Source of the DNA: an uncultured Chitinophaga sp.
GTDB taxonomy: Bacteria > Bacteroidota > Bacteroidia > NS11-12g > UBA9320
Reading direction: 5' to 3'
DNA: 64,000 bases
NCBI GenBank assembly: GCA_964355045.1
Contig: CAYHCM010000002.1
Span: 10,565-74,564, forward strand
The notes beneath the pieces were generated by a model. The model searched no databases, was not told the origin of the DNA, and saw only the letters and a program-made list of their open reading frames with translations. The position numbers and the translations under genes were made by a program. How positions within the stretch are numbered: the first letter of the stretch is position 1; the number at the start of each line of letters is the position of its first letter. Shown piece after piece: positions 1 to 64,000 of this stretch.

Positions 1-874
1 GGGGTATCAAAGCCATAGCCATAATTATAAAAATGATGATATTGCCCTAATTTACCAAGCCCTTAAAATGGGTTTGGTTGATTATTTTAAAAAATCAGGA
101 TTTACAAAGGCAATTCTTGGCCTATCGGGTGGATTGGATTCGGCAGTTGTGACAGCCTTAATAGCTGATGCAATAGGAGTAAAAAATGTGTTGCCGGTAA
201 TGTTACCTTCCAAATTTTCATCCGATCATTCCATTGACGATTCTCTTATTTTATGCCAAAATCTGGGGATGGAATTTGAAGAAATTGCTATTCAGGAGGC
301 AGTAAATTCATTTGAAGAACTTTTAGAACCCCTGTTTAAAAATTTAAAACGCGATGTAGCCGAAGAAAATATTCAGGCCCGAACACGTGGCATACTACTA
401 ATGGCTTTGAGTAATAAATTTGGCCATATTTTATTAAATACTACAAATAAAAGCGAGGCGGCTATTGGCTACGGCACCTTATATGGCGATATGTGCGGAG
501 GCATATCAGTATTGGGTGATGTGTATAAAACACAGGTGTATGAACTGGCTGAATATATTAACCGAAACGGAGAAATTATCCCTCAAAATATTTTAACAAA
601 ACCTCCAAGCGCCGAACTTAGCCCGGGCCAAAAGGACAGCGACAGCCTTCCCGAATATTCCTTATTGGATAAAATTTTGCATCATTATATCGAAAATCAG
701 TTAGGGCCCGAAGCTATTATAGAATTGGGATTTGACCCTGTTATTGTTACTAAAATTATAGCAATGGTTGACAGAAATGAATACAAACGGTTTCAGGTTC
801 CGCCCATTTTAAGGGTTTCAGATAAGGCCTTTGGAATTGGAAGGCAAATGCCGGTGGTGGGTAAGATAAATTGA
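1..874 (+). CDS. nadE: NAD+ synthetase, C-terminal synthetase (PP-loop ATPase) domain. It is partial at the 5' end: the frame is open to nt 2 with no stop, so the protein continues upstream of the window and is likely the glutamine-dependent form with an N-terminal CN-hydrolase domain.
   Basis: SGGLDS PP-loop motif and overall NadE-like sequence (…GLSGGLDSAVV…); translation of nt 2-67 in the same frame has no stop. Confidence 0.85.
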   Translation, partial: GYQSHSHNYKNDDIALIYQALKMGLVDYFKKSGFTKAILGLSGGLDSAVVTALIADAIGVKNVLPVMLPSKFSSDHSIDDSLILCQNLGMEFEEIAIQEAVNSFEELLEPLFKNLKRDVAEENIQARTRGILLMALSNKFGHILLNTTNKSEAAIGYGTLYGDMCGGISVLGDVYKTQVYELAEYINRNGEIIPQNILTKPPSAELSPGQKDSDSLPEYSLLDKILHHYIENQLGPEAIIELGFDPVIVTKIIAMVDRNEYKRFQVPPILRVSDKAFGIGRQMPVVGKIN

Positions 875-933
875 GATTAAAAGTTTGAAGCCATATGCAA
901 TAGATTCACAGAATAATTCGTTATTACCATTAA

Positions 934-2181
934 ATGAAAAAGCTAATAACCTCTGTAGCATCTCTAATATTATTTTTCGGCAATCTTTATTCACAAACTC
1001 TTAAAAAAGATACTATCTATTTTGATTTTGACCGGTATGAATTAAGAAAAGAATCAGAGCAAAAGTTATCTGAATTATCAAACTTTTTATTAATGGTTGA
1101 GGATTATAAAATTACTATTTCAGGGCATACGGATAGTTTGGGCAAAGAAAATTACAATCTCAATCTTTCTGAAAAAAGAGCTGAAGCAACTCGCAATTAT
1201 TTAATAAAAAATGGGTTGAATGAAACCAAATTAACCTGGCAAAGTTTTGGAGAAAGTAAACCTATTAGGCTAAATTCTAAAGAAAGATTAAGGCAACACA
1301 ACCGAAGAGTTGAAATTATTTGTGCTATTGAACCCAAAGTTGTTATCAAAAATATCATATCGGATTCAATGAATAAAAAGCCGGTAACCAAAAAATTTGA
1401 AAATGATACCATTATCCGCGGTGAAAAAGGAACAGAATTGGTATTAAAAGAAAAAACATTTTACCCCTATAAGATCAATGAAATCAGATTTGAAATCAGG
1501 GAAGTTTTTTCCAGAGGAGATATGATTTCAGAGGATTTACCAACGGTGGATAATAATGGAAACTGTTTGGTTTCGGCAGGAATGGTTTTTTTATCGGCTA
1601 CCTTAAACGGGAAACCTGTTCAACCCAATAAAGACAGCACATTTTTGATACGAATTCCTGCGGATAATATTGATACCGCAATGAAAATTTATAATGTAAA
1701 CAGTAATGGTGGTGCCACTTCGTGGGTTCAAACGAATATGAAGTTAACGTATGATAAAACCGGAGCCAAATTTTATGAATTCAAGACCGATATTCTTTCA
1801 AGTTACAATCTCGATTGTGTTCCGCTACTTTATCAGGCCGTAAACCTTGTGGCAAAACTTAAAGCAAAATTTAAAGAAAAAGGTTTGGTTGTAAAATCTC
1901 GGAAAATGAAATACGGTAAGGCTTATTTAACATCTGATGAAATTGTTATGGTCTCAAAAGGGAGACTTATTAAACCCAAAAAAGTAAATTTTTCACCTTG
2001 CAGTGTTAGAAATAACACAGTTTTTGTGGCTGTATTTGATAAAAAAGGTCAATCCTATTTAGTAAACAAACCGCTCAACCAGCTTAAATATAAAAGATTT
2101 AGAAACAGATATGTGATTCGTAAAAAGGACTATGTCCGTATGTCGAATGAACAAATCAAAGAGGTTTTAGCTTCGATTTAA
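934..2181 (+). CDS. Secreted protein with an N-terminal OmpA-like peptidoglycan-binding domain and an uncharacterised ~280-aa C-terminal region.
   Basis: Signal peptide MKKLITSVASLILFFGNLYSQ; OmpA_C-like core 'FDFDRYELRKES…ISGHTDSLGKENYNLNLSEKRAEATRNYL…RRVEI' at residues ~25-130; the rest has no motif I recognise. Confidence 0.6.
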   Translation: MKKLITSVASLILFFGNLYSQTLKKDTIYFDFDRYELRKESEQKLSELSNFLLMVEDYKITISGHTDSLGKENYNLNLSEKRAEATRNYLIKNGLNETKLTWQSFGESKPIRLNSKERLRQHNRRVEIICAIEPKVVIKNIISDSMNKKPVTKKFENDTIIRGEKGTELVLKEKTFYPYKINEIRFEIREVFSRGDMISEDLPTVDNNGNCLVSAGMVFLSATLNGKPVQPNKDSTFLIRIPADNIDTAMKIYNVNSNGGATSWVQTNMKLTYDKTGAKFYEFKTDILSSYNLDCVPLLYQAVNLVAKLKAKFKEKGLVVKSRKMKYGKAYLTSDEIVMVSKGRLIKPKKVNFSPCSVRNNTVFVAVFDKKGQSYLVNKPLNQLKYKRFRNRYVIRKKDYVRMSNEQIKEVLASI

Positions 2182-2237
2182 TAAGTACTTTATTGCTAAA
2201 AATCAAAAATTTTATAATTTTTATTTAATTTTGAAAT

Positions 2238-2816
2238 ATGCTTTATCCAATTGAGATAAAAACTTCGGAAAATTTAATCAGTGAAGAAGATTTTTTGAAG
2301 TTATGCTTGCATAATAAAGAAATTAATTTTGAGCGAAATGCCGATAAAACTATTCTTTTAATGACGCCAGGCTCAATGGAAAAAGGCCGAATTAATGCAA
2401 ATTTTTCTTTTCAATTAGTTAATTGGGAAAATGAAAACTCAACTCTTGGTTATACATTTGGCGCACGGGCTGGATTTACTTTGCCTAATGGTGCTGTGAG
2501 AAGTCCGAGTTTATCATGGATAGAAAAACGAAAGTATGATGAATTGCCAATTGAAGAAAAGGAACAATTTGCTCATATTTGTCCGGATTTTATTTTAGAA
2601 CACCTAACAAAGTTAGATTCAATTGTTCAATTAAAAAACAAAATGAACGAATATATAACTAATGGCTGTAGATTAGGATATTTAATAGATCATGAAGCCC
2701 GTCAGGTCTATGTTTATCATAACGGAAAAGAAATTATTAGATCTTTTTCGGATGAAATTTCTGGATATGATGTGCTGCAGGGATTCGTTTTGGATTTAAC
2801 TGTATTTAATAAATAA
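2238..2816 (+). CDS. Uma2-family (DUF820) putative restriction-endonuclease-like protein.
   Basis: Family-typical C-terminal region '…ICPDFILEHL…D…K…Y…G…YLIDHEARQVYVY'; paralogous to the CDS at 5399-5998. Confidence 0.6.
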   Translation: MLYPIEIKTSENLISEEDFLKLCLHNKEINFERNADKTILLMTPGSMEKGRINANFSFQLVNWENENSTLGYTFGARAGFTLPNGAVRSPSLSWIEKRKYDELPIEEKEQFAHICPDFILEHLTKLDSIVQLKNKMNEYITNGCRLGYLIDHEARQVYVYHNGKEIIRSFSDEISGYDVLQGFVLDLTVFNK

Positions 2817-2830
2817 ATATTGGTTTAAAT

Positions 2831-2860
2831 TTGACAACTTTTTAAAAGTTGTCAAATTTT
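2831..2860 (+). terminator. Perfect 25-bp palindrome TTGACAACTTTTTAAAAGTTGTCAA followed by ATTTT; putative intrinsic terminator of the upstream Uma2 gene.
   Basis: 10-bp stem and 5-nt loop read directly; sits 15 nt after the stop at 2816; a near-identical palindrome recurs at 45551-45579. Confidence 0.5.
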
Positions 2861-2993
2861 GAAATCGTAAATCGTAAAACTAAAATCTAAATTATTAAAA
2901 TGCATCCCCCTGCCCCCTTCGCCAATGCTCAATCCTTTGCGCAAGGGGGACATTCACCCGAAAAATTTGTTGTAATTTTGAAATCGTAAATCT
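2857..2993. repeat. 17-bp direct repeat TTTTGAAATCGTAAATC (2857-2873 and 2977-2993) flanking a GC-rich hairpin (~2913-2949, CCCCCTTCGC…GCGCAAGGGGG) in an otherwise AT-rich spacer.
   Basis: Both repeat copies and the hairpin read directly; the local GC island contrasts with its flanks; resembles an insertion with target-site duplication or a local duplication. Confidence 0.45.
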
Positions 2994-3004
2994 AAAATCG
3001 TAAA

Positions 3005-3484
3005 ATGTCAAACCGTATAGCAGTTTTCCCCGGAACCTTCGATCCATTTACCAACGGACATTTGGATATTGTTTTAAAAGCCTTAAAACTTTTTGATACA
3101 GTATTTATAGCCATTGGCCATAATGCAAATAAAAAGCATCTGTTCCCTATTGAAAAACGAATGGAATGGATTAAGGCCGTATTTGCCAATGAACCCAAAG
3201 TGAAGGTAGATTTTTATTCAGGCCTAACAAGCAATTATTGTAAAAAAATCAATGCCGACTTTATAGTTCGTGGCTTAAGAACCAGTTATGATTTTGAATA
3301 TGAAAAACAAATTGCCCGTGTTAATGAACATTTGAACGAAGGCATGCTTAATGTATTTTTAATAAGTGACGAAAGTGTAAGCTCCGTTAGCAGTACTATT
3401 GTTCGCGATTTGATAATATATGATGGGGATTATCAAAGTTTTATTCCGAAAGAAGTTGTGATTGACGTAAAACCTTTGCTATAG
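3005..3484 (+). CDS. coaD: Phosphopantetheine adenylyltransferase.
   Basis: N-terminal 'IAVFPGTFDPFTNGHLDIV' nucleotidyltransferase motif and size (159 aa) typical of CoaD. Confidence 0.9.
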   Translation: MSNRIAVFPGTFDPFTNGHLDIVLKALKLFDTVFIAIGHNANKKHLFPIEKRMEWIKAVFANEPKVKVDFYSGLTSNYCKKINADFIVRGLRTSYDFEYEKQIARVNEHLNEGMLNVFLISDESVSSVSSTIVRDLIIYDGDYQSFIPKEVVIDVKPLL

Positions 3485-4043
3485 CCGGATAGGTTTGCAT
3501 TTTCTCAGGGTTATAATTTTTCATATCCATCCACATGGCTTCTGTAATATTTTCTTCAGCCTGAGGTTTTAAGGATTCTGTCCCTTCATATTTCATCATA
3601 AACCAATAGGTGGTTTTTAAAATCCATTGGTTTTTATGAGCATAAACATGATAGGATGGTTTAAGTTTTTTGGTAACAGAAACCCCATTTATTCCACATT
3701 CTTCTTCAACTTCCCTTACTGCTCCCGAAATTTTGGTTTCTCCTTTTTCCAATTTACCTTTTGGTAAATCCCATTTCCCCAATCGTTCAATAAGTAATAA
3801 TTCACCTTTTTCATTTATTACAACACCTCCGGCAGCCTTGATATGTTTAAAATGTTTTTTAATGTCTTTCAATATTTTAGATTTATCACCGGTTATCAAT
3901 ACCTTGGAATTTTTAGAATTGAGAAAAAGTACAATAATAAATTTTAGCTGTGAATCCGTAGGATTATCATAAATATCTGTAAAACCGGGTTTTGGTTTTT
4001 TAGAAATATTAATTTGGTTTTGTTCGTAAAAAATGGTTTTCAT
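3441..4043 (-). CDS. NUDIX hydrolase.
   Basis: Nudix box 'GGVVINEKGELLLIERLGKWDLPKGKLEKGETKISGAVREVEEECG'; its 3' end overlaps the 3' end of coaD by 44 nt (convergent). Confidence 0.8.
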   Translation of the reverse strand: MKTIFYEQNQINISKKPKPGFTDIYDNPTDSQLKFIIVLFLNSKNSKVLITGDKSKILKDIKKHFKHIKAAGGVVINEKGELLLIERLGKWDLPKGKLEKGETKISGAVREVEEECGINGVSVTKKLKPSYHVYAHKNQWILKTTYWFMMKYEGTESLKPQAEENITEAMWMDMKNYNPEKMQTYPAIAKVLRQSQLLSE

Positions 4044-4077
4044 TGGTTTATCTCTGTAAGTTTGCGTTTCAAAAAAT

Positions 4078-4713
4078 ATGAATCCTGAAACATCCTCAAA
4101 AGTAGCTCAATATTTATTGGAAGCCAAAGCTGTAAAACTTAATCCTGAAAATCCGTTTACATGGGCATCAGGCTGGAAATCGCCCATTTATTGTGATAAC
4201 CGATGGACACTTTCATATCCTGGAATAAGAAGTTATATTAAGAAATCGTTGGCTTTGGGAATAAAAGAAAACTTTCCGGAAGTTGATATTTTGGTAGGAG
4301 TAGCCACAGCCGGAATAGCCATTGGTGCTTTGGCTGCCGATGAGCTTAATTTGCCATTTGCCTATGCCCGACCAAAGCCCAAAGAGCACGGTTTGAAAAA
4401 TCAGATTGAAGGCAAGGTAGAAATTGGCCAAAAAATTGTGGTTGTTGAAGATTTAATTTCGACCGGAGGAAGCAGCCTTAAAGTGGTTGAATATTTAAGG
4501 GAAAACGGACACATAGTTTTGGGTATGGCCGCTATATTTACGTATGGTTTTGGTGTAGCCGATGAAAGTTTTAAAAAAGCCAATTGCCCGCTTTTAACAC
4601 TAAGCAATTACTCCATATTGGTTGAAGAGGCTTTAAAATCAGGGTATGTTTCAGAGCAGCAAATAAAAAGTTTGGCCGAATGGCGAACCAATCCATCTGT
4701 ATGGAATCAATGA
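4078..4713 (+). CDS. pyrE: Orotate phosphoribosyltransferase.
   Basis: PRPP-binding motif 'KIVVVEDLISTGGSS' and overall PyrE-like length and sequence. Confidence 0.85.
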   Translation: MNPETSSKVAQYLLEAKAVKLNPENPFTWASGWKSPIYCDNRWTLSYPGIRSYIKKSLALGIKENFPEVDILVGVATAGIAIGALAADELNLPFAYARPKPKEHGLKNQIEGKVEIGQKIVVVEDLISTGGSSLKVVEYLRENGHIVLGMAAIFTYGFGVADESFKKANCPLLTLSNYSILVEEALKSGYVSEQQIKSLAEWRTNPSVWNQ

Positions 4714-4778
4714 AATTTCATGAAAATATTTTGAGTGTTGTAATAACTTTATATCTTTGACACTTAAACCCTAAAAAA

Positions 4779-5285
4779 ATGAATACTAAAATCAAAAATC
4801 TTCTTTTAAAAATGCGTCCATCAGGACTAATTATCGGCATAGTTATTGGTGCTACAGCCGTTTTTATTATTCAAAAAATATCTTTCTCCGATAAACTGGC
4901 TGCCAATGTATTGCCCGGTTCAGCGGCTCCTGTTTGCGGACTTACCCAAATGCCTGCTTCAAATACTACAAGCGGCATTATAACTACCGAAGCTGAATAT
5001 AACATGGCTGTAACTGCATACCAGCAAGCCCATCCTGATAATTCGCCGAGCGTAACCTGGGGGGGTATGATTGGAAAAAATCATTTGATTGCCATTATTA
5101 ATTCTCTTGCACCCGAGGCTACAGAAGTAAATTTTAAATTTATTTCAAATGCCGGTAATAATAAAACCAGTTTGTTTTTTCAGGGAGGAACTTACAATCC
5201 GGTAAGTGGTGATTTAGGAACTTCGAAATTATTTATCCGAACAGGTTCTGTATCTGATGCATTTTGTCCGCCGCGTTGTAATTAA
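4779..5285 (+). CDS. Hypothetical membrane-anchored protein with an N-terminal TM helix and a C-terminal CPPRC motif.
   Basis: ORF with hydrophobic segment 'LIIGIVIGATAVFII'; no recognised domain. Confidence 0.4.
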   Translation: MNTKIKNLLLKMRPSGLIIGIVIGATAVFIIQKISFSDKLAANVLPGSAAPVCGLTQMPASNTTSGIITTEAEYNMAVTAYQQAHPDNSPSVTWGGMIGKNHLIAIINSLAPEATEVNFKFISNAGNNKTSLFFQGGTYNPVSGDLGTSKLFIRTGSVSDAFCPPRCN

Positions 5286-5398
5286 AGATTTTACAATTAA
5301 TATTTTAGCTGAAAAGGCTTATGATTTAATAACTCCACTTTGAAAAGCGGAGTTATTAAATCGGTATGGGATTAATTTTGAAAACTTTACTTTGATGG

Positions 5399-5998
5399 TT
5401 ATTTAATATGATAAAATATATCTTCAACAGCTGCTTTCAGCTTTGGAAAAATGACACTTTCTATAGTGTCATCCTCTGTAAAAGGTTGCAATCCTATATA
5501 TTTACCTTTTTGTAAAGTATAAATCCAAACTGTTTTATTGGCAGGCTCTGCAATCCAATATTCCTGTACACCACATTCTTGATATAATTCAAACTTTGTA
5601 CTTAGCTCGTGTTTTGTATTGCCCGGTGATAAAATTTCTATGACCAAATCAGGAGCTCCATTATACCCTTGTTCATCCAATTTTGACTCATCACAAATTA
5701 CGCATAAATCGGGTTGTACAACGGTTGACGTAATCTTCCCTGAAGGAATTGGTAGCCGAACATCGAATGGAGCGAGATAAACCCTGCACGATTTTTTATG
5801 AAAAAAATTAATGAAAACTCTTGCTAAATCTGAAACGGTACTCTGATGCCGCTCATTTGGAGCTGGACTCATTTTTCTAATTCTACCACGAATCAATTCC
5901 ACTCTGTCACTAAATTGCCAAAGTAAATAATCAGCATAAGTATAGGTGCCATTAAGGTCGAGTTTTGTATAATCGGTTATAATTCCTTCCGCATTCAT
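5399..5998 (-). CDS. Uma2-family (DUF820) putative endonuclease, second paralog.
   Basis: '…PDLVIEILSPGN…KFELYQECGVQEYWIAEP' core typical of Uma2/DUF820; similar to the protein at 2238-2816. Confidence 0.6.
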   Translation of the reverse strand: MNAEGIITDYTKLDLNGTYTYADYLLWQFSDRVELIRGRIRKMSPAPNERHQSTVSDLARVFINFFHKKSCRVYLAPFDVRLPIPSGKITSTVVQPDLCVICDESKLDEQGYNGAPDLVIEILSPGNTKHELSTKFELYQECGVQEYWIAEPANKTVWIYTLQKGKYIGLQPFTEDDTIESVIFPKLKAAVEDIFYHIK

Positions 5999-6228
5999 GA
6001 TTACGAAATTAATTTATTTTTCAAAGAAAGACACGAACTTAACAGGAATTTTTTATTTTTCAAAATAGTTTAAACCGAAATGCGCTTATTTGTTGGAATC
6101 CTTAACCAAATGTAATCGGCTGCTTAATCTTAATTGTTTTAGAATTGAATTTATACAGAAACATAAGGATAAAATGTTAAAACTTTTCTAATCTACCATT
6201 CATATGTATAATTTTTATTTTTTATAGC

Positions 6229-6448
6229 AAGGTCATATGGAATGCCTAATTTGATGTGTAATTCATGTATTTTATTTCAAGGCCACATCGAACTTGCGTT
6301 TCAGTTGTGGTTAGTTTGAACTAAGTGCTAATGGGTATTTCATATGATTGAGAAAAAAAAACCACAAATAAAGATTTTACAACGACTTGGAGGCAACACC
6401 GTGAAATGCCCAGGTTACAAATTAAATTTGGGCATTCAATATGACCTT
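6229..6448. repeat. MITE-like small palindromic element. It has ~20-bp inverted repeats: AGGTCATATGGAATGCCTAA at 6229-6249, and complement-orientation copies at 6318-6339 and 6429-6448. It is homologous to the element at 57056-57125.
   Basis: Inverted-repeat copies read directly; the internal segment 'GTGGTTAGTTTGAACTAAGTGCTAATGGGTATTTCATATGA' matches 'GCGGTTGGTTTGAAATCTTCTAATGGGTATTTCATATGA' at ~57086. Confidence 0.55.
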
Positions 6449-6520
6449 AGTTTAAAAATAAAAATAAATTACATATTAAACCCTATTTGATGAATTAACC
6501 CTGATGCCGAATAATTAATT

Positions 6521-7528
6521 TTATTTGCAATACTTATCCAAAAATTCTTTGGCCATTTCACCGCTTTGCTTAAACTCTTTGCAAGCTGCGCCTGTATTTC
6601 CAAGGTTTATTTCGGCTACTCCCATATTGTAATGAATAAGTTCCCGATCAGGATAATTTAGCATTAATGCAATAGACAGATCATTGAGTGCTTTGGTGTA
6701 GTCTTTATTTTCGAGGTGAAATATTGCACGATCAAAAAACAATCTCGCCTCCTGATTATTTAATTTTATGGCGCTCGAATAATCCTCAATGGCAGCGCTA
6801 TATATTTCCATAGCAGCATACGCTTCACCGCGTTTAAGAAATGCTATGTAATTTGTTTTTTCATTAATAAGATACACCGTGTAATCTTCAATAGCTTTTT
6901 TGTAATTTTTTTTCAAAAGGTAATAATGTCCTCTCGACAAAAATAATTCAATGTTATCCGGTTCCAAATCAATAGCCTTACTCATATCAGCAATGGCACC
7001 GCTTGTGTCCAGCATCCTTAGTCTTACGGTACTTCGGGTTGAATAATCATCGGAAGTAGATGGGCTAAAACTTAAATAGGTTTCAAGATCTTTATCGGCC
7101 AAATCCATTAAATTTAATTTGCTGAGTGTATTGCTTCTTGCCAGATATGCATCCGGATCGCCGGGTTTTAAATTCAAATACCGGTTAAAATCTTTTAATG
7201 CATTAGTGTAATCTTTGGTCATATAGTTTAAAAACCCCCGGTTAAAATAGGCATCTATCAATGTGGGTTTCAGACTAAGTGCATTATTTATATCTTTATA
7301 TGCTTCGGGATACGAAAGCAATTCGCCATATACCGAACCCCTGCCTAAATAGGCCTCAGCAAATTCAGGATTAATATCTATGGCGGTTGTATAATCTTTG
7401 ATGGCACCCAGCATATTGCCTTCTTCCATTTTATTATTGCCACTTTGCACCCATTGTTCAGCCGATTGACAATAGCTGTATTGAACAGAAAAAATTGGTA
7501 ATAAGAGGTAAAATAATTTTTTGACCAT
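6521..7528 (-). CDS. Tetratricopeptide-repeat protein with a signal peptide.
   Basis: Multiple TPR-like 34-aa repeats (…AYLGRGSVYGELLSYPEAYKDINNALSLKP…); N-terminal signal peptide. Confidence 0.7.
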   Translation of the reverse strand: MVKKLFYLLLPIFSVQYSYCQSAEQWVQSGNNKMEEGNMLGAIKDYTTAIDINPEFAEAYLGRGSVYGELLSYPEAYKDINNALSLKPTLIDAYFNRGFLNYMTKDYTNALKDFNRYLNLKPGDPDAYLARSNTLSKLNLMDLADKDLETYLSFSPSTSDDYSTRSTVRLRMLDTSGAIADMSKAIDLEPDNIELFLSRGHYYLLKKNYKKAIEDYTVYLINEKTNYIAFLKRGEAYAAMEIYSAAIEDYSSAIKLNNQEARLFFDRAIFHLENKDYTKALNDLSIALMLNYPDRELIHYNMGVAEINLGNTGAACKEFKQSGEMAKEFLDKYCK

Positions 7529-7701
7529 AATAACCGTATTAATTTACTGACAAAAGTAAAGCAATAACTTTTTTTAACATCTATTTCAGATTTGCCTTAT
7601 TTCCACAGAATATGTATTAATTACATATTATTGTACATTGAATTATTTACGAATTTAGTCCCGATAGGAATCGGGAAGATTTACGATTTTTATTAAAAAC
7701 T

Positions 7702-8442
7702 ATGAGATCAAAACGCCAAAAACTTTTTATTGTACTGGGAGGCTTTTTTATAATAAATGCCATTGTCGCCGAGTTTATTGGGGTCAAAATATTTTCACTG
7801 GAAACTACCTTAGGGTTGCAGCCATTTAAAATTCCGCTATTTGGCTCAGAGTTTTCATTTAACCTTACAGCCGGCGTATTGCTATGGCCGGTGGTTTTTG
7901 TAATGACGGATATTATCAACGAACATTTTGGAATAAAGGGGGTAAAGTTTCTTTCATGGCTTACGGCAGCCTTAATTGTCTATGCCTTTTTTATGGTATT
8001 TATGGCTATCCAATTAGTGCCGGCCATTTGGTGGCCGGGCTCTCAATCAGCTAATGGAGTGCAGGATATGCAGGTTGCATTCAGGTCGGTATTCGGGCAG
8101 GGATTATGGATAATCGTGGGTTCACTTATTTCTTTTTTGGTTGGGCAAATATTGGATGCGGTTATTTTTCAAAAGCTAAAACTTATTTACAAACATAAAA
8201 TGTTATGGTTAAGGGCTACTGTTTCTACGCTTTTTTCACAATTAATTGACAGCTACTTAGTGCTTTTTATTGCCTTTTATATTGGAAACAATTGGTCATT
8301 CCAAAAGGTATTGAGTATTGGAACCGGAAATTATATTTATAAATTTTGTATAGCCATACTTATGATTCCGGTTTTGTATTTCATCCATTATTTAATAAAC
8401 AACTATTTGAAAAATGATGTGGAAGATTTGGAAGGGAACTGA
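7702..8442 (+). CDS. Queuosine-precursor transporter family (YhhQ/DUF165) integral membrane protein.
   Basis: Polytopic membrane protein with 'VVFVMTDIINEHFG' signature characteristic of the YhhQ family. Confidence 0.65.
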   Translation: MRSKRQKLFIVLGGFFIINAIVAEFIGVKIFSLETTLGLQPFKIPLFGSEFSFNLTAGVLLWPVVFVMTDIINEHFGIKGVKFLSWLTAALIVYAFFMVFMAIQLVPAIWWPGSQSANGVQDMQVAFRSVFGQGLWIIVGSLISFLVGQILDAVIFQKLKLIYKHKMLWLRATVSTLFSQLIDSYLVLFIAFYIGNNWSFQKVLSIGTGNYIYKFCIAILMIPVLYFIHYLINNYLKNDVEDLEGN

Positions 8443-8467
8443 TAACCGGTATTTCGAAAAGTAAATA

Positions 8468-9679
8468 TTAGCTAAATGAGGTCATAAATTCATTGCCAGG
8501 TATTAATTTTATTATATTTTTATCAAACTGTAATGTGTCTTTTTGATTCTTGGTTATTATAAGTCCTTCTTCCAATTTAAAAAAACGCATGGCTTCCAAT
8601 AAGCCATTAATTTCACGGTCTTTATTATCGCTGTGGATTTCTTCACAAACCTGAATAAGCATTTTACACGTATCTTTTTCAAATACAACAAAATCACATT
8701 CCCCTTTTTCTCTGAAATAATAAAGTGAAAAAGGTTTTTTTCGCAAATAAAGATAAACTGCATTTTCGAGCAATCTTCCTTTATCCTTAGTAAAACTAAG
8801 TGAATTCGCATTTACCAAACCATTATCTATGGCATACACTTTTCTGGGATTGACGGTAATGTTTTTTGCCGACCAGCTAAATTTTGGTAAAAAAAATAAA
8901 ATATAGGTATCTTCTAACCATGAGAGATAAGTGGATATAGTATTGGCCGAACCTACAGAAAAAGTTTTCCTTAAACTGTTGTAGGTGCATTCTTTACCAA
9001 TATTTGAAATTAAATAAAGGGCAATATCCATTAAGGTTTTCGAATTCTTAATTCCATATCGCACAGCTATATCTCTAAACACAATATCCTTAAGCAGCAT
9101 TTGTAAAATTTCGAGATTATCATCTCTCAAAAACTCCGGAAACCCTCCGTTCTGTATATAAAATTCAAAATGGGTAGCTGAATTTTCTAATTTTTTAAAA
9201 TCAAGAAATTCGGTGTATGAAAATGGAAATAATTCATGGCGTATATGCCGGCCTGTGAGCCGGGTGCCTAATTCTTTGCTTAACAGCGATGCATTGGAGC
9301 CTGTAATAAAAACCTTTTCGCCTCTATCATGTAATTGCCTAATAAATATTTCCCAGGAATTTACGTTCTGTATTTCATCAAAAAAGTAGGCTTCAGTATT
9401 GTTACCAATTATTTCATCTAATTTTTGAAAATCACTTATTTCAAAATTATATACCCGTGCATCTTCAAAATTAAAGTAAGCTATACCACCCTGATAATGC
9501 TGCATCCACTGTTTCAAAAGCGTGCTTTTGCCGGACCTTCTTACACCTGAAATAACTTCGATATGTTTGCTTTTGGGTAGTATTTTATTTAAATACGATC
9601 GTTCAGTAAAAGCTTGAATTGTTTTTACATGAGCCTGCTGAATTGTATATGCATTCTCTATTTCTGATTTTAGTACCAT
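8468..9679 (-). CDS. AAA-type ATPase (predicted ATPase, AAA_14/DUF4143-like).
   Basis: Walker A 'GVRRSGKST' near the N-terminus; architecture like the COG1373 ATPases. Confidence 0.6.
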   Translation of the reverse strand: MVLKSEIENAYTIQQAHVKTIQAFTERSYLNKILPKSKHIEVISGVRRSGKSTLLKQWMQHYQGGIAYFNFEDARVYNFEISDFQKLDEIIGNNTEAYFFDEIQNVNSWEIFIRQLHDRGEKVFITGSNASLLSKELGTRLTGRHIRHELFPFSYTEFLDFKKLENSATHFEFYIQNGGFPEFLRDDNLEILQMLLKDIVFRDIAVRYGIKNSKTLMDIALYLISNIGKECTYNSLRKTFSVGSANTISTYLSWLEDTYILFFLPKFSWSAKNITVNPRKVYAIDNGLVNANSLSFTKDKGRLLENAVYLYLRKKPFSLYYFREKGECDFVVFEKDTCKMLIQVCEEIHSDNKDREINGLLEAMRFFKLEEGLIITKNQKDTLQFDKNIIKLIPGNEFMTSFS

Positions 9680-9850
9680 TCTGTTTTTGCATTAATCCTG
9701 ATGCAAAAATACAATAGTTTATATTACCAAAATACAAAAGTTTATTTTACTAAAATACAATAGTTTATATTGGCAATATAAACTATTGAGTTTTAGGTAT
9801 CTTTTTATCGTAATAAAATCTGAATAAATATTAGAAATCCGAAAATAGAA

Positions 9851-11344
9851 TCACTTGCTCACTCTGTCCAAACCCGCTTTGGCTCTTTGTTCCAGACTAT
9901 TTACATACTCTTTGTTTTTGTAATAGGTCAATGCTTTTTGATAATAAATTTTGGCATTGGTAGGGTCGTTCAGGCTTTCATAAATTGTTCCTATTTCAAT
10001 GCTTGAAGCCATGGCATAATAATGGGGAAGATTTTTTCCGGCGGTAATGGCTCTTAAAAAAAAAGAGATGGAAAGGTATGGTTTGTCCTGTTTTTGATAG
10101 ATGCGGGCAAGCCGGTAAATAAATTCTACCTGATCGCGTTTTTCAGAATAATTTTTGGTTGATTTACCTTCTAATTCTTTGTATGCTCGGTCGTAATATC
10201 CTCCGTCAAATAGCAATCGGGCTCGCAATAACGATATATTTGGAATATACTTGTTCGTTGCATTTCGTGAAGCTTGCTTATCCTCATCTGTAAACTCGAA
10301 ACCAATTTTCGATATTTTCAACATAAACAATTTGTAATTGACATAGTCGCCATTAATAAGATAAAACCAGGCCAACTTTTGGGCAGCACTTTTCAAGTAA
10401 TTTCGACCTTTGAAAGTGGTAATATAATTCAATAAATATTTATCGGCATCCTCATCCAGGCGGCTAAGTTTGCCTACTCCCATTAAATAATCCAAAAATT
10501 GAAACTCAATGTAGTCTGTTCCTGATGGGCGGTTGGTCAATATTTGAATAGCTTCCTCGTTTCGCCCGGTTTTAATAAGGAAAGATGAACGAAGATAGGT
10601 ACTGAAAAGATTGGTTTTATAATCCTGAGTACATTCATTTATTATTTCCCACCCGTTTTTTTCCTTGTGTAAAACCAGATGGTATAAGCCTCCCTGAAAA
10701 ATTTTGGCCTCTAACTTAAAATATTCTAATTCGGAGCCTACGGGAACTTTGGCATTGGCAAATTTCTCCACTTTTTTCATACCGTTCACTACAGATGCTT
10801 TTACGCCAAACATGGTTATAATCCATTTAAATGAACCCGGTACGGTGCCCGAAAATGTTTCAATAACCCCCATAATGGTATTGTTGGGTAAAAAGGCGGG
10901 ATATTTTACAGCATTATTTTTTAAGATTAAATACGAATCGCGAATATTAATTCCTGCCGAAAATAAATCATCAAATTTAGTTTGAGTTATTCCATAGTAA
11001 AAAAGCAATTGACCTCTGAACAACTGGGTATAGGCCGATTTCCCACCATACTTTTCTATTTTTTTTAGTTTATCAGGAATAGAAATTTTAAGTTTTTTAT
11101 AACTTTTGTCATCTTCATTAATAAAAACATTTACAATTTCACTTAACCCTTGCAGATAATAGGCAAATGCATTTTCCGGATTTTTTTCAAGTTCTTCTTT
11201 TAAGGCCTCATTTGCTTTGGGAAGTTTTAGATGAAAAATATCTTCAAAGGCCTGGCTGCTTTTTTTATTAAATTCAATTTTTGCATTAGCGTTAAATACC
11301 GCTAAGTTTAATAAGAGTATAAAACTGACTTTTAGGTTAAGCAT
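9851..11344 (-). CDS. Hypothetical secreted protein, helical/TPR-like.
   Basis: Signal peptide 'MLNLKVSFILLLNLAVFNANA'; no catalytic motif recognised. Confidence 0.4.
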   Translation of the reverse strand: MLNLKVSFILLLNLAVFNANAKIEFNKKSSQAFEDIFHLKLPKANEALKEELEKNPENAFAYYLQGLSEIVNVFINEDDKSYKKLKISIPDKLKKIEKYGGKSAYTQLFRGQLLFYYGITQTKFDDLFSAGINIRDSYLILKNNAVKYPAFLPNNTIMGVIETFSGTVPGSFKWIITMFGVKASVVNGMKKVEKFANAKVPVGSELEYFKLEAKIFQGGLYHLVLHKEKNGWEIINECTQDYKTNLFSTYLRSSFLIKTGRNEEAIQILTNRPSGTDYIEFQFLDYLMGVGKLSRLDEDADKYLLNYITTFKGRNYLKSAAQKLAWFYLINGDYVNYKLFMLKISKIGFEFTDEDKQASRNATNKYIPNISLLRARLLFDGGYYDRAYKELEGKSTKNYSEKRDQVEFIYRLARIYQKQDKPYLSISFFLRAITAGKNLPHYYAMASSIEIGTIYESLNDPTNAKIYYQKALTYYKNKEYVNSLEQRAKAGLDRVSK

Positions 11345-11402
11345 TCGTTAAATAAAAAAGGATTGGTTTCCCAATCCCTTTTTTATATAGATTTTAATAC
11401 AG

Positions 11403-12221
11403 TTATTCTTCATCTTCTTTTTTAGCTCCCAGGCGGCGGCGAAGCTTTGGTTTTTCTTCTTCCAACACCACTTCATCTTCAATTCCGGCAAGTTTTGCGT
11501 CAACCAACACACGTCCGCAATGTTCGCATATTACAATTTTTTTATACGATTTAATATCGGCTTCCAACTGAGGAGGCATTTTTGCAAAACACCCACCGCA
11601 TGATGAGCGTAAAATTGGTGCTACAGCAATTCCGTTTTTTACATTCAAACGAATTCGGTCGTATGCTTTAATCAATTTTTCTTCAACATGTTTTTCAACA
11701 TCTTCCCGCTCTACCAATATATGTGCTTCTTCTTTTTCGGTTTCGGCTACTATATCGGTTAACTCCGATTTTTTGTGTTCCAAATCAACAATTCGTCCTT
11801 CCAATCCTGCCTGAACACTTACTATCATTTCACTTTTTTCATCAATCTGACGGCCTGTGTCTGAAATTCTTTTTTCGGCGGCCAATATTTCCAGACCCTG
11901 CAATTCAATTTCTTTATTTAAAGCATCAAATTCACGGTTGTTTTTTACATTGTTAAGCTGATCGGTATATTTTTTTATTAAGGCTGTTGAATCTTTTATT
12001 TTTTCATTATTTACCTTAATTTTATCTTCTAATTCTTCTACCTCATTTGTAATATTGGTAATTCGGGTTTGTAATCCTGCAAGTTCATCCTCAAGGTCTG
12101 ATACTTCCATAGGGAGTTCGCCCCGCACGGCTCTAAGTTTATCTAACTTACTGTCGAGTGCCTGAACGTTAAATAGTGCTTTTAATTTGTCTTCTACTGA
12201 AAATGATTTTTGTACTGCCAT
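11403..12221 (-). CDS. Coiled-coil protein with a C-terminal C4 zinc-ribbon (COG1579-like), the conserved partner of Nif3.
   Basis: C-terminal 'CGGC…x…CEHCGR' zinc ribbon after a long coiled-coil; its start overlaps the stop of the upstream nif3 by 1 nt (translational coupling). Confidence 0.7.
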   Translation of the reverse strand: MAVQKSFSVEDKLKALFNVQALDSKLDKLRAVRGELPMEVSDLEDELAGLQTRITNITNEVEELEDKIKVNNEKIKDSTALIKKYTDQLNNVKNNREFDALNKEIELQGLEILAAEKRISDTGRQIDEKSEMIVSVQAGLEGRIVDLEHKKSELTDIVAETEKEEAHILVEREDVEKHVEEKLIKAYDRIRLNVKNGIAVAPILRSSCGGCFAKMPPQLEADIKSYKKIVICEHCGRVLVDAKLAGIEDEVVLEEEKPKLRRRLGAKKEDEE

Positions 12222-13321
12222 TAATAATAATAATTAACCGGATTGGTATTGGTTTCTGCCAAAACGGGTGCGAAATTAGGATTTTTTTTTCTAATTATTT
12301 CAATTATTAATTCGGATGTAAATTGTTCGGATTCGTAATGACCAATATCGCATATCATCACTTTTCGTTCGGCATCAAAAAATTCATGGTATTTAAAATC
12401 AGAAGTTATAAAAGCATCGGCCCCCGCTTGAATTGCTTTATTTAATAAAAAACTTCCGGAACCCCCGCAAATGGCTATTTTTTTTATGGGTTTTAAATAT
12501 GAGGTATATTTTATTACTGCAAGGTTCATGCTTTTCTTTAGCATTTTTAAAAACTCCGAAACTTCCATTGCCACATCCAGATCACCAATAATTCCTGAAC
12601 CTACTGTGTTCCATTCGTTTTCCAATAAATAAATATCATAGGCTACTTCCTCGTAAGGATGAGTTTTTGTTAACGCTTCAATTATTTTATTTTTTAAATA
12701 AACAGGAAAAATAGTCTCAATTTTTACCTCATTTTCAAAATGAAGATCCCCGCGTTTTCCTTTTACCGGATTGGTTTTTTCATTGCCTTTAAAAGTTCCC
12801 GTTCCTTCTGAATTAAATGAGCATGAATCATAATTTCCAATTTGTCCGGCACCGGCAATAAATAAGGAATTCCTTACCTCATCGGCATTTGCCAAAGGCA
12901 CAAAGGTGACGAGTTTGGCTAATTTGCCCGTTTTGGGTTCAAGAATTTTTAAATTTTTAAGACCTAATTTTTCAGCAATTTTAGAATTGACTCCTTTATT
13001 CAATACATTATCCAGATTGGTATGTATGGCATAAATAGCGATGTTATTTTGAATGGCTTTTATAATGGTTCTTTCCACATAATTGGTTCCGTTCAACCGT
13101 TTCAATCCATTAAACAGTATGGGATGATGGGCAATTACCAAATTGCAATTTTTTCGGATGGCTTCCTCAATTATTTCTTCGGTACAATCCAAACAAACCA
13201 AGGCATTGGTTACTTCCATTTCAGGTTGTCCGGTTAATAATCCGCTATTGTCGTAGTCTTCCTGAAACGATTTTGGAGCCACGGTTTCCAATTCGTCGGT
13301 TATATCACTAATTCGTATCAT
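12221..13321 (-). CDS. Nif3-family dinuclear metal-centre protein (GTP cyclohydrolase 1 type 2 homolog).
   Basis: N-terminal 'NSGLL…ALVCLDCTEEIIEEAI…LVIAHHPILF' typical of Nif3/YqfO; the 366-aa bipartite form. Confidence 0.8.
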   Translation of the reverse strand: MIRISDITDELETVAPKSFQEDYDNSGLLTGQPEMEVTNALVCLDCTEEIIEEAIRKNCNLVIAHHPILFNGLKRLNGTNYVERTIIKAIQNNIAIYAIHTNLDNVLNKGVNSKIAEKLGLKNLKILEPKTGKLAKLVTFVPLANADEVRNSLFIAGAGQIGNYDSCSFNSEGTGTFKGNEKTNPVKGKRGDLHFENEVKIETIFPVYLKNKIIEALTKTHPYEEVAYDIYLLENEWNTVGSGIIGDLDVAMEVSEFLKMLKKSMNLAVIKYTSYLKPIKKIAICGGSGSFLLNKAIQAGADAFITSDFKYHEFFDAERKVMICDIGHYESEQFTSELIIEIIRKKNPNFAPVLAETNTNPVNYYY

Positions 13322-13517
13322 TTGGGGTGAAAGGGCAAATATATTTATTAATTTTTAAAAGGAGGTTTCATTGCTTATACTTTGCAAGTTGATACATTTA
13401 AATATGCGATTATAAAAGATAACTTCTTACTCTTTTCAACCACAAGAATTTGGGGATTTTGAAACACTAATCAGACTTTACCTTTTGGTTGGCTTAATTT
13501 TATTATCATAGTGTCGT

Positions 13518-15269
13518 CTAAAGTTTAATAAGTTTTTTTCTGAATATATTACCTTCTGAATGTATCTCAAGAAAATAAATTCCTGATGTCTGATTCGAAA
13601 TATCAAAAGTGAGATAATTTCCTGAAGCACCTGTTTTTTCATAAATACTTTGGCCTGTTAAATTAAATATTTTAATATGGGTATTATTTACCGAATGATT
13701 AAATACAATTTCTGTTTCGCCATTTGACGGATTTGGAAAAATATCTATTTCCTGAAGATTTTTATTTTTAGATTTAAAAACAGTTAAAGTATTGGATTTG
13801 CATGCCGTATCAATTGCTAATAAAGGTGAGTTATCTTGATAAACCAATGGAATCATAACAAGATTTTGTTGAATAGTGAAAGTTAATACAGAGTCAATGA
13901 GCATATAAGTTGGACAATTAATAGCATTTCCTTTCATTTCGCAGGCTACAAGATTGGTGTCGGTTGTGGTACTTTTTACAATTATAGTTGAGGCTGTATT
14001 GCATTGAACAAATGGGTTTGTTTTTGAACTCATCGCCATAATCAGGCTATCATTTGTGATATTGTAAGTAGCTGCTGTTCCAAATTCTTCTCCCGGATCG
14101 GTAAATCCATATTTTATATAATCAGGAATGCCTCCTGCTGCCGAATCAACCGGAAAAACAAAGTATGGATATTTATAGCCTAAATAAAGCGTGTCATCCT
14201 GAAAACCTAAGGCCATTATTTCCGATGTTTTATGATTATAAAATAAATCAGTAAGTACTTCATTGCAACCTATATTATAAATGGTACCCCAACTTACCAC
14301 CAAACCCGTGTCGAGATGCATTATATAGGCATCGGTACAATTTGATAAAGAAGGATAATATACCATTCCTCCAACCGCGAATGAAGAGTTGACACCGGGT
14401 TTTTCATCCGTTAAAATGGGTGAAAGTGCCAAATCTTTATACCCAAATGCATTATAGCTATAATGTTTTAGCGGTGTGAGGAATTGTCCATTTTTGTCCA
14501 TTTCCACAAGTACTCCCCTTTTTAACGAATCTTTATTTACACAGCCAGAGATTACAAATCTCCCGGGCAATGTTTCCTTAATATCCAGAAAACTAAGGTC
14601 GCAACCGGGCGAGGAAACCTCCTTTTGCCAAATTATCTGTGCATTGACAGCGTCAATACAGGCAATTAATCCATTTCCTCCATTTGATATTTGCGAATTT
14701 CCAACTAGTATAAAATAGTTTGAACTCAGGGAATAATTTGAAACAATTCCTGTGGCTGTGCATTTGTCGCCTGAAACTGAATGAACTGACCAGTTACCTA
14801 AAACATTTCCATTAGAATCAAGTTTTAAAATCATCATTCCCTGGATAGTGTCACCGGTTACAATGTTTCCATTCCAGGCACCAACCCCTAGAACATAATC
14901 AGGTGATGTATTATTATTGGAATACTTTGCTATGAGTTCATTAATGGTTTTTGCGCTATCATTATAACCGAATACTTTTCGTGACCAAATAATGCTTCCA
15001 TCTAATTTTATTTTATAAACCAAAACTCCTCTGCCTGTTGATGGATATACATCTGAGGCTATTAAATAGGATCTATCATTTAATAATAGAATATCTTTTA
15101 AATATTCATTTTCACAAGTGGTGTAATAAAGCCCTTTGGCAAGGGGTTGAGAAAAAATCGTTGAAGAAATAAATAGTGAAAAAAGAAAAATAATAATTTT
15201 ACTAATAGATGGTTGTCTATTGAAAATTAAAACAATTTTGATTGGCCGTTTTATTTTCTTCATTTTCAT
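13518..15269 (-). CDS. Secreted protein with a C-terminal type-A T9SS sorting domain (Por_Secre_tail).
   Basis: C-terminus 'FPNPSNGETEIVF…IKIFNLTGQSIYEKT…SGIYFLEIHSEGNIFRKKLIKL' is a classic T9SS CTD; N-terminal signal peptide. Confidence 0.7.
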   Translation of the reverse strand: MKMKKIKRPIKIVLIFNRQPSISKIIIFLFSLFISSTIFSQPLAKGLYYTTCENEYLKDILLLNDRSYLIASDVYPSTGRGVLVYKIKLDGSIIWSRKVFGYNDSAKTINELIAKYSNNNTSPDYVLGVGAWNGNIVTGDTIQGMMILKLDSNGNVLGNWSVHSVSGDKCTATGIVSNYSLSSNYFILVGNSQISNGGNGLIACIDAVNAQIIWQKEVSSPGCDLSFLDIKETLPGRFVISGCVNKDSLKRGVLVEMDKNGQFLTPLKHYSYNAFGYKDLALSPILTDEKPGVNSSFAVGGMVYYPSLSNCTDAYIMHLDTGLVVSWGTIYNIGCNEVLTDLFYNHKTSEIMALGFQDDTLYLGYKYPYFVFPVDSAAGGIPDYIKYGFTDPGEEFGTAATYNITNDSLIMAMSSKTNPFVQCNTASTIIVKSTTTDTNLVACEMKGNAINCPTYMLIDSVLTFTIQQNLVMIPLVYQDNSPLLAIDTACKSNTLTVFKSKNKNLQEIDIFPNPSNGETEIVFNHSVNNTHIKIFNLTGQSIYEKTGASGNYLTFDISNQTSGIYFLEIHSEGNIFRKKLIKL

Positions 15270-15285
15270 TTTAAGCCATAGTAAA

Positions 15286-15744
15286 TTATTTTTCTGCTAT
15301 TGACTTAATATTAGAAAGTATTTGTCCCTGTATTTTAATCATCATTTTTTTCATCATGAGCATATTCATAATTTTTGCCATAAATGTGGCCGGGTCATAA
15401 TACGATTCGTTTATAATTTTAGTTTTACCATCATCCATTTTTTCAAGATAAAAACAAAAGCGAGGCTCTTTCAGCATTTTTTTCATTCCCATGGTATCAT
15501 TTTCTATGGCCCAAACTGTTTTCTGTTCATGCACAAGTTCAATCAGTTTTTCGGTCATTGTTCCTTTTCGGCCTTTGTTATCCATTTCACAGGTTCGCAG
15601 TTCACCTTGCTTATCCATACGGCCTGATGCGCTAATAACCCCAGGATTGATTTTGGGGAGAACGGTAATGTCGGTAATAATTGCCCAAACACTGCTGATA
15701 GGAGCGTTGATAATGGCTTCGTTTCTTGCTTGTAGTTTGCTCAT
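15286..15744 (-). CDS. SRPBCC (START/polyketide-cyclase-like) family protein.
   Basis: Length and 'INAPISSVWAIITDI…' N-terminal pattern typical of the Polyketide_cyc2/SRPBCC fold; weak. Confidence 0.45.
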   Translation of the reverse strand: MSKLQARNEAIINAPISSVWAIITDITVLPKINPGVISASGRMDKQGELRTCEMDNKGRKGTMTEKLIELVHEQKTVWAIENDTMGMKKMLKEPRFCFYLEKMDDGKTKIINESYYDPATFMAKIMNMLMMKKMMIKIQGQILSNIKSIAEK

Positions 15745-16034
15745 TTTCTGTTTTATTAAGTTTTAAATTGTCAAGTGATTGTGCAAAAATATTAATTTAT
15801 AGCAATTCTCAAATTAAATTAGCCAATATGCCATTTTAATTTTAGAATAATTAATGGCGATAGAGTAGCTGTTTAGTCCACATACATTTTAAATAATATT
15901 GAGCAAATACATTTATTGTATCCGTATAACCTGTAAAATAATTATTTGATCCAATGTATGTTTGTCTTCAGCCCCACAAGCTTGGGAGCTTGCAAATTTG
16001 TTGAGAAAAAATAAAAATGGACAAACCCTCATGG

Positions 16035-16690
16035 CTATGTTGAAATATAATGTGGTTTAATATTTTTTGCTGTTACAAATGCTGAATTTGAGGTCAGAAC
16101 GTATTCCAAATATTTAGTAATGTCTTTCCCATCGCTTCGCCTGATCCTGAACCAGTTCATATAATTTTGTAAATACCCGGAAGCTACGCCATTGAATTGT
16201 TTTATCCAATCTTTTAGCAAATGATTTATGTTGTTGATGTTTTGTATGTGATAAACTTTATCCTTCACATGTTGTCCTTTTGATGCGTTAATTTGAACGT
16301 GCTTCAATTTTTTATCTTTTGCAAATTTTTCATAGCTTCTATGGCTATCTGTACATAATACTGAAGCATTTTCCCCAACTCATTTACCGAGGCAGGTCTC
16401 AATCTGAGCGGTTGATATTCTGCCTCTACATGCTACCTCTACAATTGACTTTTTGTTACGGTCGGTTGAGACAAGAACTGCAACATGTTCGTCATTAATG
16501 AAAGCTTTTGAAGCTTTCCCAGCACGCTTACGAGATTCACGCCCTTGAATACTCCTACTTCCTTTTTCTGAGTACAAAAAAAAGGTTTCATCCCCTTCAA
16601 TAATGCCATCGAGTTTAGTACAGCCGATATCCTTAAAAGCCCCAAGAATCTTGTGTCTCCATAAGAATAGACCTCTTTCATAATTGAAAA
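16035..16690 (-). pseudogene. 5'-truncated, frameshifted IS1595-family (ISXO2-like) transposase remnant.
   Basis: Three reading-frame pieces: '…LDGIIEGDETFF', '…YSEKGSRSIQGRESRKRAGKA…IVEVACRGRISTAQIE' and '…HLLKDWIKQFNGVASGYLQNYMNWFRIR', which are ISXO2-like DDE-domain and C-terminal motifs. Confidence 0.55.
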
Positions 16691-17520
16691 TTATAAATAC
16701 CAGCGATTAAATTGAGTCTAAGCGAATATCGTTTTCTTCTATTGCGATATTTTTCAGGTAATATTCTAAATATTTTAATACATCTGATAATATTTTCCAC
16801 TAATACCCTACTGGAAGATATTCTATGATTTTCCTGTTTATCCTGCTTTGTTAGAGGGTTTTTCTTACTTCGCTTTTTAGGTATTTCAGTATTAGGGTGT
16901 ATTTTCTATTGACCTTGATAACCGGTATCAACCTGTGCTATTATTGTATGATGAATAACTGTTTGACTTTGCTTGAAAAGTCTAAAATCATGTCTTCGAC
17001 CAGCTGCCTGAGCAACACACAAAATTTTATTACTTTTGTTATCTACCACTATTTGACTTTTTATTGTGTGTCTCTTTTTCTTGCCTGAGTAATGTTTTCG
17101 TTGTTTTTTTTAGGCCGTTCTATTGGACTTTCAGCTACATCAACCAGCACTATCTCAAAAGAATTAGCCTCTTGCAAAACTTTTTTACCTGGCAAATGAA
17201 ACAACTTGCTTTTTATCAGAAGCCTTTCTAAATCTGTAATAATTCGCCAGCACTGAGCTTCACTAATGCCGTAATCTGCACTTATATGTAGAAAAGTTCT
17301 GTATTCTCTATAATACATAAGCATCATCAATAACTTATCTTCAACACTTAATTTTGGTTTAGGCCCCCTTCTATTACCCGCAATTTTATGCTATGAAGGT
17401 GGGCTTAACCTGATTATTTCTTCAATCATTTTACCGAAGGTATCCTTGTAAACCCCCACTAATCGCTTGAAAACGCCAGGTTTAAAGTCTTTTATTTCTT
17501 CCCATTTCATATGGAAAGTT
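16690..17520 (-). mobile_element. IS5-family DDE transposase gene, inactivated by at least two frameshifts or stops; it abuts or is inserted into the IS1595-like remnant.
   Basis: Re-translation gives 'MKWEEIKDFKPGVFKRLVGVYKDTFGKMIEEI…', then 'GPKPKLSVEDKLLMMLMYYREYRTFLHISADYGISEAQCWRII…LPGKKVL…LVDVAESPIERPKK', then '…KKRHTIKSQIVVDNKSNKILCVAQAAGRRHDFRLF…DTGYQG…', then '…ENIIRCIKIFRILPEKYRNRRKRYSLRLNLIAGIYNFQL*' across three frames. These are IS5-family N-terminal HTH, DDE and C-terminal signatures. Confidence 0.65.
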
Positions 17521-17614
17521 CAGATAATTCTATTCTAATCCTGATTTTACCCTTAAAAACTTATCCCAATATTAATGTGAATTACGAAAGAGGTCTAATG
17601 AAGGCACCAAGCTA

Positions 17615-17980
17615 ATGAGTAGTGTTTACAAATACAGACAAAGATTCAGTTATTATCCGGAAGTGGTATTGGCTGATAAAATTTATTGTAACAGAGATAA
17701 TCGCACCAAACTCAAGGCGCTAAACATAACCCTAAAGGCAAAACCTTTAGGCAGACCAAAGGCAGTGGTGGAAGAACACTTAAGACCGGGCGAACGAAAT
17801 CCAATAGAAGGTAAGTTTGGACAAGCTAAATCCGGATATGGAATGAATCGTATAAAACCAAGACTTCAGCAAACCAGCGAATCTTGCATAGCCACAATAA
17901 TATTGGTACTTAACCTGGTTAAATTAGCCGGGGAAGTACCCCTATGTCTGTTGAAATTGATGATAACTTATTCAGCATAG
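17615..17980 (+). mobile_element. C-terminal fragment of a third DDE transposase (IS4/IS1380-superfamily-like), opposite in orientation to the IS5-like element.
   Basis: '…NPIEGKFGQAKSGYGMNRIKPRLQQTSESCIATIILVLNLVKL' matches the conserved C-terminal 'IEGxFGxxKxxxGLxRIxxRL…NL' transposase motif; no N-terminal part is present. Confidence 0.5.
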
Positions 17981-18101
17981 GAGATAAAAAATAAAAATCA
18001 AAGGCTATTTGATATATTTGTTTGGTCAAAGCAGGAATTTTTACAACCAATAATTATTTGTACTTAACCAGCAGACCCTATTTAAATATTATCAAAGTGC
18101 T

Positions 18102-18139
18102 AAAAAACAAAATCCCGGAAGAATTTCTCCCGGGATTTT
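18102..18139 (-). terminator. Intrinsic terminator of the giant gene.
   Basis: Hairpin AAAATCCCGG-N11-CCGGGATTTT (18109-18139); on the minus strand it is followed by TGTTTTTTA; sits 28 nt after the stop at 18167. Confidence 0.65.
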
Positions 18140-18166
18140 GATTAGATTAAGTATAAACCTTTACGT

Positions 18167-21100
18167 TTAGTTTTTAACTTCAAATCGCAAAATAGTGGTA
18201 AGACCTTTGTCGGTAACGAGTTTTGCGGAATAAATACCTGCCGGTAAATTGTGGTCAGATATGGTAATACGTGAGCTGAAGCGATAACCGCTTAGTATTT
18301 CTCTACCTAACTGATCATACACATTCATGGTTACCATATCGCCCGTACTTACTTCTACGGTAAAGTTATCTTTATTTGGATTTGGGTACAAGCTGGCTGC
18401 AAATGCATTGCGGTTAATGGTGTTAATTCCTGTAGTTGATAGCGCTACATTATAGTTGGCAGGCGTTCCCTGGCAGCCGTTTGCTCCGGTTTCAGTAACC
18501 GTTACAGTTCCTGCTATTCCGGTTGTATTCCATTTAACCTGAATCATACTGGCGCCATTCGACAATACAACACCGTTAGTAGCTACCCAATTATAAGTAG
18601 AACCCGGAGTTGCAGTTACACTATAAATTTTAGTGCTTCCGTTTAACGCGGTATTTGGGCCTGATACTATAATAGCAGCAGGATTTGGGAGTACTTTAAC
18701 AGTATATTGGGATGAATCTCTGCAACCGGATGCATTTGAAAGCCTAAGTGTAACAACATAATTTCCTGCTGCAGCGTATGTACGTGACGCATTAATTGTT
18801 GAAACATTTGTACCATCGCCGAATCTCCATGTATTGGTGAATCCTGAAGCGCCCGGAGAAGTATTGGTAAACCCAAAATTATTACTATTCAAACACTGGG
18901 TTTCATTATTTATGGTGAAAGCAGCCGCAGGACTTGAATTAACGGTAACTGTTTTTGATATTACATCGGTGCATCCGAAATCGGATGTAACCCCAAGAGT
19001 AACCGTATATGTACCTGTTGCACTATATTGTTTTAGAATACTAATACCCCCTTGCGAACTTCCATCGCCTAAATTCCAAACTCTGGTAATAGAACCATCT
19101 GATATGGTTGATGCATCGGTAAAGGCGAATAAGTTACTATTTATACACTGTGAGGAATTATTAATATTAAAGTTTGCCACAGGTTTTGGATATACCATTA
19201 CCGGATTGTTGGTCGAATCTTTACATCCGTTGTTACTGGTTATTACCAATCGTACGGTATAATTTCCTGCCGATGCATACGTTCGTGTTGCATTGGTAGC
19301 CGTGGATGTGCTGCCATCTCCCAATGTCCATGCCCTGTTGTAGGTTCCCGATGCTATCGTTGAGTTATCGGTATAGATAAAATTATTACCATTAATACAC
19401 TGTCCGTTATCATTGATGCTAAAGGCTGCTTTTGGTGCGGCAAATACTGTTACTGATTTGCTTACCGTTGCCTGGCATCCATAAACAGATTTTATGTTCA
19501 ACGTTACATTATAACTTCCGGGACTGGTGTATGAATAACTTGGGTTAAAACTATTCGAACTGCTTCCATCGCCAAACTGCCAGGATACATCACTAGCTCC
19601 CCCTGAGGTGTTTGTAAATGCTATGGCTGTTCCTATACATCGGTCACTAGCTGTAAAGTTTGCAACCGGATTGGCATAAATGATAATCTGTTTGGTTACC
19701 GCATCGGTGCAATTGTTGGCATTTGTAGCTGTAAGTTTTACGCTGTAAGTTCCTGCATTAGTGTAGCTTTGGGTGGGTGATGTAAGGGTAGATGTTGCTG
19801 AATTTCCAAAATCCCATGCATACGTGGTGCCGCCTATGGTGGTGTTGTTAAAAGTAACGGTAGCTCCGGCACATGCGTTGCCTGCATTAAAATTAGCAGC
19901 TGGTTTTCCGTAAACAAGGATTGAGCTGGTATTCCTGTTCTGACATCCTTTATCGGTGGTGGTGGTAAGGGTTACCGTGTAATTGCCTCCTGCCTTGTAA
20001 GTATTGGTGGGGCTTGTATTACTGCTGGTGTTACCGTCGCCAAAACTCCACTGGTGGGTCATGGTGCCTGCCGATAAGGTAGTGGTATTGGTAAAGGTGG
20101 TGCTCAATCCCAAACAGAAATTGCTTGGGTTGGTAAACGATACTGAGGCTCTTGGATGCACTGTAACAGTGGATCGGCTTGTGTCTTTACATCCATTTAT
20201 GGATGTTACGATTAATTGTATGTTATAAGTTCCTGCATTGGCATAGCCTTTGGCCGGATTAGCTACCGTGGATGAATTTCCGTCTCCAAATGTCCACTCA
20301 TGTCCAACTGCTCCTACCGAATTGGTGGCAAATCCAAGATTGTCACTTGTACAGCCGTTATTTACGTTAAACGATGCTTTTGGCCTTGGCCATACGGTTA
20401 CCGTTTTATTGGCTGAGTCTTTACATGCATTTACACTGTTGGCTACTAATTTTACATTATAATTTCCTTCGGTGTTATAAATGTTTGTCGGACTTGTGGC
20501 TGTACTTGTGTTGCCGTTGCCAAATGTCCACTGGTACGTGGATCCGTTGGTGGTGGTATTGGTAAAGTTCATCAAGCCTCCCCTGCATATTGGGTCGGGG
20601 GATGCTGTAAACGATACTACCGGACGGGCGTAAACTGTGACGGTTTTACTCAATGAATCTTTACAGCCGTTTACGGATGTTGTGATAAGTTTAACGGTAT
20701 AAGTTCCTGCTGTGGCATACGTGTAATTGGGTGAATTGGCTGCACTCGATTTTCCGTCTCCAAATACCCAGATGGTAGAGGTGGCTCCTGTGGACTGGTT
20801 GGTAAAGCTTACTGCTGTTCCCAAACACTGGTTGTTAGCCGTAAAGGCCGGTACCGGTTTGGCAAATATTGTTACCGATTTGGTGGTTGAATCTTTGCAT
20901 CCAAAGGTATTGGTTACCACAAGTTTTACAGTAAAGTTGCCTGAGGTGGCATAGGTTTTGGTTGGAGCGGCTGCCGTTGAGGTCGTAGCATCTCCAAAAT
21001 TCCAACTGTTCGTTGCGGCTCCGGTGCTGCTGTTGCTGAATGTAATACTGCTTCCCAAACAAACATTGCTTCCGCTAAAGTTGGCCTTAGGCGACACATT

Positions 21101-24100
21101 AACAGTGTATGATTTAGTAACTGCATGGGTACAACCATTGCTGGTTGTTGCTGTAAGCGTTACGTTGTAAGTACCCGCTGTCGGATAGGTATAGGTAGGG
21201 CTGGCGGTTGTGGATGTGTTTCCGTTTCCAAAATCCCAACTGTAGGTGCTTGCTCCGGTTGAATTATTTGTGAATGTGCTTGTAAATCCATTACATACAT
21301 TGGCCGCTGAAAAATCAGCTACCGGTTTTGGATGTATTGTTACCGTATTGGTGGTTGAATCCAAACATCCGTTTGTGGATGTTATTTTTAATTTCACGGT
21401 ATAGGTTCCGGCCGTAGCATATGTGTTGGTTGGATTGGTGGCGGTGGATGTATTTGCGTCTCCAAATGTCCATTGGTAAACCGAGGCTCCGCTGGATGAA
21501 TTGTTAAACGACGTGCTTACTCCCAGGCAATTGTTCGATACACTGAACGTGGCTTTAGGTTTGCTAAACACATTCACGGTTTTTATAAGTGAATCTTTGC
21601 AACCAAACGTGGAGGTGGACACTAATTTTGCACTGTAGGTTCCTGCCGTTGCATACGTTTTGGTAAAGGATGTGTTGGTTGTGGTACTCGTACTTGCATC
21701 ACCAAACGACCATGCTAAGGATGCAAATCCGGTAGATGTATTGGTGAACGTGGTGGCTGCAGGGAAACATTCATTGGTAGCGCTGAAGTTTGGCGTTGAA
21801 CGGATATTAAATACTACGACCTTGGTGATGGAATCTTTGAATCCACCGGATAAGGATATTCTGAATTTAACATTATAGGTTCCCGCACTGCTGTAATGAT
21901 GGCGTGCATGCTGAACATTGGAGGTGGTGGCATCTCCAAAATTCCAATGGAACTGAAGGCCTGATCCTGATCCGCAAGCATATACGGTATTGTCAACAAA
22001 TATCACTGAATCTCCCTGACATTTTAAGCTAAATGTAAATGATGGCGATGGGGTGGTGGCCACGATTACCGATTTAATCGCCGAATCTTTACAGCCCTGA
22101 TTACTGGTGGCTGTTAAAGTTACGGTATAGGTTCCGCTGCTTGTATATGTTTTGGTTGGTACACTCGAGGTACTGCCGGTTCCGTCTCCAAATTTCCACA
22201 GGTACGTAAGGGAGCCTGATGAAATGGTGGATGAATTGGTTACCGGCATCGGATCGTTAAAACAATGGTTCGATGCGGTATAACTAACCGTTGGTTTTGC
22301 ATTGGTACGAACTTTTATCGCATTGCTTGTTCCGCTTGGGCAACCTGTGCTTCCTGCCAATCTCTGGAAATACGTAAGTGTGGATAAGGTGCCTGAGCTA
22401 TAGGTGGATGAGGTGGCTCCGCTTATATTTGTCCAGGTGCTGCTGTCGGTAGATGACTGCCACTGGAACGTGTATGTTCCCGGTCCGCCTGTTGCCGCTG
22501 CCGTCTGGGTAAAGGCTGCTGGGGCTGTTCCAGCACATATCGTCTGGCCTGAGGCTATAGATCCGCCGGTAATGGGTGAATACAATTTTATTTTTACACC
22601 ATTGGTGCCCGCAGATGGACATGAACCTGAGAATACCAGATTTCTGTAATACGTTACACTTGTTACATTGGTCGGGGTAAAGCTGCTTGAGGTTTGTCCC
22701 GAAATATTACTCCACGTAGCTGAATCGGATGATTGCTGCCATTGGTAGGTATATCCGCCTACTGCACCTGTGGGGGTAGTACTGAATCCTAAGGCTGAAC
22801 CGGTGCCATTGAAACAAATGGTTTGGGCTGTACCAATAACGCCCGGATTTAATAAGGTTCCCACTGTGATAGTTACCGTATTGCTCACTGCCGGCCCGCA
22901 TGCAGCCGTAGTTGTGGATCGGCGGTAATACGTCGTGGTGGTTAATGTGCCCGGCTGATAATCCTGGCCGGTGGCTCCTGATATGTTAGTGAAGTTTACA
23001 TTGTCAGTGGATACCTGCCACTGGTTGGTGTAAGGTGAGATACTTCCTGAAGGTGCTGTGGTAGTGGTAATCAGGGCCGGAGTTGTATTATAACAAATCG
23101 TTTGGCTGGCACCGATAACACCGGCTGAAAGGGTTTTTAATATAAATATAGATTTATCGGCACTATCGGTACAGCCACTGTTGGATGTAGATATAATCCT
23201 TACGGAATACGACGCTGAAGTAGTGGTATATTTATGAGTTGTGGTATTACCCGTACCTGAAGTTGCATCTCCAAATTTCCATGAATTAGCTGTAATGGTT
23301 CCGCCTGAAACGGTAGAAGCGCTTGTAAAGTTTACAAAATTGCCACCGCATGTATCCGTATAGGTAAAGTTAGCTTTTGGCAATGGATTCAGCGTAACAT
23401 TCAAGGTATTGGAGCCATTGCATGATAAAGCGGTAATAGTTTCGGTTACACTTACCGATGCGGTACCGACTGTTCCCCATTTTACGGAAATAGAATTGGT
23501 GTTTTGTCCGCTTTGTATGGTTCCCCCTGTTACTGACCAGCTATAGCTCATACCTGTTTTCAGGGTAGTAGAATACGTGGCAGTTGACTTTTCACAAGCA
23601 GGGTTTGTACCTGATGCCACCGGAGTAGGCTTGGGCACAATGGTAATAGTTGACATGCTTGTATCATTTCCTCTCTGCTCTTCACCAGTTAAGTTGGTAT
23701 ATGCTTTAATAGTGTATGTACCACCTGCAAGCGTATTTATATTATCAGGGAAGGTATAGGATGCAGTAGCTCCCGCTGCCAAAGGCCCGGCAAAATTTTG
23801 GGTTGAGGTAACGGTAGCAGAACCGGTAACTTTTAAAGTAACTGAAATATTTGACTGGCTTAGGAATCCATAATTCTTTATAGAAACCGTTACCTGGGTA
23901 TTGGAGGCGGCACAAGTTGTATTTGTTGGAGATACAATGGCTGAAACTCCGGCATCCTTGCCAAAAGCTTCGAAAGATCCAATGGTCGGAGTCGTTGAAT
24001 TTCTGGTAATATATACAAAATCTTTGGCAATACCTGTGAGAGACATACCTTTATAGGCAACTTCGGCAGTTCCTGATTTTGACGGATCCAGATTTAAATC

Positions 24101-27100
24101 TCCAATCGCCCTGTTTACAAACATATCGGGATTAATTTCGCCTCCTGAAGTACCGCTTGGTATATATGGTGAATTCAAATCTGATCTTGAATTAGCCTTC
24201 CAGTCGCTGAAGTTATAATCCGTAATATTCCAAAGTGCGACAGGATAAGCGGATGAATTGCTTAGCAAATTATAATTGCTCGCATTGTTTTGCCAACCTG
24301 TTTGGAAGGTAGTAATTACATTTTGATTACCTATTGCATAATGCTTTCCTGTTCCACCTTTTCGGTCGTTCATCAATATATTACTCTTTGCATTTACAAT
24401 AGAAGTATATGAGGAAGTAACATAATTATTGCCCCTTAAATAGCCGAAAGATGAATGAATACCAGATGTGGCAGTGCCACCAATATATACAGAATTAAAA
24501 AATGAATTTATGGTAAAGTTGCCTGATGTGGACTGCCAGATACCAATGTACATCGGGCTATTGGTTTGGCCGGTTCCAAGTGAAATCTGGTTGTTCTGCA
24601 ATGTAATTGAATTCTGTGCTGTAGCAATCATAATACCGCAAGCAACTGCCGGAGCATTAATATTGGTGTTGGTTGATAAATTTATTATATCATATACTCG
24701 GTTATTAGAAAATATTGTATTGTTTGCAAAATTTACAAAAAGACCGGTTACAATGGTAGGCGCAGCTCCAGTATTATTTGCTCTTATGTTATAAACTGTA
24801 TTATTTGCAACCCGTCCACCTAAAACAATAGCGTAAATTCCTATGCCTGTAGCGGCAACAATTGTATTGGTGGCAAAAACTGAGGTAATGTTGGAGCAGT
24901 TTACCGAGCAATTAAATACTTTATTGTTAGTTATTGTTGGAATGGAAGTTCCAGAATTTCCAAATACAATTCCTCTAAAGCTAATACCTGATTCAACACC
25001 GTAGGATGTCATATTAGCCACTACATTACTATCAATTAACACTGTTGGAGCATTTAATGACGTCATTTGTGCCTGGATACCAATGATACTGCCGGTTCCG
25101 GAATTTTGTATGCTGTTAGCGACTGTAGTTGAACCAACTAAGTTCTTTCTTATAGTGCACAGTCCGTTAGTCGGGAATATACATACAATGTTTTCAGCAA
25201 CACCCTGCATAGGACAATTAATTCCCTGTATGGTATTGCCAATAATATTGCAATTACCGTTTGACTGATGGGTAAGAATAGAGTGCTGAGCTCCCCCTGA
25301 AAGAACAATTGAATTGATATCGGTTGGGTGTCCGATTAGGTTATTTAAAATATTTACACTAACAGAATTTTGACTTATTATTCCGAAAAATGTAGCACCG
25401 GTTCCTATATTCGTTCTTCGGATGTTTTGAATAACATTGTTACTTATTGTTGAAGGCATAAATAATGATCCGGAGGTAAATGAAATGGCCCTGAAATCAA
25501 CATTTGCATTATTAACCCAGGGAGCGCCGCCGCAATTCTTAGCTGAACCACCTATATAATTTCCGGAGATAAGATGGCCGCCTGATTGATATTGAACATC
25601 CATAAAAATAGAATATTGTAAAGCAAAGGCAGGAATTGACAGGCTACGGTAAAAACTATTGCCTGAAATATTCCAGTTATTTCCATTTCCTACATTGGCA
25701 ATCCAAATTCCATATTGTGTAAAATTAGTTATTTCATTTCCCATAATAACGTTGGCCGTATTTTCTTTGCCAACATCACCCAAACTGTAAATATCAACAG
25801 CCGGAACTCCAAGAGGGAAGACACCTGTTCTGTTATGCTCTATCAAACAATTTGATACTGTATCTCTGCTGTTTCCGAGCATTTTGGTTGAAGTACTGAA
25901 TTGTATAACACCTGATGTTATTGAAGAATTGCCACTCTCAATATTCAGATTGTTCAATCTGTTATCTGTAGCTTCATTGATAAATAAAAATACCTGACCG
26001 GCGGTATTGGTGTTTCTGAACCTAAGTTTTCTATCAGTGCCGCCACCGTTAAAATCAGGAATCCCTGAAAACTTAACCCTGTCGGCTCCATCTAATCTGA
26101 TCATGCTTCCTACATTACCTGAAATTAAACGTTCTGTGTTTGTTAATGAATCGGGACGGATAGTTAAAGTATAAGTACCTCCTCCGTTATCACCCAATTG
26201 ATTTAAGCCGAACGTACCGGGTTCATCAGTATTTGAAGAAATTACGGCAGTAACATCTCCACCTAACGAAACGGTATTTAAATATTCGAACAAACCACCT
26301 GCTCCTGTAAGGGTTGGATAGGTTTTACCCGTTCCTACTCTCAGTTTACTTCCTGCTGCTAATGCCCCAACTAATTTATAGGTTAGTGGAATGGCAGGAT
26401 GTGTAGTAATTGTATTGACATCGGAAGCAACGGCATAAAGACCGTTTGACCTTAAATTGCCTGCATTATCCTGAGCTATTATATAATATCTGATGGTATC
26501 ACCAGTGGCTACTCCACCCATTGTTGAATAATCAATGGCAAAGGTTGCAACTGCATTTTTATTGCTGCCCGTTAAGGCTGTGGCTGCAGAAGAGTACCAG
26601 GTTGATCCGTTTTTTGAGAAATAGATTCTTGGAATATTAGTTCCGCTCATTGGAATTCCTGCATTATCAGTAATGGATACATTGCTTACAGTTCGTGAAC
26701 CGGAAGTTGTACTTGCATTATTTAACAAATTGAACGTAATAACAGGAGCAATTATATCTGAAGATAATGAGAAATTGCCTGAATGGGCACCTATATCTAC
26801 AGGTGTTCTGCCCGATCTTATATTTCCATCAAAGTCATCCGTTGTAGGAACATCCATAGCTCCGTTACCTTCGGCCGTATTGGTACCTGATAAATGTAAA
26901 TTAACAGCTAAGGCATTTCCCGTAGGATTAACAAAACCCGGATCACCACTTCCACTATTCAAATCAAAACCTGTAGCCGATTGCCAGCTTGCTGCTCCGC
27001 TTAAATTGGTATAATCGGTAGCGGTTGATATAATATTTCCTGTTATCCCTCCCGTACCATTGGCATATAAAATATTATTATTTGAGAATATCAGGCTTGT

Positions 27101-30100
27101 TGACTGTAATTGCATTGCGAAGTTTTTGCCGGATGCTGAACCGGTGTTGCTTACCGCATTATGGAAAATATTATTCTTTATCACTACCCGTGTAGTGGTT
27201 GCTGAAAATGCAACAGGCAACGAAAACGCGGAAGTTACTGAAGCACCTGAACCGGGTGAACCGCCAAGATAAACGCTGTTATGATAATAATATGCAGAAG
27301 TACTATTGGTTATTAGCTGCTGGATTCCATAAACATTATATGGACCCGAAAAAGCATTACCTGCAGAATCAATACCAATTCGAATCATATTATTTTCGTA
27401 GGTTCCTGAGTATCCATAATTTAATATTCCAATCATAGTTCCGGCACCGCTTGTGCTTAATTTTAAACTGTGAATATTATTGCGTGAAACCAGATAAGGA
27501 GTATTGGAAGAAGCTGCAAGAGAAACAAGTCCTATAACATTAACTGCATTGGCTGTAGCTGTATTAGTATGATTTAAGGAATGAATTGTATTGCCTGTAA
27601 ATGAAATAAATGTTCCACCACCTGAGTAGCATAACCCTATAATACCTGCAGAATATTGAGTACCTGTGGAAGTAGTCATTGAATTTAAACTGGAAATGGT
27701 ATTGTTATGTATTTTTAAACCCGAACCACTCGATATATACAATCCCATCATTTGAACAGTTGCTGGTGTGGAACTTACATATTGTAAATCAGAAATTATA
27801 TTATCAGAACATTCCGAATTTCCAAGGTTTCCATTCATCAGCAAGCCAATTATTCCGGATGCTGTAGATACCGAATTGGGATTGGCAGTACTTGAAACCA
27901 AGCCTGAAATTATATTTCCCTTTGTTTTATTTAATCCTGCAAGGGTATATAGACCAACCATACAATGGTTCCCGACATTTCTCAAATTCTTTAAATTTTT
28001 AACGGTATTATTCAAAATATTTTGAACACTTCCGCCAGAACTAACTCCAATACCTACAACGGCAGCCGAAGTTGATGATCCTGAATTACTTGAAGTGGCA
28101 TTAAAATTTTGTACTGTATTATTCCTTACATTTAATTCATAGGTTGTGGTTGAAATCATAATACCTCTTACTGCAGTACTTGTATATACAGTTCCTCCGG
28201 TAGCTGTTAAATTAGAAATAATATTATTATTAACAGTTAACTTAAACGACGTAGTACTGTTTATTCCTATAAGTCCTGCATTACCGTTGGTCTGTATGCT
28301 ATTGGAGGTAGCCGCATCTCCAATATTATTTCCTGTCGTTCCTCCTACATCTACCACTCCACCGTTAATATTTATTCCTGTAAACAGGATAGTAAGTGTT
28401 CCAGTTCCTGAAAAAAGGAAATTTTGAATAGTGTTACCCTGAACCTGAACCCCATCCTGAGTACCTGCACTAAGCAAAATGCCATTAAATGCTGACATAG
28501 CTGAATTATTAAATGCTGAACCACCGCAATAAGGTTCCATACCGCCGATAAAATTACCGCTAATAGTATCATTGTTGGAAATAATCCCGGGTACAAAATT
28601 TATTGCAGTTTGAGCACTTGTAGCCGGATTTGAAGGAGTTCTGTAGAAATGATTATTTAAAATTCTCCAGTTGTTTCCACCTGAATTTGCTGCTACGGTA
28701 ATCCCAAAGGAAGTAAAATTATAAATCCTGCATTCACGAATGGTAATATTATCATTCATTAATTCAGGAAGAACGGCTGTTGGCAATTGACCAAGAGATT
28801 GGATTCCGTTGGTCATACCACTTCCATTGATGGCCCGGATATAACTTCTGATAAAGGTATTATTATCGTTACCGGTTACCATTCCGGTAGCGCTCAGTAA
28901 TATAGCTGACGTTGTTGATCCCTCAACAACGCAATTTTCAATCGTATTATTTACGGCATCATTCAATAAAGTTATAACCGGATCAGAAGTACTTGTTGTT
29001 TTAATAAAGAGAAAAGTATCTGTTGAACTTCCTCCGGTTGGCATTCCTGTAATTTTAACCCTGTCAGCACCATTCAATCGTATCATTCCACCGGTTCCTG
29101 AACCGGTAACTGCGCGTCGTGAAGCCGCCGATGGGCGGATGGTTAAGGTATAACCCGAACCACCTGTTTCTATCCACTGATTTAAAGCTACCGCACCCGT
29201 TTCAGTCATATCACTTGTAATATTTATTACTGTATTTCCCTGCAAGCCCGAATTATTTATCGCATTAAACAATCCTGCTGCACCTGTTTCGGTTAAGGTA
29301 GTATAAGTTTGCCCTGAACCAACGTCAATACTTGTTGACAACGAAGGAACAATCATATAGGTGTTTGGTGTAGTGGGATCGGTTGAAACCGAAGAAACAC
29401 TTGAAGCAATAGCATACATGGCATTTGATACCACATTACCTGCACTATCCTGAGCTAAAATATAATAACTAATTATATCTGCATTGCTAACTCCACCAAG
29501 TGTTGTAGCATTTATTGTAAAAGTCCAAACACCGTTTTGTTGGTTACCTGAAGTCAAGGAGCCTGCACCTGAATAAACCGTACCCGAGCCTTTTTTATAA
29601 TAAACCCTTGGAGCGTTTGCGGTAGTTTTTGGCATTCCAAGTCCGTTATCTATAATATTCACAGTAAATGTCCGGTCACTTGTTGAACTGGTATTGGTTA
29701 AAGGGTTCAAATTAATAATTGGAGGAAACTTATCGCCTGATTTTGTAAATGTTCCGGCATCAGCCCCAATGTCATTCGGGGTTAAACCTGAGCGTACCTG
29801 ATTATCAAAATCGTCCAATACGCTTGTAACGGTTGGGTCACCCGCACTTTCGGCAGGATTGCCTGAACTTAAATGTAAATCAACGGTTGAACTTGTTCCG
29901 TTTGGAGTAAGATAATTAGGATTAGATGATCCGCTTTGTCCGTCAAGCAGGGTTGCGCTGTTCCAGCTACTTGCTCCGGTTAGGTTTGTATATGGCGTTG
30001 TGCTAATTAAGCCGGCAACTCCCATTGTATTTGGTGTATAGATTATATTATGATTCGAAAATATCCTGCCGTTATTTGTGGTAATACTTATACCCGCATT

Positions 30101-33100
30101 ATAACCTGTACTGGTATTGAGTATATTATTATAAAAAATATTGTTTTTAATATTTACAGTTTCTGTCGGTGAACTTATGGTTCCTGTAAGTTCTATACAA
30201 GCTGAATTTGTTGTTCCGCCTGAAATTCCTGCCAGGTATATGCTGTTATTATAATAATTATTTGAATATATTGTATTTTGAAAAATACCCTTATATGTAT
30301 AAGGTCCACTTATAGCATTACCAATAGAGTCAACCCCTAAACGAATCATATTATTTTGATAGGTTGCAGTTCCTCCGTAATTATAAATACCGGTCATATT
30401 TCCGGCAGCGGAGGTAGCTAATCCAAAACTGTGAATAAAGTTATTATTAACGATTGAATAATTGCCAAACGTAGTAGCGGTAGTAAAATAAATACCTAAA
30501 ATAGTAGCTGCGGCAGAGGTATTGTAGTTATAAAAATTATAAATAGAATTGCCTGTTATATTTTTATTGGCTGAGGCTGATAAAACATAAATGCCGGTAA
30601 TAGAAGCCGGAGTAAGAGCTGTCGTGCTGCTGTTAGATGAAAAATTACGAATTTTGTTATTTTTCATATAGGTCAAAGTTGATTGAATATTAATTCCAAG
30701 AATATAGGTACCCGCATTGGCAGTGGCACTAAAATTTTCGATGGTATTATTATTAATAGTTGCAGGTAATCCGGTATTATAACTTATACCAACAATACAT
30801 GATGTTTGATTGGCAGCGGTACTGGTACTTGCAGTTGTTAGGTCACTTATAATATTATTTGTTATATCGGTAGCGCCTGAAGCGATATACATACCTTCAA
30901 TTTGAGTAGAAGCGGCAGCAGTAGAAATAAGATTTCTTATTTCATTACCATTATATACACATCCATTAGTGCCCTGATGATATATACCAATAATAGCGGC
31001 TGATGAGGTATTACTGGTGCTTGGAGAACTACTTAACAAACCATTAATTTTATTTCCTTTTATCTGGGTAATACCTGCAATATTCATAATTCCGATTACA
31101 CGGGTTTGGCCGGTAGTGGTTGTACTGCTTAACGCTTCCGAAATACTGCCTCCTACTATGTTATCTGTAATAAATTGGTTATTGGAAGACGACTGCATTA
31201 AAATTCCAATAAGCACTGCTGAAGTTGTAGAACCGGCATTGGCTGAATTGGTAACAAAATTTCGGATGATATTATTAGTAATGTACACCGAAGCGCCACC
31301 TGTATTAACAATACCCCTGATAGCTCCGGATGTACTTGTGTTATTTTGGGAAATATTGGCAATCGTATTATAACTCATTACCATATCATGGAAAGCGGAA
31401 GATGAAATGCCGATCATCGCATTATTACCTAATGAACTTATACTATTGGCAGTAGATGCATGCCCAATCGTATTTCCTTTGCCTGCTGCGCCTCCAAGTA
31501 TAAGAGATCCACCTTGAGGGTTGATACCCATAAATTGAGCCGAATTGGTTGTACTTGTAAAACTGATATTTTGAATTACATTATTTTGAACCAATGTTGG
31601 CGTACCCGGGTTACACGAAATTCTGATACCGGCCATAGTAGCCGATGAAGAACTATTAACCAGCGGAGAACCCCCACAATTGGCTAAAGTTCCTCCAATA
31701 TAATTATTGCTAATTATATTTGCTATGGAAAGTGAAGTAGTTCCCGGTAAAAAATTAATAGCCACCCAGTTTGTGCTTGTAGTACCTGCCGTAGTAGCGC
31801 TATCATAAAAACTATTATTGGTTATCGTCCATTTTTCACCATTACCTAATGAATTAACTACATTTATTCCATAATTATAGAAGGAATGAATTTCATTATC
31901 GGTAATAGTAATATTATCTGTTTGAATTAACAGGTTAGAAGTTGGTGACGATGTAATAGCCGAATATAAAAAGGAGGTAGCAGATGACCTGGTAATCAAA
32001 TTATTTGAAATTACGTTACTGTCATTTCCAAAAAACTTGTTGGAAGTTCCTAAAAAAATTGCCCCGCTTGCCGGGTTGGTATTTGATGAGCGGATATTGC
32101 AATATTTAATAGTATTGCGTATGGCATCATTCTGCAAAGTAAAAACTGTACCGCTTCCACTTGTATTCGAAAAAGATAATTCCTTTGAAGTTCCTGTTCC
32201 ACCGGGGCGACCATCAAATGTAACCCTGTAGGCGTTGTCCAAAATAAATAAGGCCGTGGCACTATTGCCGGATATTACCAAATTAGTAGCACCTGAGGCA
32301 GGCCGTATAGTAAGCTGTGGATTAGAATTGGCTGTTCCGCAAATATTTGTAGTAAATATTGGTATAGTTATAGGGAAACTTTCAACAGATGACGCATACG
32401 TGCTCTGTAATTCCAACACAACACTCCCGTTAAATCCTTTAAGTTTTAAAGAATCAGAAGCCATTTTTATAGATGAGAATGTGCCGGTAGGTCCTACGGA
32501 ATAGCTTCCGCTTAAAGGGGTTTGTGCTCCATAAAAACTTATATTGGTCAGGTTGGTATCATTGCTATGTGCTGAATCTAAGCTATATCCGGTAAATGAT
32601 TTCATGGTTAAAGCACCTTTGAGGGCAGCAGTATTTAATGTACCCATGTGTATGGTATCAGTGCCTCCTATTGCAAGGGTTCTGGTATATGATTTTGTAA
32701 ACGTTCCGGTGGTTACTCCTGATAATTGCATAGTAACAGGTATAGAGGATGTAATGCTGTTTTTACCTGAATTTTTTATTTGTACAATAAACGGATCGGC
32801 TGTAGCACCGCAAACATACGTTGGGCTTATTAAGGCTGAAATACCAACATCATTTGCATCAGCATCCAGGTTAATGGTATAATCTTCTGCTTCGCCATAG
32901 CTCAGGTCATCACATGAACCTGAATTGGTTGTAGGACAAGTACTAAAATAATACTCTGATCTAATTCTCATGCGAGTGGTACCTACGGTTACTGATGAAG
33001 GTATGGTTACATTAAAATAGGTTAAGGTAGATGAACCGTTCGGAACATTACCAACTGAATAAACACAATTTGGAGGAGACATCCATTCACCTGCATCTAA

Positions 33101-33496
33101 AAAATCGTTATCCCCGTTTAAATCAATCCATATCATCATATTTACAGGATAAGTAGGACCCGTGGTAAACCCGAATGAATAGGTTTTCCCTGCCTTTAGC
33201 GTAAACATGGGAGAACTACTCAAAAGAGTGTACTGGCCTGAGGAAGATTTACAACCACTATTTGTTGTGGTATGTGCACGATTAAATAGCGTGGTGGAGC
33301 CTAACTTAATTTCCACCGCATTTACCGACATTCCGTAAGTCGTGCAATTTCCACTTTGTCCACTATAAACAGGGGTACAATAGGGAGACTGCGCTTTGGC
33401 AATACCGCCAAATAGCGATAATAGAAAAACCGGTAACAAGGTTTTAGTAAAACTGTTTGATAAATTTTTGTTTAATTGAGTAGAATTTTTTTTCAT
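18167..33496 (-). CDS. Giant 5109-aa T9SS-secreted surface protein (adhesin-like). N- to C-terminus it has: a signal peptide; a GEVED-like N-terminal domain ('…DDLSYGEAEDYTINL'); a CARDB-like domain; three paralogous right-handed beta-helix modules of ~1000 aa each; a PKD-like domain; 3 Ig-like repeats; ~16 PKD repeats ('W.FGDG' motif); a PKD-like domain; and a type-A T9SS CTD.
   Basis: Single uninterrupted 15,330-nt ORF. Module starts 'PASGATNLVISGNSATALFILDNAYRVTFDG', 'SAASRRAVTGSGTGGMIRLNGADRVKITG' and 'DSLTNTERLISGNVGSMIRLDGADRVKFSG', with matching module ends '…LHLSSGNPAESAGDPTVTSVLDDFDNQVRSG…' and '…LHLSGTNTAEGNGAMDVPTTDDFDGNIRSG…'. C-terminal 'YPNPNKDNFTVEV…MNVYDQLGREI…AGIYSAKLVTDKGLTTILRFEVKN'. 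Confidence 0.85.
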   Translation of the reverse strand: MKKNSTQLNKNLSNSFTKTLLPVFLLSLFGGIAKAQSPYCTPVYSGQSGNCTTYGMSVNAVEIKLGSTTLFNRAHTTTNSGCKSSSGQYTLLSSSPMFTLKAGKTYSFGFTTGPTYPVNMMIWIDLNGDNDFLDAGEWMSPPNCVYSVGNVPNGSSTLTYFNVTIPSSVTVGTTRMRIRSEYYFSTCPTTNSGSCDDLSYGEAEDYTINLDADANDVGISALISPTYVCGATADPFIVQIKNSGKNSITSSIPVTMQLSGVTTGTFTKSYTRTLAIGGTDTIHMGTLNTAALKGALTMKSFTGYSLDSAHSNDTNLTNISFYGAQTPLSGSYSVGPTGTFSSIKMASDSLKLKGFNGSVVLELQSTYASSVESFPITIPIFTTNICGTANSNPQLTIRPASGATNLVISGNSATALFILDNAYRVTFDGRPGGTGTSKELSFSNTSGSGTVFTLQNDAIRNTIKYCNIRSSNTNPASGAIFLGTSNKFFGNDSNVISNNLITRSSATSFLYSAITSSPTSNLLIQTDNITITDNEIHSFYNYGINVVNSLGNGEKWTITNNSFYDSATTAGTTSTNWVAINFLPGTTSLSIANIISNNYIGGTLANCGGSPLVNSSSSATMAGIRISCNPGTPTLVQNNVIQNISFTSTTNSAQFMGINPQGGSLILGGAAGKGNTIGHASTANSISSLGNNAMIGISSSAFHDMVMSYNTIANISQNNTSTSGAIRGIVNTGGASVYITNNIIRNFVTNSANAGSTTSAVLIGILMQSSSNNQFITDNIVGGSISEALSSTTTTGQTRVIGIMNIAGITQIKGNKINGLLSSSPSTSNTSSAAIIGIYHQGTNGCVYNGNEIRNLISTAAASTQIEGMYIASGATDITNNIISDLTTASTSTAANQTSCIVGISYNTGLPATINNNTIENFSATANAGTYILGINIQSTLTYMKNNKIRNFSSNSSTTALTPASITGIYVLSASANKNITGNSIYNFYNYNTSAAATILGIYFTTATTFGNYSIVNNNFIHSFGLATSAAGNMTGIYNYGGTATYQNNMIRLGVDSIGNAISGPYTYKGIFQNTIYSNNYYNNSIYLAGISGGTTNSACIELTGTISSPTETVNIKNNIFYNNILNTSTGYNAGISITTNNGRIFSNHNIIYTPNTMGVAGLISTTPYTNLTGASSWNSATLLDGQSGSSNPNYLTPNGTSSTVDLHLSSGNPAESAGDPTVTSVLDDFDNQVRSGLTPNDIGADAGTFTKSGDKFPPIINLNPLTNTSSTSDRTFTVNIIDNGLGMPKTTANAPRVYYKKGSGTVYSGAGSLTSGNQQNGVWTFTINATTLGGVSNADIISYYILAQDSAGNVVSNAMYAIASSVSSVSTDPTTPNTYMIVPSLSTSIDVGSGQTYTTLTETGAAGLFNAINNSGLQGNTVINITSDMTETGAVALNQWIETGGSGYTLTIRPSAASRRAVTGSGTGGMIRLNGADRVKITGMPTGGSSTDTFLFIKTTSTSDPVITLLNDAVNNTIENCVVEGSTTSAILLSATGMVTGNDNNTFIRSYIRAINGSGMTNGIQSLGQLPTAVLPELMNDNITIRECRIYNFTSFGITVAANSGGNNWRILNNHFYRTPSNPATSAQTAINFVPGIISNNDTISGNFIGGMEPYCGGSAFNNSAMSAFNGILLSAGTQDGVQVQGNTIQNFLFSGTGTLTILFTGININGGVVDVGGTTGNNIGDAATSNSIQTNGNAGLIGINSTTSFKLTVNNNIISNLTATGGTVYTSTAVRGIMISTTTYELNVRNNTVQNFNATSSNSGSSTSAAVVGIGVSSGGSVQNILNNTVKNLKNLRNVGNHCMVGLYTLAGLNKTKGNIISGLVSSTANPNSVSTASGIIGLLMNGNLGNSECSDNIISDLQYVSSTPATVQMMGLYISSGSGLKIHNNTISSLNSMTTSTGTQYSAGIIGLCYSGGGTFISFTGNTIHSLNHTNTATANAVNVIGLVSLAASSNTPYLVSRNNIHSLKLSTSGAGTMIGILNYGYSGTYENNMIRIGIDSAGNAFSGPYNVYGIQQLITNSTSAYYYHNSVYLGGSPGSGASVTSAFSLPVAFSATTTRVVIKNNIFHNAVSNTGSASGKNFAMQLQSTSLIFSNNNILYANGTGGITGNIISTATDYTNLSGAASWQSATGFDLNSGSGDPGFVNPTGNALAVNLHLSGTNTAEGNGAMDVPTTDDFDGNIRSGRTPVDIGAHSGNFSLSSDIIAPVITFNLLNNASTTSGSRTVSNVSITDNAGIPMSGTNIPRIYFSKNGSTWYSSAATALTGSNKNAVATFAIDYSTMGGVATGDTIRYYIIAQDNAGNLRSNGLYAVASDVNTITTHPAIPLTYKLVGALAAGSKLRVGTGKTYPTLTGAGGLFEYLNTVSLGGDVTAVISSNTDEPGTFGLNQLGDNGGGTYTLTIRPDSLTNTERLISGNVGSMIRLDGADRVKFSGIPDFNGGGTDRKLRFRNTNTAGQVFLFINEATDNRLNNLNIESGNSSITSGVIQFSTSTKMLGNSRDTVSNCLIEHNRTGVFPLGVPAVDIYSLGDVGKENTANVIMGNEITNFTQYGIWIANVGNGNNWNISGNSFYRSLSIPAFALQYSIFMDVQYQSGGHLISGNYIGGSAKNCGGAPWVNNANVDFRAISFTSGSLFMPSTISNNVIQNIRRTNIGTGATFFGIISQNSVSVNILNNLIGHPTDINSIVLSGGAQHSILTHQSNGNCNIIGNTIQGINCPMQGVAENIVCIFPTNGLCTIRKNLVGSTTVANSIQNSGTGSIIGIQAQMTSLNAPTVLIDSNVVANMTSYGVESGISFRGIVFGNSGTSIPTITNNKVFNCSVNCSNITSVFATNTIVAATGIGIYAIVLGGRVANNTVYNIRANNTGAAPTIVTGLFVNFANNTIFSNNRVYDIINLSTNTNINAPAVACGIMIATAQNSITLQNNQISLGTGQTNSPMYIGIWQSTSGNFTINSFFNSVYIGGTATSGIHSSFGYLRGNNYVTSSYTSIVNAKSNILMNDRKGGTGKHYAIGNQNVITTFQTGWQNNASNYNLLSNSSAYPVALWNITDYNFSDWKANSRSDLNSPYIPSGTSGGEINPDMFVNRAIGDLNLDPSKSGTAEVAYKGMSLTGIAKDFVYITRNSTTPTIGSFEAFGKDAGVSAIVSPTNTTCAASNTQVTVSIKNYGFLSQSNISVTLKVTGSATVTSTQNFAGPLAAGATASYTFPDNINTLAGGTYTIKAYTNLTGEEQRGNDTSMSTITIVPKPTPVASGTNPACEKSTATYSTTLKTGMSYSWSVTGGTIQSGQNTNSISVKWGTVGTASVSVTETITALSCNGSNTLNVTLNPLPKANFTYTDTCGGNFVNFTSASTVSGGTITANSWKFGDATSGTGNTTTHKYTTTSASYSVRIISTSNSGCTDSADKSIFILKTLSAGVIGASQTICYNTTPALITTTTAPSGSISPYTNQWQVSTDNVNFTNISGATGQDYQPGTLTTTTYYRRSTTTAACGPAVSNTVTITVGTLLNPGVIGTAQTICFNGTGSALGFSTTPTGAVGGYTYQWQQSSDSATWSNISGQTSSSFTPTNVTSVTYYRNLVFSGSCPSAGTNGVKIKLYSPITGGSIASGQTICAGTAPAAFTQTAAATGGPGTYTFQWQSSTDSSTWTNISGATSSTYSSGTLSTLTYFQRLAGSTGCPSGTSNAIKVRTNAKPTVSYTASNHCFNDPMPVTNSSTISSGSLTYLWKFGDGTGSTSSVPTKTYTSSGTYTVTLTATSNQGCKDSAIKSVIVATTPSPSFTFSLKCQGDSVIFVDNTVYACGSGSGLQFHWNFGDATTSNVQHARHHYSSAGTYNVKFRISLSGGFKDSITKVVVFNIRSTPNFSATNECFPAATTFTNTSTGFASLAWSFGDASTSTTTNTSFTKTYATAGTYSAKLVSTSTFGCKDSLIKTVNVFSKPKATFSVSNNCLGVSTSFNNSSSGASVYQWTFGDANTSTATNPTNTYATAGTYTVKLKITSTNGCLDSTTNTVTIHPKPVADFSAANVCNGFTSTFTNNSTGASTYSWDFGNGNTSTTASPTYTYPTAGTYNVTLTATTSNGCTHAVTKSYTVNVSPKANFSGSNVCLGSSITFSNSSTGAATNSWNFGDATTSTAAAPTKTYATSGNFTVKLVVTNTFGCKDSTTKSVTIFAKPVPAFTANNQCLGTAVSFTNQSTGATSTIWVFGDGKSSAANSPNYTYATAGTYTVKLITTSVNGCKDSLSKTVTVYARPVVSFTASPDPICRGGLMNFTNTTTNGSTYQWTFGNGNTSTATSPTNIYNTEGNYNVKLVANSVNACKDSANKTVTVWPRPKASFNVNNGCTSDNLGFATNSVGAVGHEWTFGDGNSSTVANPAKGYANAGTYNIQLIVTSINGCKDTSRSTVTVHPRASVSFTNPSNFCLGLSTTFTNTTTLSAGTMTHQWSFGDGNTSSNTSPTNTYKAGGNYTVTLTTTTDKGCQNRNTSSILVYGKPAANFNAGNACAGATVTFNNTTIGGTTYAWDFGNSATSTLTSPTQSYTNAGTYSVKLTATNANNCTDAVTKQIIIYANPVANFTASDRCIGTAIAFTNTSGGASDVSWQFGDGSSSNSFNPSYSYTSPGSYNVTLNIKSVYGCQATVSKSVTVFAAPKAAFSINDNGQCINGNNFIYTDNSTIASGTYNRAWTLGDGSTSTATNATRTYASAGNYTVRLVITSNNGCKDSTNNPVMVYPKPVANFNINNSSQCINSNLFAFTDASTISDGSITRVWNLGDGSSQGGISILKQYSATGTYTVTLGVTSDFGCTDVISKTVTVNSSPAAAFTINNETQCLNSNNFGFTNTSPGASGFTNTWRFGDGTNVSTINASRTYAAAGNYVVTLRLSNASGCRDSSQYTVKVLPNPAAIIVSGPNTALNGSTKIYSVTATPGSTYNWVATNGVVLSNGASMIQVKWNTTGIAGTVTVTETGANGCQGTPANYNVALSTTGINTINRNAFAASLYPNPNKDNFTVEVSTGDMVTMNVYDQLGREILSGYRFSSRITISDHNLPAGIYSAKLVTDKGLTTILRFEVKN
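18650..22800. repeat. Tandem ~255-bp coding repeats (PKD-domain array) inside the giant gene.
   Basis: About 16 successive ~85-aa units each containing '[WF].FGDG/FGNG…T…Y…G.Y.V.L…N..GC.D'; they produce the many stop-free antisense ORFs listed in the ORF track. Confidence 0.7.
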
Positions 33497-33739
33497 AGTC
33501 GTTTTGTTTTAATTATTTTATGATTTACATCAGGTTAAGGAAATAGATTGTAAATTTTCTGTAAAAGAATAGAAATGGTTTGTCATATCAAAATTTTTAA
33601 TTGTGAAAATTGAAAGTATTATAAAACTAATCATTTATAGCTTTGATTATCAAACTATAAAAGTTTGTCATTTTTTTTAAAACAAGAGTATTCAGGAAAT
33701 AATTATTAAACTAAATATAATATATGGAATACTATCTCA

Positions 33740-33775
33740 TGTTATTGGCCTAAAAACTTATTTTTGCGCAACAAT
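33740..33775 (+). promoter_or_regulatory. Candidate Bacteroidetes-type promoter for anmK (-33 TTG … -7 TATTTTTG).
   Basis: 'TATTTTTG' fits the Bacteroidetes -7 consensus TAnnTTTG and lies ~33 nt upstream of the ATG at 33802, with a TTG ~20 nt further upstream; prediction only. Confidence 0.3.
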
Positions 33776-33801
33776 TTTGGAGCAATTAGAACCGGTAAAT
33801 T

Positions 33802-34890
33802 ATGAAAGAATATAAAGTAATAGGAGTAATGTCAGGCACTTCAATGGACGGGATTGACCTTGTTCATTGTACCCTGGAACAAAACAATGAAAAATGGAGT
33901 TATAAAATTAATGCGGCTAAAACTATTGATTATGATGAAAAATGGCGATTGCGATTATCAAAGCTTCGTTCACAGTCGGCGTATAATTTTGTGCGAACCG
34001 ACCGCTATTATGGCGAATACATCGGATTATTAATAAACGACTTTTTAAAAGAAACCAATCTTACCACCGATTTAATTTCATCTCATGGTCACACTATTTT
34101 TCATCAGCCCGAAAATAATATAACCACCCAAATTGGCGATGGTAATGCTATTTCAGCAATTACCGGAATTCCTTCCATTACCAATTTCAGGGCTATGGAT
34201 GTTATACTTGGCGGGCAAGGGGCTCCGCTTGTTGGAATTGGCGATAAACTATTATTTGGCGAATACGATATGTGTTTAAACATAGGTGGCTTCGCCAATA
34301 TTTCGGCTATGGTTAATGGTACCTATGTAGCATACGATATTTGCCCTGCAAATATTTTATTAAATCGTATAGCACGGGAATTTGATATGGAATTTGATGA
34401 AGATGGAAAAATAGCTGAAACCGGAAAAATAGATTATGACCTCCTGGGAAATTTGAATGTTATACCCTATTACAAGTTACCTTACCCTAAATCATTGGGC
34501 AGAGAATGGATTAATCAAAATTTTTGGGGTATAGTTCGTGAATGTAAAATTGACAAACAGGACAAAATGAAAACCCTGGTTGATCATATTGCCGGGCAAA
34601 TTGGTCAAAATATTGATGACCTTGCCGATGGCGATTCATCTAAAATCAAGGTATTGGCCACAGGTGGCGGAGTTCTTAATCCCGTATTGATTGACTATAT
34701 AAAATCGAATACCGATGCTGAAATAATAGTACCCGATGTGCAGCTTATAAATTATAAGGAAGCCCTGGTTTTTGCATTGATGGGTGTTTTGAGAATTCAA
34801 AACCAACTGAATGTTTTAGCCAGCTATACCGGTGCCGATGCTGATTCAGTAAGCGGTTCATTACACGGCGATTTTTCAAGATTGGTTTAA
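33802..34890 (+). CDS. anmK: Anhydro-N-acetylmuramic acid kinase.
   Basis: 'IGVMSGTSMDGIDL' N-terminus, 'ILGGQGAPLV' and 'LNIGGFANIS' motifs collinear with E. coli AnmK. Confidence 0.85.
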   Translation: MKEYKVIGVMSGTSMDGIDLVHCTLEQNNEKWSYKINAAKTIDYDEKWRLRLSKLRSQSAYNFVRTDRYYGEYIGLLINDFLKETNLTTDLISSHGHTIFHQPENNITTQIGDGNAISAITGIPSITNFRAMDVILGGQGAPLVGIGDKLLFGEYDMCLNIGGFANISAMVNGTYVAYDICPANILLNRIAREFDMEFDEDGKIAETGKIDYDLLGNLNVIPYYKLPYPKSLGREWINQNFWGIVRECKIDKQDKMKTLVDHIAGQIGQNIDDLADGDSSKIKVLATGGGVLNPVLIDYIKSNTDAEIIVPDVQLINYKEALVFALMGVLRIQNQLNVLASYTGADADSVSGSLHGDFSRLV

Positions 34891-34898
34891 ATAGATTT

Positions 34899-35092
34899 TG
34901 AGATGTGAGTACAGAGATTGTGAGAAATGTAACTTTGATAAATATATTATTTACCAAAATTTTTATTTCGAACATTTAAGTTCTCTATTATTCTCATTTC
35001 TCAAAGTCCCATATCTTTGAATTCATATCTCTGTACTCATATCTCTGTACTCATATCTCTTTACTCATATCTCTTTACTCATATCTCTGTAC
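34899..35092. repeat. 14-bp tandem repeat TCATATCTCT(G/T)TAC in 5 copies at 35023-35092 with a degenerate leading copy, plus an inverted copy (GAGTACAGAGAT) at 34899-34925.
   Basis: Read directly; lies between anmK and the dehydrogenase gene, immediately 5' of the AAATCTAAAATCGTAAATC motif. Confidence 0.7.
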
Positions 35093-35133
35093 CAAAAATC
35101 TAAAATCGTAAATCTAAAATCGTAAATCCCTAC

Positions 35134-36360
35134 ATGTCTTTATTAAAAAAATTTGAACATAAACATCCCGAAATAGTATTTGAGTGGAAAGATACCGAAA
35201 CCGAAGCCGAAGGTTGGTTGGTTATTAATTCCATTCGCAATGGCTCGGCAGGTGGCGGCACCCGGATGCGAAAAGGCCTTAACCGCCACGAAGTAACTTC
35301 ATTAGCCAAAACCATGGAAGTTAAATTTACCATAGCCGGCCCTCCTATTGGTGGCGCCAAGTCGGGTATTAATTTTGATCCTGCCGACCCACGAAAAAAA
35401 GGGGTTTTGGAACGTTGGTTCAAAGCAGTATATCCATTATTAAAAAATTATTATGGAACGGGCGGAGATATGAATGTGGATGAAATACATGAAGTAATTC
35501 CCATCATGGCTGTGTTGGGCCTGCTTCATCCTCAGGAAGGAACAGTAAATGGTCACCTAAAAGATTACTCGCCTCAGGAAAAACTTCAGTCCATTACCCG
35601 ATTGCAGGAAGGTGTAAGTTTAAAAATTACGGATGAACGATTTTCGCCGGATGTAAACCGGGGTTACACTATTTCTGATATGATTACCGGCTGGGGTGTG
35701 GCCGAAGCGGTGCGTCATTATTACGAAATTTGGGGAGGAATGATGAAAGGGAAATTGGCCATCATTCAGGGATGGGGAAATGTAGCCGCTACTGCCGCAT
35801 GGTATTTAACCAAAAACGGGGTTTTAATAGCCGGAATAATAGACCGAAACGGTGGAATAATAAATAAACAAGGAATGGGCTTTGAAGATGTAAATCAACT
35901 TTTATTAAATAAAAAAAATCATTCTCTTTTAGCCGATAATCTTTTAAGTTTTGAAGAAACAAATGAGCAAATCTGGAGTCTCGGGGCTGAAATTTTTATA
36001 CCCGCTGCTGCTTCCCGATTAGTCACCGAAAATCAGGTAGAGCAAATGATAGAAGGAGGAATGGAGGTAATAAGTTGCGGAGCTAATGTACCCTTTGCCG
36101 ATGAGGAAATTTTTATGGGTAAAATTAGCCGGATGGCAGATGAAAATATGGCTGTGATACCTGATTTTATAGCCAATTGCGGCATGGCCCGTGTGTTTGC
36201 TTATTTAATGAAAAAGGATGCCGAAGTAAATGATGTAAAAATTTTGATGGATACCTCCAAAATTATACGAAGTGCTATGATGCGGCTGCATCAGTTTAAT
36301 CCAAAACATACGGGCTTATCGAACAAAGCGTTGGAATTGAGCTTGACGGATTTGGTTTGA
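35134..36360 (+). CDS. Glu/Leu/Phe/Val-family amino-acid dehydrogenase.
   Basis: 'GSAGGGTRMRKGLNRHEVTSLAKTMEVKFTIAGPPIGGAKSGINFDP' matches the catalytic-domain glycine-rich and lysine region of GDH-family enzymes; C-terminal Rossmann 'GWGNVA'. Confidence 0.7.
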   Translation: MSLLKKFEHKHPEIVFEWKDTETEAEGWLVINSIRNGSAGGGTRMRKGLNRHEVTSLAKTMEVKFTIAGPPIGGAKSGINFDPADPRKKGVLERWFKAVYPLLKNYYGTGGDMNVDEIHEVIPIMAVLGLLHPQEGTVNGHLKDYSPQEKLQSITRLQEGVSLKITDERFSPDVNRGYTISDMITGWGVAEAVRHYYEIWGGMMKGKLAIIQGWGNVAATAAWYLTKNGVLIAGIIDRNGGIINKQGMGFEDVNQLLLNKKNHSLLADNLLSFEETNEQIWSLGAEIFIPAAASRLVTENQVEQMIEGGMEVISCGANVPFADEEIFMGKISRMADENMAVIPDFIANCGMARVFAYLMKKDAEVNDVKILMDTSKIIRSAMMRLHQFNPKHTGLSNKALELSLTDLV

Positions 36361-36387
36361 AGAAACACGGCTTGCTCAGTTTTTATG

Positions 36388-36453
36388 GGGGAGACACTGA
36401 GAACATGGAGAGACACAGAGAGACAAAGAAAAGGGAGACAGAGGAAAACGGAG
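36388..36453. repeat. GA-rich 'GAGACA(C)AGAGA' dispersed repeat copy.
   Basis: 'GGAGACACTGAGAACATGGAGAGACACAGAGAGACAAAGAAAAGGGAGACAGAGGAAAACGGAGG'; related copies at 39995-40075 and, inverted, at 40129-40166. Confidence 0.55.
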
Positions 36454-36480
36454 GATCTTTTAAATGTTGTTTTTGAAAAT

Positions 36481-36591
36481 AAAATGTTCAATAAACAATA
36501 ATCAATTTTCAATAATCAATTGGCTTCGCCATCAATAATAGCAGCCGTTAGGTATTGAAAATTGTGTATTGAAAATTGATTATTGAACATT
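36481..36591. repeat. Long imperfect palindrome with ~40-bp arms (AAAATGTTCAATAA…TCAATTTTCAATA) and a 31-bp spacer, between convergent genes.
   Basis: Left arm 36481-36521 against the reverse complement of right arm 36553-36591: ~32/36 matches with a 4-nt indel; possible bidirectional terminator or protein binding site. Confidence 0.55.
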
Positions 36592-36658
36592 TTTTTAGAA
36601 TTTGTAGCTTGAAATTTGGATTTTGGAATTTTTCCTTTAACCTTTTTACTTTAACCTT

Positions 36659-37171
36659 TCAGTCTTCCAAATACCCAATAGGATTAAGATAAAACATTTT
36701 TTTCCATCCTTGATGGTCATGGTCAATAAGCCAAAAGTAAGGAAAAAGCGTGGTGATGGTATAATGCAAATGAGGAGGTTTTCCAGCCGCATTGCCGCTG
36801 CTGCCAACACTTGCAATTATTTCATTTTTGCCAGCACATGAAAATTTGGACGTTTTTATTTCTTTTAAATGGGCATAATAATGAAACCGCCATTTGGGTC
36901 CTAAAATAATAATCACATTGCCGCCCATGCTTAATTTTCCGCAATAAATTACCAAACCATTTACGGATGAAACCACATGCGTTCCTTCTTTGGCAAATAT
37001 ATCAACCCCTTTATGGGTAACCGATTTTCCCCAGGGGTAATACCAAAATGATTGTGGATGGTAACTTGATTTGGTGGCTCCGGTGACCGGCATTATTAAA
37101 TTTTGAGGAATTAAAAAACCAAGGATAAAAATGGAAAGCAGCGCTAATGTTATTTTTTTGCGAAGAGTCAT
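36659..37171 (-). CDS. M23-family (LytM-like) metallopeptidase with a signal/anchor sequence.
   Basis: 'HKGVDIFAKEGTHVVSSVNGLVIYCG…GNVIIILGPKWRFHYYAHL…GSSGNAAGKPPHLHY' contains the M23 HxxxD … HxH zinc motifs. Confidence 0.8.
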   Translation of the reverse strand: MTLRKKITLALLSIFILGFLIPQNLIMPVTGATKSSYHPQSFWYYPWGKSVTHKGVDIFAKEGTHVVSSVNGLVIYCGKLSMGGNVIIILGPKWRFHYYAHLKEIKTSKFSCAGKNEIIASVGSSGNAAGKPPHLHYTITTLFPYFWLIDHDHQGWKKMFYLNPIGYLED

Positions 37172-37175
37172 CAGC

Positions 37176-37565
37176 CTATCTTGCTAATACAACGGTACCA
37201 TTATACTTATATCCATTCAATTGTCGCTCTGCCACCTGATCATACAAATCCATTGTTATCTGAAAAACATAGGCATCCATTTGACAAATCTGTCCTTTAT
37301 ATGTGCCATCCCAACACTTAGTAATATCTTTTGATTCAAACAATAATTCACCCCATCTATTATAAATTTTCATTTCAAATTTTACTATTTGAGAACTATC
37401 TGATTTTTGAACACAGAATTTCTCAGGAAGGTGTGCATCAGGTGTAAAAACACTTGGAATATTTATTTTTATTGTGATTGAATCGCTTGATGGCGATGGC
37501 TTAGCTATTGAAACGCTTATTGAAATAAAAAGTGTAAAAACAATAATAAATGAATATGATTTCAT
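37176..37565 (-). CDS. Mini-protein (129 aa): signal peptide plus a type-B T9SS C-terminal domain (gliding-motility CTD, TIGR04131-like) with almost no passenger domain.
   Basis: 'PSVFTPDAHLPEKFCVQ…KFEMKIYNRWGELLFES…CWDGTYKG…AYVFQI…NGYKYNGTVVLAR' matches the type-B CTD pattern (P.VFTPNGDG…IfNRWG.lVF…WDG…G.Y.Y…G.v.L.R). Confidence 0.65.
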   Translation of the reverse strand: MKSYSFIIVFTLFISISVSIAKPSPSSDSITIKINIPSVFTPDAHLPEKFCVQKSDSSQIVKFEMKIYNRWGELLFESKDITKCWDGTYKGQICQMDAYVFQITMDLYDQVAERQLNGYKYNGTVVLAR

Positions 37566-37644
37566 AATGTATCAGATTAAAATTTTACAAGTTTACTTTG
37601 AAAAATTAGAACAAAGACAATAGCCTGTTTTTTTTGACCGCGTC

Positions 37645-38040
37645 TCATTTTAATCTAATTAAAGCTACCGCTCCATTATAGCTTCGTTTTTTTACTTTTT
37701 CAGTAGCCAAGGCATTATAATATTCCAGATCAAGTATATAAAAATAGGTTCCTTCGGGAGCTTTACCATTTTTTGTTCTTCCATCCCAACATTTTAAAAT
37801 ATCAAATGAAGTAAAAACTAATTCCCCCCAGCGATTGTAAATTACCAATTTGAATTTTAAGATTTCTGAACTATCCAATTTTTGAACACAAAAACGATCG
37901 GAAAATCCTTCATCTTCGGCGGTAAAAATGGTTGGAATGCTAATTTTCGGTACAATGGTATCGCTTGATGGTATTGATTGAGCGATTAAATTATCAAAGC
38001 AAAATAGTGTTAAAATAAATAGAAGTATTATTGGTTTCAT
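37645..38040 (-). CDS. Mini-protein (131 aa), tandem paralog of 37176-37565: signal peptide plus type-B T9SS CTD.
   Basis: 'PTIFTAEDEGFSDRFCVQ…KFKLVIYNRWGELVFTS…CWDGRTKNGKAPEGTYFYIL…RSYNGAVALIRLK'. Confidence 0.65.
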   Translation of the reverse strand: MKPIILLFILTLFCFDNLIAQSIPSSDTIVPKISIPTIFTAEDEGFSDRFCVQKLDSSEILKFKLVIYNRWGELVFTSFDILKCWDGRTKNGKAPEGTYFYILDLEYYNALATEKVKKRSYNGAVALIRLK

Positions 38041-38061
38041 AGCATTTGTTTCAATTTACAA

Positions 38062-38463
38062 TTACAGATTAACGCCATTACTTTGAACATATTTTCTGAA
38101 ATTATCAAGATGGATAATGCAAAATGAATGGTCAATTTGTTTAAGTGTTTCAAAAGTGGCAGAATCTGTTATGCCTTCATACCGGGATGTTCTTGAATAA
38201 TTAAAAAGGTTTTTATAATCGCGCCAAGCGGTTCGCGAAATTTTCATTTTCGAATTCAATCGGTCAGGGTTTACACTATGTTCAATTTCAAAATGCGTTT
38301 CTCCGATTTCATAATTCTTTTTGGATGCCAACGCTTTTAAATAGTGAATGGCTATATAAAACAAAACGGTAATTTTCCAATCACAAAAATGCCCGGGGAA
38401 TTCAGAGTTTATACAATCATGAAATTTTTGGTTATGATTTGCCTGATTTAAATACTGTTGCAT
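38062..38463 (-). CDS. Hypothetical cytoplasmic protein (133 aa); no recognised domain.
   Basis: ORF only; no signal peptide; 8-nt gap to the upstream ORF suggests co-transcription. Confidence 0.4.
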   Translation of the reverse strand: MQQYLNQANHNQKFHDCINSEFPGHFCDWKITVLFYIAIHYLKALASKKNYEIGETHFEIEHSVNPDRLNSKMKISRTAWRDYKNLFNYSRTSRYEGITDSATFETLKQIDHSFCIIHLDNFRKYVQSNGVNL

Positions 38464-38471
38464 ATTTACTT

Positions 38472-38972
38472 TTAATCAAGCTTTATTGGCTCGTCAACTT
38501 TTATTTTATCAATAAGTTCATTGGGTACAAATTGAAAATAGACGGGATATTTAGTTGCTATATCTAACAAATCAAATTTATCGAAGAAATCAAATATTTT
38601 GTTTCTGTTGTCAATATCGTCTTGTTTTAAAACGATGGAATAATGAAGGTCGTTCAGGTTTGTTTTGGTTCTATAGGCAATTTTAATAATCTCAGAATTG
38701 TGTTTTAAAAAGCCTTTAACCATGCGGTCAATAATCTCCCTAATTTGGCTGTCTATATTTGATGAAAGTTTGAAAATACTATTAATAGGAGCTTCCAAAC
38801 TATCTTCAATTTTTTTTGAAAGGTCGGTTTTTTCACCAATCTTCAATAATTCATAACTTCTATCAACTTCTTCTTTAAACTCTTCTAAATTGGTTTGAAG
38901 CAAATATAGTATGGCCTGTAACTGCCCCACTTTGTGGTCAGCTCCGGTTTTTATAACTTTATTGCTTTTCAT
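38472..38972 (-). CDS. Hypothetical cytoplasmic protein (166 aa); no recognised domain.
   Basis: ORF only; charged, helical-looking sequence; first gene of a two-gene cassette. Confidence 0.4.
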   Translation of the reverse strand: MKSNKVIKTGADHKVGQLQAILYLLQTNLEEFKEEVDRSYELLKIGEKTDLSKKIEDSLEAPINSIFKLSSNIDSQIREIIDRMVKGFLKHNSEIIKIAYRTKTNLNDLHYSIVLKQDDIDNRNKIFDFFDKFDLLDIATKYPVYFQFVPNELIDKIKVDEPIKLD

Positions 38973-39030
38973 AAATTAGATACAAATTTATACAGAATAT
39001 TTAAAAAATTATACCTACCCAAAATTATCG

Positions 39031-40128
39031 CTACAAATTTTTAACCTTAAACTCAATCTTCGTAATCCTCGTATTGCTTTTATCTACCGATTTAAATTCT
39101 ATTTTGTATATGTGGTTATCCGCAGTTTTTAAAATATAAATATTCTTTTTATAAACTTCATATCGTTTATTAACGGTATTTAAATAACGCCATTTATTCC
39201 CTATAAAGTCTATTGAGTTAGCATAAATATATATTTCAGCATCCCAAAATGTAATGTCATCGAATGCTTTTACAGTATCGCTGGCTATTTGCCTTCCTGT
39301 TGTATTTAGCAAAATCATGTCGGTCCAGCTATAGGCAGTGTCCACTATTATTCCATCTTTTATTACCGGACTATACAGGCCGTATTGAGTAAAAGCTAAA
39401 TCCCAATCAGCCGAAGGAGGTTCAATAATTACCTCTTTTGCCTTTGCTTCAAGCAACACATATATATTATTGTAATCGCCTTTTTTTTCAATTTTCAAGG
39501 TGTCGCCGTAAATATCATTCAACATTCCATATTTTATTCTATAATAATTATCGGTACACCCCAAAATTTCAATTTTTCGGTATCCAAATTCGTCCACACT
39601 ATTTAAATAACCCAAATCAATAACATATGTGTAACCATACGATTTAGGGTTCGTAAATGAAAAATCGCCCCAGGCTCCCATTGCCGTTAAGGCTTTCCCG
39701 TCTTTCATAATATCCGATTGCCAGTTTGTAATATTTCGGGTTTTTATAGAATCTGAAAATTTACCGGTATATCTAGCTATTCGCATATTTTTGGCTGTGT
39801 TCAAATAAAAATAATATTTATCTTTTTGGGCACAAAGCCTTAAATCCCAATCGGTAATTTTATGGGACGAAATTATTTTTTTCTTGCTCAGGCTGTAATA
39901 ATGGGTAGCCATGTTATCGGTATTAATTTCGATGGTTTGTAATTCCGGGTCGGGTATTACAGGCTGCGGTTTCACTGGCTCCACACAGGACGATAAGGGG
40001 AGAATAAAGAGAAAGGTAAACACGGGAAAAAGAGTAAACACGGAGACACGGAGCAAAAGGAGTTTCACAGAGATTTTACCTTGATTCTCTAACCAATTTA
40101 TTTTTAAATGCTTTTCTTTAATTTTCAT
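39031..40128 (-). CDS. HmuY-like lipoprotein (apparent tandem HmuY-type domains). The true start is probably an internal GTG/ATG near 40068, giving 'KLLLLRVSVFTLFPVFTFLFILPLSSC' (lipobox).
   Basis: Two 'DWDLR/DWDLAF' segments ('HYYSLSKKKIISSHKITDWDLRL…YYFYLN' and 'SADWDLAFTQYGLY') resemble the HmuY 'W.YFSF…DWD.A' core; lies immediately downstream of a TonB-dependent receptor; the first ~20 codons of the ORF are translated GA-rich repeat. Confidence 0.45.
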   Translation of the reverse strand: MKIKEKHLKINWLENQGKISVKLLLLRVSVFTLFPVFTFLFILPLSSCVEPVKPQPVIPDPELQTIEINTDNMATHYYSLSKKKIISSHKITDWDLRLCAQKDKYYFYLNTAKNMRIARYTGKFSDSIKTRNITNWQSDIMKDGKALTAMGAWGDFSFTNPKSYGYTYVIDLGYLNSVDEFGYRKIEILGCTDNYYRIKYGMLNDIYGDTLKIEKKGDYNNIYVLLEAKAKEVIIEPPSADWDLAFTQYGLYSPVIKDGIIVDTAYSWTDMILLNTTGRQIASDTVKAFDDITFWDAEIYIYANSIDFIGNKWRYLNTVNKRYEVYKKNIYILKTADNHIYKIEFKSVDKSNTRITKIEFKVKNL

Positions 40129-40193
40129 TTCTCCGTGTTTCTCTTTGTTCTCTGTATCTCCATGTTAATTTTCCGAATTCATCAAGCCCAAAG

Positions 40194-42206
40194 TTAAATA
40201 TTAATATTTAATTCAATAAAATAATTTCTACCATTCATTAAGGCATTTGTAAAAGGCTGCTGTTGTTGGCCCCCTGCCGAGTCGGTAGTAAGTAAAAAAC
40301 TGTCACTATTTTTTACATTAAAAATATTTTTTATGCCACCTCTTAGCATAATGGTTTTTTTGCTAAATGATTTTTCCAACACGGCATCGGCCAGATTAAA
40401 ACTATGATTAAAAAAAGTTTGAGGGCCGTTTACTGCATCCAATGCCATGTATCCCCTTTGCCCTGTATGTTTAATAATCGCACAAAAACTAAGCCCTGAG
40501 TTAGGTATTTTAAACGTAAAGTTTGAGTAAACTTCGGTATAAAATAATTGCTTATCGAACAAATTGGCAAAGTGATTATTACCTGCAAGAATTCCTCTGA
40601 AATTTAAATCCCAGTAGGTGCTTTGATAGGCAATATTTATGCGGGTGCCAATCGTTTTCTTCTCGCTCAGGTTTTTATGAACGAGCCTCCCGGGGTCGTT
40701 TTTATCCGAAATTAATTCGATCCCATCTTTAAAAAAATAATTAAAAAAACCGGGTTCTACGGTTATGTTATCTTCTTTAACAAAAATTTTATCTTTTTTA
40801 AATAATAACGAATAATGGTATGTTACGGCACTTTCGTCGGTCAGGTTCAGGTTTCGTTTTATGCTATAGCCATTGGTAAGATAGGTGGCAAACATTTGGT
40901 CGAACGTGGGAGCTTTGGTGCTGCGGGCTACCATAAATTTAAAACTTACCACGGGCGTAAATTTAAAATTCATTTTAGCTTCATACAGCGGTTTGGTTTT
41001 ATACTTTGAACTATATGGCAATCTAAATGCCCCGAACAACAACATGTTTTTTATACCCGAATACCGTAATATAAAAAACAAACTGGTGGTTGAATTTGAT
41101 TGGATAACATTATTCACTGTATGTTTATACCTATCCATGGTACTTGCAAAATCAAAGCCTGCATGATAATTGACCTGCTTGTTTTTATCGCCTTGCGAAA
41201 TTACACATCGGCCATAAACCAAAGTGTAGCGTATGGTATCGTTCAAGGCCGTATCGTTCACGGCTTTTTGTTGGGCAGTAAAAACATCTTTAAGAAATAA
41301 GGTATTATATCGCCGATAATTCATCCATTGCAAATCGCCCTGAAGGTTATATTTTCGGGTCAATTTACCTTTGATTCCAATGTAGATTGAATTATTATTG
41401 GTTTTAGTTTGGCGGTCGTAAGCCCTTACCGTTTGTGGATATGGATATCCAAGCTGGGTTTTATTTTCATAAAGATTATTGAACCCGATGGAAACATCCA
41501 TGTATTGCAAAATTTTATGAGAAAAATAAATATGATTATTAACCCGGGTATAAGGCAGCCATTGCAATACGCGGCCCGAGTCATTGCCCTGCCTGCCTGC
41601 AAAGGCATCTACCGAGGATGAAAACCGAAAGAAGTTTTCGGTAGTTCGCCGGCCAAGATTTACATTGCTATAAAAACTTCCCGGATTATAGCCTTGAAAA
41701 CGCAAAGATGGTTTATACACTTTTTCCTGTGTAGTTTTTGAAATTAAATTGATAACACCCATAATAGCCGAACTGCCGTAAGCCACGCCCTGCGGATTTT
41801 CTATTATTTCTATTCGGCTGATATTATCAACCGGAATTTGTTGCAAATCCATTTCATCAAACTGAACTGAGCGAAAAGGCAAACCATCTAATAAAATCAA
41901 AATATTTCCCTTAGTACTTCCATGCCATTGAAATTGCCAGCCCTTAATGGCATCATAATTAAAAATACCCCCCGTTTCCAATATCAAAATATCTTTGAGA
42001 TTATTGGCACCCCGCAATCGTATTTCGGCTTCGGTAATTATCCGGGTTACATCGGCGAGTTCACTTTGTTTCACTTTTTTAAATTGCCCGGTTTCCACCA
42101 TGGTGTTTTCCTTGTTTTTGCTTTGGGCAAAAATCAGGCTTGGAAAAAGTATAAAAAAACAAAGGATTAAGCGGGTCAACAAATCAATAACGCATTTATC
42201 CTCCAA
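40194..42206 (-). CDS. TonB-dependent outer-membrane receptor (HmuR-like context).
   Basis: Signal peptide; plug-domain region '…LDGLPFRSVQFDEMDLQQIPVDNISRIEIIENPQGVAYGSSAIMGVINLISK'; ~670-aa beta-barrel. Confidence 0.75.
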   Translation of the reverse strand: MEDKCVIDLLTRLILCFFILFPSLIFAQSKNKENTMVETGQFKKVKQSELADVTRIITEAEIRLRGANNLKDILILETGGIFNYDAIKGWQFQWHGSTKGNILILLDGLPFRSVQFDEMDLQQIPVDNISRIEIIENPQGVAYGSSAIMGVINLISKTTQEKVYKPSLRFQGYNPGSFYSNVNLGRRTTENFFRFSSSVDAFAGRQGNDSGRVLQWLPYTRVNNHIYFSHKILQYMDVSIGFNNLYENKTQLGYPYPQTVRAYDRQTKTNNNSIYIGIKGKLTRKYNLQGDLQWMNYRRYNTLFLKDVFTAQQKAVNDTALNDTIRYTLVYGRCVISQGDKNKQVNYHAGFDFASTMDRYKHTVNNVIQSNSTTSLFFILRYSGIKNMLLFGAFRLPYSSKYKTKPLYEAKMNFKFTPVVSFKFMVARSTKAPTFDQMFATYLTNGYSIKRNLNLTDESAVTYHYSLLFKKDKIFVKEDNITVEPGFFNYFFKDGIELISDKNDPGRLVHKNLSEKKTIGTRINIAYQSTYWDLNFRGILAGNNHFANLFDKQLFYTEVYSNFTFKIPNSGLSFCAIIKHTGQRGYMALDAVNGPQTFFNHSFNLADAVLEKSFSKKTIMLRGGIKNIFNVKNSDSFLLTTDSAGGQQQQPFTNALMNGRNYFIELNINI

Positions 42207-42356
42207 TATTATTCATTTTCATTGGTAAATAAATTTTTTGGACGTTTCTTTTTACCTTGAAATTATTAAAATCCAATATAGTGAACAAAATATGGCAGAA
42301 GATGAACTTTAAAAAATTTAGATTAAACTTTTATCAAATGTTAGTGATTAAAATAA

Positions 42357-42785
42357 TCAAGGATTAAAAATCATTTTAAAATGCTGAATCCCTGCCTCTT
42401 CAAACTGGGGGCCTGTGCGTTGAAAACCGGCTTTAGCATAAAGAGGCATGGCTTCTATTTGGGCATGTAAATAAATCGTTTTGTTAAAAGGTTTCACATC
42501 ATTCAATAATCGGTTTACCAATTTCAAGGCAATACCTTTTCGGCGGAATTCTGCCAATACTGCAAAACGTTCCAATTTTATTCCATTCTCGGTTTCCCTC
42601 CATCGGGCAGTTGCCACTGAAGTTTTATCAATAAAGGCCAGATAATGCTGACATATTTCTTCGTTTTCATATTCCAGTTCGGGAGGACATTCCTGTTCTA
42701 TTACAAACACCTGTTGGCGTATGGCAAAGGCTTTTCTCATAAAAGAAGTATCGGAAAACGTAAATCGTATAATTTCGATAGGCAT
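42357..42785 (-). CDS. GNAT-family N-acetyltransferase.
   Basis: '…LERFAVLAEFRRKGIALKLVNRLL…' acetyl-CoA-binding motif A (R/Q-x-x-G-x-G/A). Confidence 0.7.
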   Translation of the reverse strand: MPIEIIRFTFSDTSFMRKAFAIRQQVFVIEQECPPELEYENEEICQHYLAFIDKTSVATARWRETENGIKLERFAVLAEFRRKGIALKLVNRLLNDVKPFNKTIYLHAQIEAMPLYAKAGFQRTGPQFEEAGIQHFKMIFNP

Positions 42786-42970
42786 GGCTGCAAAAATATA
42801 TCAATAAAACGAACACGGAAAAACAAAACGGTGTAAACATTCTAAATAAAATCTACATTGGTATTTTTTTTAATTTAATGTAAGTTTGCCACCCTAATTA
42901 GCCTTTAATAAAAAAGGCAAAATTTCAAATTTCAAATTTCAAATTTCAAAAATCGTAAATCTAAAATAAA

Positions 42971-44029
42971 ATGGGCATATCCAAAATAACCGAACTCTTA
43001 GGCTCCCATGCCGATTCACTTTTAAACCATACAAGCAAAACAATAAGTAAAGACAGGCTGCATTTACCAAACCCCGATTATTATATGGATTCGTATGGTA
43101 TGAGCAATCGCAATGCGCAGGTATTGCGCAGCCTTGGTCAAATCTACAATTCAGGCCGATTGGCCAAAACAGGTTATGTATCAATATTACCGGTTGATCA
43201 GGGAATTGAACATAGTGCCGGTGCTTCGTTTGCACCCAATCCTGATTATTTCGATCCTGAGAATATTATTAAATTAGCCATCGAAGGGGGTTGTAATGCA
43301 GTAGCTTCCACCTTTGGAGTGCTTGCTTCATGTTCACGTCAGTATGCGCATAAAATTCCGTTCATAGTAAAAATTAACCATAACGAATTTATATCATACC
43401 CCAACCGTTTCAACCAATTTATGTTTGGAAGTGTAGAAGAAGCCTGGAATTTAGGAGCGGTAGCCGTAGGTGCCACTATTTACTTTGGTTCACCCGAAAG
43501 CGACCGGCAGATAATTGAAGTAGCTCAGGCGTTTGAACGAGCCCATGAACTTGGAATGGCTACCGTGCTTTGGTGTTATTTACGAAATAATGCATTTAAA
43601 AAAGACGGCGTGGATTATCATGCAAGTGCTGATTTAACAGGCCAGGCCAACCATTTAGGTGTAACCATTCAGGCTGATATTATTAAACAAAAACTTCCTG
43701 AAAATAATGGGGGCTATACCGCCATTAATTTTGGTAAAACCCATGCAAAGGTTTACAGTGAACTTACATCTGACAATCCAATTGACCTTTGCCGTTATCA
43801 GGTGGCCAATTGTTATATGGGCAAAGTGGGTTTGATAAATTCAGGAGGCGAAAGCAAAGGAGCAACCGATTTGGCCGAAGCTGTAAGAACAGCAGTAATT
43901 AATAAAAGAGCCGGGGGCTGCGGTTTAATTTCCGGACGCAAATCATTCCAAAAACCATTGAAAGACGGTATTGAATTATTAAATTCAATTCAGGATGTAT
44001 ATCTTTCAAAAGAAGTTACTATTGCATAA
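42971..44029 (+). CDS. fbaB: Class I fructose-bisphosphate aldolase (FbaB type).
   Basis: Near-collinear with E. coli FbaB: '[53 protein letters not shown]…VKINHNE…[10 protein letters not shown]…[18 protein letters not shown]…[15 protein letters not shown]'. Confidence 0.9.
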
Positions 44030-44034
44030 TATCC

Positions 44035-44062
44035 ATTGCCGTTGCTTTAAAGCAACGGCAAT
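44035..44062 (+). terminator. Hairpin ATTGCCGTTGC-TTTAA-AGCAACGGCAAT directly after the fbaB stop.
   Basis: 11-bp perfect stem read directly; no clean T-tract; the accD start codon follows only 36 nt later. Confidence 0.45.
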
Positions 44063-44097
44063 AAATCTAAAATCATAAATCTAAAATCGCAAATCGA

Positions 44098-44988
44098 ATG
44101 AGTTGGTTTCAACGGGTAAAAGAAGGTATAGTAACCAAAACCAAAGATAAAAAGGAAACCCCTGACGGCCTTTGGTATCAATGCTCACGGTGCAAAAAAC
44201 CAATACTTACCAAAGAGTTTGAAGAAAATTGCTGGGTATGTATGCACTGCGATTATCATGAAAAAATCGGCTCCGAAGAATATTTCTCTATTCTGTTTGA
44301 CGAAAACAAGCATACAGAGCTTTTTAATAATATTATTTCAGCCGATCCATTAAATTTTACCGATTCAAAACCATATCCTGAACGGATAAAAGAAACCATG
44401 GCCAAAACCGATCTGAAAGATGCCGTGCGAGTTGCTACCGGAAAAATGAATGGCCGAAAATTAGTGGTGGCCTGTATGGATTTTAGTTTTATTGGCGGCT
44501 CTATGGGCAGTGTGGTAGGAGAAAAAATATCGCGGGCTATTGACTACGGCCGCGAAAACAAAATACCGGTTTTGATAATTTCAAAATCAGGCGGAGCACG
44601 GATGATGGAAGCCGCCTACTCACTTATGCAAATGGCTAAAACTTCAGCCAAATTAGCATTGCTTGCCAAAGACGGTATTCCTTATATTTCATTATTGACT
44701 GACCCAACCACTGGTGGCGTTACAGCCTCTTATGCCATGTTGGGCGATTTAAATATTTCAGAACCTGAAGCTTTGATTGGGTTTGCCGGCCCCAGAGTAA
44801 TTAAAGAAACAATAGGGAAAGATTTACCCAAAGGATTCCAGCGGGCTGAATTTTTGGTAGAAAAAGGATTTTTGGATTATATAATAAACCGCAAAGAGTT
44901 GAAGCAAAATCTTACAACCCTTTTTTCCATAATTTGGGATAAAAAAAGTAAGAAAAAAGAAACTGAAGAAATGCCTCACGAGGATTAA
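44098..44988 (+). CDS. accD: Acetyl-CoA carboxylase carboxyltransferase beta subunit.
   Basis: N-terminal zinc ribbon 'CSRCKKP…[10 protein letters not shown]' and the carboxyltransferase domain '…[16 protein letters not shown]…'. Confidence 0.9.
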
Positions 44989-45157
44989 ATTCTTGCCAAT
45001 TTACAATAAAGGCATTCGATATGACAGATGATTAAAAAACAAATATAAATTACAAATCGAAGATTCGATGATACCTATAATTAAAAATAAATATTAACTA
45101 ATCATCATATCAATCCGAGTAAATAATTAATTTCGCAACCATAAATTTAATAAAAAA

Positions 45158-45535
45158 ATGAATTTTCCAGCCAACCTAAAATACACCGAAGACCACGAGT
45201 GGGTAAACATAGAAGGTGACATTGCTACCATTGGTATTACCGAATTTGCACAAGGCGAATTAGGCGATATTGTGTTTGTAGAAATAGAAACCGTAGGTCA
45301 AACCCTCAATGCCCATGAAATATTTGGAACCGTAGAGGCTGTAAAAACAGTATCGGATTTATTTTTACCATTGAGTGGTGAAATACTTGAAAAAAATGAG
45401 GCCTTGGATAACGACCCACAAAATGTAAACGAAGATCCATACGGAAAAGGGTGGATGATAAAGTTAAAAATGAGCAATCCTTCGGAGGCTGATGCTCTTT
45501 TATCGGCGGAGGATTATGCTGCTATTGCAGGGTAA
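45158..45535 (+). CDS. gcvH: Glycine cleavage system H protein.
   Basis: 'YTEDHEWV…GDIATIGITEFAQGELGDIVFVE…VEAVKTVSDLFLPLSGEI' with the lipoyl-lysine in 'EAVKT'. Confidence 0.9.
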   Translation: MNFPANLKYTEDHEWVNIEGDIATIGITEFAQGELGDIVFVEIETVGQTLNAHEIFGTVEAVKTVSDLFLPLSGEILEKNEALDNDPQNVNEDPYGKGWMIKLKMSNPSEADALLSAEDYAAIAG

Positions 45536-45550
45536 ATAATTTATTAACAG

Positions 45551-45579
45551 ATTTGACAACTTTTAAAAAGTTGTCAAAT
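45551..45579. terminator. Palindrome ATTTGACAACTTTT-AAAA-AGTTGTCAAAT between convergent gcvH and the GSDH-like gene; second copy of the element at 2831.
   Basis: Same 10-bp stem TTGACAACTT as at 2831-2855; followed by a T-rich stretch and a second hairpin (TACTTTTCCAAA…TTTGGAAAAGTA, 45603-45640). Confidence 0.5.
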
Positions 45580-45653
45580 CTAAATGGCTTTACGTTTTTT
45601 ATTTTTACTTTTCCAAATTTTTGCAACTTTGGAAAAGTAAAGAGCTAACATAC

Positions 45654-46853
45654 TTACTTTATCACAATTTTCAATATCCGGTCGTCCTCTGCTTTTGGTG
45701 TTCCCCTACCGTCCTTGTTACTCACACAAACATAAAGACATCCATCCGGCCCTTCAGCCACATCACGCAAACGTCCATATTTGGTGGCAAAAAATTCTTC
45801 AATTCTTAAAATTTTGCGGTTATTATTTGGATTAATTATAGCCCGGTAAAGGGTTTGGCCTCTTAATCCTGTAAAAACAAACGAGCCTTTCCATTTACCC
45901 TGCGATACAAATGTGCAACCGGCCGGAGCCCAAGTAATAGCTGAACCACTAATAGCAATAGGTGTTTCCATACCGGCTTTTGTTTCCATACCAACAATAT
46001 CAGGCCAGCCATAGTTTTTACCTTTTTCAATAATATTTATTTCATCATTGCAACATCCTTTTTCGCCTGAAGGGCCATGCTCGGTAGAAAAAAGTAAATT
46101 GCTGCCAGGCTGCCAGGCAAGCCCTTGAGCATTCCTATTGCCATACGACCAAATGTAAGATTTTGGAAAAGGATTATCTGTAGGAATAGTGCCATCGGCA
46201 TTGAGTCTTAAAATTTTTCCGTTTAAAGAGTTTAAATTTTGGGGTAAGGTTTGGTCAAAGCGGTCACCAAAACTCCAGTACAATTTTCCGTCAGGGCCAA
46301 ATTTTACAGGCCCTCCATTGTGATTATTGCTGCCTATTACACTATCAATTAAAACCATATTTTCACTCCCGGTTTTGGATATTGAATTTTCAATACAGCG
46401 CACCAGCTTATTGGTGAATTTACTCCTTGGTGTTGTGTAAGTATAGGCAATATATACAAAGCCGTTGCTTGAAAAATTAGGATCGAGGGCAATGCCTAAG
46501 AGCCCTGATTCACTTTGTTCAACCACATTGGTTAGGTCGAGCCAGGTGGTTAATACTCCATTGGTTACTACCCTTATTCTGCCGGCACGCTCTGTAAAAA
46601 ACATTCTTCCATCGGGTGCAAAAGCTATTTCCCAAGGGGTATCCAAATTTTTAATAACATCGGTTACTGTAAGCGAATAAGTAGTGTCAATGGGAGTAAT
46701 ATTATCATTTTTATTATTCTTCTTTTTGCACTGGCTTTGCAAAAAAAGCAAGCTAAATAAAAGTGTTCCGAAAATAAGGAGTGTTGATTTGTGAGTCATT
46801 GTGAGGATTTTAAAGTTAATAAAAAACAGTTTTTGAAAAAAAAACCAATTCAA
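45654..46853 (-). CDS. Soluble glucose/sorbosone-dehydrogenase-like (PQQ-dependent beta-propeller) lipoprotein; the start is probably the internal 'MTHKSTLLIFGTLLFSLLFLQSQC'.
   Basis: 'SGLLGIALDPNFSSNGFVYIAYTY' and 'PDGRMFFTERAGRIRVV' GSDH-family motifs. Confidence 0.65.
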   Translation of the reverse strand: MNWFFFQKLFFINFKILTMTHKSTLLIFGTLLFSLLFLQSQCKKKNNKNDNITPIDTTYSLTVTDVIKNLDTPWEIAFAPDGRMFFTERAGRIRVVTNGVLTTWLDLTNVVEQSESGLLGIALDPNFSSNGFVYIAYTYTTPRSKFTNKLVRCIENSISKTGSENMVLIDSVIGSNNHNGGPVKFGPDGKLYWSFGDRFDQTLPQNLNSLNGKILRLNADGTIPTDNPFPKSYIWSYGNRNAQGLAWQPGSNLLFSTEHGPSGEKGCCNDEINIIEKGKNYGWPDIVGMETKAGMETPIAISGSAITWAPAGCTFVSQGKWKGSFVFTGLRGQTLYRAIINPNNNRKILRIEEFFATKYGRLRDVAEGPDGCLYVCVSNKDGRGTPKAEDDRILKIVIK

Positions 46854-46883
46854 TTTTAGGGTTTATATTTATGGTTCTCTATG

Positions 46884-47294
46884 TTATCGAAATATATAAT
46901 TATCGGCACTCCATTTTCCGGGGCCTGAAATAAATAATGTTACATAAGCAGCCAAATAAAGAAATGCCAATTCACCATCGCCGAAAATATCGCCATTATG
47001 TGAATCAAAAGCAGCCACCATCATTGCAATTATTAAGGGAATTAACGCCAATCGGGTAAATAATCCTGAAATTAATAATAAGGCGCAAAAAAATTCAGCA
47101 CCAATAACCAAGGCCAATGAAATTTCATCGCCCAAACCTAAAAAATTCATAAAGTCACCCGACTTTTCGCTATAATTAATCAGTTTTTTATATCCATGCG
47201 GAACCATTATCAAACCGGCTGCTACCCTAAGAATTAATAGAGAAACGTTTAATCTTTGTTCAGAATGATTTGGCAATAAAAATTTTTTAAACAT
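46884..47294 (-). CDS. DoxX-family membrane protein.
   Basis: 'LLILRVAAGLIMVPHGYKKL' DoxX signature; 4 TM segments. Confidence 0.7.
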   Translation of the reverse strand: MFKKFLLPNHSEQRLNVSLLILRVAAGLIMVPHGYKKLINYSEKSGDFMNFLGLGDEISLALVIGAEFFCALLLISGLFTRLALIPLIIAMMVAAFDSHNGDIFGDGELAFLYLAAYVTLFISGPGKWSADNYIFR

Positions 47295-47348
47295 GTTTCA
47301 AAAGTAATAAATTTAGGCCCGATTTAAGAAAGCTGAAAATTAAAGTTA

Positions 47349-48242
47349 GGGAAAGCTTCGCTTGGAGCGAAGCCTTCCCTCAAAACCTTCCCTTTCCAAA
47401 ATGAAAACAAATATAAAACCCATGCAACCAGATGCCTTTTACCATGTTTATAATCGTGGAATCAATGGTGAGGATATTTTTAAAGAAGAACGCAACTACC
47501 CTTATTTTCTTCAAAAGTATGCTCTATTTTTAGACGGAGTTGCCGACACATATGCCTATTGTTTACTTAAAAACCATTTTTATCTTTTGATACAGACACG
47601 TTCAGAATAGGAAATTAGAGAGAGATTAAGGGGAAAGGGAATTTCAAAAAAGGAAGGCTTCGCTGTTTCCCCAAAGGAAGGCTTCGCTCCAAGCGAAGCC
47701 TTCCTTGCCCCACCAAGCGAAGCCTTCCTTAACCCATCAAGCGAAGCCTTCCTTAACCCACCAAGCGAAGCCTTCCTTAAAAAAACAAAACAGGATAAAC
47801 CAATATCCTGGATAATTGGGAATGCCTTTTCAAGTCTTTTCAAAAGTTATGCCCAATCCATCAATATATCCTTTGACCGAGCAGGTGGTCTTTTTGAAGA
47901 ACCATTTCGAAGAATTTTGGTAAATAGCGATTCCTACTTTACAGAATTGATATATTATATCCATCACAATCCACAAAGGCATGGTTTTGTAAAAGATTTC
48001 AGAGATTACCCTCATTCTTCTTATCATACTTTATTACATACTGCTCCAACCATATTGAAAAGAAATGAAGTATTAAATTGGTTTGGTGGTAAAAATGAAT
48101 TTGAAAAATTTCATTTAGAAAATCATATAATGGGAAATTTAGATAAATTTGAAATTGAGTTTGACTGAGGAGGTTGGTCAAAGGAAGGCTTCGCTCAAAG
48201 CGAAGCCTTCCTTAATGAACAAAGCGAAGTCTTCCTTTGAAA
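47349..48242 (+). mobile_element. REP/RAYT locus. It runs: REP hairpin (47349-47379); RAYT N-terminal half (47401-47610); an array of 24-bp REP-like repeats CCCACCAAGCGAAGCCTTCCTTAA plus hairpin (47635-47775); RAYT C-terminal half (47802-48168, a different frame); then REP hairpins (48184-48242).
   Basis: REP core GGAAGGCTTCGC/GCGAAGCCTTCC stems read directly. The N-terminal half 'AFYHVYNRGINGEDIF…YAYCLLKNHFYLLIQT' and the C-terminal half 'GNAFSSLFKSYAQSI…AGGLFEEPFRRILVNSDSYFTELIYYIHHNPQRHGFVKDF…HSSYH' are the Y1 HuH (TnpA_REP) motifs. Confidence 0.7.
47401..48168 (+). pseudogene. REP-associated tyrosine transposase (RAYT) gene, split by ~190 bp of REP repeats and a frame change; its HuH motif is altered to H-F-Y.
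   Basis: In-frame stop after 'LLIQTRSE' at 47610; the C-terminal half resumes in another frame at ~47802. Confidence 0.6.
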
Positions 48243-48268
48243 ATAAAAAAAACTATCTTTGCCGCCGA

Positions 48269-49912
48269 ATGCACCTTTTTAATAAGCACAAAGAATTAAT
48301 ATACGAAGCCGTTGAATCGCTTGCCAGTCGCAGTTTTCATACTGTTTATTATGATAATCCCAAAGAATATTCAGAACAGGAAAGTGGAGACGGTTTAGCC
48401 GCGTTTCAAGCAAGATTTAATACAAATTTTAACGATTTAAATGTTAAGAGTGATGAATGGGTGGGTGAAGAAGTTTCGCCTTATCTCCAAACAGGCCTTG
48501 GAATCCGCTATCCGTATTTACCTTTAGCATCGTTAATAGCCAATGCACATGAAGGCTGGAAATCATGGCGTCATATTGAAATGGATGAACGGGCAGGTAT
48601 TTTAACTGAAGCCCTCGAAAGGATTAAACTCCGTTTTTTTGAATTGGCTCATGCCGGCATGCACACCACAGGCCAGGGATTTATGATGGCTTTTCAAGCC
48701 ACCGGTCCGCATGCCTGCGACAGGGCATTGGAAGCCATAGCTGTTGGTTTTGATGAAATGAAACGTTTTCCGGAACAGGTGAAATGGGAAAAATGGGTTG
48801 GTTCAAAAGCAATTCCGGTTCGTAAAACATGGAAAGCAATTCCCAAAGGAATAAGTTTAGTTATAGGTTGTTCTACATTTCCAACCTGGAACAGTATGCC
48901 CGGCATTTTTGCGAGCCTGATTACAGGAAATCCTGTTATTGTTAAACCTCATCCCAAGTCGGTTCTTCCAATAGCCATAGTGGTAGCCGAAATACGAAAT
49001 TTATTAAAAGAATCAGGATTGAGAATGGATGCAATTCAATTAGCACCTGATACAACCGCTCATCCCTTAACAAAAAAATTGGCCGAACACCCTAATGTCA
49101 AATTAATAGACTATACGGGAAACAGCAAATTTGGAAATTATTTAGAAGCATTACTGAAGGTTACATTTACCGAAAAATCGGCCATTAATCCGGTTATTAT
49201 TGACTCAACCAATGATATAGAATCACTGGTAAACAATCTTGCATTCAGCATTTCATTATATTCAAGGCAGATGTGTACTGCGCCTCAAAATATTTATATA
49301 CCAGCTTCAGGAATTAAAATAACCGGAGGAACAGTAACATTTGAAGATTTTTGCGACCGGCTTAATGAAGCCATTAATAATTTATTAAATGCCAAATGGG
49401 GACCTTCAACTCTGGGATGTGTGCAAAATGATAACACATTGAAAATGGTAAAAGAGGTTTCAATGTCTTTAGGAACAACCTTAAATGAAGGCAAACCCTT
49501 TAAAATGCCTGAGTTTGAAAATGCCCGAACCCAGTCTATCAGAATATTGGCTGTGGATAGTGGCAAACAGGAAATATTTCAGCGCGAAATATTTGGACCC
49601 ATGGTATTTGTAATAAAAACAGAAAATACGGCGAAAAGCATTGAATTGGCTTTACGGGGCGCCGAACAATCGGGGGCAATAACCTGTTTGGTTCATAGCA
49701 CTGATTTTATGTTGAACAAGGAAATTGAAGAACAGTTTAATAACGCTTTTATTCCTGTATCATTCAATTTTGCAGGTCAGGTTTATGTTAATCAGCATGC
49801 CGCTTTTTCTGATTTGCACGGGTCGGGAGGAAATGCCTCAGGCAATGCTTCGTTTGTTGATCCCGGTTTTATTACACGGCGATTTGTTTGGATAGGCAAC
49901 CGTTATATGTAA
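48269..49912 (+). CDS. Aldehyde-dehydrogenase-family protein, PaaN-like. The ORF-track start at 48149 is an artefact that translates REP repeats; the likely start is 'MHLFNKHKELIYEAV…'.
   Basis: ~550-aa ALDH-superfamily architecture with catalytic-Cys region '…YSRQMCTAPQNIYIP…' and N-terminus resembling PaaN-type ring-opening aldehyde dehydrogenases; assignment to PaaN specifically is tentative. Confidence 0.55.
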   Translation: MHLFNKHKELIYEAVESLASRSFHTVYYDNPKEYSEQESGDGLAAFQARFNTNFNDLNVKSDEWVGEEVSPYLQTGLGIRYPYLPLASLIANAHEGWKSWRHIEMDERAGILTEALERIKLRFFELAHAGMHTTGQGFMMAFQATGPHACDRALEAIAVGFDEMKRFPEQVKWEKWVGSKAIPVRKTWKAIPKGISLVIGCSTFPTWNSMPGIFASLITGNPVIVKPHPKSVLPIAIVVAEIRNLLKESGLRMDAIQLAPDTTAHPLTKKLAEHPNVKLIDYTGNSKFGNYLEALLKVTFTEKSAINPVIIDSTNDIESLVNNLAFSISLYSRQMCTAPQNIYIPASGIKITGGTVTFEDFCDRLNEAINNLLNAKWGPSTLGCVQNDNTLKMVKEVSMSLGTTLNEGKPFKMPEFENARTQSIRILAVDSGKQEIFQREIFGPMVFVIKTENTAKSIELALRGAEQSGAITCLVHSTDFMLNKEIEEQFNNAFIPVSFNFAGQVYVNQHAAFSDLHGSGGNASGNASFVDPGFITRRFVWIGNRYM

Positions 49913-49918
49913 TCTTTT

Positions 49919-50686
49919 TTGGCACACTCGGTTTCACATAATCTTTTTATAGAACTTAATGGCACGGATTTAACGATTGCCACGGTAAAAAAAGATGGAT
50001 TGGTTGTTGACTTACAGTTTTTTCCAAAAGTTGATAAGTCTGCGCTTGATATTATTTTGACTGAGTTGCCTGAAATATATTCAGATATTACGCTGTTAAT
50101 TCGGAACAAAAATTTTATCACAATCCCCGAAAGTTTTTATGCATCAGATATATCAGAAATTTATAAACTGAGTTATAATCTGCCCGAAAATGACAGCGTA
50201 TGGTTAGATAAATCAGAGTATAACATAGGAATTGCATATAGTGTCGAAATCAGTCTTGCCGATTCAATGGCCGTTAAATTTTCAAGACTAAAAATAAAAC
50301 ATGAAGCAACTGTAATTCTTTCCAAACTCTTTAGGGAAGTGAATTTTAAACAATCCCGAATTTTAATATCTATTAACAACGGCAACCTTATCATTTATGC
50401 AATAAACGAAGGCAAACTGGTATTATGCAACCTTTATAGTACAAAAGCCAACGATGATATTTTTTACTTTGTAATGCTTGCTATTGAGCAATTGCATTTT
50501 TTGCCGGGTGAAACAGAATTGGTAATATTAGGCGAGCCTCCAAACAGAAATGAATTATTTGAGTTGTTCAAAAATTATATAAATGAAATAAACATATGGT
50601 TGGAAGATTATCAAACCGACCCTGATTTAAAAAACGCATCGGTTCTGTCGCATTCTTTTGCCCTACAAACCCTGATATGCGAATAA
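49919..50686 (+). CDS. DUF3822-family protein, the conserved upstream partner of rsmD in Bacteroidetes.
   Basis: Size and position (overlaps the rsmD start by 10 nt); family assignment from memory of the DUF3822-rsmD gene pair, not from a motif. Confidence 0.45.
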   Translation: MAHSVSHNLFIELNGTDLTIATVKKDGLVVDLQFFPKVDKSALDIILTELPEIYSDITLLIRNKNFITIPESFYASDISEIYKLSYNLPENDSVWLDKSEYNIGIAYSVEISLADSMAVKFSRLKIKHEATVILSKLFREVNFKQSRILISINNGNLIIYAINEGKLVLCNLYSTKANDDIFYFVMLAIEQLHFLPGETELVILGEPPNRNELFELFKNYINEINIWLEDYQTDPDLKNASVLSHSFALQTLICE

Positions 50687-51210
50687 TCGGAGGTCAATAC
50701 AAAGGTTTCCGTTTTGAACCACCGGCCAAATTAAGTGCACGACCAACCACCGACCGGGCTAAGGAATCATTACTAAATATTTTATTATCAAATTATGGAA
50801 TTGAAAATAAAAATTGTCTAGATCTGTTTAGCGGTACGGGAAACATTGCATACGAAATGGCTTCACACGGGGCCTTATCAGTAACGGCGCTCGACCTTAA
50901 TTTTAACTCTGCAGAATTCATAAAAAAGACTTTTGATACCCTTGGATTCAAAAATTTTAAAGTTATAAAATCAGATGTGTTTAAATGGCTAAAACAAAAC
51001 CAAACTTCACATTACGAGTTAATATTTGCGGACCCGCCTTATGATCATATAGCTATGCGCCAATTACCTGAACTGATTTTTAACACAGATTTATTAAGCC
51101 CTGAAGGAATATTAATTATTGAACACCGCACGTCCTTTACCTTTCAAAATACAGAGCTGAAATATCACAGGGATTATGGTCAATCACGATTTTCTTTTTT
51201 TAGTAAATAA
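50677..51210 (+). CDS. rsmD: 16S rRNA (guanine966-N2)-methyltransferase.
   Basis: 'RIIGGQYKG…L…RPTTDRAKESLLNIL…DLFSGTGNIAYE…IFADPPY' RsmD motifs. Confidence 0.85.
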   Translation: MRIIGGQYKGFRFEPPAKLSARPTTDRAKESLLNILLSNYGIENKNCLDLFSGTGNIAYEMASHGALSVTALDLNFNSAEFIKKTFDTLGFKNFKVIKSDVFKWLKQNQTSHYELIFADPPYDHIAMRQLPELIFNTDLLSPEGILIIEHRTSFTFQNTELKYHRDYGQSRFSFFSK

Positions 51211-51355
51211 AAATTGCAAAGCCTATTTTTGTCGTACAATTTTGCCACTAAAACACCAAAGCACAAAGTCCCACTAAATTTAGTTTTTTATTTTTTTGTG
51301 AAATTTAGTGTCTTCGTGTTTTTGTGGCAACTACCAAAAAAAACAGCGATTAAAT

Positions 51356-51769
51356 ATGAAAAGAAATGCAACAGCCGTATGGCAAGGAAGTGGAAAAGAA
51401 GGCAGCGGACACCTGACCACACAAAGTACCGTATTGAACAAAACCCAATATTCATTCATCAGCCGGTTTGCTGATGGAATAGGGACCAATCCGGAAGAAT
51501 TGGTAGCTGCAGCGCATGCCGGGTGTTTTACAATGAAGCTGAGTTTTGTTTTGGGCGGGGCAGGATATACCCCTGAAAATTTGGAAACCAAATGCACCAT
51601 TACTCTGGAAGAAGGAAAAATAACAGGCTCTCATCTGGTTTTAAATGCCAAAGTAGAAGGAATTACGGAAGAGAAATTTGCTGAATTATTGAAAGATGCC
51701 GAAGACAATTGTTTAATTTCAAATTTGCTCAACACCAGAATTACGGTAGAATACACCCTTAATTCTTAA
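51356..51769 (+). CDS. OsmC-family peroxiredoxin-like protein.
   Basis: 'AVWQGSGKEGSGHLTTQS…AAAHAGCFTM…' with the two conserved Cys-region motifs of OsmC/Ohr; the ORF-track GTG start at 51308 is probably too far upstream. Confidence 0.7.
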   Translation: MKRNATAVWQGSGKEGSGHLTTQSTVLNKTQYSFISRFADGIGTNPEELVAAAHAGCFTMKLSFVLGGAGYTPENLETKCTITLEEGKITGSHLVLNAKVEGITEEKFAELLKDAEDNCLISNLLNTRITVEYTLNS

Positions 51770-51793
51770 AAATATTTTTAAACTTTTTAAATC

Positions 51794-52231
51794 ATGCCAA
51801 CTGAGGCTATCCAGCGGTTAGAATTTTTATGTAATATCCTTCCTCCCCTTCTCAATAAATTAGAAGAGAAAGATTTTTCATTTAAACCAAACCCTGAAAA
51901 ATGGAGTAAAAAAGAAATCCTTGGCCACCTTATTGATAGTGCTACGAATAATCATCAACGATTTATCAGGGCGCAGTTTCAGGAAGTTCCAACAATAGTG
52001 TATGACCAAAATAATTGGAATAAATACAGCCATTACTCTAATATGGATTCAAAACACGTTATATCGTTTTGGGAAATTTATAACCGGCATTTACTGAAAA
52101 TTGTGAAAGCAATTCCTTCAGAAAACCTTGAAAGAGAATGTCAAACAGAAAGCCGGGTAACTTTAGAGTGGCTGATTGACGATTATGTAAAGCATTTGGA
52201 ACATCATTTAAGGCAGATTTTGGATTATTAA
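51794..52231 (+). CDS. DinB/YfiT-like (DinB_2) family protein.
   Basis: 'WSKKEILGHLIDSATNNHQRFIRA' and C-terminal 'HLEHHLRQI' His-rich motifs typical of the DinB_2 four-helix bundle. Confidence 0.65.
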   Translation: MPTEAIQRLEFLCNILPPLLNKLEEKDFSFKPNPEKWSKKEILGHLIDSATNNHQRFIRAQFQEVPTIVYDQNNWNKYSHYSNMDSKHVISFWEIYNRHLLKIVKAIPSENLERECQTESRVTLEWLIDDYVKHLEHHLRQILDY

Positions 52232-52271
52232 CCAAACTACTGAAACTGATAAGGCTTAAAAAATTTAATCC

Positions 52272-52838
52272 TTAAAAATCTTCCGCCAAAGCAATAAAAT
52301 TATAATTACCTTCACCTACAAATTTTTTCAAATGGGCAATTATTAGTTTTGGATTATCGTTAGGGCCTTGGCAATACAACGGTTTACCTTGATACCCAAA
52401 CTCGATCTCATCTATGCCCTCATCAATCAATGATACGTCCAATACATTTTCGGCAAATGCAAAATCTTTGTGGGGTTCAAAACCAAATTCAGCAGCATAA
52501 TCAATAGCACCGTAAATTAAATTATGGGCAAATGTAGGTGAAACCTGCATAGCTCCTGATTCATATGAATTTTTAAGTCTGTCATATTCTTCATCGCGCA
52601 AATGACAATTACAAAAGGCATTTTTCACTCCAAGACAATTCAAATCCACACAAAAAAAACCAATTGTGTATTTGCCACCGGATTCCTGGCGCACTATTAA
52701 AACATTTGTCATTCCCAATGTTTTATAATTTGTTTCAATGTAACATTCAGTTATTGGGAGGTTTTTGGCTCTTTGTAAAATGTAATTTCGGGGGCTTAAA
52801 AATTCTTGTTTGTTTTTCAAAATATATGTTTGATGCAA
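52272..52838 (-). CDS. Hypothetical protein (188 aa), Cys-containing; no recognised domain.
   Basis: ORF only. Confidence 0.4.
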   Translation of the reverse strand: MHQTYILKNKQEFLSPRNYILQRAKNLPITECYIETNYKTLGMTNVLIVRQESGGKYTIGFFCVDLNCLGVKNAFCNCHLRDEEYDRLKNSYESGAMQVSPTFAHNLIYGAIDYAAEFGFEPHKDFAFAENVLDVSLIDEGIDEIEFGYQGKPLYCQGPNDNPKLIIAHLKKFVGEGNYNFIALAEDF

Positions 52839-53107
52839 TTTTAAAGATTTATTTTTACTCTTTATTTAAAGTTTGTTAACAAAAAATTAATAGTCTAAAG
52901 TGATAAAATAATAGCCAGTGTAAGAATAGTTAAACCAGATTATTATGTGAAAACAGAGTTGCCATATGTTAATAAAATGAATATAACTGTACCAGAGATG
53001 GTAAAAAATAGCATATCCTTTTATTTAGTTTTGAGCCATGGTATTTCTAACGTAGATGGAACTGCTTACTTGCATTTTAAACCTAAAATTTTAAAATAAA
53101 AAATTGT

Positions 53108-53494
53108 ATGTGGGTACATTCTCCGACACCAATAAAATTAGGTAAATACGAAAAGGATAAGGTACTTGCTATTGCAAAAAAGTTCATTGACGCTTCAGAC
53201 CGGCTTTCTAAAATTGTCAATAGAATTGAAATACGTTCAGGGCGAGTTTATTTTTTTTATCTTTATGAGCCTTATATACCAAAAGAAAGTGATGGAGTTT
53301 ATTTTATTAAACCATTAATAGACGGGAAATATCTTGAATTTCCGCTGGCGAGGATTACACTTTTCGATAAAGGTTATTCGAATTGCAGTACTGATTGGAA
53401 ACGACCAAATGACCAATGGGTATCGCTATTTAATGGTACATTAGTTGAATGTTTTCAATTTGTTGAAGACAGAGAGGAATGGTTTTCAGCTTAG
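53108..53494 (+). CDS. Hypothetical protein (128 aa).
   Basis: ORF only; 270-bp AT-rich upstream spacer. Confidence 0.4.
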   Translation: MWVHSPTPIKLGKYEKDKVLAIAKKFIDASDRLSKIVNRIEIRSGRVYFFYLYEPYIPKESDGVYFIKPLIDGKYLEFPLARITLFDKGYSNCSTDWKRPNDQWVSLFNGTLVECFQFVEDREEWFSA

Positions 53495-53534
53495 AAAATG
53501 ACTTTTTAAAACCCTTAATTTATTCTAAAAAAAA

Positions 53535-54539
53535 ATGAAAAACAATTGCCCGATATGTTCGCAAAACAAAAGCCAACGTATATGCCATAGAAAAAACAAT
53601 GCACAAATTTGCTATTTCTGTTGCATTGATATGCGAAATGAAACTTGTGATGGGTGTAAATATTATAAAGACCCTGCAATAGCAGCCAAACAAAAGGAAG
53701 AGCTGGAAGAAAAACAAAAAGTTTTGAAAAATATGGCTCAACATATATTTCAAAAAAACAAGGCTAGAAAACATGCCAATCCAAAACATTTTACAATAAG
53801 AATAGATCCTGAAATAGATGAACAGGTAGATGAAGCCTTACAATTATCTGAGCGAGGGAAGTATTATCAGGCAGAACAAATGCTTTTGAAATTATTGAAG
53901 AATAATTATGACTTGGAATCTGTTCACTATGGTTTGGGTACAAACTATGCTTTGCAAAATAAAAATGAACCGGCACTATTTCATTTAAATAAAGCCGTTG
54001 AAATATTCCCCTACAATGTTGAAGCCTGGTTTAATAAAGCGATGATTCATAAGGATAAAATGGAAATTCCTGAATTAATTAAATCGTTCAGAAAGGTAGT
54101 AGAATATGGGGAAAGCAAAGATAAAATTGTAATGGATGCGAAATCTATTCTTAACGATTTGGCCAATAATTTACGTGGAGAAGATAATATATCCTTAGAC
54201 GATTTTATTGTTTTAGGTGAAAAATACAATGAAGCATTTAAATATATGGATCAAAAAAATTGGATTAAAGCGTTGGGATTATTTAATGAAGTGCTTAAAA
54301 TAAATTCAAAGCACAACCAATCGTATGGTAATATTGGACTTTGTTATGCCTTTATGGGTAACAATAAAAAAGCCATTGAAGCGCTGGATAAGTCCATAGA
54401 ATTGGATCCAAAATATGAAATAGCCATTAATAACAAAAAAATTGTAGAAGCGTTAAGTGATGGCGAAAAATTAAATTCACAACGCTATGCATCCATGGAT
54501 TATTATAAGGATTTAAATGAAAGGAAAAATAGCCACTAA
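53535..54539 (+). CDS. Protein with an N-terminal 8-Cys zinc-finger-like cluster followed by TPR repeats.
   Basis: 'CPICSQNKSQRICHRKNNAQICYFCCIDMRNETCDGCKYY', then TPR-like 34-mers (…AWFNKAMIHKDKMEIPELIKSFRKVVEY…, …SYGNIGLCYAFMGNNKKAIEALDKSIELDP…). Confidence 0.5.
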   Translation: MKNNCPICSQNKSQRICHRKNNAQICYFCCIDMRNETCDGCKYYKDPAIAAKQKEELEEKQKVLKNMAQHIFQKNKARKHANPKHFTIRIDPEIDEQVDEALQLSERGKYYQAEQMLLKLLKNNYDLESVHYGLGTNYALQNKNEPALFHLNKAVEIFPYNVEAWFNKAMIHKDKMEIPELIKSFRKVVEYGESKDKIVMDAKSILNDLANNLRGEDNISLDDFIVLGEKYNEAFKYMDQKNWIKALGLFNEVLKINSKHNQSYGNIGLCYAFMGNNKKAIEALDKSIELDPKYEIAINNKKIVEALSDGEKLNSQRYASMDYYKDLNERKNSH

Positions 54540-54547
54540 TATTATAT

Positions 54548-55069
54548 ATGAAACTTTCCGACCTCATAAGATCAAACACTTGGCTAAGTGTAGAATTTAC
54601 ATTTTCAGAAATATATCCCGACCAAAATAAAAATTTGGATGTTTACGGGGATATTTTTGAAAAGCTTAAATGGATGGAAATGGAAGAAAGTGACTTTACT
54701 ATTGAACTTAAACAATGTTATGATGATGAAACAATGGAAGAAGATTTTGTAGAAGTTTATGGACTAAAGCAGAATCCCTCAGAAGACGAAAAATGTGGAT
54801 ATGCCCTTGAATATTCTCCCTGGAATGAATGGCTTGGGATGACCGTATCGAATAAGGCTTTAACCGAATTTACGGAGTTTGAAATAATTGCCCATTGCCT
54901 TTATGAAATGACCTTTATGGGATTTGATGAAGAAACTATAAGGGAAGAAATGGATGAATTGAATAGAAGGATAGAAGAAATAGAAAATATGACCGAAGAA
55001 GAAAAGAAGGCTAATTTAAAATCGTCCGAAGATTTTTTGAAGGAATTGAGGGATGGATTGGAGGATTAA
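54548..55069 (+). CDS. Hypothetical, strongly acidic 173-aa protein.
   Basis: ORF 9 nt after the preceding gene; very high Glu/Asp content (…EEIENMTEEEKKANLKSSEDFLKELRDGLED). Confidence 0.45.
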   Translation: MKLSDLIRSNTWLSVEFTFSEIYPDQNKNLDVYGDIFEKLKWMEMEESDFTIELKQCYDDETMEEDFVEVYGLKQNPSEDEKCGYALEYSPWNEWLGMTVSNKALTEFTEFEIIAHCLYEMTFMGFDEETIREEMDELNRRIEEIENMTEEEKKANLKSSEDFLKELRDGLED

Positions 55070-55152
55070 TTTTAGCATTTTTTTAATTAAAAATCAAACC
55101 TGAACAGTTTAAAAAACTAAAACAGCAAGAAGGTGTTTTTTAAAACCAAAGT

Positions 55153-55851
55153 TTACATCTCCAATTTATACCCTACTCCTTTAATTGTTGTAATCAGCTT
55201 CTCGCCAATTTTTTCACGAATCTTTCGGATATGAACGTCAATCGTTCTGTCAACCACAAATACATCATCTCCCCATACTTCTGATAAAATATTTTCGCGT
55301 GTAAAAACTTTTCCCGGTTTTGTTGCCAAAAGAAATAAAAGGTCAAATTCTTTTTTGGGTAAAACCATTTTTTTGCCCTCAACAAATACGGAGTATGAGG
55401 AACGATCAATAATAAGTTCATTGACGGTAAGAACGGCTTGCTCATAATCCTGATTTTTACCCCGTTTTAAGATGGCTTTTATCCGGCTTAACAGTACCCG
55501 GGGTTTAACAGGTTTATTAATATAATCATCTGCTCCGGCTTCAAATCCGGCAATTTCCGAATATTCTTCGGAGCGGGCCGTTAAAAAAATAATAAATACA
55601 TTTTTGGTATCAGGCTGAGATTTTATCTGACGACATGCTTCTATGCCATCCATTACCGGCATCATCACATCCATCAAAATTAGATCAGGTTTAAAAGTTT
55701 TGGATTTGAGAAGAGCTTCACTCCCATTAGATGCTGAATCAACCAAATAACTTTCACGCTCTAATAAGTATTTTATAAATTCAATGATATCAGGTTCATC
55801 ATCTACTATAAGTATTCGTGCCGGCATATTCTTGTTTAAACTTTTCATCAA
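55153..55851 (-). CDS. OmpR/PhoB-family DNA-binding response regulator; the start is probably 'MPARILIVDDEP', ~55827.
   Basis: Receiver domain 'ILIVDDEPDI…DLILMDVMMPVMDG' plus a winged-helix C-terminus '…VDRTIDVHIRKIREKI…GVGYKL'. Confidence 0.8.
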   Translation of the reverse strand: MMKSLNKNMPARILIVDDEPDIIEFIKYLLERESYLVDSASNGSEALLKSKTFKPDLILMDVMMPVMDGIEACRQIKSQPDTKNVFIIFLTARSEEYSEIAGFEAGADDYINKPVKPRVLLSRIKAILKRGKNQDYEQAVLTVNELIIDRSSYSVFVEGKKMVLPKKEFDLLFLLATKPGKVFTRENILSEVWGDDVFVVDRTIDVHIRKIREKIGEKLITTIKGVGYKLEM

Positions 55852-55903
55852 AAATCGCCTTTGAAAATTACCTTTAGGTTAACATAATATTATGCCAATA
55901 TTA

Positions 55904-57034
55904 TTATAATAGCTCCGCAAGCTTAGCTTCTAAATCAGCTCCCCGAAGCCCTTTGGCTATAATACGACCATTTTTATCAAGCAATACAGTAAAGGGGATA
56001 GAGCCTACATGATATGTTTTTGCAGCTACATTTTGCCACCCTTGTAAATCACTTACATGTTTCCAAGTTAGGCCATCCTTTTGCACGGCCGCTTTCCATT
56101 TATTCATATCCTGATCCAAAGAAACCCCATAAATTTCAAAGCCTTTATCTTTAAATGTATTGTATACCCTCACTACATTAGGATTTTCCTGACGGCATGG
56201 CCCGCACCATGAAGCCCAAAAATCAATTAACACCACTTTTCCTCTAAGGGAAGATAATTTTACTTCCATGCCTTCAAAATTTAAGAGCGATATTTCGGGA
56301 GCAAGCCCGCCTACTTCCAAAGGAGCAATAGATTCAATGGTAAGCTTAAGCTCAGATGTATATTTGGAGGCAGGCATCTTTATTTTCATTTTATCATAGG
56401 CAATTTGCATTAAACTGATAACAGGTTCCTCAAACAAAAAGGTAACAGCATAGTATGAAGCCGGACTTCCTTCGTGCTCTTTCAAAAATTTACCAATAGC
56501 ATCGGTTCTTTCCTTTTGCATATTTTGAAACGTTATTCCAACAGCCGTTCTTAGGCTATCTGTTACTTTTGTTGGGTCTATTTCTGATATTTCCTTATTG
56601 AAATCTTGTAAATTTTTATCATGATTAAGGTAAATGTTGAATAACTCATTCATTAGCAAATTGTGCTTATCTCCTTCGACAGTATAGTTTAGCCACATTT
56701 TATTTTTAATAGCTAAAGTTAGTTTTGTATTTTTTCCTAACACTAAAGGAATTCCCGGAGGATTGGGTGAATCAAAGGTGATAAAACACAGAGTAGGTTC
56801 TGAAAAAGCAGAACTCTGAAACGTGAAATTTCCCTTTTCATCCACCTTTGCACTATCTATAAATACAATTTGAGTTTTAGTAAGCTCGTGTAAAAACACA
56901 GTTCTCACAGGATTACCTTCAATATTCCCTTTAACAAGAGCTGAATTTGTTGTCTGGCTGTCGGCATCTTTGTTAGCGCATGAAATTACAAGCACGTTAA
57001 ATAAAATGAATACCAGCAAAAAAGTGTTTTTCAT
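55904..57034 (-). CDS. TlpA/ResA-like thiol-disulfide oxidoreductase lipoprotein with an N-terminal DUF4369-like domain.
   Basis: Lipobox 'VISC'; thioredoxin motif 'LIDFWASWCGPCRQENP'. Confidence 0.75.
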   Translation of the reverse strand: MKNTFLLVFILFNVLVISCANKDADSQTTNSALVKGNIEGNPVRTVFLHELTKTQIVFIDSAKVDEKGNFTFQSSAFSEPTLCFITFDSPNPPGIPLVLGKNTKLTLAIKNKMWLNYTVEGDKHNLLMNELFNIYLNHDKNLQDFNKEISEIDPTKVTDSLRTAVGITFQNMQKERTDAIGKFLKEHEGSPASYYAVTFLFEEPVISLMQIAYDKMKIKMPASKYTSELKLTIESIAPLEVGGLAPEISLLNFEGMEVKLSSLRGKVVLIDFWASWCGPCRQENPNVVRVYNTFKDKGFEIYGVSLDQDMNKWKAAVQKDGLTWKHVSDLQGWQNVAAKTYHVGSIPFTVLLDKNGRIIAKGLRGADLEAKLAELL

Positions 57035-57055
57035 ATGTAATTTATGTTTATTTTT

Positions 57056-57125
57056 TTTAGGTCATATGGAATACCCATATTTCATTCGCGGTTGGTTTGA
57101 AATCTTCTAATGGGTATTTCATATG
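57056..57125. repeat. Second copy of the MITE-like element: AGGTCATATGGAATACCCAT … CTAATGGGTATTTCATATGAT, a 17-20-bp inverted repeat with a 39-bp spacer.
   Basis: Read directly; homologous to 6229-6339. Confidence 0.55.
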
Positions 57126-57455
57126 ATAATTTATCTTTATATTTAAATCAATGTTAATAAAATGTCTTTTAATTTTAAAATTTTCGGGAATGACATTTCA
57201 TAATACAAACCACGTCTAAAATTTAATTAAATACAAATCGAATGGTTCACAATTCGACATAATGGTTAAAAATAATAGTCCAGTGCATAAATTGGGTTTT
57301 AGTGCTCAATATAAAAATCTTTCCCATAATATTTTTATCTTCCCATTTATAGAAATTTTATTACACTAATTATCAACATTTTAATATTTTATTGAAAAAT
57401 ATTTTATTGTTTTTATAAATATTATATCTAACATTGTATTCGGAAATAATAAAAA

Positions 57456-58799
57456 ATGGACAAATTAAAAATATTTATTATTGAGGATGACCCATTTTAT
57501 GGGGAAATTATTCAATATAATTTATCGTTGAATCCAGATTTAGACGTGCAGCTTTTTGGTACTGCTGAGTCATTCTTTAAAAAATTAGATGAAAACCCTG
57601 ATTTAATAACCTTGGATTATTCATTGCCGGATATGACAGGTGAAGCGGTGTTGAAAAAAATCAAAAAAACACACCCTAATATTCCTGTGGTTGTTGTTTC
57701 GGGTCAGGAAGATTTGAAAACAGCCATTCAATTACTTAAAGATGGTGCTTATGACTACCTGATAAAGGACGAAGACACCAAAGACAGAATTTGGAACATA
57801 ATCAGAAATATCAAGGAAAACAGAGATTTAAGAGAAGAAATATCACATCTTAAAGATCAGATTTCGAAAAAGTTTGACTTTTCAAAAACTGTTATTGGAA
57901 ATAGCCCGGTTATGAAAAAGGTTTATACTTTGGTTCAAAAAGCGGCTAATTCATCCATAACATTATCTATAACCGGTGAAACAGGAACCGGAAAAGAAGT
58001 AATTGCTAAGGCAATTCACTTTAATTCAAAACTGAAAAACAAGCCGTTTGTAAGTGTAAATATTGCTGCAATACCAAAAGATTTGATTGAATCTGAGCTT
58101 TTTGGTCATGAAAAAGGGGCATTTACCGGAGCAATCGGACGCAGAATTGGAAAATTTGAAGAAGCTAACGGCGGCACCTTGTTTTTGGATGAAATTGGTG
58201 AAATGGATATTAATATGCAATCAAAACTATTGCGTGTATTGCAGGAAAAAGAAATAACACGGGTTGGAGGTAATCAGGAAATAAAGGTAAATTGCCGAAT
58301 AGTAGTGGCTACCCACAGAGACCTGACCGAAGAAATACGAAAAGGGAATTTCAGAGAAGATTTATACTACAGGCTTTTGGGATTACCTATTCAATTACCA
58401 CCTTTGCGAATGAGAGGCAATGATATCCTTTTGTTGGCTAAATATTTTATAGCAGATTATTGCAAGGAAAATGAGATTCCTAAATTATCACTTTCGCCTA
58501 CTTTGCAAAGCAAACTCTTAAAATACGAGTGGCCTGGTAACGTGCGTGAGTTAAAAGCTGTAATTGAATTGGCGTGTGTAATGGCCGATAATGAAACTAT
58601 TGAACCTGCACATATTGAATTTAGCAAAAATTATTCAATGGATACGATGTTGAATAAGGAAATGTCGCTCAGAGAATACAGCAACAATATTATTAAACAT
58701 TTTTTGCTTAAATACGGCGAAGATGTGGTAATGGTATCCAAAAAACTTAAAATCGGAAAATCAACCATTTACAGAATGTTACAAACAAAATCAATATAA
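57456..58799 (+). CDS. Sigma-54-dependent Fis-family response regulator (NtrC-like: receiver, AAA+ and HTH domains).
   Basis: Receiver 'IFIIEDDP…[13 protein letters not shown]'; Walker A 'GETGTGKEV'; 'GAFTGA' sigma-54 interaction motif; C-terminal HTH. Confidence 0.85.
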
Positions 58800-58846
58800 A
58801 AAACTACTGCTGCTTAATAACTACTACTACATAAAATACACTAAAA

Positions 58847-59209
58847 ATGAACTCTTTTAATTTATTGACGATGGAACCCAAAATGTATAACCTTGAGCAA
58901 ATAGAAATGATGTCGGAAGGCAATAATGAATTTGTTGACAAAATGGTTAACTTGTTTATTGAACTTACACCTGAACTATTAAACAGAATAAACACGGGTT
59001 TGATAGAAAACGATTATGACGAAATAAAATCGGCAGCTCATAAAATGAAGCCTTCCATAGATATGATGGGAATAGTTTCATTGAAAAACGAAATTCGAAA
59101 TATCGAAAAATTGGCACTCGACAGAGTGGATGTTGTAACTATGAAAAACGCTATTGTGTATCTGGAAACTACGTTAGGTCAGGTAATTAACCAATTGAAA
59201 AATCGCTAA
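58847..59209 (+). CDS. Hpt (histidine phosphotransfer) domain protein.
   Basis: Four-helix size; putative phospho-His 'SAAHKMKPS' motif; adjacent to the NtrC-like regulator. Confidence 0.5.
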   Translation: MNSFNLLTMEPKMYNLEQIEMMSEGNNEFVDKMVNLFIELTPELLNRINTGLIENDYDEIKSAAHKMKPSIDMMGIVSLKNEIRNIEKLALDRVDVVTMKNAIVYLETTLGQVINQLKNR

Positions 59210-59218
59210 TTATTTTGA

Positions 59219-59947
59219 TTAAAGCAATAGGTTTTTATAGAGCTGAATAGTATTGTGAAGCCCTAAATACAAGCTGTCACATATCAAAGCATGACCAATG
59301 GAAACTTCAGCTAAACCAAAAATATTTCGTTTAAAATATTTTAAATTTTCCAGATTCAAATCATGACCTGCATTTATTCCTAATCCTAATTCATTGGCAA
59401 TTTTTGCCGCTTTACTATAATTCAAAATTGCTTTCTCAGCATTATGATGATAGTTTAAAGCATAAAATTCAGTATAAAGTTCAATTCTGTCTGTTCCCGT
59501 TTCCTTAGCCCCTACTACTTGCTCTTCATTTGGGTCTAAAAATAGTGAAGTTCTAATTCCTTTCGCCTTCAGTTCAGCAATTACTTCCTTTAAAAAGTCC
59601 TTATTTTTAATAGTATCCCAGCCGGCATTACTTGTAATGGCGTTGGGTTCATCGGGCACCAAAGTTACCTGTTCAGGTTTTATTTTTAATACCAAATCCA
59701 TAAAATCACGGGTTGGGTTTCCTTCTATATTAAATTCTGTGTAAACAACTTCTCTTAATTGTATTACATCCTCGTACCTAATATGCCTGCCATCAGGCCG
59801 GGGATGAACGGTTATTCCATCAGCTCCAAAGCTTTGACAATCCACAGCCACTTTTACAACATCCGGATTATTGCCGCCACGGGCATTGCGAAGTGTGGCT
59901 ATTTTATTAATGTTTACGCTTAGTTTCGTCATTTTTAAGAAGTTCAA
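59219..59947 (-). CDS. pdxJ: Pyridoxine 5'-phosphate synthase; the start is probably 'MTKLSVNIN…' at 59932.
   Basis: '[17 protein letters not shown]…PDVV…A…[16 protein letters not shown]' PdxJ signature. Confidence 0.85.
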
Positions 59948-59949
59948 AA

Positions 59950-62010
59950 TTACATAAACCCATAACTTATCAGCAGATTAATTTCATGTAATTTATTTGA
60001 ATTTACAGTTGTATATCCGCTGCCAATAGTTTGCCGGTCGTAATAAGTTGTAAAGGCATAGCGGCATTGAAGAAACATATTTTTGTATTTGTATTTTGTT
60101 AAAGCATAAAATTTGGTTCCGGAACCACTAAAACCGGGAACCGACCATGAATATAAAACATCGTTCTCAGCGGCATAAATTCTGGCATTAAAATCCTTTA
60201 TATTAAAAAATGTAACGCGGGTTGAAATAGAAATTGGGGAATTTAATTGACGATAAACAAAATCCAGATACATCAAATTTCCGGTTTGGATTTTATTTTC
60301 AGGAGTCATATATTTTGAAAATTCAAGTCGCGATTTTAAAGTAACATTTGGCAAAATTTTAAACTCGGCATGAAATCGCACATTGCTTTTTTCGGTCCAA
60401 TTCAAGCCATTGAAATTCCCTAAATCCGTATTTTTTAATTCTTGCTTTGTCCTCAGTCTCACATACATTACCGAAGTTTTTGTTGGTTTAAAATTGAGTT
60501 CTGTTAAATAGTCAATCCCGTTTCCCCTACCATCCACATAATAACTATACCAAGGCATTTTATAGCTATCCACAAAACCCGAAAATGTTAGTTTTTTGGA
60601 AGGCTTAATATTAAACCCAACATAGGTTCCCCGTTCATTATTAGGGTTGCTGTTTTCGGAAAAAGCATTTGTATTGTACCAAATAAATTGTTTGAAATAA
60701 TACCTGTTCACTATTACCAAATCTATCGTACTACCCAAGCTTATATAGGCTCCGGCAATATATCCGTTAGCTGTATTGGTTCCTGTGGTGGCTTCGCCAA
60801 AAAGATTTATGTTTTTAAAATAATAGTCAAAATGAAGGCCGGTTTTAAAAAACTGTTTCCCTTGAAAATAATAGCGGTTATAAATTTTATCATCTAATGT
60901 TAATGACTTGTCAAAGGAATTGAAAACATTTGTGAAACCAAGCATCAGGTTTTTTGCTCTGTAATTAAAGTTTTGCCCAATAAGGGTTTTAGTAACATTT
61001 TTTTCTTTGCTAATTTCCAAATCAGTTCGGTGATAACCATCGGTTACAAATGACTTTGTTATAGTTTCTAAACCAGCTTCCATATTTATAGTATCCAAAT
61101 TTCCATCAATTTTATTTCTGGAAATAAACGTGGTGGATTCAAAATTTTTATACCCCAACGTTATTCCGCCTCCTCTTAAAAATTCGTTTTCGTTAAACGA
61201 ACGGTATGGTCTCAATCCTGTATTAAATCGTTTTACATTTAATACCAAAGCCGATTTTCCAAATCCCAAACCACTTGCCATTGTAAGGCCCTGGCCAAAT
61301 GCCACCTGAAAATCACCTAAGGCTATTTTTCTTATAAAGCCTTTTTTATTTATAAAAAAATGTGCCGAATAATAATCAAATCCCTGCCTGTTGCTATTAA
61401 TAAAAAAATCTTCGCCTTCATCTTTTTCAGCATTAAAACCATATTGAACTGCATTTTTATAATTAGCACTAAACCTAATCTGGTAGCGGTATGGTGACCC
61501 CGGATAATACAAAGTTGAATCATTAGTTAAGGTTTTAAAACCCTTGCTTATTGGTCGGGAAGTTGAGAACAATCCTGTAATATTTTTTTGGGCCTTTATG
61601 ATGTGTTGTCCTAAATTTTTAAAATCCAAATTAGCTTCCACAACCGTTAGCAACGGAATCAATAATTTTAAAATTTCCAAAGGAATTTCATCAATCGTTT
61701 GAAGTTCTAATGGAGAAGCAAAATTGCCAAATTCAATACGATGCTTAATAATGGCCCGCACTTGAAGCGGAGTTAAAATATCTAAGGAAAGTAGTTCAAA
61801 GGATGTAGCTTTATTAAGATTCAGTTTATTATTTATTCCAAAATTTACCTGATCGGCCAAATCGTTGTAATCGCCCGTTTGGTCGGTATTTTCAATATAT
61901 TTTTCAAGTCTTTTTAACTGTTCCTCATCCGATTGTGCCTTGGCAAAAATTATATTTCCGAGAACAAAAATCAGAAACAAAATCCATTTATGATTTCTCC
62001 GGTTTTGCAT
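59950..62010 (-). CDS. Hypothetical 686-aa secreted or outer-membrane protein with an N-terminal helix-hairpin-helix (ComEA-like) segment.
   Basis: Signal peptide; '[42 protein letters not shown]' HhH motif; C-terminal region rich in beta-strand alternation, ending in an aromatic F. Confidence 0.45.
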
Positions 62011-62830
62011 TTATTGGCCAAAAAGTTATTCCTCCGGCTGAGGTAGCATTGAGATACGGATGCATGGCAAAAGCTATATGAATACTAATATTTTTTGCAA
62101 AATAGCTGATTCCAAAACTTGCGTTTACAGGCTTATTATATGCTCCGACCATAATTTTCAAATTTTTTGAAACCTGATAATTTATCCCAATTTTCAAGTT
62201 GCCATCACTGTTCATAATTTGATTCCATTCGGCTGCAATAGTCAGTTTTTTATTAGCATTGTAAAAAAGGGAACTGTTGGTAATAAAGGGCAAACGTTCG
62301 TCATTATATCTCGCCAAAGGCACTCTGGCAGGATTGATAACTTGAAAAGCAAAATCAAAATTAGAATTGAAGGAGCTATAAATTCCAGCTTCAAAAGTTA
62401 GCAAATGTTTTACAGAATAGCTTTCTTTGGGCAATTGTATCCGCAAATAATCTAAACTTATCCCGCCGCCAAATTGTGATGAAAATTTTTTGGCCAGCGA
62501 TAATTTTAGTAGCCCTTCATTGTAATATTGATTGCCAAAAAAACTATAGCCTATTCCAAAAGTTTGGGTTTTGTTTAATTTATAATTTGCTGCAAAACAA
62601 GCATGGTTTAATCCTTCCACAAAATATTGGGATTGAAAAGAAATTGAAAAAGAATTTTGCTTTGCAAATGCCAAACTTCCCTGATGATTGTAAGCTGCAA
62701 AAGGGTCGGTTTTAAAGGCTGAGATAGTCCCTAGCCCAATTGCCACAGGACCTTGCGTAGTAGGAAAAATAGTTGCCTTAGCCTGAAAAGCAAATAAAAC
62801 CAAAATCCATAAGACTTTGTTTGCAGACAT
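61988..62830 (-). CDS. Hypothetical outer-membrane beta-barrel protein (280 aa); overlaps the downstream gene by 23 nt.
   Basis: Signal peptide; alternating hydrophobic pattern; ends in 'F' like OM beta-barrels; a possible PorP/SprF-like relationship could not be confirmed. Confidence 0.4.
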   Translation of the reverse strand: MSANKVLWILVLFAFQAKATIFPTTQGPVAIGLGTISAFKTDPFAAYNHQGSLAFAKQNSFSISFQSQYFVEGLNHACFAANYKLNKTQTFGIGYSFFGNQYYNEGLLKLSLAKKFSSQFGGGISLDYLRIQLPKESYSVKHLLTFEAGIYSSFNSNFDFAFQVINPARVPLARYNDERLPFITNSSLFYNANKKLTIAAEWNQIMNSDGNLKIGINYQVSKNLKIMVGAYNKPVNASFGISYFAKNISIHIAFAMHPYLNATSAGGITFWPINAKPEKS

Positions 62831-62928
62831 TAGGTCTGCAATAAACGAAAAAGAATTTGATTTGGGAAAAAATGTTGATTTTAAACCTCCAAGGTTTTTT
62901 TAAACCTTGGAGGTTTTTATATATTTCC

Positions 62929-64000
62929 TTATAGCGAATACCTAATATACCATCCAAACCCTTTACTTTGAAAACGGCTGTAGTAATTGGCAAAATTCGA
63001 ACCCAATTGTTGATTAAAATTGAAACTGCCTCCCACTTGAAATTTATGGTTCAACTGATAGCCGGCCATAAGTTGGCCTGAAGTATTTACATTAAATTTT
63101 TTCAATTTTTCTACTTCATTTAAACCGCTTAAACCGGAATTAATAAATGTGCCTTTTAAATTATAAAGCCACATAAAATCGGCACCCGCACGTACCGAAA
63201 ATCGTAGGCGATTTAATGAATACTGAAACGAAATTTTTAAAGGAATCTGTATCCATTGAAATTCAACTTGGTTAACCTCGCCTTTTAATTGTTCTGAGCG
63301 CTTATAAATTGTATCCTGGTATTCTAAAATATACGAATAATAACCGCCTTGGTAAGGGATTGAATCTCGAATCATCCTATATTTTGTAAGTGTGGTTTTA
63401 ATAAAATGAAAGTGATTTGTATCGGTAAAATAATTTGTTTTTACAGAAGCTGTACTATATCCAACTCCGGTGATAAGACCTATACCGCCTCGTTGCAACA
63501 TTACATTTATTAAATATCCGTTTGAGTTTTGAGGTTTTTCGTATTGATTTTTAAATTCCAATTGCTCCTTAGGCAAGCCATTTAATTGCTGTTTTAATAA
63601 AATGGAATACCGATTTTCAAATTCAATAGTAGTAGCAAATTTTCGTTTTTCAGGATCCTTGATTTTTGGGTTTAGTTCAGGGTTTTTATTAAAATTAGCA
63701 TAGGGAAAAGAATGTAAAGATTTGGATAAAAGGGCAATTTCCATAAATTTTTTGATTTCTGAAACAGGACTAATTGCATCAGATTCCTTTGTTAGAACTA
63801 TAGGCTCTATAGGAGGTGTTATTTCAATTTTTACTTGTGGTTTTTCATCTGCATTAATTTCAAATTCTTTTTTTGAGTCTGATTCTTTATTGATTACTAT
63901 CGCTGACTTTTCATCCTTTTTTTGCAGTGATGCTGAACTATTATTTACCAATTTAGTTTCATTATCAGTAAGCGGTTTGGCATCATTTTCATTCTTTTTA
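62929..64000 (-). CDS. Hypothetical outer-membrane beta-barrel protein, 5'-partial: the frame is open to the window end.
   Basis: C-terminal 'FGWYIRYSL' beta-barrel-like terminus; no stop when the reading frame is extended through nt 64000. Confidence 0.4.
   Translation of the reverse strand, partial: KKNENDAKPLTDNETKLVNNSSASLQKKDEKSAIVINKESDSKKEFEINADEKPQVKIEITPPIEPIVLTKESDAISPVSEIKKFMEIALLSKSLHSFPYANFNKNPELNPKIKDPEKRKFATTIEFENRYSILLKQQLNGLPKEQLEFKNQYEKPQNSNGYLINVMLQRGGIGLITGVGYSTASVKTNYFTDTNHFHFIKTTLTKYRMIRDSIPYQGGYYSYILEYQDTIYKRSEQLKGEVNQVEFQWIQIPLKISFQYSLNRLRFSVRAGADFMWLYNLKGTFINSGLSGLNEVEKLKKFNVNTSGQLMAGYQLNHKFQVGGSFNFNQQLGSNFANYYSRFQSKGFGWYIRYSL

Follow-up and report, generated by a model that had tools for sequence, protein, structure and literature searches.

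Tandem AAATCNN heptanucleotide arrays ahead of bacterial and phage genes: a possible portable leader independent of Shine-Dalgarno sequences

Heptanucleotide arrays in the window

The window (the whole stretch of DNA analysed, 64,000 nucleotides of an uncultured Chitinophaga sp., contig CAYHCM010000002.1) contains tandem arrays of the heptanucleotide AAATCNN, a conserved core of five bases followed by two variable bases, that form the final 20-40 nt of the leaders ahead of genes for a coaD-like protein (CTP_transf_like domain), a Glu/Leu/Phe/Val dehydrogenase (GDH; ELFV_dehydrog domain), FbaB (DeoC domain) and AccD (Carboxyl_trans domain) (Table 1). The arrays are members of a family of interspersed tandem repeats, (AAATCNN)n, with n approximately 3 to 6. 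The motif is a genuine, non-random sequence, present in the window as five arrays of at least three in-register units (3-5 units each, all on the + strand), compared with a mean of 0.11 (maximum 2) expected from 100 first-order Markov simulations; the bare 10-mer is in weak excess (27 matches versus 15.9 expected). An earlier note had located the motif correctly to within a few bases and had assigned it a periodicity of 12 bp, but the period given by TRF is 7 (14 where GT and TA units alternate), the supposed 12-mers being one and a half heptamers. Autocorrelation peaks at lags of 7, 14, 21 and 28 in the intergenic DNA of the window; its coding DNA has period 3 only. The window also holds many arrays with periods of 7, 10 and 14 that are built of unrelated units, also in a convergent 3' spacer.

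Four of the five arrays (coaD, GDH, fbaB and accD) end 0-3 nt upstream of an ATG. The fifth start codon that the motif had been said to abut, that of a yhhQ-like gene (Vut_1 domain), is preceded instead by an antisense copy that is split by a hairpin (TCCCGAT-AGGA-ATCGGGA, 7659-7676). What had been taken for a duplicate at 2857-2873 belongs to an array (2862-2889) that is more than a duplicate and ends 10 nt before the ATG of a putative 29-codon ORF. Direct repeats of 31 nt lie on either side of this ORF (2855-2885 and 2974-3004), its stop codon falls within the coaD array, and it had no match in Rfam. The in-register units of the coaD array (2981-3001) are followed by AAA and then by the ATG.

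Boxes of the form TAnnTTTG, which we take to be the Bacteroidota -7 promoter consensus, are located upstream of the coaD, GDH and fbaB arrays. The inverted copy that follows the AnmK gene shows a complementarity of 95% with 35027-45 and with 35041-59, and of 72% with 35083-35107. The 86-nt spacer that includes the hairpin upstream of accD has a predicted fold of -20.9 kcal/mol (z = -4.6). No Shine-Dalgarno (SD) sequence was found at the array-led genes of the window, consistent with the previous description of the motif as occupying the place of an SD or A-rich leader. An OmpR-type regulator is encoded in the window at 55153-55851.

Table 1. Repeat arrays and associated features of the window
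Feature	Position	Strand	Context
(AAATCNN)x4 array AAATCGT AAATCGT AAAACTA AAATCTA	2862..2889	+	ends 10 nt before ATG at 2900
GC-rich 29-codon ORF (MHPPAPFANAQSFAQGGHSPEKFVVILKS) with internal stem, putative	2900..2989	+	
TAATTTTG, matches -7 box TAnnTTTG	2973..2980	+	directly 5' of coaD array
coaD array AAATCGT AAATCTA AAATCGT AAA	2981..3004	+	adjoins coaD ATG at 3005
Reverse-orientation copy in two short pieces (7646-7658, 7677-7689)	7646..7689	-	12 nt before yhhQ-like ATG at 7702
Inverted copy of leader units	34894..34918	+	just 3' of AnmK stop codon
14-nt tandem repeat CATATCTCTGTACT x5.9, each unit a pair of heptamers	35010..35092	+	fills GDH leader
-7-like box TATCTTTG	35012-35019	+	start of GDH-leader 14-nt repeat
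GDH array, 5 units AAATCTA AAATCGT AAATCTA AAATCGT AAATCCC	35096..35130	+	ends 3 nt before ATG at 35134
-7-like promoter box TAAGTTTG	42881..42888	+	82 nt upstream of fbaB ATG
Small hairpin GCCTTT-AATAAA-AAAGGC	42901..42918	+	5' end of fbaB leader
(AAATTTC)x4, second heptamer family	42920..42947	+	leads straight into fbaB AAATC array
fbaB array AAATCGT AAATCTA AAATAAA	42950..42970	+	adjoins fbaB ATG at 42971
12-bp GC-rich hairpin 3' of fbaB stop codon	44035..44062	+	directly 5' of accD array
accD array, 5 units AAATCTA AAATCAT AAATCTA AAATCGC AAATCGA	44063..44097	+	adjoins accD ATG at 44098

When the four array segments ahead of these genes are folded alone, three have an energy of 0.0 kcal/mol and the fourth, the fbaB block of AAATTTC and AAATC units (51 nt), one of -0.3 kcal/mol; none of the four contains ATG, GTG or TTG. 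The window arrays are also predicted to remain unpaired when the entire leader is folded, and, in comparison with other genes of the window, the array genes (n = 4) have a start region that is more open by only a modest margin.

Position, orientation and distribution of the arrays

The 117 public genome loci that hold the 20-mer contain 122 arrays, most of them 21-42 nt long. The unit beside the search 20-mer, which is free of the pattern, has A/A/A/T/C at 67-85% per position and variable sixth and seventh positions. Within 15 nt of an ATG-initiated ORF, 34 of the 122 arrays end in the sense orientation versus 3 antisense (26 versus 1 in Bacteroidota, 8 versus 2 in other phyla), the distance from array end to ATG being mostly -3 to +4 nt, and arrays outside the selection by search pattern follow the same trend (13 versus 4). 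This one-sidedness leaves the earlier note's argument for a DNA-level site, drawn from the occurrence of both orientations, unsupported. More than half of the surveyed arrays have no adjoining detectable ATG-ORF; five adjoin the 5' ends of tRNAs, and some sit between tRNA genes. An inverted copy upstream is frequently paired with a sense copy downstream.

The genes downstream of the arrays have assorted housekeeping functions that follow no regulon logic. The distance from the final AAATC core to the start codon varies from 5 to 22 nt with no fixed register, and A is not enriched at -3 of array-led starts; thus, any recognition would not resemble that of an SD sequence. G accounts for only 0-7 of 55 bases at each position from -21 to -1. 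Two loci (L014 and L080) have SD-like motifs, with the array upstream of them. A TAnnTTTG box is found 61-64 nt upstream of the array at two Ferruginibacter aconitase loci, and approximately nine arrays in Bacteroidota terminate 3-12 nt before such a box and would be absent from the mRNA of that gene.

Most carriers belong to Bacteroidota, and others to Chloroflexota, Planctomycetota, Verrucomicrobiota, Patescibacteria, Desulfobacterota-type bacteria, Nitrospirota, Ignavibacteriota, Acidobacteriota, a Nostoc and phage contigs, so that the AAATC core is found in about ten phyla, including inside DNA of 57-66% GC. The distribution is sharply all-or-none between carrier and non-carrier genomes: carrier loci have 2.5-5.4 additional distant array sites per 100 kb, and neither other Bacteroidota loci (283 kb) nor control loci (135 kb) contain any. 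In phage structural operons the array is the sole sequence from a stop codon to the next ATG. One phage contig of 62% GC has arrays at the place of the SD in four structural genes, including that of the major head protein, whereas a gene neighbouring them has GAGGAG instead. In viral contigs, 10 independent arrays matched the real pattern, and nothing like this set was obtained with five permuted controls; the control matches were mostly coding sequence repeated across related phages, with at most one or two short heptamer runs, one of which (L231) adjoins an ATG.

Arrays are better conserved than the leader sequence that flanks them. Between L010 and L019 the array is approximately 92% identical and the remaining 5' UTR cannot be aligned, and two other pairs (L049/L077 and L018/L094) present a similar picture. 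Two metagenome-assembled genomes of one species (L017 and L119) have identical arrays with flanks that differ by SNPs, loci from two samples (L120 and L121) have 0 mismatches in 3181 nt, and no differences in array copy number were seen between the samples compared. The GDH leaders of relatives (83-88% amino acid identity) are made of differing units, all with a period of 7-8 and 1-6% G. All 80 of the fbaB orthologues compared (71-81% identity) lack an array, which is evidently dispensable for fbaB.

Possible functions of the arrays

The presence of the same repeat in many unrelated phyla and some phages favours a portable leader for SD-independent initiation of translation, an explanation that we prefer tentatively, rating its chance at a little short of even. 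An upstream promoter would cause the array to be transcribed into an A-rich, nearly G-free RNA, (AAAUCNN)n, expected to lack self-pairing and AUG, GUG and UUG codons, and to carry UAA stop codons that would rotate over all three reading frames, since 7 cannot be divided by 3. Ribosomes of Bacteroidia disregard the SD sequence, and openness of the start region sets initiation there. In Flavobacterium johnsoniae, mRNA structure and upstream bases tune initiation, with a depletion of AUG around start codons (PMC6847099). An array terminating 0-10 nt upstream of the AUG could act as a portable ribosome landing pad and enhance translation. Its partner may be ribosomal protein S1 or another single-strand RNA binder of the OB-fold or RRM type, which would read a register of about 7 nt. 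A structure-free array would also suit tRNAs as a 5' leader, and an array with its inverted copy could form long hairpins after stop codons. Counting against a translation leader are the five tRNA-adjoining arrays, for which translation is irrelevant, the majority of arrays that lack an adjoining detectable ATG-ORF, the approximately nine arrays placed ahead of a -7 box, the dispensability of the fbaB array, the variable register and the modest difference in openness between the start regions of array genes and those of other genes.

The main rival, which we regard as unlikely though deserving of real weight, is that the arrays are DNA of a microsatellite-like type, neutral or selfish, that arises and spreads through slippage, gene conversion or a templated process. 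It would persist where it is harmless and grow until it reaches a boundary with a function, such as an ATG, the 5' end of a tRNA, a -7 box or a stop codon, and the A-rich orientation would simply be the one tolerated before genes. The absence of the array from fbaB orthologues, the rapid turnover of units in the GDH leaders of relatives, the unrelated period-7, 10 and 14 arrays of the window, the several kinds of boundary adjoined, the all-or-none distribution among loci and the lack of fixed register to the ATG would all follow. However, local slippage would not recreate one AAATC core in about ten phyla and in high-GC DNA, the permuted patterns yielded no set like the viral arrays, compact phage operons use arrays as their only intercistronic sequence, arrays are conserved where the flanking UTR is not, and samples showed no differences in copy number. 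Another possibility is phase variation by copy number, for which tandem repeats between promoter and start codon have a precedent in Moraxella SSR loci (cited in PMC4679880); with L120 and L121 identical, the L017 and L119 arrays identical despite flanking SNPs, and core housekeeping genes downstream, it has almost no likelihood. Improbable, too, is a regulator dedicated to the arrays, a single-strand RNA binder with cold-shock, S1 or RRM-type domains that would read one heptamer per domain and govern a post-transcriptional regulon in carriers. It would account for a conserved core with a two-base spacer and for arrays on mRNAs and tRNA precursors alike, and horizontal mobility of its gene would explain the sporadic distribution and sharp carrier split; moreover, in heptamer repeats bound by CspB each heptamer takes one protein (reviewed in PMC4679880), and a heptamer-binding partner has been speculated upon in Nostoc (bioRxiv 10.1101/2022.06.06.494920). 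Nevertheless, no RRM or CSD domain was detected among the window proteins scanned and no candidate gene was found, the downstream genes are a housekeeping miscellany, and phages of different hosts carry the arrays.

A DNA-level element, either tandem transcription factor sites or an AT-rich UP-like or spacer promoter element, is less probable still. The arrays upstream of TAnnTTTG boxes, the OmpR-type regulator of the window and the one reverse-orientation copy are in its favour, but direct-repeat sites of winged-helix proteins are spaced by roughly 10-11 bp rather than 7, window arrays lie downstream of their -7 boxes, and other arrays lie between phage cistrons and between tRNA genes. A core that recurs across about ten phyla, and in the structural operons of phages as well, cannot be explained by one local regulator. 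The period, the strand bias, the spread, the tRNA arrays and the order of array and -7 box thus leave the earlier proposal of a response-regulator site unsupported; the conserved leader that the earlier note gave as a second possibility does agree with the data. The earlier observation is partly confirmed and its interpretation partly supported. An UP-like role may apply to the minority of arrays outside the window that lie just upstream of a -7 box. Very unlikely is a rut-like leader on which Rho loads to terminate transcription when the downstream ORF is untranslated. The leader would be unstructured, with C far above G and UC every 7 nt, and the window's GDH leader and those of four relatives (75-175 nt, 15-26% C, 1-6% G, predicted to be almost structureless) have this character, but most arrays, at 21-42 nt, are shorter than a full rut site, C equals G in AAATCGT units, and the arrays that lead tRNAs and phage late operons would be left unexplained.

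Comparison with known repeats and leaders

Like REP/BIME-type repeats, the arrays are short, multi-copy and strictly intergenic, often in inverted pairs that could form hairpins after stop codons, but the AAATCNN unit is not palindromic, no associated transposase was identified, and single arrays are strand-biased to gene starts instead of 3' ends. In E. coli the omega leader of TMV, which contains direct repeats, serves in place of an SD sequence. A/U-rich S1-dependent enhancers and the SD-free initiation of Bacteroidia (Baez et al. 2019, PMC6847099) likewise involve an unstructured, G-poor, A-rich leader directly before the AUG that replaces the SD and has no alternative starts nearby; unlike the AAATCNN arrays, these enhancers are not built as multi-copy repeats that are interspersed and share a conserved core. 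The AAATCNN arrays have neither an A(-3) preference nor fixed spacing.

Cyanobacterial heptamer repeats, which include STRR sequences and the TTCAAAA and GACYAAT repeats upstream of recF and recO of Nostoc PCC 7120, have other units; those of STRR contain G/C and have been used mainly as fingerprinting targets. Like the AAATCNN arrays, the cyanobacterial repeats are contiguous units within 30-100 nt of the start codons or promoters of many genes, and a global regulatory role, with a putative binding partner, is suspected for them (bioRxiv 10.1101/2022.06.06.494920). Deletion of Nostoc heptamers reportedly had effects on reporters, attributed to regulator access, that were not clear-cut (same source).

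The arrays appear to be of one kind with the TAACTGA heptamer repeats, which were described in 2015 and for which a role in translation was proposed (PMC4679880). The AAATCNN sequence itself is undescribed, as the earlier note had stated, but its kind is not. Both consist of tandem 7-nt direct repeats (2-6 copies per set, many sets per genome) that are intergenic, directed at a start codon and end within a few nt of it, in spacers without an SD, ahead of genes of no single class and sporadically across phyla. The TAACTGA unit is fixed, unlike AAATCNN with its two variable bases, and TAACTGA doublets are absent from the window and from every locus fetched. The host range of AAATCNN is much wider, and its occurrence in phage structural operons, its arrays adjoining tRNAs and its frequent inverted/sense pairing are new in comparison with TAACTGA.

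Arrays of a seven-nucleotide repeat in the window

The window (GC content ~35%) is Bacteroidota-like in its CHU_C, HmuY and Plug genes and in its start regions, which are A-rich, free of SD sequences and associated with TAnnTTTG boxes. With an array defined as at least three in-register AAATCNN units containing at most one core mismatch and at least two exact cores, five arrays were found, all on the plus strand, versus a mean of 0.11 (maximum 2) in 100 Markov simulations. Each comprises 3-5 head-to-tail, in-register copies of the unit, and those preceding coaD, the Glu/Leu/Phe/Val dehydrogenase gene (GDH), fbaB and accD end 0-3 nt from the ATG. The motif described in the earlier note is present at every position where it was reported; the period of 12 bp assigned to it is not, for Tandem Repeats Finder returns a period of 7 at all sites in the window, or 14 where AAATCGT and AAATCTA alternate. 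Autocorrelation of the intergenic DNA likewise peaks at lags 7, 14, 21 and 28, versus period 3 only in coding DNA. The reverse copy at 7641-7690 exists, albeit divided by a 7-bp hairpin into two short pieces, and is in antisense orientation relative to the Vut_1 (yhhQ-like) gene.

Positions of the arrays and of putative promoter boxes in the window
Feature	Position	Strand	Context
Array	2862-2889	+	Before a 29-codon GC-rich ORF, whose ATG is 10 nt from the array end
Array	2981-3001	+	Before the ATG of a CTP_transf_like (coaD-type) gene
Array	35096-35130	+	Before the ATG of an ELFV dehydrogenase gene (GDH)
Array	42950-42970	+	Before the ATG of a DeoC-family aldolase gene (fbaB)
Array	44063-44097	+	Before the ATG of a carboxyl-transferase gene (accD)
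Match to -7 box (TAnnTTTG), TAATTTTG	2973-2980		Directly 5' of the coaD array
Match to -7 box (TAnnTTTG), TATCTTTG	35012-35019		114 nt 5' of the GDH ATG
Match to -7 box (TAnnTTTG), TAAGTTTG	42881-42888		82 nt 5' of the fbaB ATG

The fbaB array is led into directly by (AAATTTC)x4, and most of the GDH leader is a 14-nt tandem repeat (CATATCTCTGTACT x5.9, CATATCT CTGTACT, 35010-35092). An inverted copy of the leader units is located at 34894-34918, directly 3' of the AnmK stop codon, with the sense arrays preceding the GDH ATG. The convergent spacer between the GDH and M23 peptidase genes (36361-36658) consists almost wholly of arrays of period 7, 10 and 14, including a 43-nt inverted pair (TCAATAA-type versus ATTGAAA-type) that would fold as a long hairpin. 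The 29-codon GC-rich ORF (2900-2989, MHPPAPFANAQSFAQGGHSPEKFVVILKS) has an internal CCCCC/GGGGG stem and 31-nt direct repeats on either side (2855-2885 and 2974-3004), and may represent a small RNA, a leader peptide or DNA inserted into an array. No Rfam 15 family matched at gathering score across the window, with sub-threshold chance matches only in 2700-3100, and no plasmid gave a near match to the fbaB locus.

The window also contains a 24-nt repeat (CCAAGCGAAGCCTTCCTTAACCCA x3.8, 47642-47780) with inverted copies that make REP-like palindromes; the repeat adjoins an ORF fragment (47803-48165) that we take to resemble the C-terminal part of a Y1/IS200-type transposase; this fragment was considered as a RAYT-type transposase mobilising the repeats and was discarded, having no Pfam match. 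A 23-nt tandem repeat (AAAATACAATAGTTTATATTACC x2.9, 9706-9771) is found upstream of the minus-strand gene 8468-9679. Other features are a giant minus-strand ORF of 5109 aa (18167-33496) with PKD, GEVED and CHU_C-type domains, part of which coincides with a local rise in GC content (45% at 20-24 kb), and two Uma2-family (putative restriction endonuclease-like) genes plus a DDE transposase fragment (2238-2816, 5399-5998 and 17615-17980).

Promoter boxes and predicted properties of the array RNA

TAnnTTTG is the consensus of the Bacteroidota -7 promoter box, and matches to it precede three of the arrays, while the accD array follows a strong hairpin located after the fbaB stop codon. Taking the putative boxes as promoters, we infer that the window arrays are transcribed within the 5' UTR, as its 3' part. 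The array segments are predicted to be almost devoid of structure (MFE 0.0 kcal/mol for three of four in the window, and -0.3 kcal/mol for the 51-nt fbaB block of AAATTTC and AAATC units), and in folds of whole leaders the arrays are predicted to be unpaired beside stable hairpins, the 129-nt GDH leader reaching merely -3.4 kcal/mol. Unstructured A/U-rich RNA directly 5' of the start codon, as in an S1-type enhancer, is thereby predicted. ATG, GTG and TTG are absent from all four segments. Among 55 distinct array-abutted starts, G accounts for 0-7 of the 55 bases at each position from -21 to -1, whereas the distance from the last core to the ATG follows no fixed register and A is not preferred at -3. 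In the upstream sequences of the window and in the phage genes no SD sequence intervenes between repeat and start codon; the exceptions are two loci fetched from SD-using lineages (L014 and L080), where an SD follows the array. The only match of the array to 16S rRNA is presumably one of 6 nt to the 790 loop, within chance.

Several other identities were considered and rejected. As sigma-70 -10 boxes (TAAAAT) the arrays would make leaderless mRNAs, a reading rejected because the distance from the end of TAAAAT to the ATG is only 3-4 nt in several cases but 13 nt in others, and because the Bacteroidota promoter consensus differs from the sigma-70 -10 type. The reverse copy at 7641-7690 does not suit a sense role for the divergent minus-strand gene 6521-7528, since between the array and the ATG of that gene, at a distance of ~80-130 nt, there is a -7-like box (TACTTTTG). 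It is also very unlikely that 7625-7715 (plus strand) encodes an antisense small RNA, the hairpin having no immediate U run and the fold being no better than those of shuffled sequences.

Distribution, strand and position across genomes

A scan of 185,579 species genomes for an array-derived 20-mer, AAATCRTAAATCTAAAATCR, yielded at least 117 loci, of which ~80 are by record title from Bacteroidota (several classes) and ~37 from other groups. Among the matches listed, the latter are Chloroflexota (10), Planctomycetota (6, including Kuenenia, Scalindua and Brocadiaceae), Verrucomicrobiota with Kiritimatiellae (5), Patescibacteria (5), "Deltaproteobacteria" with Desulfobacteraceae (4), Ignavibacteriota with Kapaibacteriota (3), and one each of Magnetobacteriaceae, Nostoc, Blastocatellia and a Reyranella-labelled MAG, with none from Firmicutes, Actinobacteria or Gammaproteobacteria. 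Cultured carriers include Chitinophaga rupis DSM 21039, Butyricimonas muris, Flavobacterium collinsii and Pedobacter xixiisoli. Taxon labels are those of the database records, and some short MAG contigs may be mis-binned; several of the matches, however, come from contigs 0.08-3.3 Mb long or from sequence with a GC content of 57-66%. The unit 3' of the selected 20-mer, which is free of constraint by the search pattern, has A, A, A and T at 83-85% in positions 1-4, C (67%) or T (24%) in position 5, a near-uniform position 6 and mainly A or T in position 7. Thus, the repeat is a five-base core with a two-base spacer.

When ORFs of at least 80 codons were called from ATG only, 34 of 122 arrays among the matches listed were found to end within 15 nt of an ORF on the same strand (mostly at -3 to +4 nt) versus 3 on the opposite strand; sense outnumbers antisense 26 to 1 in Bacteroidota and 8 to 2 elsewhere among these matches, and the bias is weaker (13 sense versus 4) in 79 further arrays outside the search-pattern selection. 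Five arrays among the matches listed end 2-3 nt (in one case 20 nt) short of the mature 5' end of a tRNA on the same strand. Distances of 21-35 nt form a second cluster, which combines arrays followed by an SD (L014 and L080) with arrays just 5' of a -7 box. The latter arrangement, in which the array ends immediately 5' of TAnnTTTG, occurs at ~9 Bacteroidota loci among the matches listed and would suit the UP-like element proposed earlier, to which the window arrays do not conform, not being 5' of their -7-like boxes.

Inverted copies, (GATTTNN)n, are upstream of the A-rich array in 25 cases among the matches listed and downstream in 2, and several inverted/sense pairs, such as those of L103 and L041, form hairpins just past stop codons; the window has the same layout, with its inverted copy at the AnmK stop codon and sense arrays before GDH. 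In a Patescibacteria MAG (L035, ~150-5830), AAATC-family arrays, some of them inverted pairs, fill the spacers between successive tRNA genes of a cluster. Two contigs of one Saprospiraceae MAG (L023 and L029, Prado044) have in common ~95 nt that end in an AAATC array, after which they diverge; this array marks either an assembly breakpoint or the border of a longer repeated element.

Arrays in phages

The 20-mer is present in 11 IMG/VR stretches, representing 10 independent contexts, all flanked by more AAATC units and several adjoining an ATG or a tRNA. Five permuted-core control patterns, searched in viral contigs only, gave 1, 4, 8, 4 and 0 stretches, mostly coding sequence repeated across related phages, with no comparable set of independent arrays and one or two short heptamer runs at most. 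One viral contig from the control scan (L231, 3915-3934) has AAACTAT AAACTTA AAACT adjoining an ATG, a single run of another A-rich heptamer at the equivalent site and a hint of additional families. In a phage contig of 62% GC (L207), arrays precede the ATG of four structural-module genes, including that of the major head protein (phrog_212); for the gene starting at 9217 the spacer between stop codon and ATG is little more than the array, and a neighbouring gene has GAGGAG in its place. Another contig (L206) likewise has four array-led genes. These structural-gene arrays are the strongest indication that arrays are able to function as translation-initiation regions. A 48-nt array gave no BLAST match among cultured phages, a result that carries no information, as the low-complexity filter may be its cause.

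Carrier genomes and evolution of the arrays

Carrier loci contain 2.5-5.4 further array sites per 100 kb when only sites >500 nt from the selected array are counted, and 8.7-9.0 per 100 kb when nearby arrays are included; the window has ~6 per 100 kb. In contrast, there are no sites in 283 kb around 80 fbaB orthologues of other Bacteroidota or in 135 kb of control viral loci, a non-carrier total of 418 kb, the comparison being one of sampled loci and not of complete genomes. This apparently all-or-none distribution points to a spreading mechanism or a trans factor. Logan contigs of the window organism (L002, L122 and L123) end inside the arrays that flank fbaB and at the GDH leader, as expected of a multi-copy repeat, so that the arrays are probably genome-wide repeats that fragment short-read assemblies.

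None of the 80 fbaB orthologues (71-81% identity) has an array at the gene, and an ordinary -7 box is found 20-35 nt 5' of their ATG; the absence of arrays from these orthologues indicates that arrays are lineage-specific and dispensable. Two Ferruginibacter aconitase genes have the promoter box in common and arrays that are ~92% identical, with 55 nt of unalignable sequence between, and an etfA pair (L049 and L077) and a Flavobacterium pair (L018 and L094) resemble them. The closest named GDH homologues are "Flavobacteriales" and "Bacteroidia" MAG proteins (75-81% identity). GDH genes at 83-88% identity have leaders with 75-175 nt of period-7/8 units (AAAATCT, ACATCT, CTGTACT), 1-6% G and almost structureless by prediction, in which no AAATC-family array of three or more units was found. 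Judged from these sequences, the property of the GDH leader persists while its sequence turns over. Copy number, which varies between close relatives in phase-variable SSRs, was the same in both comparisons made: L120 and L121, from two samples, are identical, and the arrays of the conspecific MAGs L017 and L119 are identical despite SNPs in their flanks.

Interpretation

The period, strand bias, position and taxonomic spread of the arrays all speak against the earlier proposal of a DNA site for an OmpR/PhoB-type response regulator, which therefore fails. Half-sites of this type are direct repeats spaced 10-11 bp apart, about one helical turn, at or upstream of a promoter within the regulon of one organism; the arrays have a period of 7 bp, are 3' of the -7-like boxes in the window, and occur in ~10 phyla and phages among the matches listed. 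The data fit what would be a portable, SD-independent leader: an open, G-poor stretch free of start codons would deliver the ribosome to the AUG, its openness would make it usable before tRNAs too, and inverted pairs would give hairpins. This reading agrees with initiation in Bacteroidia as known, where the openness of the start region and the upstream bases count but not SD pairing, and where the vicinity of starts is depleted of AUG (PMC6847099).

The chief competing explanation is a heptamer satellite, neutral or selfish, whose expansion stops at functional boundaries. Such a satellite accounts for the lability of the arrays, the variety of boundaries at which they end and their apparently all-or-none distribution, but not for the fact that the core is identical from phylum to phylum and in GC-rich DNA, for the use of arrays within phage operons or for the conservation of the array relative to its flanks. 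An attractive refinement of the leader reading is a putative dedicated RNA-binding protein that follows the heptamer register. In its fullest form, which we regard as speculative and rather improbable, (AAAUCNN)n would act in cis within a system that spreads horizontally and recruits ribosomes or an RNA-binding protein by sequence and independently of SD pairing. At least ten bacterial phyla and their phages would have this system in common, and a dedicated trans factor, whose presence would define the carriers, would read the five-base core in a 7-nt register.

If true, the leader reading of the arrays bears on how ribosomes find and rank start codons without SD pairing in Bacteroidota and many environmental phyla. 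A discrete, portable module of 20-40 nt, found with one core in many phyla and placed by phages before capsid genes, would be a concrete handle on SD-free start selection, as reporter assays allow it to be relocated, mutated and counted. Arrays could also provide a ready-made RBS part for Bacteroidota engineering and improve the calling of start sites in metagenomes.

Comparison with known heptamer repeats

The statement in the earlier note that no described element with this sequence is known holds, as AAATCGTAAATC is in no searchable paper and related 12-mers appear only in irrelevant contexts; the kind, however, has been described in detail once. Beggiatoaceae, some cyanobacteria and five Bacteroidetes have direct repeats of TAACTGA next to start codons, and a translational role has been proposed for them (PMC4679880); Nostoc has been noted to have other heptamers close to starts (bioRxiv 10.1101/2022.06.06.494920). 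Like these, AAATCNN arrays are intergenic, are built of at least two head-to-tail 7-nt units, are aimed at a start codon within a few nt of which they end, and have no SD between repeat and start, apart from L014 and L080. They differ from TAACTGA repeats in the narrow sense in unit sequence, TAACTGA doublets being absent from the window and from every locus fetched. The AAATCNN family is therefore distinct in its unit, much wider in range, and present also in phages and before tRNAs, and it widens a barely studied class of heptamer direct repeats from Beggiatoaceae and cyanobacteria to most of the bacterial tree.

What the first reader, a model, noticed from the sequence alone, without database searches (positions are those of the whole stretch)
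18167..33496. 15.3-kb single-ORF giant T9SS surface protein with triplicated ~1000-aa beta-helix modules
The 5109-aa protein combines a GEVED-like N-terminal domain with three paralogous ~1000-aa right-handed beta-helix modules. Each module ends in a conserved '…LHLS.GN.AE…DDFD…RSG.TP.DIGA' segment. A ~16-unit PKD array is flanked on both sides by a conserved Ig-like 'Y.W…G…V.W…G…V.V.E…GC' domain, and a type-A T9SS CTD follows. The internal triplication and the gene's size, about 24% of the window, are striking; this looks like a lineage-specific adhesin or carbohydrate-binding surface fibre. The coding DNA is highly repetitive, which raises the risk of assembly collapse or expansion.
Basis: partly seen in the sequence, partly recalled or inferred. 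Interest (0 to 1): 0.55.

Follow-up and report, generated by a model that had tools for sequence, protein, structure and literature searches.

The report
Giant secreted surface fibre protein
This is a real, correctly assembled 5,109-residue gene for a long cell-surface fibre of an uncultured Bacteroidota bacterium. Its three beta-helix rods are an old, widely conserved core shared by many similar giant proteins, so it is an uncharacterised but fairly ordinary member of a known class.

Summary
The ORF 18167-33496 (- strand, 5,109 aa) is real. Two other assemblies carry it at 99.99-100% DNA identity. HMMs confirm GEVED, 16 PKD units, two PKD_6 domains, one CARDB domain and a type A T9SS sorting domain.

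The triplication is real but ancient. The order BH1-Ig-BH2-Ig-BH3 recurs in at least 29 of 75 loci from other species. In 13 of 13 three-module homologues, each module best matches the module at the same position here. The core is therefore not lineage-specific.

What varies is the N-terminal head (GEVED here; BNR_assoc_N, fn3 or unmatched elsewhere) and the C-terminal stalk (PKD here; TIG, fn3, Ig_7 or PKD_6 elsewhere).

The DNA is not repetitive. The longest exact repeat is 18 nt, and PKD units are at most 63% identical. The collapse worry is unfounded.

Best reading: a T9SS-exported, surface-anchored, adhesin-like fibre with a conserved triple beta-helix shaft. An enzymatic role for the helices is not excluded. 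It is a new member of a known kind, of moderate interest.

The parts
18167..33496 (-). Whole ORF, 5,109 codons plus stop
   Evidence: DNA is 99.99-100% identical in the independent assemblies L001 and L002.
33392..33496 (-). Sec signal peptide, aa 1-35, with predicted cleavage AKA|QS
   Evidence: Read from the sequence. An Ala-Gln junction at the end of the hydrophobic stretch recurs in most homologues. No signal-peptide predictor was run.
32867..33391 (-). N-terminal head, aa 36-210, containing the GEVED domain (aa 121-209)
32522..32866 (-). CARDB-like Ig domain 1, aa 211-325
   Evidence: No Pfam hit of its own. It is 33% identical (E 1.5e-10) to aa 3175-3294, which does hit CARDB.
29747..32521 (-). 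Beta-helix module BH1, aa 326-1250
   Evidence: Paralogue of BH2. Best-matching module at position 1 in 13/13 three-module homologues.
29342..29746 (-). Inter-module Ig-like domain 1, aa 1251-1385
   Evidence: 46% identical to Ig-like domain 2. Conserved between modules in the homologues.
26777..29341 (-). Beta-helix module BH2, aa 1386-2240
26372..26776 (-). Inter-module Ig-like domain 2, aa 2241-2375
   Evidence: Modelled together with BH2. Foldseek matches the Ig-like domain of P. gingivalis PPAD, probability 1.0.
23963..26371 (-). Beta-helix module BH3, aa 2376-3178, the most divergent of the three
   Evidence: Best-matching module at position 3 in 13/13 homologues, 124-1036 bits.
23627..23962 (-). 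CARDB domain 2, aa 3179-3290
   Evidence: Pfam PF07705, E 2.3e-5, 25 bits against a cut-off of 22.7.
23381..23626 (-). PKD_6 domain a, aa 3291-3372
   Evidence: Pfam PF19408, 2 stretches.
23132..23380 (-). PKD unit 1, aa 3373-3455
22298..23131 (-). Three Ig_7-like repeats of about 92 aa ('Y.WQ.S.D...W..I.G'), aa 3456-3733
   Evidence: Pfam PF19081, 3 stretches, E 4.9e-5, 24 bits, below the 27.3 cut-off. The same three repeats sit at the same place in the orthologues.
18692..22297 (-). PKD units 2-16, aa 3734-4935
   Evidence: Pfam PKD_4, E 1.3e-183, 16 stretches in all. Motif spacing is 78-84 aa.
18437..18691 (-). PKD_6 domain b, aa 4936-5020
   Evidence: Pfam PF19408, E 1.4e-6, 28.9 bits against a cut-off of 25.
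18170..18391 (-). T9SS type A C-terminal sorting domain, aa 5036-5109
   Evidence: TIGR04183, E 1.3e-9. PF18962, E 4.5e-7.
18108..18140 (-). Terminator-like hairpin (15-bp stem followed by a T run), 27 nt after the stop codon
   Evidence: This is a consensus scan only.

Best explanation
The gene encodes a giant cell-surface fibre of the fibrillar-adhesin-like type.

Proposed path (inferred from what is known about type A T9SS cargo):
- A Sec signal peptide takes the protein to the periplasm.
- The type A C-terminal domain routes it through the type IX secretion system.
- Such cargo is normally cleaved there and fixed covalently to the outer-membrane surface.

This anchoring puts the C-terminus at the cell. 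From the cell outwards, the protein would then consist of:
- a flexible stalk of about 22 Ig-like domains: PKD_6, 15 PKD, three Ig_7-like repeats, PKD, PKD_6 and CARDB;
- a rigid shaft of three right-handed parallel beta-helix rods separated by Ig-like joints. Each rod has about 20 coils and is about 10 nm long, assuming the usual 4.8 A rise per coil;
- at the tip, a CARDB-like domain and a GEVED beta-sandwich head.

The triple-helix shaft is the conserved, ancient part of the family. The head and the stalk are exchangeable cassettes. The fibre most likely binds something outside the cell, such as a glycan, particle or other cell. Binding would be through the head, possibly together with the helix surfaces.

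Shown here: the domain identities, the fold, the conserved order of the core and the integrity of the gene.
Inferred: export, anchoring, orientation, dimensions and ligand binding.
For: - Domain calls. GEVED, 16 PKD units, 2 PKD_6, CARDB and Por_Secre_tail/TIGR04183 all score above their curated cut-offs.
- No sign of an active site in the central helix groove. Among columns at least 80% conserved across 55 homologues, 39 are G, 27 are N and 16 are I. No charged residue is conserved across the central ~370 aa of the helix. No lyase or hydrolase Pfam model hits at E<=1.
- Conserved core. The order BH1-Ig-BH2-Ig-BH3 appears in at least 29 of 75 GTDB loci. Position-for-position best matches hold in 13/13 three-module homologues.
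- Exchangeable head and stalk. Heads are GEVED, BNR_assoc_N, fn3 or unmatched. Stalks are PKD, TIG, fn3, Ig_7 or PKD_6. Por_Secre_tail is present in 10/12 homologues. Even the syntenic orthologue L004 carries a different head.
- Literature. GEVED was defined from the head region of the streptococcal fibrillar adhesin CshA (PMC10952558). Por_Secre_tail is used as an anchor criterion for fibrillar-adhesin-like proteins in Bacteroidetes (PMC8286594).
- Stand-alone gene. It has its own terminator-like hairpin, and homologue loci share no conserved neighbours.
Against: - There is no experimental evidence for any member of this family, and no ligand is known.
- The classical adhesin logic is reversed here. 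The supposed shaft is the conserved part and the head varies, so the helices may carry the real function.
- The fold is shared with many polysaccharide lyases, hydrolases and phage depolymerases.
- A conserved W/D/D/R/D cluster in the C-terminal cap of each helix (W2171, D2178, D2221, R2227, D2234 in BH2) has no assigned role.
- No recognised adhesive domain is present. In PMC10952558 GEVED is counted as a stalk or partner domain.
- T9SS machinery genes are not in the 64-kb window.
Confidence: 0.6

Rival explanations
1. It is a surface-displayed polysaccharide-degrading or -modifying enzyme. One or more of the beta-helix modules would be a lyase, hydrolase or epimerase. The head and Ig-like domains would act as carbohydrate-binding and spacer modules.
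For: - Structural neighbours include PL6 and PL9 lyases, GH87, GH136 and GH110 enzymes, AlgE4 and phage capsule depolymerases.
- Heads of homologues include BNR_assoc_N, the N-terminal domain of BNR-repeat neuraminidases.
- The best match of the GEVED head model is an accessory domain of an endo-beta-N-acetylglucosaminidase.
- The helices, not the head, are the conserved part.
- A conserved D/R/D/W cluster lies in the helix cap.
Against: - No Pfam lyase, hydrolase or Beta_helix model hits at E<=1, and there is no NCBIfam hit.
- Conserved columns in the central helix are almost all G, N or I, with no charged residue.
- The conserved charged cluster sits in the cap, not in the groove where beta-helix enzymes place their active sites. 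That placement is general knowledge and was not mapped on coordinates here.
Confidence: 0.22
2. It is a gliding-motility adhesin of the SprB/RemA type, moved along the cell surface by the gliding machinery.
For: It is a giant repetitive T9SS cargo protein in Bacteroidota, and it contains Ig_7-like 'CHU_C-associated' repeats.
Against: - The CTD is type A (TIGR04183 / PF18962). SprB and RemA use the type B CHU_C class (my knowledge of the F. johnsoniae system).
- No PorP/SprF-like partner gene is adjacent.
- No Pfam domain in the body of the protein points to an SprB-type adhesin: searches list only GEVED, CARDB, PKD families, Ig_7 (sub-threshold) and Por_Secre_tail. SprB itself was not compared directly.
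Confidence: 0.05
3. It is an assembly artefact: a chimera, or a collapsed or expanded repeat array.
For: The source is a short-read metagenome, and the protein has many tandem domains.
Against: - The same 15.3-kb gene is found at 99.99% and 100% DNA identity in an ENA assembly and a Logan assembly.
- The longest exact internal repeat is 18 nt and PKD units are at most 63% identical in DNA. TRF finds nothing.
- Orthologues from other MAGs (L007 5,031 aa, L008 5,082 aa, P0127) have the same architecture, including 16 PKD units.
Confidence: 0.02

Closest known systems
[quoted passage not shown] 2021, PMC8286594)
   Same: A long single polypeptide with tandem Ig-like stalk domains, a C-terminal T9SS sorting domain as anchor and a distinct N-terminal domain.
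   Different: It has no recognised adhesive Pfam domain. About 2,850 aa (56%) form a conserved triple beta-helix core that no Pfam or NCBIfam model covers. The core, not the head, is the conserved element.
CshA of Streptococcus gordonii, the source of the GEVED domain definition (PMC10952558)
   Same: A GEVED domain near the N-terminal distal end of a surface fibre, upstream of repeat domains.
   Different: CshA pairs GEVED with an NR2 ligand-binding domain and uses a Gram-positive LPxTG anchor. Here only about 85 aa precede GEVED, and no NR2-like domain was detected among the Pfam hits. Secretion and anchoring are by T9SS.
Autotransporter and two-partner-secretion beta-helix adhesins (Vag8, Fap2)
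   Different: The secretion route differs (type V against T9SS). Here there are three separate helices of about 20 coils joined by Ig-like domains. Sequence identity is only 10-13%.
SprB and RemA gliding adhesins of Flavobacterium johnsoniae
   Same: Giant T9SS cargo on the surface of Bacteroidota.
   Different: They use a type B (CHU_C-class) CTD and a dedicated PorP/SprF-like partner (my knowledge). This protein has a type A CTD and no such neighbour.
Phage tailspike depolymerases and PL6/PL9 polysaccharide lyases
   Different: There is no sequence-family membership and no conserved groove residues. The protein is predicted as a single polypeptide with Ig-like joints. No oligomer prediction was made.
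Giant beta-helix filament proteins Cag_663 and Cag_665 of the 'Chlorochromatium aggregatum' epibiont (bioRxiv 10.64898/2026.03.19.712371)
   Same: Very large extracellular proteins of the FCB group, dominated by a parallel beta-helix and with variable N-terminal parts.
   Different: Those are 20,000-27,000 aa with one continuous helix, are proposed to be exported by a type I system, and are Ca-dependent. No homology to them was tested here.

Membership tests
T9SS type A cargo | C-terminal sorting domain matching TIGR04183 / PF18962 above the curated cut-off | tested here: met
   TIGR04183 scores 37.9 bits against a cut-off of 23 at aa 5036-5107. PF18962 scores 30.5 against 27.
T9SS type A cargo | N-terminal Sec signal peptide | tested here: met
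   By inspection only: MKK..., hydrophobic stretch LLPVFLLSLFGGI, then AKA|QS. The same Ala-Gln junction is seen in homologues. No predictor was available.
T9SS type A cargo | The host encodes T9SS machinery (PorU, PorV, SprA, GldKLMN) | not testable with these tools
   None is present in the 64-kb window. Other CTD-bearing ORFs are present: 13518-15269 (Por_Secre_tail) and 37176-38040 (CHU_C).
T9SS type A cargo | CTD cleavage and attachment to the cell surface | not testable with these tools
   This needs proteomics or microscopy on the uncultured organism.
Right-handed parallel beta-helix (pectin-lyase-like fold) | Match to a sequence model such as Pfam Beta_helix PF13229 | tested here: not met
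   There is no hit in any of the three modules at E<=1. PF13229 does hit 1 of 12 orthologues and some homologues. A family profile hits PDB 9rx2 at 2.2e-6.
Right-handed parallel beta-helix (pectin-lyase-like fold) | Three-stranded coils stacked into a right-handed helix | tested here: met
Beta-helix polysaccharide lyases and glycoside hydrolases | Family HMM match and conserved catalytic residues in the groove | tested here: not met
   There is no Pfam hit. No charged residue is conserved in the central helix. Conserved residues were not mapped onto the 3D model.
Fibrillar-adhesin-like protein (Monzon et al. 2021) | Tandem stalk domains plus a cell anchor | tested here: met
   16 PKD units, 2 PKD_6, 3 Ig_7-like repeats and CARDB, with Por_Secre_tail as anchor.
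Fibrillar-adhesin-like protein (Monzon et al. 2021) | A known adhesive domain | tested here: inconclusive
   Only GEVED was found, and it is counted as a stalk or partner domain in PMC10952558. The fold match of the head is suggestive, not specific.
SprB-type gliding adhesin | Type B (CHU_C / TIGR04131-class) CTD and an adjacent PorP/SprF-like gene | tested here: not met
   The CTD is type A. The neighbours are AnmK, a Glu/Leu/Phe/Val dehydrogenase and IS remnants.
PKD domain array | Repeated matches to PF18911 / PF00801 | tested here: met
   PKD_4 gives 16 stretches at E 1.3e-183, and PKD gives 14 stretches.
Conserved BH1-Ig-BH2-Ig-BH3 core family (unnamed, defined here) | Three beta-helix modules in fixed order with position-for-position best matches | tested here: met
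   13/13 three-module homologues, at least 29 of 75 GTDB loci, and the same complete architecture in L007, L008 and P0127.

The most novel reading that the evidence does not exclude
The triple beta-helix core of about 2,850 aa is not a passive shaft. It would be the functional unit of an undescribed, ancient family of giant T9SS cargo proteins.

Supporting observations:
- The number and order of modules are fixed.
- The modules are distinguishable by position across species.
- Several MAGs carry three paralogues.
- Heads and stalks are swapped freely.

Together these would mean the three helices have distinct, non-redundant jobs. One example would be a surface machine that binds or processes polymers using the conserved cap cluster (W/D/D/R/D). 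The heads would only provide targeting.
Probability: 0.25. Interest if true: 0.6.

Novelty: new member of a known kind. Interest (0 to 1): 0.35.

Why it matters
Giant surface proteins are among the least understood genes of environmental Bacteroidota, and they probably decide what these cells stick to or feed on. This gene itself is not exceptional. It does, however, point to a large uncharacterised family: 2,826 representative clusters for the module, and dozens of species with the same three-module core. No Pfam or NCBIfam model covers that core.

A family model and one biochemical characterisation would annotate thousands of very large ORFs now labelled 'hypothetical' or 'PKD domain-containing'. 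The case also shows that a long, domain-repetitive gene can be assembled safely from short reads when its repeats have diverged at the DNA level.

Tried and rejected
- **DNA-level repeats.** TRF gave 0 rows. The repeat finder gave only 60-78% identical families. This rejects the collapse worry.
- **RNA genes.** Rfam and tRNA scans of the window found nothing.
- **HMM scans of the modules.** Pfam at E<=1 on each module and NCBIfam on both halves gave no beta-helix, lyase or 'choice-of-anchor' hit.
- **Length bias in one search.** The word-indexed homologue search returned no protein longer than about 1,750 aa, and did not return the query protein itself. Its length distribution therefore cannot be used to judge how rare multi-module proteins are. 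The index-free search corrected this.
- **Conserved neighbours.** None was found in homologue loci. Only the closest relative, L004, is syntenic on the upstream side.
- **Promoter.** No TAnnTTTG motif is present in the 305-bp upstream spacer.
- **Donor for the GC3-rich stalk segment.** No orthologue is specially similar there.
- **Literature.** Searches for this family or for the sample accessions found nothing specific.
- **Taxonomy of the window.** It was not determined directly. It is inferred as Bacteroidota from the T9SS domains and from the closest relatives being Bacteroidia or Chitinophaga-labelled MAGs.
Full report
**Observation.** The window holds one uninterrupted ORF on the - strand, 18167-33496, of 5,109 codons. 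This is 24% of the window.
- GEVED at aa 121-209 (E 1.5e-14);
- 16 PKD units (PKD_4, E 1.3e-183, 16 stretches);
- two PKD_6 domains;
- a type A T9SS sorting domain (TIGR04183, 37.9 bits against a cut-off of 23; PF18962, 30.5 against 27).

Self-comparison shows three paralogous modules. BH1 and BH2 align end to end at 35-50% identity. BH3 aligns by BLAST only over its first ~300 residues. Global identities are 41%, 35% and 35%.

**Corrected anatomy**:

| Residues | Element |
|---|---|
| 1-35 | signal peptide (AKA\|QS) |
| 36-210 | GEVED head |
| 211-325 | CARDB-like domain |
| 326-1250 | BH1 |
| 1251-1385 | Ig-like domain |
| 1386-2240 | BH2 |
| 2241-2375 | Ig-like domain |
| 2376-3178 | BH3 |
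| 3179-3290 | CARDB (Pfam E 2.3e-5, above cut-off) |
| 3291-3372 | PKD_6 |
| 3373-3455 | PKD 1 |
| 3456-3733 | three Ig_7-like repeats (below cut-off) |
| 3734-4935 | PKD 2-16 |
| 4936-5020 | PKD_6 |
| 5036-5109 | CTD |

The module-end motif is clear in BH1 and BH2 and degenerate in BH3.

**Is it a beta-helix?** No Pfam model hits any of the three modules, even at E<=1. The fold is nevertheless well supported:
- An alignment of 55 homologues (A1) gave an AlphaFold2 model of BH2 plus its Ig domain with pLDDT 89.1 and pTM 0.89. The model consists of about 21 three-strand coils.
- A profile of A1 hits PDB 9rx2 'Parallel beta-helix repeat protein' at E 2.2e-6.
- PF13229 hits some homologues.

**The triplication is ancient and not lineage-specific.** An index-free search with BH1 plus its Ig domain found 2,826 representative clusters at E<=1e-3 and 994 at E<=1e-30. 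Many are 2,000-6,400 aa with 4-15 matched stretches.

Mapping this protein's segments onto the best hits shows the same order, BH1-Ig-BH2-Ig-BH3. In 13 of 13 three-module homologues, the module at position i scores best against this protein's module i. For example, the BH1/BH2/BH3 bit scores for the three positions of P0124 are 585/307/94, 307/510/161 and 124/165/422.

A scan of one genome per GTDB species found at least 558 related stretches. Of the 75 loci kept, at least 29 have exactly this core, and about ten more are truncated or four-module variants. Several MAGs carry three paralogues.

L007 (5,031 aa), L008 (5,082 aa) and P0127 share the complete architecture, including 16 PKD units, PKD_6 and the CTD. 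Nearly all carriers of the three-module core are uncultured Bacteroidota. One-module and two-module relatives occur in Verrucomicrobiota, Ignavibacteria, Kapaibacteria and Acidobacteriota.

**What varies.**
- Heads are GEVED here and in L007 and L008. In five of 12 homologues they are BNR_assoc_N. Others carry fn3, a weak F5/8-type-C or DUF7402-like domain, or nothing recognisable.
- Stalks are PKD here and TIG, fn3, Ig_7 or PKD_6 arrays elsewhere.
- Por_Secre_tail is present in 10/12.
- The syntenic orthologue L004 (ELFV dehydrogenase - AnmK - giant gene, 65% identical) has a different head.

**Integrity of the gene.** The exact protein is on record from NCBI, ENA and Logan assemblies. L001 and L002 match the window at 99.99% and 100% across the entire gene. 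TRF finds no tandem DNA repeats. The longest exact direct repeat in the CDS is 18 nt, and PKD units share at most 63% DNA identity. Collapse or expansion is very unlikely.

**Context.** The neighbours are housekeeping genes: NIF3, AnmK, a Glu/Leu/Phe/Val dehydrogenase and others. Downstream, 15.7-18.1 kb is a patch of transposase remnants. A terminator-like hairpin follows the stop codon. Homologue loci share no conserved partner genes. No T9SS machinery gene lies in the window.

**Mechanism.** Shown here are the domain identities, the fold, the conserved core and the variable ends. The following steps are inferred from established knowledge of type A T9SS cargo:
- Sec export.
- CTD-dependent passage through the T9SS.
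- CTD removal and covalent attachment to the outer surface, so that the C-terminus is cell-proximal.

That orientation places about 22 Ig-like domains as a stalk, the three helices as a rigid shaft, and the CARDB-like and GEVED domains at the tip. The helices would be about 10 nm each at 4.8 A per coil, which is an estimate.

**Enzyme or rod?** Across 55 homologues, the columns at least 80% conserved are mostly G (39), N (27) and I (16). No charged residue is conserved in the central ~370 aa of the helix. Conserved charged or aromatic residues cluster in the caps: E1432 and D1544 at one end, and W2171, D2178, D2221, R2227 and D2234 at the other. Together with the lack of any lyase or hydrolase HMM hit, this favours a structural or binding role. 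However, the core is the conserved part, and the cap cluster has no assigned role. I therefore keep an enzymatic reading at about 0.2.

**Comparison and novelty.** The protein belongs to the known kind 'giant T9SS-anchored fibrillar-adhesin-like protein'. It is not an SprB-type gliding adhesin, because it has a type A CTD and no PorP/SprF-like neighbour. What is not in the libraries or in the searched literature is the conserved three-helix core family. I rate the gene as a new member of a known kind and give it an interest of 0.35. The more novel reading, that the core is itself a functional machine, gets a probability of 0.25.

Noticed in passing
window 19997-23596 (codons ~3300-4500 of the giant gene): Third-codon-position GC jumps to 0.40-0.44 in the Ig_7-like and PKD 2-11 part of the stalk. 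It is 0.23-0.30 in the rest of the gene and 0.25-0.37 in neighbouring genes. Four orthologues (L007, L008, L004, L082) have a uniform GC3 along the gene, and none is specially similar in this stretch. This may be an old import of a stalk cassette by recombination, but no donor was found.
   Followed up: partly
window 15745-18100: A patch of transposase remnants lies directly downstream of the giant gene. It holds a DDE_Tnp_1_2 fragment (17615-17980, +), an HTH_Tnp_4 fragment (17061-17330, -) and a further short ORF (16035-16307, -) that looked transposase-like by eye; that ORF was not scanned. No intact transposase is present.
   Followed up: partly
L004 (GCA_038918005.1 contig JBCLAM010000010.1) 6328-19332: The syntenic orthologue P0122 (65% identical) carries a different N-terminal head, a weak F5/8-type-C-like domain instead of GEVED. 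It also stops inside its tenth PKD unit with no PKD_6 or CTD, overlapping a CNNM gene. This looks like a deletion or misjoin in that MAG rather than in the window.
   Followed up: partly
L013/L014/L037, L015/L016/L046, L024/L030/L042, L032/L034/L076: Several single MAGs carry three separate genes of the beta-helix core family. Most of these genes have the full BH1-Ig-BH2-Ig-BH3 order; L024 is a four-module variant and L076 a divergent one. This points to expansion of paralogues with different heads and stalks.
   Followed up: partly
window 37176-38972 (- strand): A run of four small ORFs (129, 131, 133 and 166 aa) lies next to an M23 peptidase, an HmuY-like protein and a TonB-dependent receptor. 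Two of the ORFs consist of little more than a CHU_C (type B T9SS) domain. Either they are unusually small type B cargo or they are pieces of a broken gene.
   Followed up: no
window 13518-15269 (- strand): A second T9SS type A cargo gene of 583 aa. Apart from its Por_Secre_tail / DUF3244-like C-terminus it has no Pfam domain.
   Followed up: no
window 2238-2816 (+) and 5399-5998 (-): Two Uma2-family (putative restriction endonuclease-like) genes lie within 3 kb of each other.
   Followed up: no
window 18108-18140 (- strand): A 15-bp-stem hairpin followed by a T run sits 27 nt after the stop codon of the giant gene, so the gene probably ends its own transcript.
   Followed up: no

Follow-up and report, generated by a model that had tools for sequence, protein, structure and literature searches.

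A tandem pair of predicted cargo-less type-B T9SS sorting-domain proteins in an uncultured Chitinophaga sp. and the recurrence of their architecture in Bacteroidota

Type-B C-terminal domains (CTDs) of type IX secretion system (T9SS) cargo rely on PorP/SprF-like shuttles instead of PorV, are probably uncleaved, and anchor their proteins to PorP/SprF-like barrels (PMC10202324, PMC9143113). Orphan type-B CTDs can be served by an unlinked shuttle, and in predicted complexes cognate pairs reached an ipTM above 0.8 (PMC12618676). These signals are poorly understood, and the minimal secretion-competent unit is debated: GFP fusions reportedly could not be secreted with just the final 100 residues of a type-B CTD, more than 200 being needed (PMC10202324, PMC12618676). 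In F. johnsoniae, secretion of a SprB-CTD fusion needed all five conserved type-B motifs (PMC12618676), and SprB CTD motif mutants were made but not secreted (PMC12618676). The same report states that the structure of a type-B CTD had yet to be determined (PMC12618676). Reviews count very small proteins among the T9SS effectors (PMC10202324).

The closest described systems each share part of their build with the gene pair analyzed here, which we call A and B. Canonical type-B cargo (SprB and Fjoh_3952 of F. johnsoniae, GhpA of Aureispira) has the same CTD and a signal peptide and shares the YNRWG, WDG, and G-x-V-x-L-x-R blocks, but it carries a passenger (the complete matched ORFs in our GTDB scan have 388–1952 aa), whereas A and B have none and their loop motif is degenerate. 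PG1035 of P. gingivalis is a type-B CTD protein kept uncleaved on a PorP-type barrel (PMC9143113); it is non-essential and strain-variable, and has been speculated to act as a protective cap for PorP (PMC9143113). PG1035 is about 50 kDa with an N-terminal region, whereas A and B are bare CTDs. F. johnsoniae Fjoh_0547 has 112 aa and consists, like A and B, of a T9SS CTD (of type A or type B) and little else (PMC7712824). Unlike what we propose for A and B, Fjoh_0547 was reportedly still secreted when sprA or porV was mutated (PMC7712824). Lastly, P. gingivalis PorA is a small CTD protein without an enzymatic passenger that acts as a regulator rather than an effector (PMC7712824), but its 246 aa include a FimH-like domain at the N-terminus, it binds PorV through its CTD (the type-A route), and it is attached to A-LPS (PMC7712824). 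Both the domain family and small CTD proteins were thus already known, and what is new in A and B is an architecture without any passenger. A full-text literature search of limited scope returned no description of cargo-less type-B CTD proteins as a class.

Genes A (37645–38040, 131 aa) and B (37176–37565, 129 aa) are adjacent on the minus strand of the window, by which we mean the whole 64,000-nucleotide stretch of DNA analyzed. They are separated by 79 nt (37566..37644, minus strand) lacking an exact Bacteroidota -7 motif (TAnnTTTG), and no exact promoter motif was found directly upstream of either gene. Compared end to end, the proteins share 44% identity (E 6e-37), in keeping with the sequence-only reading, which had described two adjacent paralogs of one architecture: a signal peptide, a short linker, and a CTD. 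Both N-termini begin with K/R followed by a hydrophobic stretch, and Sec signal peptides were scored from this charged n-region and hydrophobic stretch with a hydropathy heuristic, together with the AlphaFold2 model, which placed a helix at residues 3–16. The signal peptide of A spans residues 1–20, with probable cleavage between LIA and QS, and that of B is probably cleaved between SIA and KP. A linker or pre-strand of 12–13 residues (QSIPSSDTIVPKI in A) leads into the CTD, so the linker that the earlier reading had proposed comes to about 12 residues. The CTD begins at residue 33/34 and runs to the last residues (about 33–129 in A). It occupies the extreme C-terminus, where the terminal ..NGxVxLxR of A and B aligns with the C-termini of long cargo. 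The mature proteins would be ~110 residues long and have no passenger domain.

Profile searches placed both proteins in the type-B family, as the sequence-only reading had claimed. A and B scored 40.3 and 41.3 bits against TIGR04131, which at a curated cut-off of 35 is a small margin of 5–6 bits, and 62.3 and 40.6 bits against PF13585 (CHU_C; curated cut-off 27). These family scores lie far beyond chance and identify the domain, at the profile level, as a genuine type-B T9SS sorting domain. The profile matches end at position 73–74 of 85/86, and the terminal G-x-V-x-L-x-R strand is still visible for both proteins in the family alignment. In a set of 24 short members to which A and B belong, R70, G72, W85, and G87 were invariant and W71, F76, Y99, and G123 nearly so, and the blocks F-x-I-YNRWG-x-x-VF, WDG, G-x-Y-x-Y, and G-x-V-x-L-x-R were intact in A and B. 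Six sequences had both Cys51 and Cys84, two had Cys84 only, and none had Cys51 only; this co-occurrence suggests a candidate disulfide.

One defining motif departed from the family pattern. Where many relatives have FTPNGDGVNDxF, the family alignment has FTAEDEGFSDRF in A and FTPDAHLPEKF in B, so that the NGDGxND-type loop (PNGDGVNDxF in relatives) is degenerate in both A (AEDEGFSDRF) and B (PDAHLPEKF). The degenerate segments lie on the minus strand at 37891..37917 in A (residues 42–50, EDEGFSDRF) and 37416..37439 in B (residues 43–50, DAHLPEKF), and the alignment confirmed this replacement, which had been noticed from the sequence. What the sequence-only reading observed held in all its details, the strand being left unstated there. 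The loop was also degenerate in several relatives and varied in both length and sequence among B-type alleles (VAGQITIEKF in locus L001, AGHTPNEKF in P0003, E-KGKF in P0005). Many other short members retained a canonical NGDGVND (P0008, P0017, P0020, P0022, P0025), and loss of the loop is therefore not a defining trait of cargo-less CTDs. Overall, A and B fit the type-B CTD family on most defining features and depart from it in the loop motif.

An AlphaFold2 model built from the 24-sequence alignment (mean pLDDT 86.4) comprised the signal helix, a low-confidence linker, and a β-sandwich. The modelled domain is an Ig-like β-sandwich comparable to T9SS CTDs. A Foldseek search of the model against the PDB gave generic Ig-like matches only, and the PDB searches turned up no type-B CTD structure for direct comparison. 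The only clear match of the family profile among PDB entries was Aureispira GhpA (9flp chain A, residues 5815–5884; E 1.7e-13), the other six having E values of 0.08 or worse.

A profile built from A, B, and a single relative was searched exhaustively with HMMER against 1.84 billion cluster representatives, yielding 47,690 matches at E ≤ 1e-3. The survey for short CTD-only ORFs that the sequence-only reading had suggested showed the architecture to recur: among the 150 best representatives of clusters at 50% identity, at least 27 were complete proteins of 117–153 aa with a signal-peptide-like N-terminus and only the domain. Other short entries had no signal peptide and are apparently pieces of long proteins. 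By this count the cargo-less architecture is no peculiarity of the window locus and recurs in many Bacteroidota. Source names of short members included, for example, "gliding motility-associated-like protein" (JGI/IMG). Long type-B cargo (P0015, P0032, and P0014 among others) aligned from about profile position 19–34, where the mature N-terminus of A lies or shortly past it, and the segment that follows the signal peptide in the short proteins (xSxDTIxxxIxIP) resembles the strand preceding the CTD in long cargo. Because homology to long cargo starts near the mature N-terminus and extends to this pre-strand, the whole mature short protein is an extended CTD. Two further proteins, P0027 (227 aa) and P0056 (236 aa), contain only a signal peptide and a tandem of two type-B-CTD-like modules, and are thus the fused equivalent of the adjacent genes in the window.

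Narrower searches returned few short forms. When A was the query of a word-index homolog search, nothing was recovered beyond A and a single relative at 87%. A scan of GTDB species with a pattern for the close family gave 80 loci in which L003 was the sole short protein and the other complete matched ORFs were 388–1952 aa, a few loci being cut by contig ends; this pattern scan shows how close the family is to ordinary type-B CTDs and is no census of short forms. In a neighbor-joining tree of the CTD region, A, B, and P0003–P0006 clustered together, and two further groups also contained short proteins exclusively. Bootstrap values for the all-short groups were 29%, 32%, and 29%, with 77% for B, P0003, and P0005. 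Given these weak bootstraps we do not claim monophyly for any all-short group. That the other short proteins are scattered among long ones suggests, and is suggestive only of, several independent origins. Shared synteny is better evidence than the tree that the window-like group is a real lineage.

The sequence-only reading had left room for A and B being N-terminally truncated pseudogenes with a frameshifted passenger domain upstream. Their ORFs are intact. A starts 21 nt past the stop of an intact 133-aa gene, the gap between A and B is 79 nt, and in loci L170 and L084 the CTD-only gene starts 5–14 nt past the stop of an intact HmuY-like gene; these intergenic gaps leave no room for a frameshifted passenger. 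Comparison of A with a diverged intact allele in L001 gave a dS of 0.28, a dN of 0.074, and an omega of 0.27, which indicates purifying selection on A at the codon level. The corresponding ungapped dN/dS for B was discarded for a 2-codon indel in the variable loop. Relatives at 39–49% identity hold the same length and the same chromosomal slot. On this genomic evidence, A and B are complete cargo-less proteins and not truncated pseudogenes.

L001 itself is a contig of 2.7 kb and 3.8x coverage from a sibling sample. Its DNA is 100% identical to window positions 39800–37897, covering the 3′ part of the HmuY-like gene, the two genes that precede A, and the first ~48 codons of A. Against window positions 37896–37329, where L001 ends, identity falls to 73–93%, and positions 40195–39800 are diverged with gaps. 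This mosaic suggests strain-level recombination or a cassette sweep with a breakpoint inside gene A, and a chimeric low-coverage assembly is also conceivable.

The host evidently has a T9SS, an indirect conclusion drawn from two window proteins of 5109 and 583 aa with type-A CTDs (TIGR04183, 40.8 and 51.3 bits). The larger is a minus-strand ORF (18167–33496) with GEVED and many PKD domains and the type-A CTD at its end, and the smaller (13518–15269) likewise ends in its type-A CTD. Between them, on the plus strand, a 121-aa ORF (17615–17980) matches only the C-terminal quarter (positions 316–416 of 419) of an IS5-family transposase profile and is probably a truncated insertion-sequence remnant, judging by the extent of the match; the ~1.8 kb upstream of it (15745–17614) contain no ORF of 110 aa or more. 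The window held no core T9SS gene, and PorP/SprF (PF11751) was absent from the part of the window ORFs that was scanned for Pfam families. Nor was a PorP/SprF gene seen next to any short member. As a control, PorP_SprF lay directly downstream in only 3/78 evaluable long relatives, so a missing adjacent porP/sprF is uninformative about the short proteins, and we rejected this absence as one of their distinguishing marks because the test has no power.

We consider it about an even bet (probability roughly 0.5) that A and B are functional proteins, each a Sec signal peptide and a type-B domain without a passenger, which we infer are handled as type-B substrates. After Sec export and cleavage of the signal peptide, a domain of roughly 110 residues would be treated like other type-B substrates, passing the SprA/Sov translocon and being collected by a PorP/SprF-type outer-membrane shuttle. 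If, like other type-B CTDs, it is uncleaved, the domain would stay on the shuttle or be released. In the former case a bare CTD would end up filling a PorP/SprF-type barrel, akin to the cap role speculated for PG1035; the alternative product would be a small free protein at the surface or in the extracellular space. The hypervariable loop that stands in place of NGDGxND could tune the choice of shuttle. In favor of this explanation are the profile cut-offs passed, a mature protein that is all CTD, the presence of a T9SS, the omega of 0.27, the recurrence in 27/150 representatives, persistence at 39–49% identity, and the literature on type-B shuttles. Export of A and B is argued against by the degeneracy of one motif that SprB requires, by the report that ~100 residues are too short, and by the lack of a shuttle gene among the window ORFs scanned; the small TIGR04131 margin also weighs against the explanation.

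The motif and length objections also feed the main rival, in which the bare CTDs are periplasmic decoys or regulators, exported by Sec and left untranslocated, that compete with type-B cargo for shuttles or for the translocon. Such competition would tune type-B secretion or the loading of gliding adhesins. Both A and B have a degenerate motif-A-like loop, and SprB CTD motif mutants go unsecreted (PMC12618676); a bare ~100 aa reportedly does not suffice for secretion (PMC10202324), and with PorA a small CTD protein is already known to act in signalling (PMC7712824). Yet many cargo-less members keep the canonical NGDGVND, so that degeneracy does not define the class, the YNRWG, WDG, G-Y-Y, and G-V-L-R blocks are intact, and no locus examined showed linkage to T9SS regulatory or structural genes. 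We regard the decoy role as improbable, if worth keeping in view. A broader and still more speculative proposal is that cargo-less CTDs form a dedicated class of PorP/SprF ligands that, by occupying or capping particular shuttle paralogs, with specificity set by the loop, controls the loading of type-B cargo or gliding adhesins.

The neighborhood of the pair was examined for functional partners. On the minus strand the order is a TonB-dependent receptor (40194–42206), a HmuY-like lipoprotein (39031–40128), a cassette of two genes of 166 and 133 aa (38062..38972), A, B, and an M23 metallopeptidase (36659..37171, 170 aa; PF01551, 65.8 bits) that starts 4 nt after B. The sequence-only reading was right about the single-strand order of cassette, A, B, and M23 gene, but the importance it attached to this context did not hold up, since the context proved largely incidental. 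The receptor and HmuY backbone upstream was conserved in L170 and L084, and in L172 and L173 it was present without CTD-only genes. L170/L171 have the order HmuY, CTD-only, M23. L084 has HmuY, CTD-only, and a convergent metallophosphoesterase, without M23. L003 has lipoproteins, CTD-only, and M23, followed by a convergent metallophosphoesterase, DUF4249, and a receptor, without an adjacent HmuY. Other short members of the wider family were found in unrelated neighborhoods. The HmuY-like gene encodes 365 aa in the window and 276 aa in L001 (169–999), with other homologs at 329–376 aa, and the length gap between window and L001 sits in the diverged N-terminal region.

A gap of 8 nt separates the two cassette genes, and ahead of them lie two TAnnTTTG motifs (39027 and 38990). 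The 166-aa gene had no family match, the 133-aa gene had a sub-threshold HEPN match (16.9 bits; cut-off 22), and PADLOC returned nothing significant for the cassette. Because it is missing from the relatives (L170, L084, L003) and has TAnnTTTG motifs of its own, we interpret the cassette as an insertion, and it may be a mobile toxin-antitoxin-like module. At the same slot L172 (7092–8178), a more distant relative, has no cassette or CTD-only genes; in their place it carries an OmdA/DUF8412 gene and a ParE/RelB toxin-antitoxin pair, and the position downstream of the HmuY-like gene seems to be a hot spot where small accessory modules settle. Gene order across these loci indicates that the CTD-only genes are accessory occupants of a variable slot and not fixed partners of the uptake genes or the peptidase.

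Ranked below the decoy idea, and in our view unlikely, is an accessory role for A and B in uptake by the TonB-dependent receptor and HmuY-like protein, for example as a co-transcribed secreted or surface ligand-binding partner. The tight 5–14 nt spacing behind the HmuY-like stop in L170 and L084 would fit such a role, as would the same order in the window with the cassette inserted and the absence of an exact promoter motif directly ahead of A or B. The HmuY orthologs of L172 and L173 (57% and 48% identity), however, belong to receptor-HmuY pairs without a CTD-only gene, L003 has a CTD-only gene without an adjacent HmuY, other window-like short members occur in unrelated contexts, and in the window the cassette with its own promoter motifs parts A from HmuY. 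HmuY was accordingly rejected as an obligate partner: its presence in L170 and L084 and not in L172 and L173 looks like clade synteny around a variable slot.

We also weighed whether A and B serve the M23 peptidase as a trans-acting sorting tag or an inhibitor, carrying the CTD-less peptidase through the T9SS or keeping it from it. The 4-nt gap between B and the M23 gene and the repeated adjacency in L003 and L170/L171 would agree with this, but the peptidase is widespread in Bacteroidota: it has 3,713 homologs, the best 120 of the 3,713 are 64–85% identical, and among those listed some are named from Tenacibaculum, Zobellia, and Flavobacterium. Moreover, 80 metagenome loci encoding M23 orthologs contained neither a CTD ORF nor a HmuY gene, L084 has a CTD-only gene without M23, and other short members lack any M23 neighbor. 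A general association between M23 and the CTD genes was rejected on the 0/80 count, and a partnership in the window is very doubtful. Equally far-fetched, and largely refuted, is that A and B are functionless leftovers of a longer type-B cargo gene that lost its passenger by deletion, since although the pre-strand likeness of xSxDTIxxxIxIP to the last strand before the CTD in long cargo is consistent with an origin by passenger deletion, both ORFs are intact with signal peptides, omega between A alleles is 0.27, relatives at 39–49% identity keep length and slot, and 27 independent cluster representatives share the architecture.

Proteins consisting of a bare signal peptide and domain point to a ~110-residue unit, short conserved pre-strand included, that is self-sufficient in evolution. 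Cargo-less proteins also lend themselves, just as they are, to use as minimal substrates in structural work and shuttle-pairing assays. If they prove to be merely small secreted proteins, the finding would be a useful but modest point of annotation. If they act as caps or competitors, mimicry of the secretion tag would constitute a regulatory layer on type IX secretion and gliding.

Follow-up and report, generated by a model that had tools for sequence, protein, structure and literature searches.

TnpA_REP of E. coli (RAYT, yafM; PDB ID 4ER8) combines a HuH motif with single-tyrosine chemistry, and its gene is bracketed by cognate REPs. These REPs, which form imperfect palindromes and carry a 5' GTAG, number in the hundreds (BIMEs), and no internal REP is found in the gene itself. 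Quentin et al. (2018) described a further arrangement in subclass 2.4 of the tnpA_REP genes (Bertels RAYT group 4): besides flanking the gene, REPs have entered it between its HuH and Tyr motifs, with the frame preserved (PMC6006769). The insertions occupy the variable β3/αC loop, which is highly variable in length, contains short repeats and is considered peripheral and tolerant (PMC6006769). This subclass is found in Bacteroidetes among other phyla and its REP copy number is low (PMC6006769, PMC5581495). Subclasses 2.1 and 2.6 (Bertels groups 1 and 5) share an NH[YF]H motif, an FQ-type motif, a Y[IV]H.NP motif and a C-terminal "SS" extension. Subclass 2.6 is specific to Bacteroidetes and is flanked by "atypical secondary structures" that recur elsewhere in the genome (PMC6006769). 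Outside RAYT genes, Di Nocera et al. (2013) reported that in-frame palindromic repeats are tolerated in loops, often as dimers or groups encoding 20-30 amino acids (PMC3733652). As in-frame REPs have been published both in tnpA_REP genes (PMC6006769) and in other genes (PMC3733652), the phenomenon as such is known.

The locus described here lies in a 64,000-nt stretch of DNA from an uncultured Chitinophaga sp., hereafter the window. It is very probably a REPtron belonging to a Bacteroidota RAYT lineage that carries REPs in frame within its own gene; the linker of the window gene has grown to six arms, and the allele has been inactivated by point mutations. The original prediction of a REP/RAYT locus in a Bacteroidota genome is thus borne out in the form of a REPtron, while its account of how the gene was lost has to be revised.

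The REP palindrome and the architecture of the locus

The repeat unit is a 15-nt arm, AAGGAAGGCTTCGCT, accompanied by its reverse complement, and the cognate REP is a 33-nt perfect palindrome, AAGGAAGGCTTCGCT-NNN-AGCGAAGCCTTCCTT. Scanning the 64-kb window with the core GGAAGGCTTCGC and its complement returned 11 matches with at most one mismatch, all within 47348-48237, and no REP copy at this threshold in the rest of the window; a 12th match, with two mismatches, lies at 59045. Shuffled sequence yields 1.8 core matches at two mismatches or fewer, and 12 were reached in 0 of 100 shuffles. From 5' to 3', the copies make up a first hairpin, the six-arm array within the gene, and a second hairpin with one extra arm, the gene being bracketed by cognate REPs at 47348-47380 and 48181-48213 (Table 1).

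The internal array comprises two forward arms, starting at 47650 and 47674, and four reverse arms, starting at 47692, 47716, 47740 and 47764, each of 15 nt and spaced with a 24-nt period. TRF reports the 24-nt array at 47689-47780 (3.8 copies, 94% matches) and two further units of the opposite arm at 47642-47688. Perfect 33-nt hairpins, with a 15-bp stem and a 3-nt loop, are found at the array centre (47674-47706) and at 48181-48213; their folding energy is -17.6 kcal/mol (DNA parameters). Core scan, TRF and hairpin folding together agree with the earlier description of REP hairpins and of a 24-mer tandem array within the gene. No Rfam family matched in a scan of the whole window.

Table 1. 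Features of the locus (positions in the window)
Feature	Position	Strand	Description
DoxX-family membrane protein gene	46884..47294	-	divergent upstream neighbour
5' flanking REP hairpin	47348..47380	.	AGGGAAAGCTTCGCT-TGG-AGCGAAGCCTTCCCT; 15-bp stem, one A/C mismatch
RAYT-family (TnpA_REP-like Y1 HuH) pseudogene	47401..48168	+	start ATG 47401, terminal TGA 48166-48168; 255 codons, one frame, single TAG
HuH motif N58-H59-F60-Y61	47572..47583	+	second His changed to Tyr (TAT); family consensus NHFH
In-frame TAG, codon 70	47608..47610	+	39 nt upstream of first arm
Internal REP array	47650..47778	.	linker between HuH and Tyr, in frame
Catalytic-tyrosine motif YYIHHNP	47953..47973	+	Y186 aligned with YIYINP of E. 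coli TnpA_REP
C-terminal HSSY ("SS") motif	48013..48024	+	conserved in family
3' flanking REP	48181..48237	.	perfect hairpin 48181-48213 and reverse arm 48223-48237 (1 mismatch)
PaaN-type aldehyde dehydrogenase	48269..49912	+	TIGR02288, 558 bits; true start ATG 48269

The protein family and its fold

A search with the read-through protein returned more than 1000 relatives of 204-274 amino acids that span both halves in one ORF. They come mostly from Cytophagales (Arcicella, Runella, Bernardetia, Microscillaceae), and several are labelled "putative transposase" or "RayT". A profile search of 1.84 billion representative proteins retrieved 979 clusters (50% identity) at E≤1e-30. The family exhibits the motifs NHFH, RxGxLF[EQ]xPF[KR]R, YIHxNP and [YW]x[WYF]SSY. 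NHFH is present in all 78 intact homologues and in 94-98% of 79 metagenome genes. In the Tyr motif, Y and N are conserved at 100% and P at 95%; about 69 residues follow the Tyr, among which the two serines of [YW]x[WYF]SSY are conserved at 93% and 99%. The window copy retains the single catalytic Tyr within YIxxNP; the two-His HuH motif on β3 is found in the lineage and not in the window copy.

The AlphaFold model of P0001, the closest intact homologue, has a pLDDT of 87.8, with its REP-encoded residues 89-99 below 50. Foldseek ranks 4ER8 first (E 2.4e-6), and a profile of 78 members searched against PDB sequences matches 4ER8 only, across the Tyr motif. The family has the TnpA_REP fold and is nearer to RAYT than to the IS200/IS605 TnpA. 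It stays below the curated thresholds of public profiles. Pfam, applied to the two halves and to the read-through protein, gives no useful match for the window halves; with Pfam Y1_Tnp (PF01797) the best homologue reaches 16.6 bits, below the gathering score of 23, and with NCBIfam REP_Tyr_transpos (NF047646) scores are 42-54 bits against a cut-off of 80. Our own family HMM matches both parts of the window gene (128.8 bits for the N part, 217 bits for the C part).

In-frame REPs in the linker across the family

Alignment places the array in a hypervariable linker immediately after the HuH strand. In the P0001 model this linker directly follows the HuH strand (E59-66), precedes the helix 106-128 and has a low pLDDT. 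Its length ranges from 4 to 70 residues in 80 genes, the window linker (six arms, 70 residues) being the longest; since linkers as short as 4 residues exist, the REP is dispensable for the fold. Linker statistics were computed over 79 genes, namely 78 from two collection scans and the window gene. Perfect hairpins with a stem of at least 9 bp occur in 17 of the 79 linkers, as compared to 1/79 N domains and 1/79 C domains. Likewise, of the 10-mers in the linker 7.2% are found again outside the gene, while the two domains give 1.1% and 1.0%. In 25/79 loci these outside copies are located at 20-160 nt from the ends of the gene, on both sides in 17. In the same proportion of loci (25/79), the internal palindrome is that of the gene ends, and its sequence differs by lineage.

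The linkers of the closest intact relatives encode KETFASSEGFL, KEAFAPSEGFLKSAPSEGF and KEGFASSEAFL, and more distant intact relatives carry unrelated in-frame palindromes, such as AACCTGACAGGTTTTGAAAACCTGTCAGGTT and AGACCCTAAAGGTCT. The loci of P0001, P0005, P0012 and P0021 (the L189, L190, L199 and L201 set) display the same succession of a REP, a gene with an internal REP, and a REP. At the P0001 and P0021 loci (the pair L189 and L201), the flanking hairpins are perfect and read GGAAGCC/GGCTTCC where the window reads GGAAGGC/GCCTTCC, the core GG having changed to GC with the matching change in the opposite arm. The P0005 and P0012 loci (the pair L190 and L199) harbor mixed variants, and several of the internal and 3' copies are mismatched. 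One locus, L017, combines a perfect internal hairpin with flanking repeats of another type, an arrangement that simple local hopping does not predict.

No fixed codon phase of the palindrome was found, the phase varying among lineages. Nor was a fixed orientation of the REP relative to the gene, judged by its loop, found in the REPtrons: the loops TTG and CAA are about equal in number. An in-frame cognate REP in a disordered linker is a habitual trait of this large Bacteroidota lineage.

The recurrence of this trait raises the question of whether the internal REP is itself selected, either as an autoregulatory site or mRNA hairpin, or as a protected master copy co-inherited with the enzyme. 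In lineages whose REPs have unrelated sequences, perfect 15-bp stems occupy one and the same place in the protein, and within the clade the internal hairpin is kept down to about 54-64% protein identity. The compensatory changes in perfect flanking hairpins, while internal copies are often mismatched, have also been counted in favor of selection, and the L017 locus, by not matching a simple passenger model, keeps this minority reading alive. Many members, however, have linkers of 4-20 residues with no palindrome, and the length of the linker and the number of its arms differ among close relatives. Both the perfection and the co-variation are accounted for, without any function, by repeated re-insertion of dispersed copies or by gene conversion from them, and the published view is that of a tolerated peripheral loop (PMC6006769). 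Selection on the internal REP is on balance unlikely, and we favor a REP that is tolerated in the linker.

The analogy to E. coli TnpA_REP and IS200/IS605 suggests an active enzyme that would bind single-stranded REP hairpins, and would cut and rejoin them via its Tyr. REP units may then land in, or duplicate within, the enzyme's own gene, where only those insertions that keep the frame within the permissive linker would persist; units of 33 nt and of 24 nt both keep it. In the window lineage, the linker has expanded to six arms, and H61Y and the stop at codon 70 came afterwards.

Dispersal of the hairpin in related genomes

The exact hairpin GGAAGGCTTCGC-N3-7-GCGAAGCCTTCC was sought across 185,579 species genomes. 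It was found in 108 stretches from 40 assemblies, 38 of which are Bacteroidota; these are genomes related to the source genome rather than the source genome itself. Carriers are mainly Emticicia, Arcicella, other Cytophagales and Chitinophagaceae. The copy number is low, with at most 13 exact-hairpin stretches per assembly and 4 in one 5.7-Mb contig, in agreement with the low 16-mer abundances of RAYT groups 1 and 4 (PMC5581495). The dispersed hairpins have unrelated flanks and in every case extend to the complete 33-nt palindrome; none of the 108 REP-bearing loci was matched by the window in blastn. The hairpins are extragenic (outside long ORFs) in 87 of 102 evaluated cases (85%), compared to 21% of random positions. 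Their median distance past the nearest stop codon is 30 nt, and most lie between genes that converge or run in the same direction. The flanks of the 115 hairpins examined are AA/TT, AC/GT or AT/AT extensions of the palindrome; GTAG/GTGG is seen in none of them, and a GT[AG]G foot is likewise missing from the REPs of the homologues' linkers. The placement of the hairpins in related genomes is thus the one classically seen for REPs, with few copies.

A position shortly downstream of stop codons, AA/TT flanks and low copy numbers would also suit ordinary host hairpins, for example bidirectional terminators, that happen to surround a gene with no tie to a REP/RAYT system. This is extremely improbable, as 40 assemblies contain the identical 29-33-nt sequence, at over 100 sites unrelated to one another; by our own base-count estimate, 24 specified bases would be matched by chance fewer than 0.1 times in 596 Gb. 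The lineage-specific identity of internal and gene-end palindromes in 25 of 79 loci and the TnpA_REP fold of the protein also argue against it.

The window allele is a pseudogene inactivated by point mutations

The N part of the protein (MKTN...NHFYLLIQTRSE), the array (KEGFA...SEAFL units) and the C part (...ELIYYIHHNP...HSSY...EIEFD) are encoded in the same frame over the translation 47401-48168, the 24-nt period of the array corresponding to 8 codons. Since both halves and the array share one frame, the array does not split the gene. The first lesion is the stop at codon 70: this codon is GAG (Glu) in a sister haplotype, most homologues have a Glu, and the window differs by a G>T change (GAG>TAG). 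The second concerns the HuH motif. When compared to the 78 intact homologues, the window protein departs from them at two invariant positions, P46G and H61Y, the latter being the second HuH His, and three nearly invariant positions are also altered. Judging from the invariance of this His in 78/78 homologues, H61Y would abolish activity. The C-terminal part has no frameshift and is about 70% identical to intact homologues, and a search with the family HMM found no second RAYT copy in the 64-kb window.

The sister haplotype is contig ERZ4201065 NODE_7497 (L192), which was reached via the DoxX neighbour and is 99.93% identical to the window over 10.8 kb. A further contig, ERZ4201064 NODE_313 (64,480 nt), is at least 99.97% identical to the window. 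L192 carries the identical six-arm array but, with GAG in place of TAG, an open 255-codon ORF. Its HuH motif reads NQFH (H59Q), where the window reads NHFY; because the open sister allele has H59Q, neither allele has an intact HuH.

The original prediction attributed the loss of the gene to the array, with a C-terminal half displaced into another frame and an enzyme caught with its own substrate inserted into it. Two observations could be taken to suggest this: the array sits between the public ORF fragments of 62 and 83 residues, and the window linker is the longest of 80 genes. That the array inserted into the gene and broke it is nevertheless very unlikely, given that halves and array form one frame whose sole stop is the TAG 39 nt upstream of the array, that the sister haplotype is open with the identical array, and that in intact homologues the same place holds REPs in frame and repeats of several arms. 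Neither the frame change nor the split can be upheld, and in-frame REPs in tnpA_REP genes are a described and tolerated trait (PMC6006769) rather than an accident of substrate capture. What the prediction had read from the motifs holds: the HuH motif is degenerate (NHFY against NHFH in 78/78 aligned intact homologues), the C half keeps its Tyr region (YYIHHNP), and the copy is inactive, through the stop at codon 70 and H61Y.

Conversely, the gene might still be functional, the TAG being an error or being read through, or the two pieces cooperating; the well-preserved C part and the GAG of the sister allele at the TAG site could be cited for it. Five contigs, however, carry the TAG allele; they derive from at least 3 independent read sets, one of them from a different study, and the allele is thus not an assembly error. 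It is moreover linked to H61Y, a change of an invariant catalytic His, and to P46G at another invariant site, and the open sister allele has its own HuH change, H59Q. A functional gene is accordingly about as improbable as one broken by its array. Recoding or read-through of the TAG was considered and rejected, as it has no support and the allele also has H61Y and P46G. The window allele is a pseudogene whose lesions are the stop at codon 70 and H61Y, not the repeats: this copy of the gene is decaying, for reasons other than the array.

Clustered differences between the two haplotypes

The window and L192 differ at eight positions over 10.8 kb. Five of them are inside the RAYT gene, and the other three are in the final 130 nt of the low-coverage sister contig; apart from the five RAYT changes, the two haplotypes are identical over about 9.9 kb. 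All five, at 47577, 47581, 47608, 48053 and 48103, are nonsynonymous (from window to sister: H59Q, Y61H, stop70E, I218K, E235K). Polarised on the family consensus, the window lineage gained H61Y, E70stop and K218I, and the sister lineage gained H59Q and E235K, so that the HuH histidine lost is not the same in the two haplotypes. If changes were placed at random along about 10.7 kb, the probability that all five fall in the 768-nt gene is about 2e-6, by our own arithmetic rather than as a tool result. This clustering could stem from selection acting against an active nuclease, or from mutagenesis localised in the vicinity of the hairpins. A DGR-like, adenine-specific signature was rejected: one lineage shows C>T, G>T and A>T, the other T>A and G>A, with no signature in common. 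The haplotypes, HFY with a stop against QFH with an open frame, offer a natural pair for testing whether RAYT activity is selected against.

Relationship to described RAYT subclasses

The present family resembles subclass 2.4 in that its REPs flank the gene and also insert inside it in frame, at a variable β3/αC insertion, and in its occurrence in Bacteroidetes and low REP copy number. It differs in its catalytic-region motifs: the second motif is LF[E/Q] (E 73%, Q 23%) instead of WQ, and the Y motif is YIHxNP, with N at x in only 26%, instead of YIxNNP (PMC6006769 Table 1). The C-terminal SS extension, conserved here, is absent in subclass 2.4 (PMC6006769), whereas the GT[AG]G foot, or double foot, of the subclass 2.4 REPs is not seen in those of the present family. 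None of the present family's REP cores figures in Table S1 of Quentin et al. (PMC6006769), and failure to reach the Pfam Y1_Tnp threshold is a further difference. Compared by published motifs and descriptions, the features tested set the present family apart from subclass 2.4.

Its motifs look more like those of subclasses 2.1 and 2.6, as far as published descriptions allow comparison, and it shares the SS extension with both and, with 2.6, atypical flanking hairpins that also occur elsewhere in Bacteroidetes genomes. In-gene REPs have been reported for neither of these subclasses, though, and 2.1 was reported without REPs. The extra domain of subclass 2.6 lies between αC and β4, and the linker of the present family between β3 and αC.

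HuH and single-Tyr chemistry, predicted here, and bracketing by cognate REPs are shared with E. coli TnpA_REP, to which identity is only about 13-15%. The present REPs have perfect 15-bp stems, 3-nt loops and no GTAG, in few to about 13 exact copies per genome, and they are devoid of the 5' GT[AG]G foot that the E. coli enzyme recognises. As in-frame palindromes tolerated in a loop, they are also comparable to the intragenic REPs and Rickettsia palindromic elements (PMC3733652). The cases of Di Nocera et al. concern unrelated host genes, while here the host gene is that of the presumed mobilising enzyme itself, with the same site used family-wide.

Consequences for annotation and for the REP/RAYT system

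The REPs also disturb the annotation of the downstream gene. The PaaN profile begins at residue 42 of the mechanical ORF, and the stretch 48149-48268 is an open frame running through the REPs; from the profile start, the 40 REP-encoded N-terminal residues are spurious, as had been proposed for this aldehyde dehydrogenase, and the public 583-residue PaaN gene call includes the REP extension. Gene callers thus cut the RAYT gene into two "hypothetical proteins" of 62 and 83 residues and stretch PaaN through the REPs. As the whole family lacks a Pfam domain, such REPtrons go unlabelled in Bacteroidota genomes.

A more far-reaching combination would be that of an uncatalogued, Pfam-undetected lineage (about 1000 clusters at 50% identity) outside the in-gene-REP subclass, a selected palindrome and recurrent selection for inactivation of the enzyme; that all of these hold jointly is unlikely, and we put it no higher than selection on the internal REP. 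The general understanding of the REP/RAYT system is unchanged by the present locus. It extends the published oddity of in-gene REPs to a lineage with different catalytic-region motifs and with REPs that lack the GTAG guide, and these two differences suggest that the in-gene REP trait is probably not peculiar to one subclass.

Haplotypes of the RAYT gene and the PaaN gene call

Between the window and L192, the contig of the sister haplotype, five substitutions are found (window 47577, 47581, 47608, 48053 and 48103), all nonsynonymous and all within the RAYT gene, and about 9.9 kb of flanking sequence displays no difference. The HuH histidine that is lost differs between the two haplotypes: the window carries HFY and a stop, L192 carries QFH and an open frame. 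Downstream, the public call of the PaaN-type aldehyde dehydrogenase (583 aa) possesses an N-terminal extension that is a translation of the 3' REPs (window 48149-48268), and the call shares sequence with the end of the RAYT gene. The start backed by the profile lies at 48269.

Other palindromes and repeats in the window

Two further types of palindrome are observed. The core of the second family, a perfect 33-nt palindrome (A[AG]ATTTGACAACTTTT-NNN-AAAAGTTGTCAAAT[TC]T), is that of the in-gene REP of the metagenomic RAYT homologue L156; no matching RAYT is found within the 64-kb window. To note, the third palindrome is similar to the in-gene REPs of three other homologues (L141, L146 and L166). 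The heptad arrays are located immediately 5' of ATG start codons at three sites, two of them with a hairpin preceding the array, and have the appearance of a recurrent leader or promoter-like motif.

Palindromes and tandem repeats, with their window coordinates
Feature	Position	Description
Second-family palindrome	2827-2859	15-bp stem, 3-nt loop; format of the RAYT-locus REP
Second-family palindrome	45549-45581	as above
Third palindrome	62883-62916	AAACCTCCAAGGTTT-TTTT-AAACCTTGGAGGTTT; same format
Heptad array, AAATCGT / AAATCTA	2862-3004	
Heptad array, AAATCGT / AAATCTA	35095-35133	
Heptad array, AAATCGT / AAATCTA	44063-44097	
14-nt tandem repeat, x5.9	35010-35092	CATATCTCTGTACT; adjoins one heptad array
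23-nt tandem repeat, x2.9	9706-9788	terminates in 14-bp-stem hairpin CAATAGTTTATATTGGCAATATAAACTATTG

REPtrons of relatives

In two relatives, the REPtron (the RAYT gene and its flanking REPs) is hosted by restriction-modification loci (L190 7953-12047; L199 1824-6645). The Arcicella REPtron is bordered by an MmeI_Mtase/Eco57I ORF on one side and a Type_ISP_C ORF on the other, possibly the parts of one split gene. That of L199 lies between hsdS and hsdR, and the hsdR ORF harbors an additional exact REP hairpin (L199 4426-4454). In Emticicia sp. OTE_75 (L017 1-900), an intact RAYT homologue contains a perfect internal GGAAGGCTTCGC hairpin, while its flanking repeats are of a different type (AACGCTGGCAGGGTT...); internal and flanking REPs therefore do not always belong to one family.
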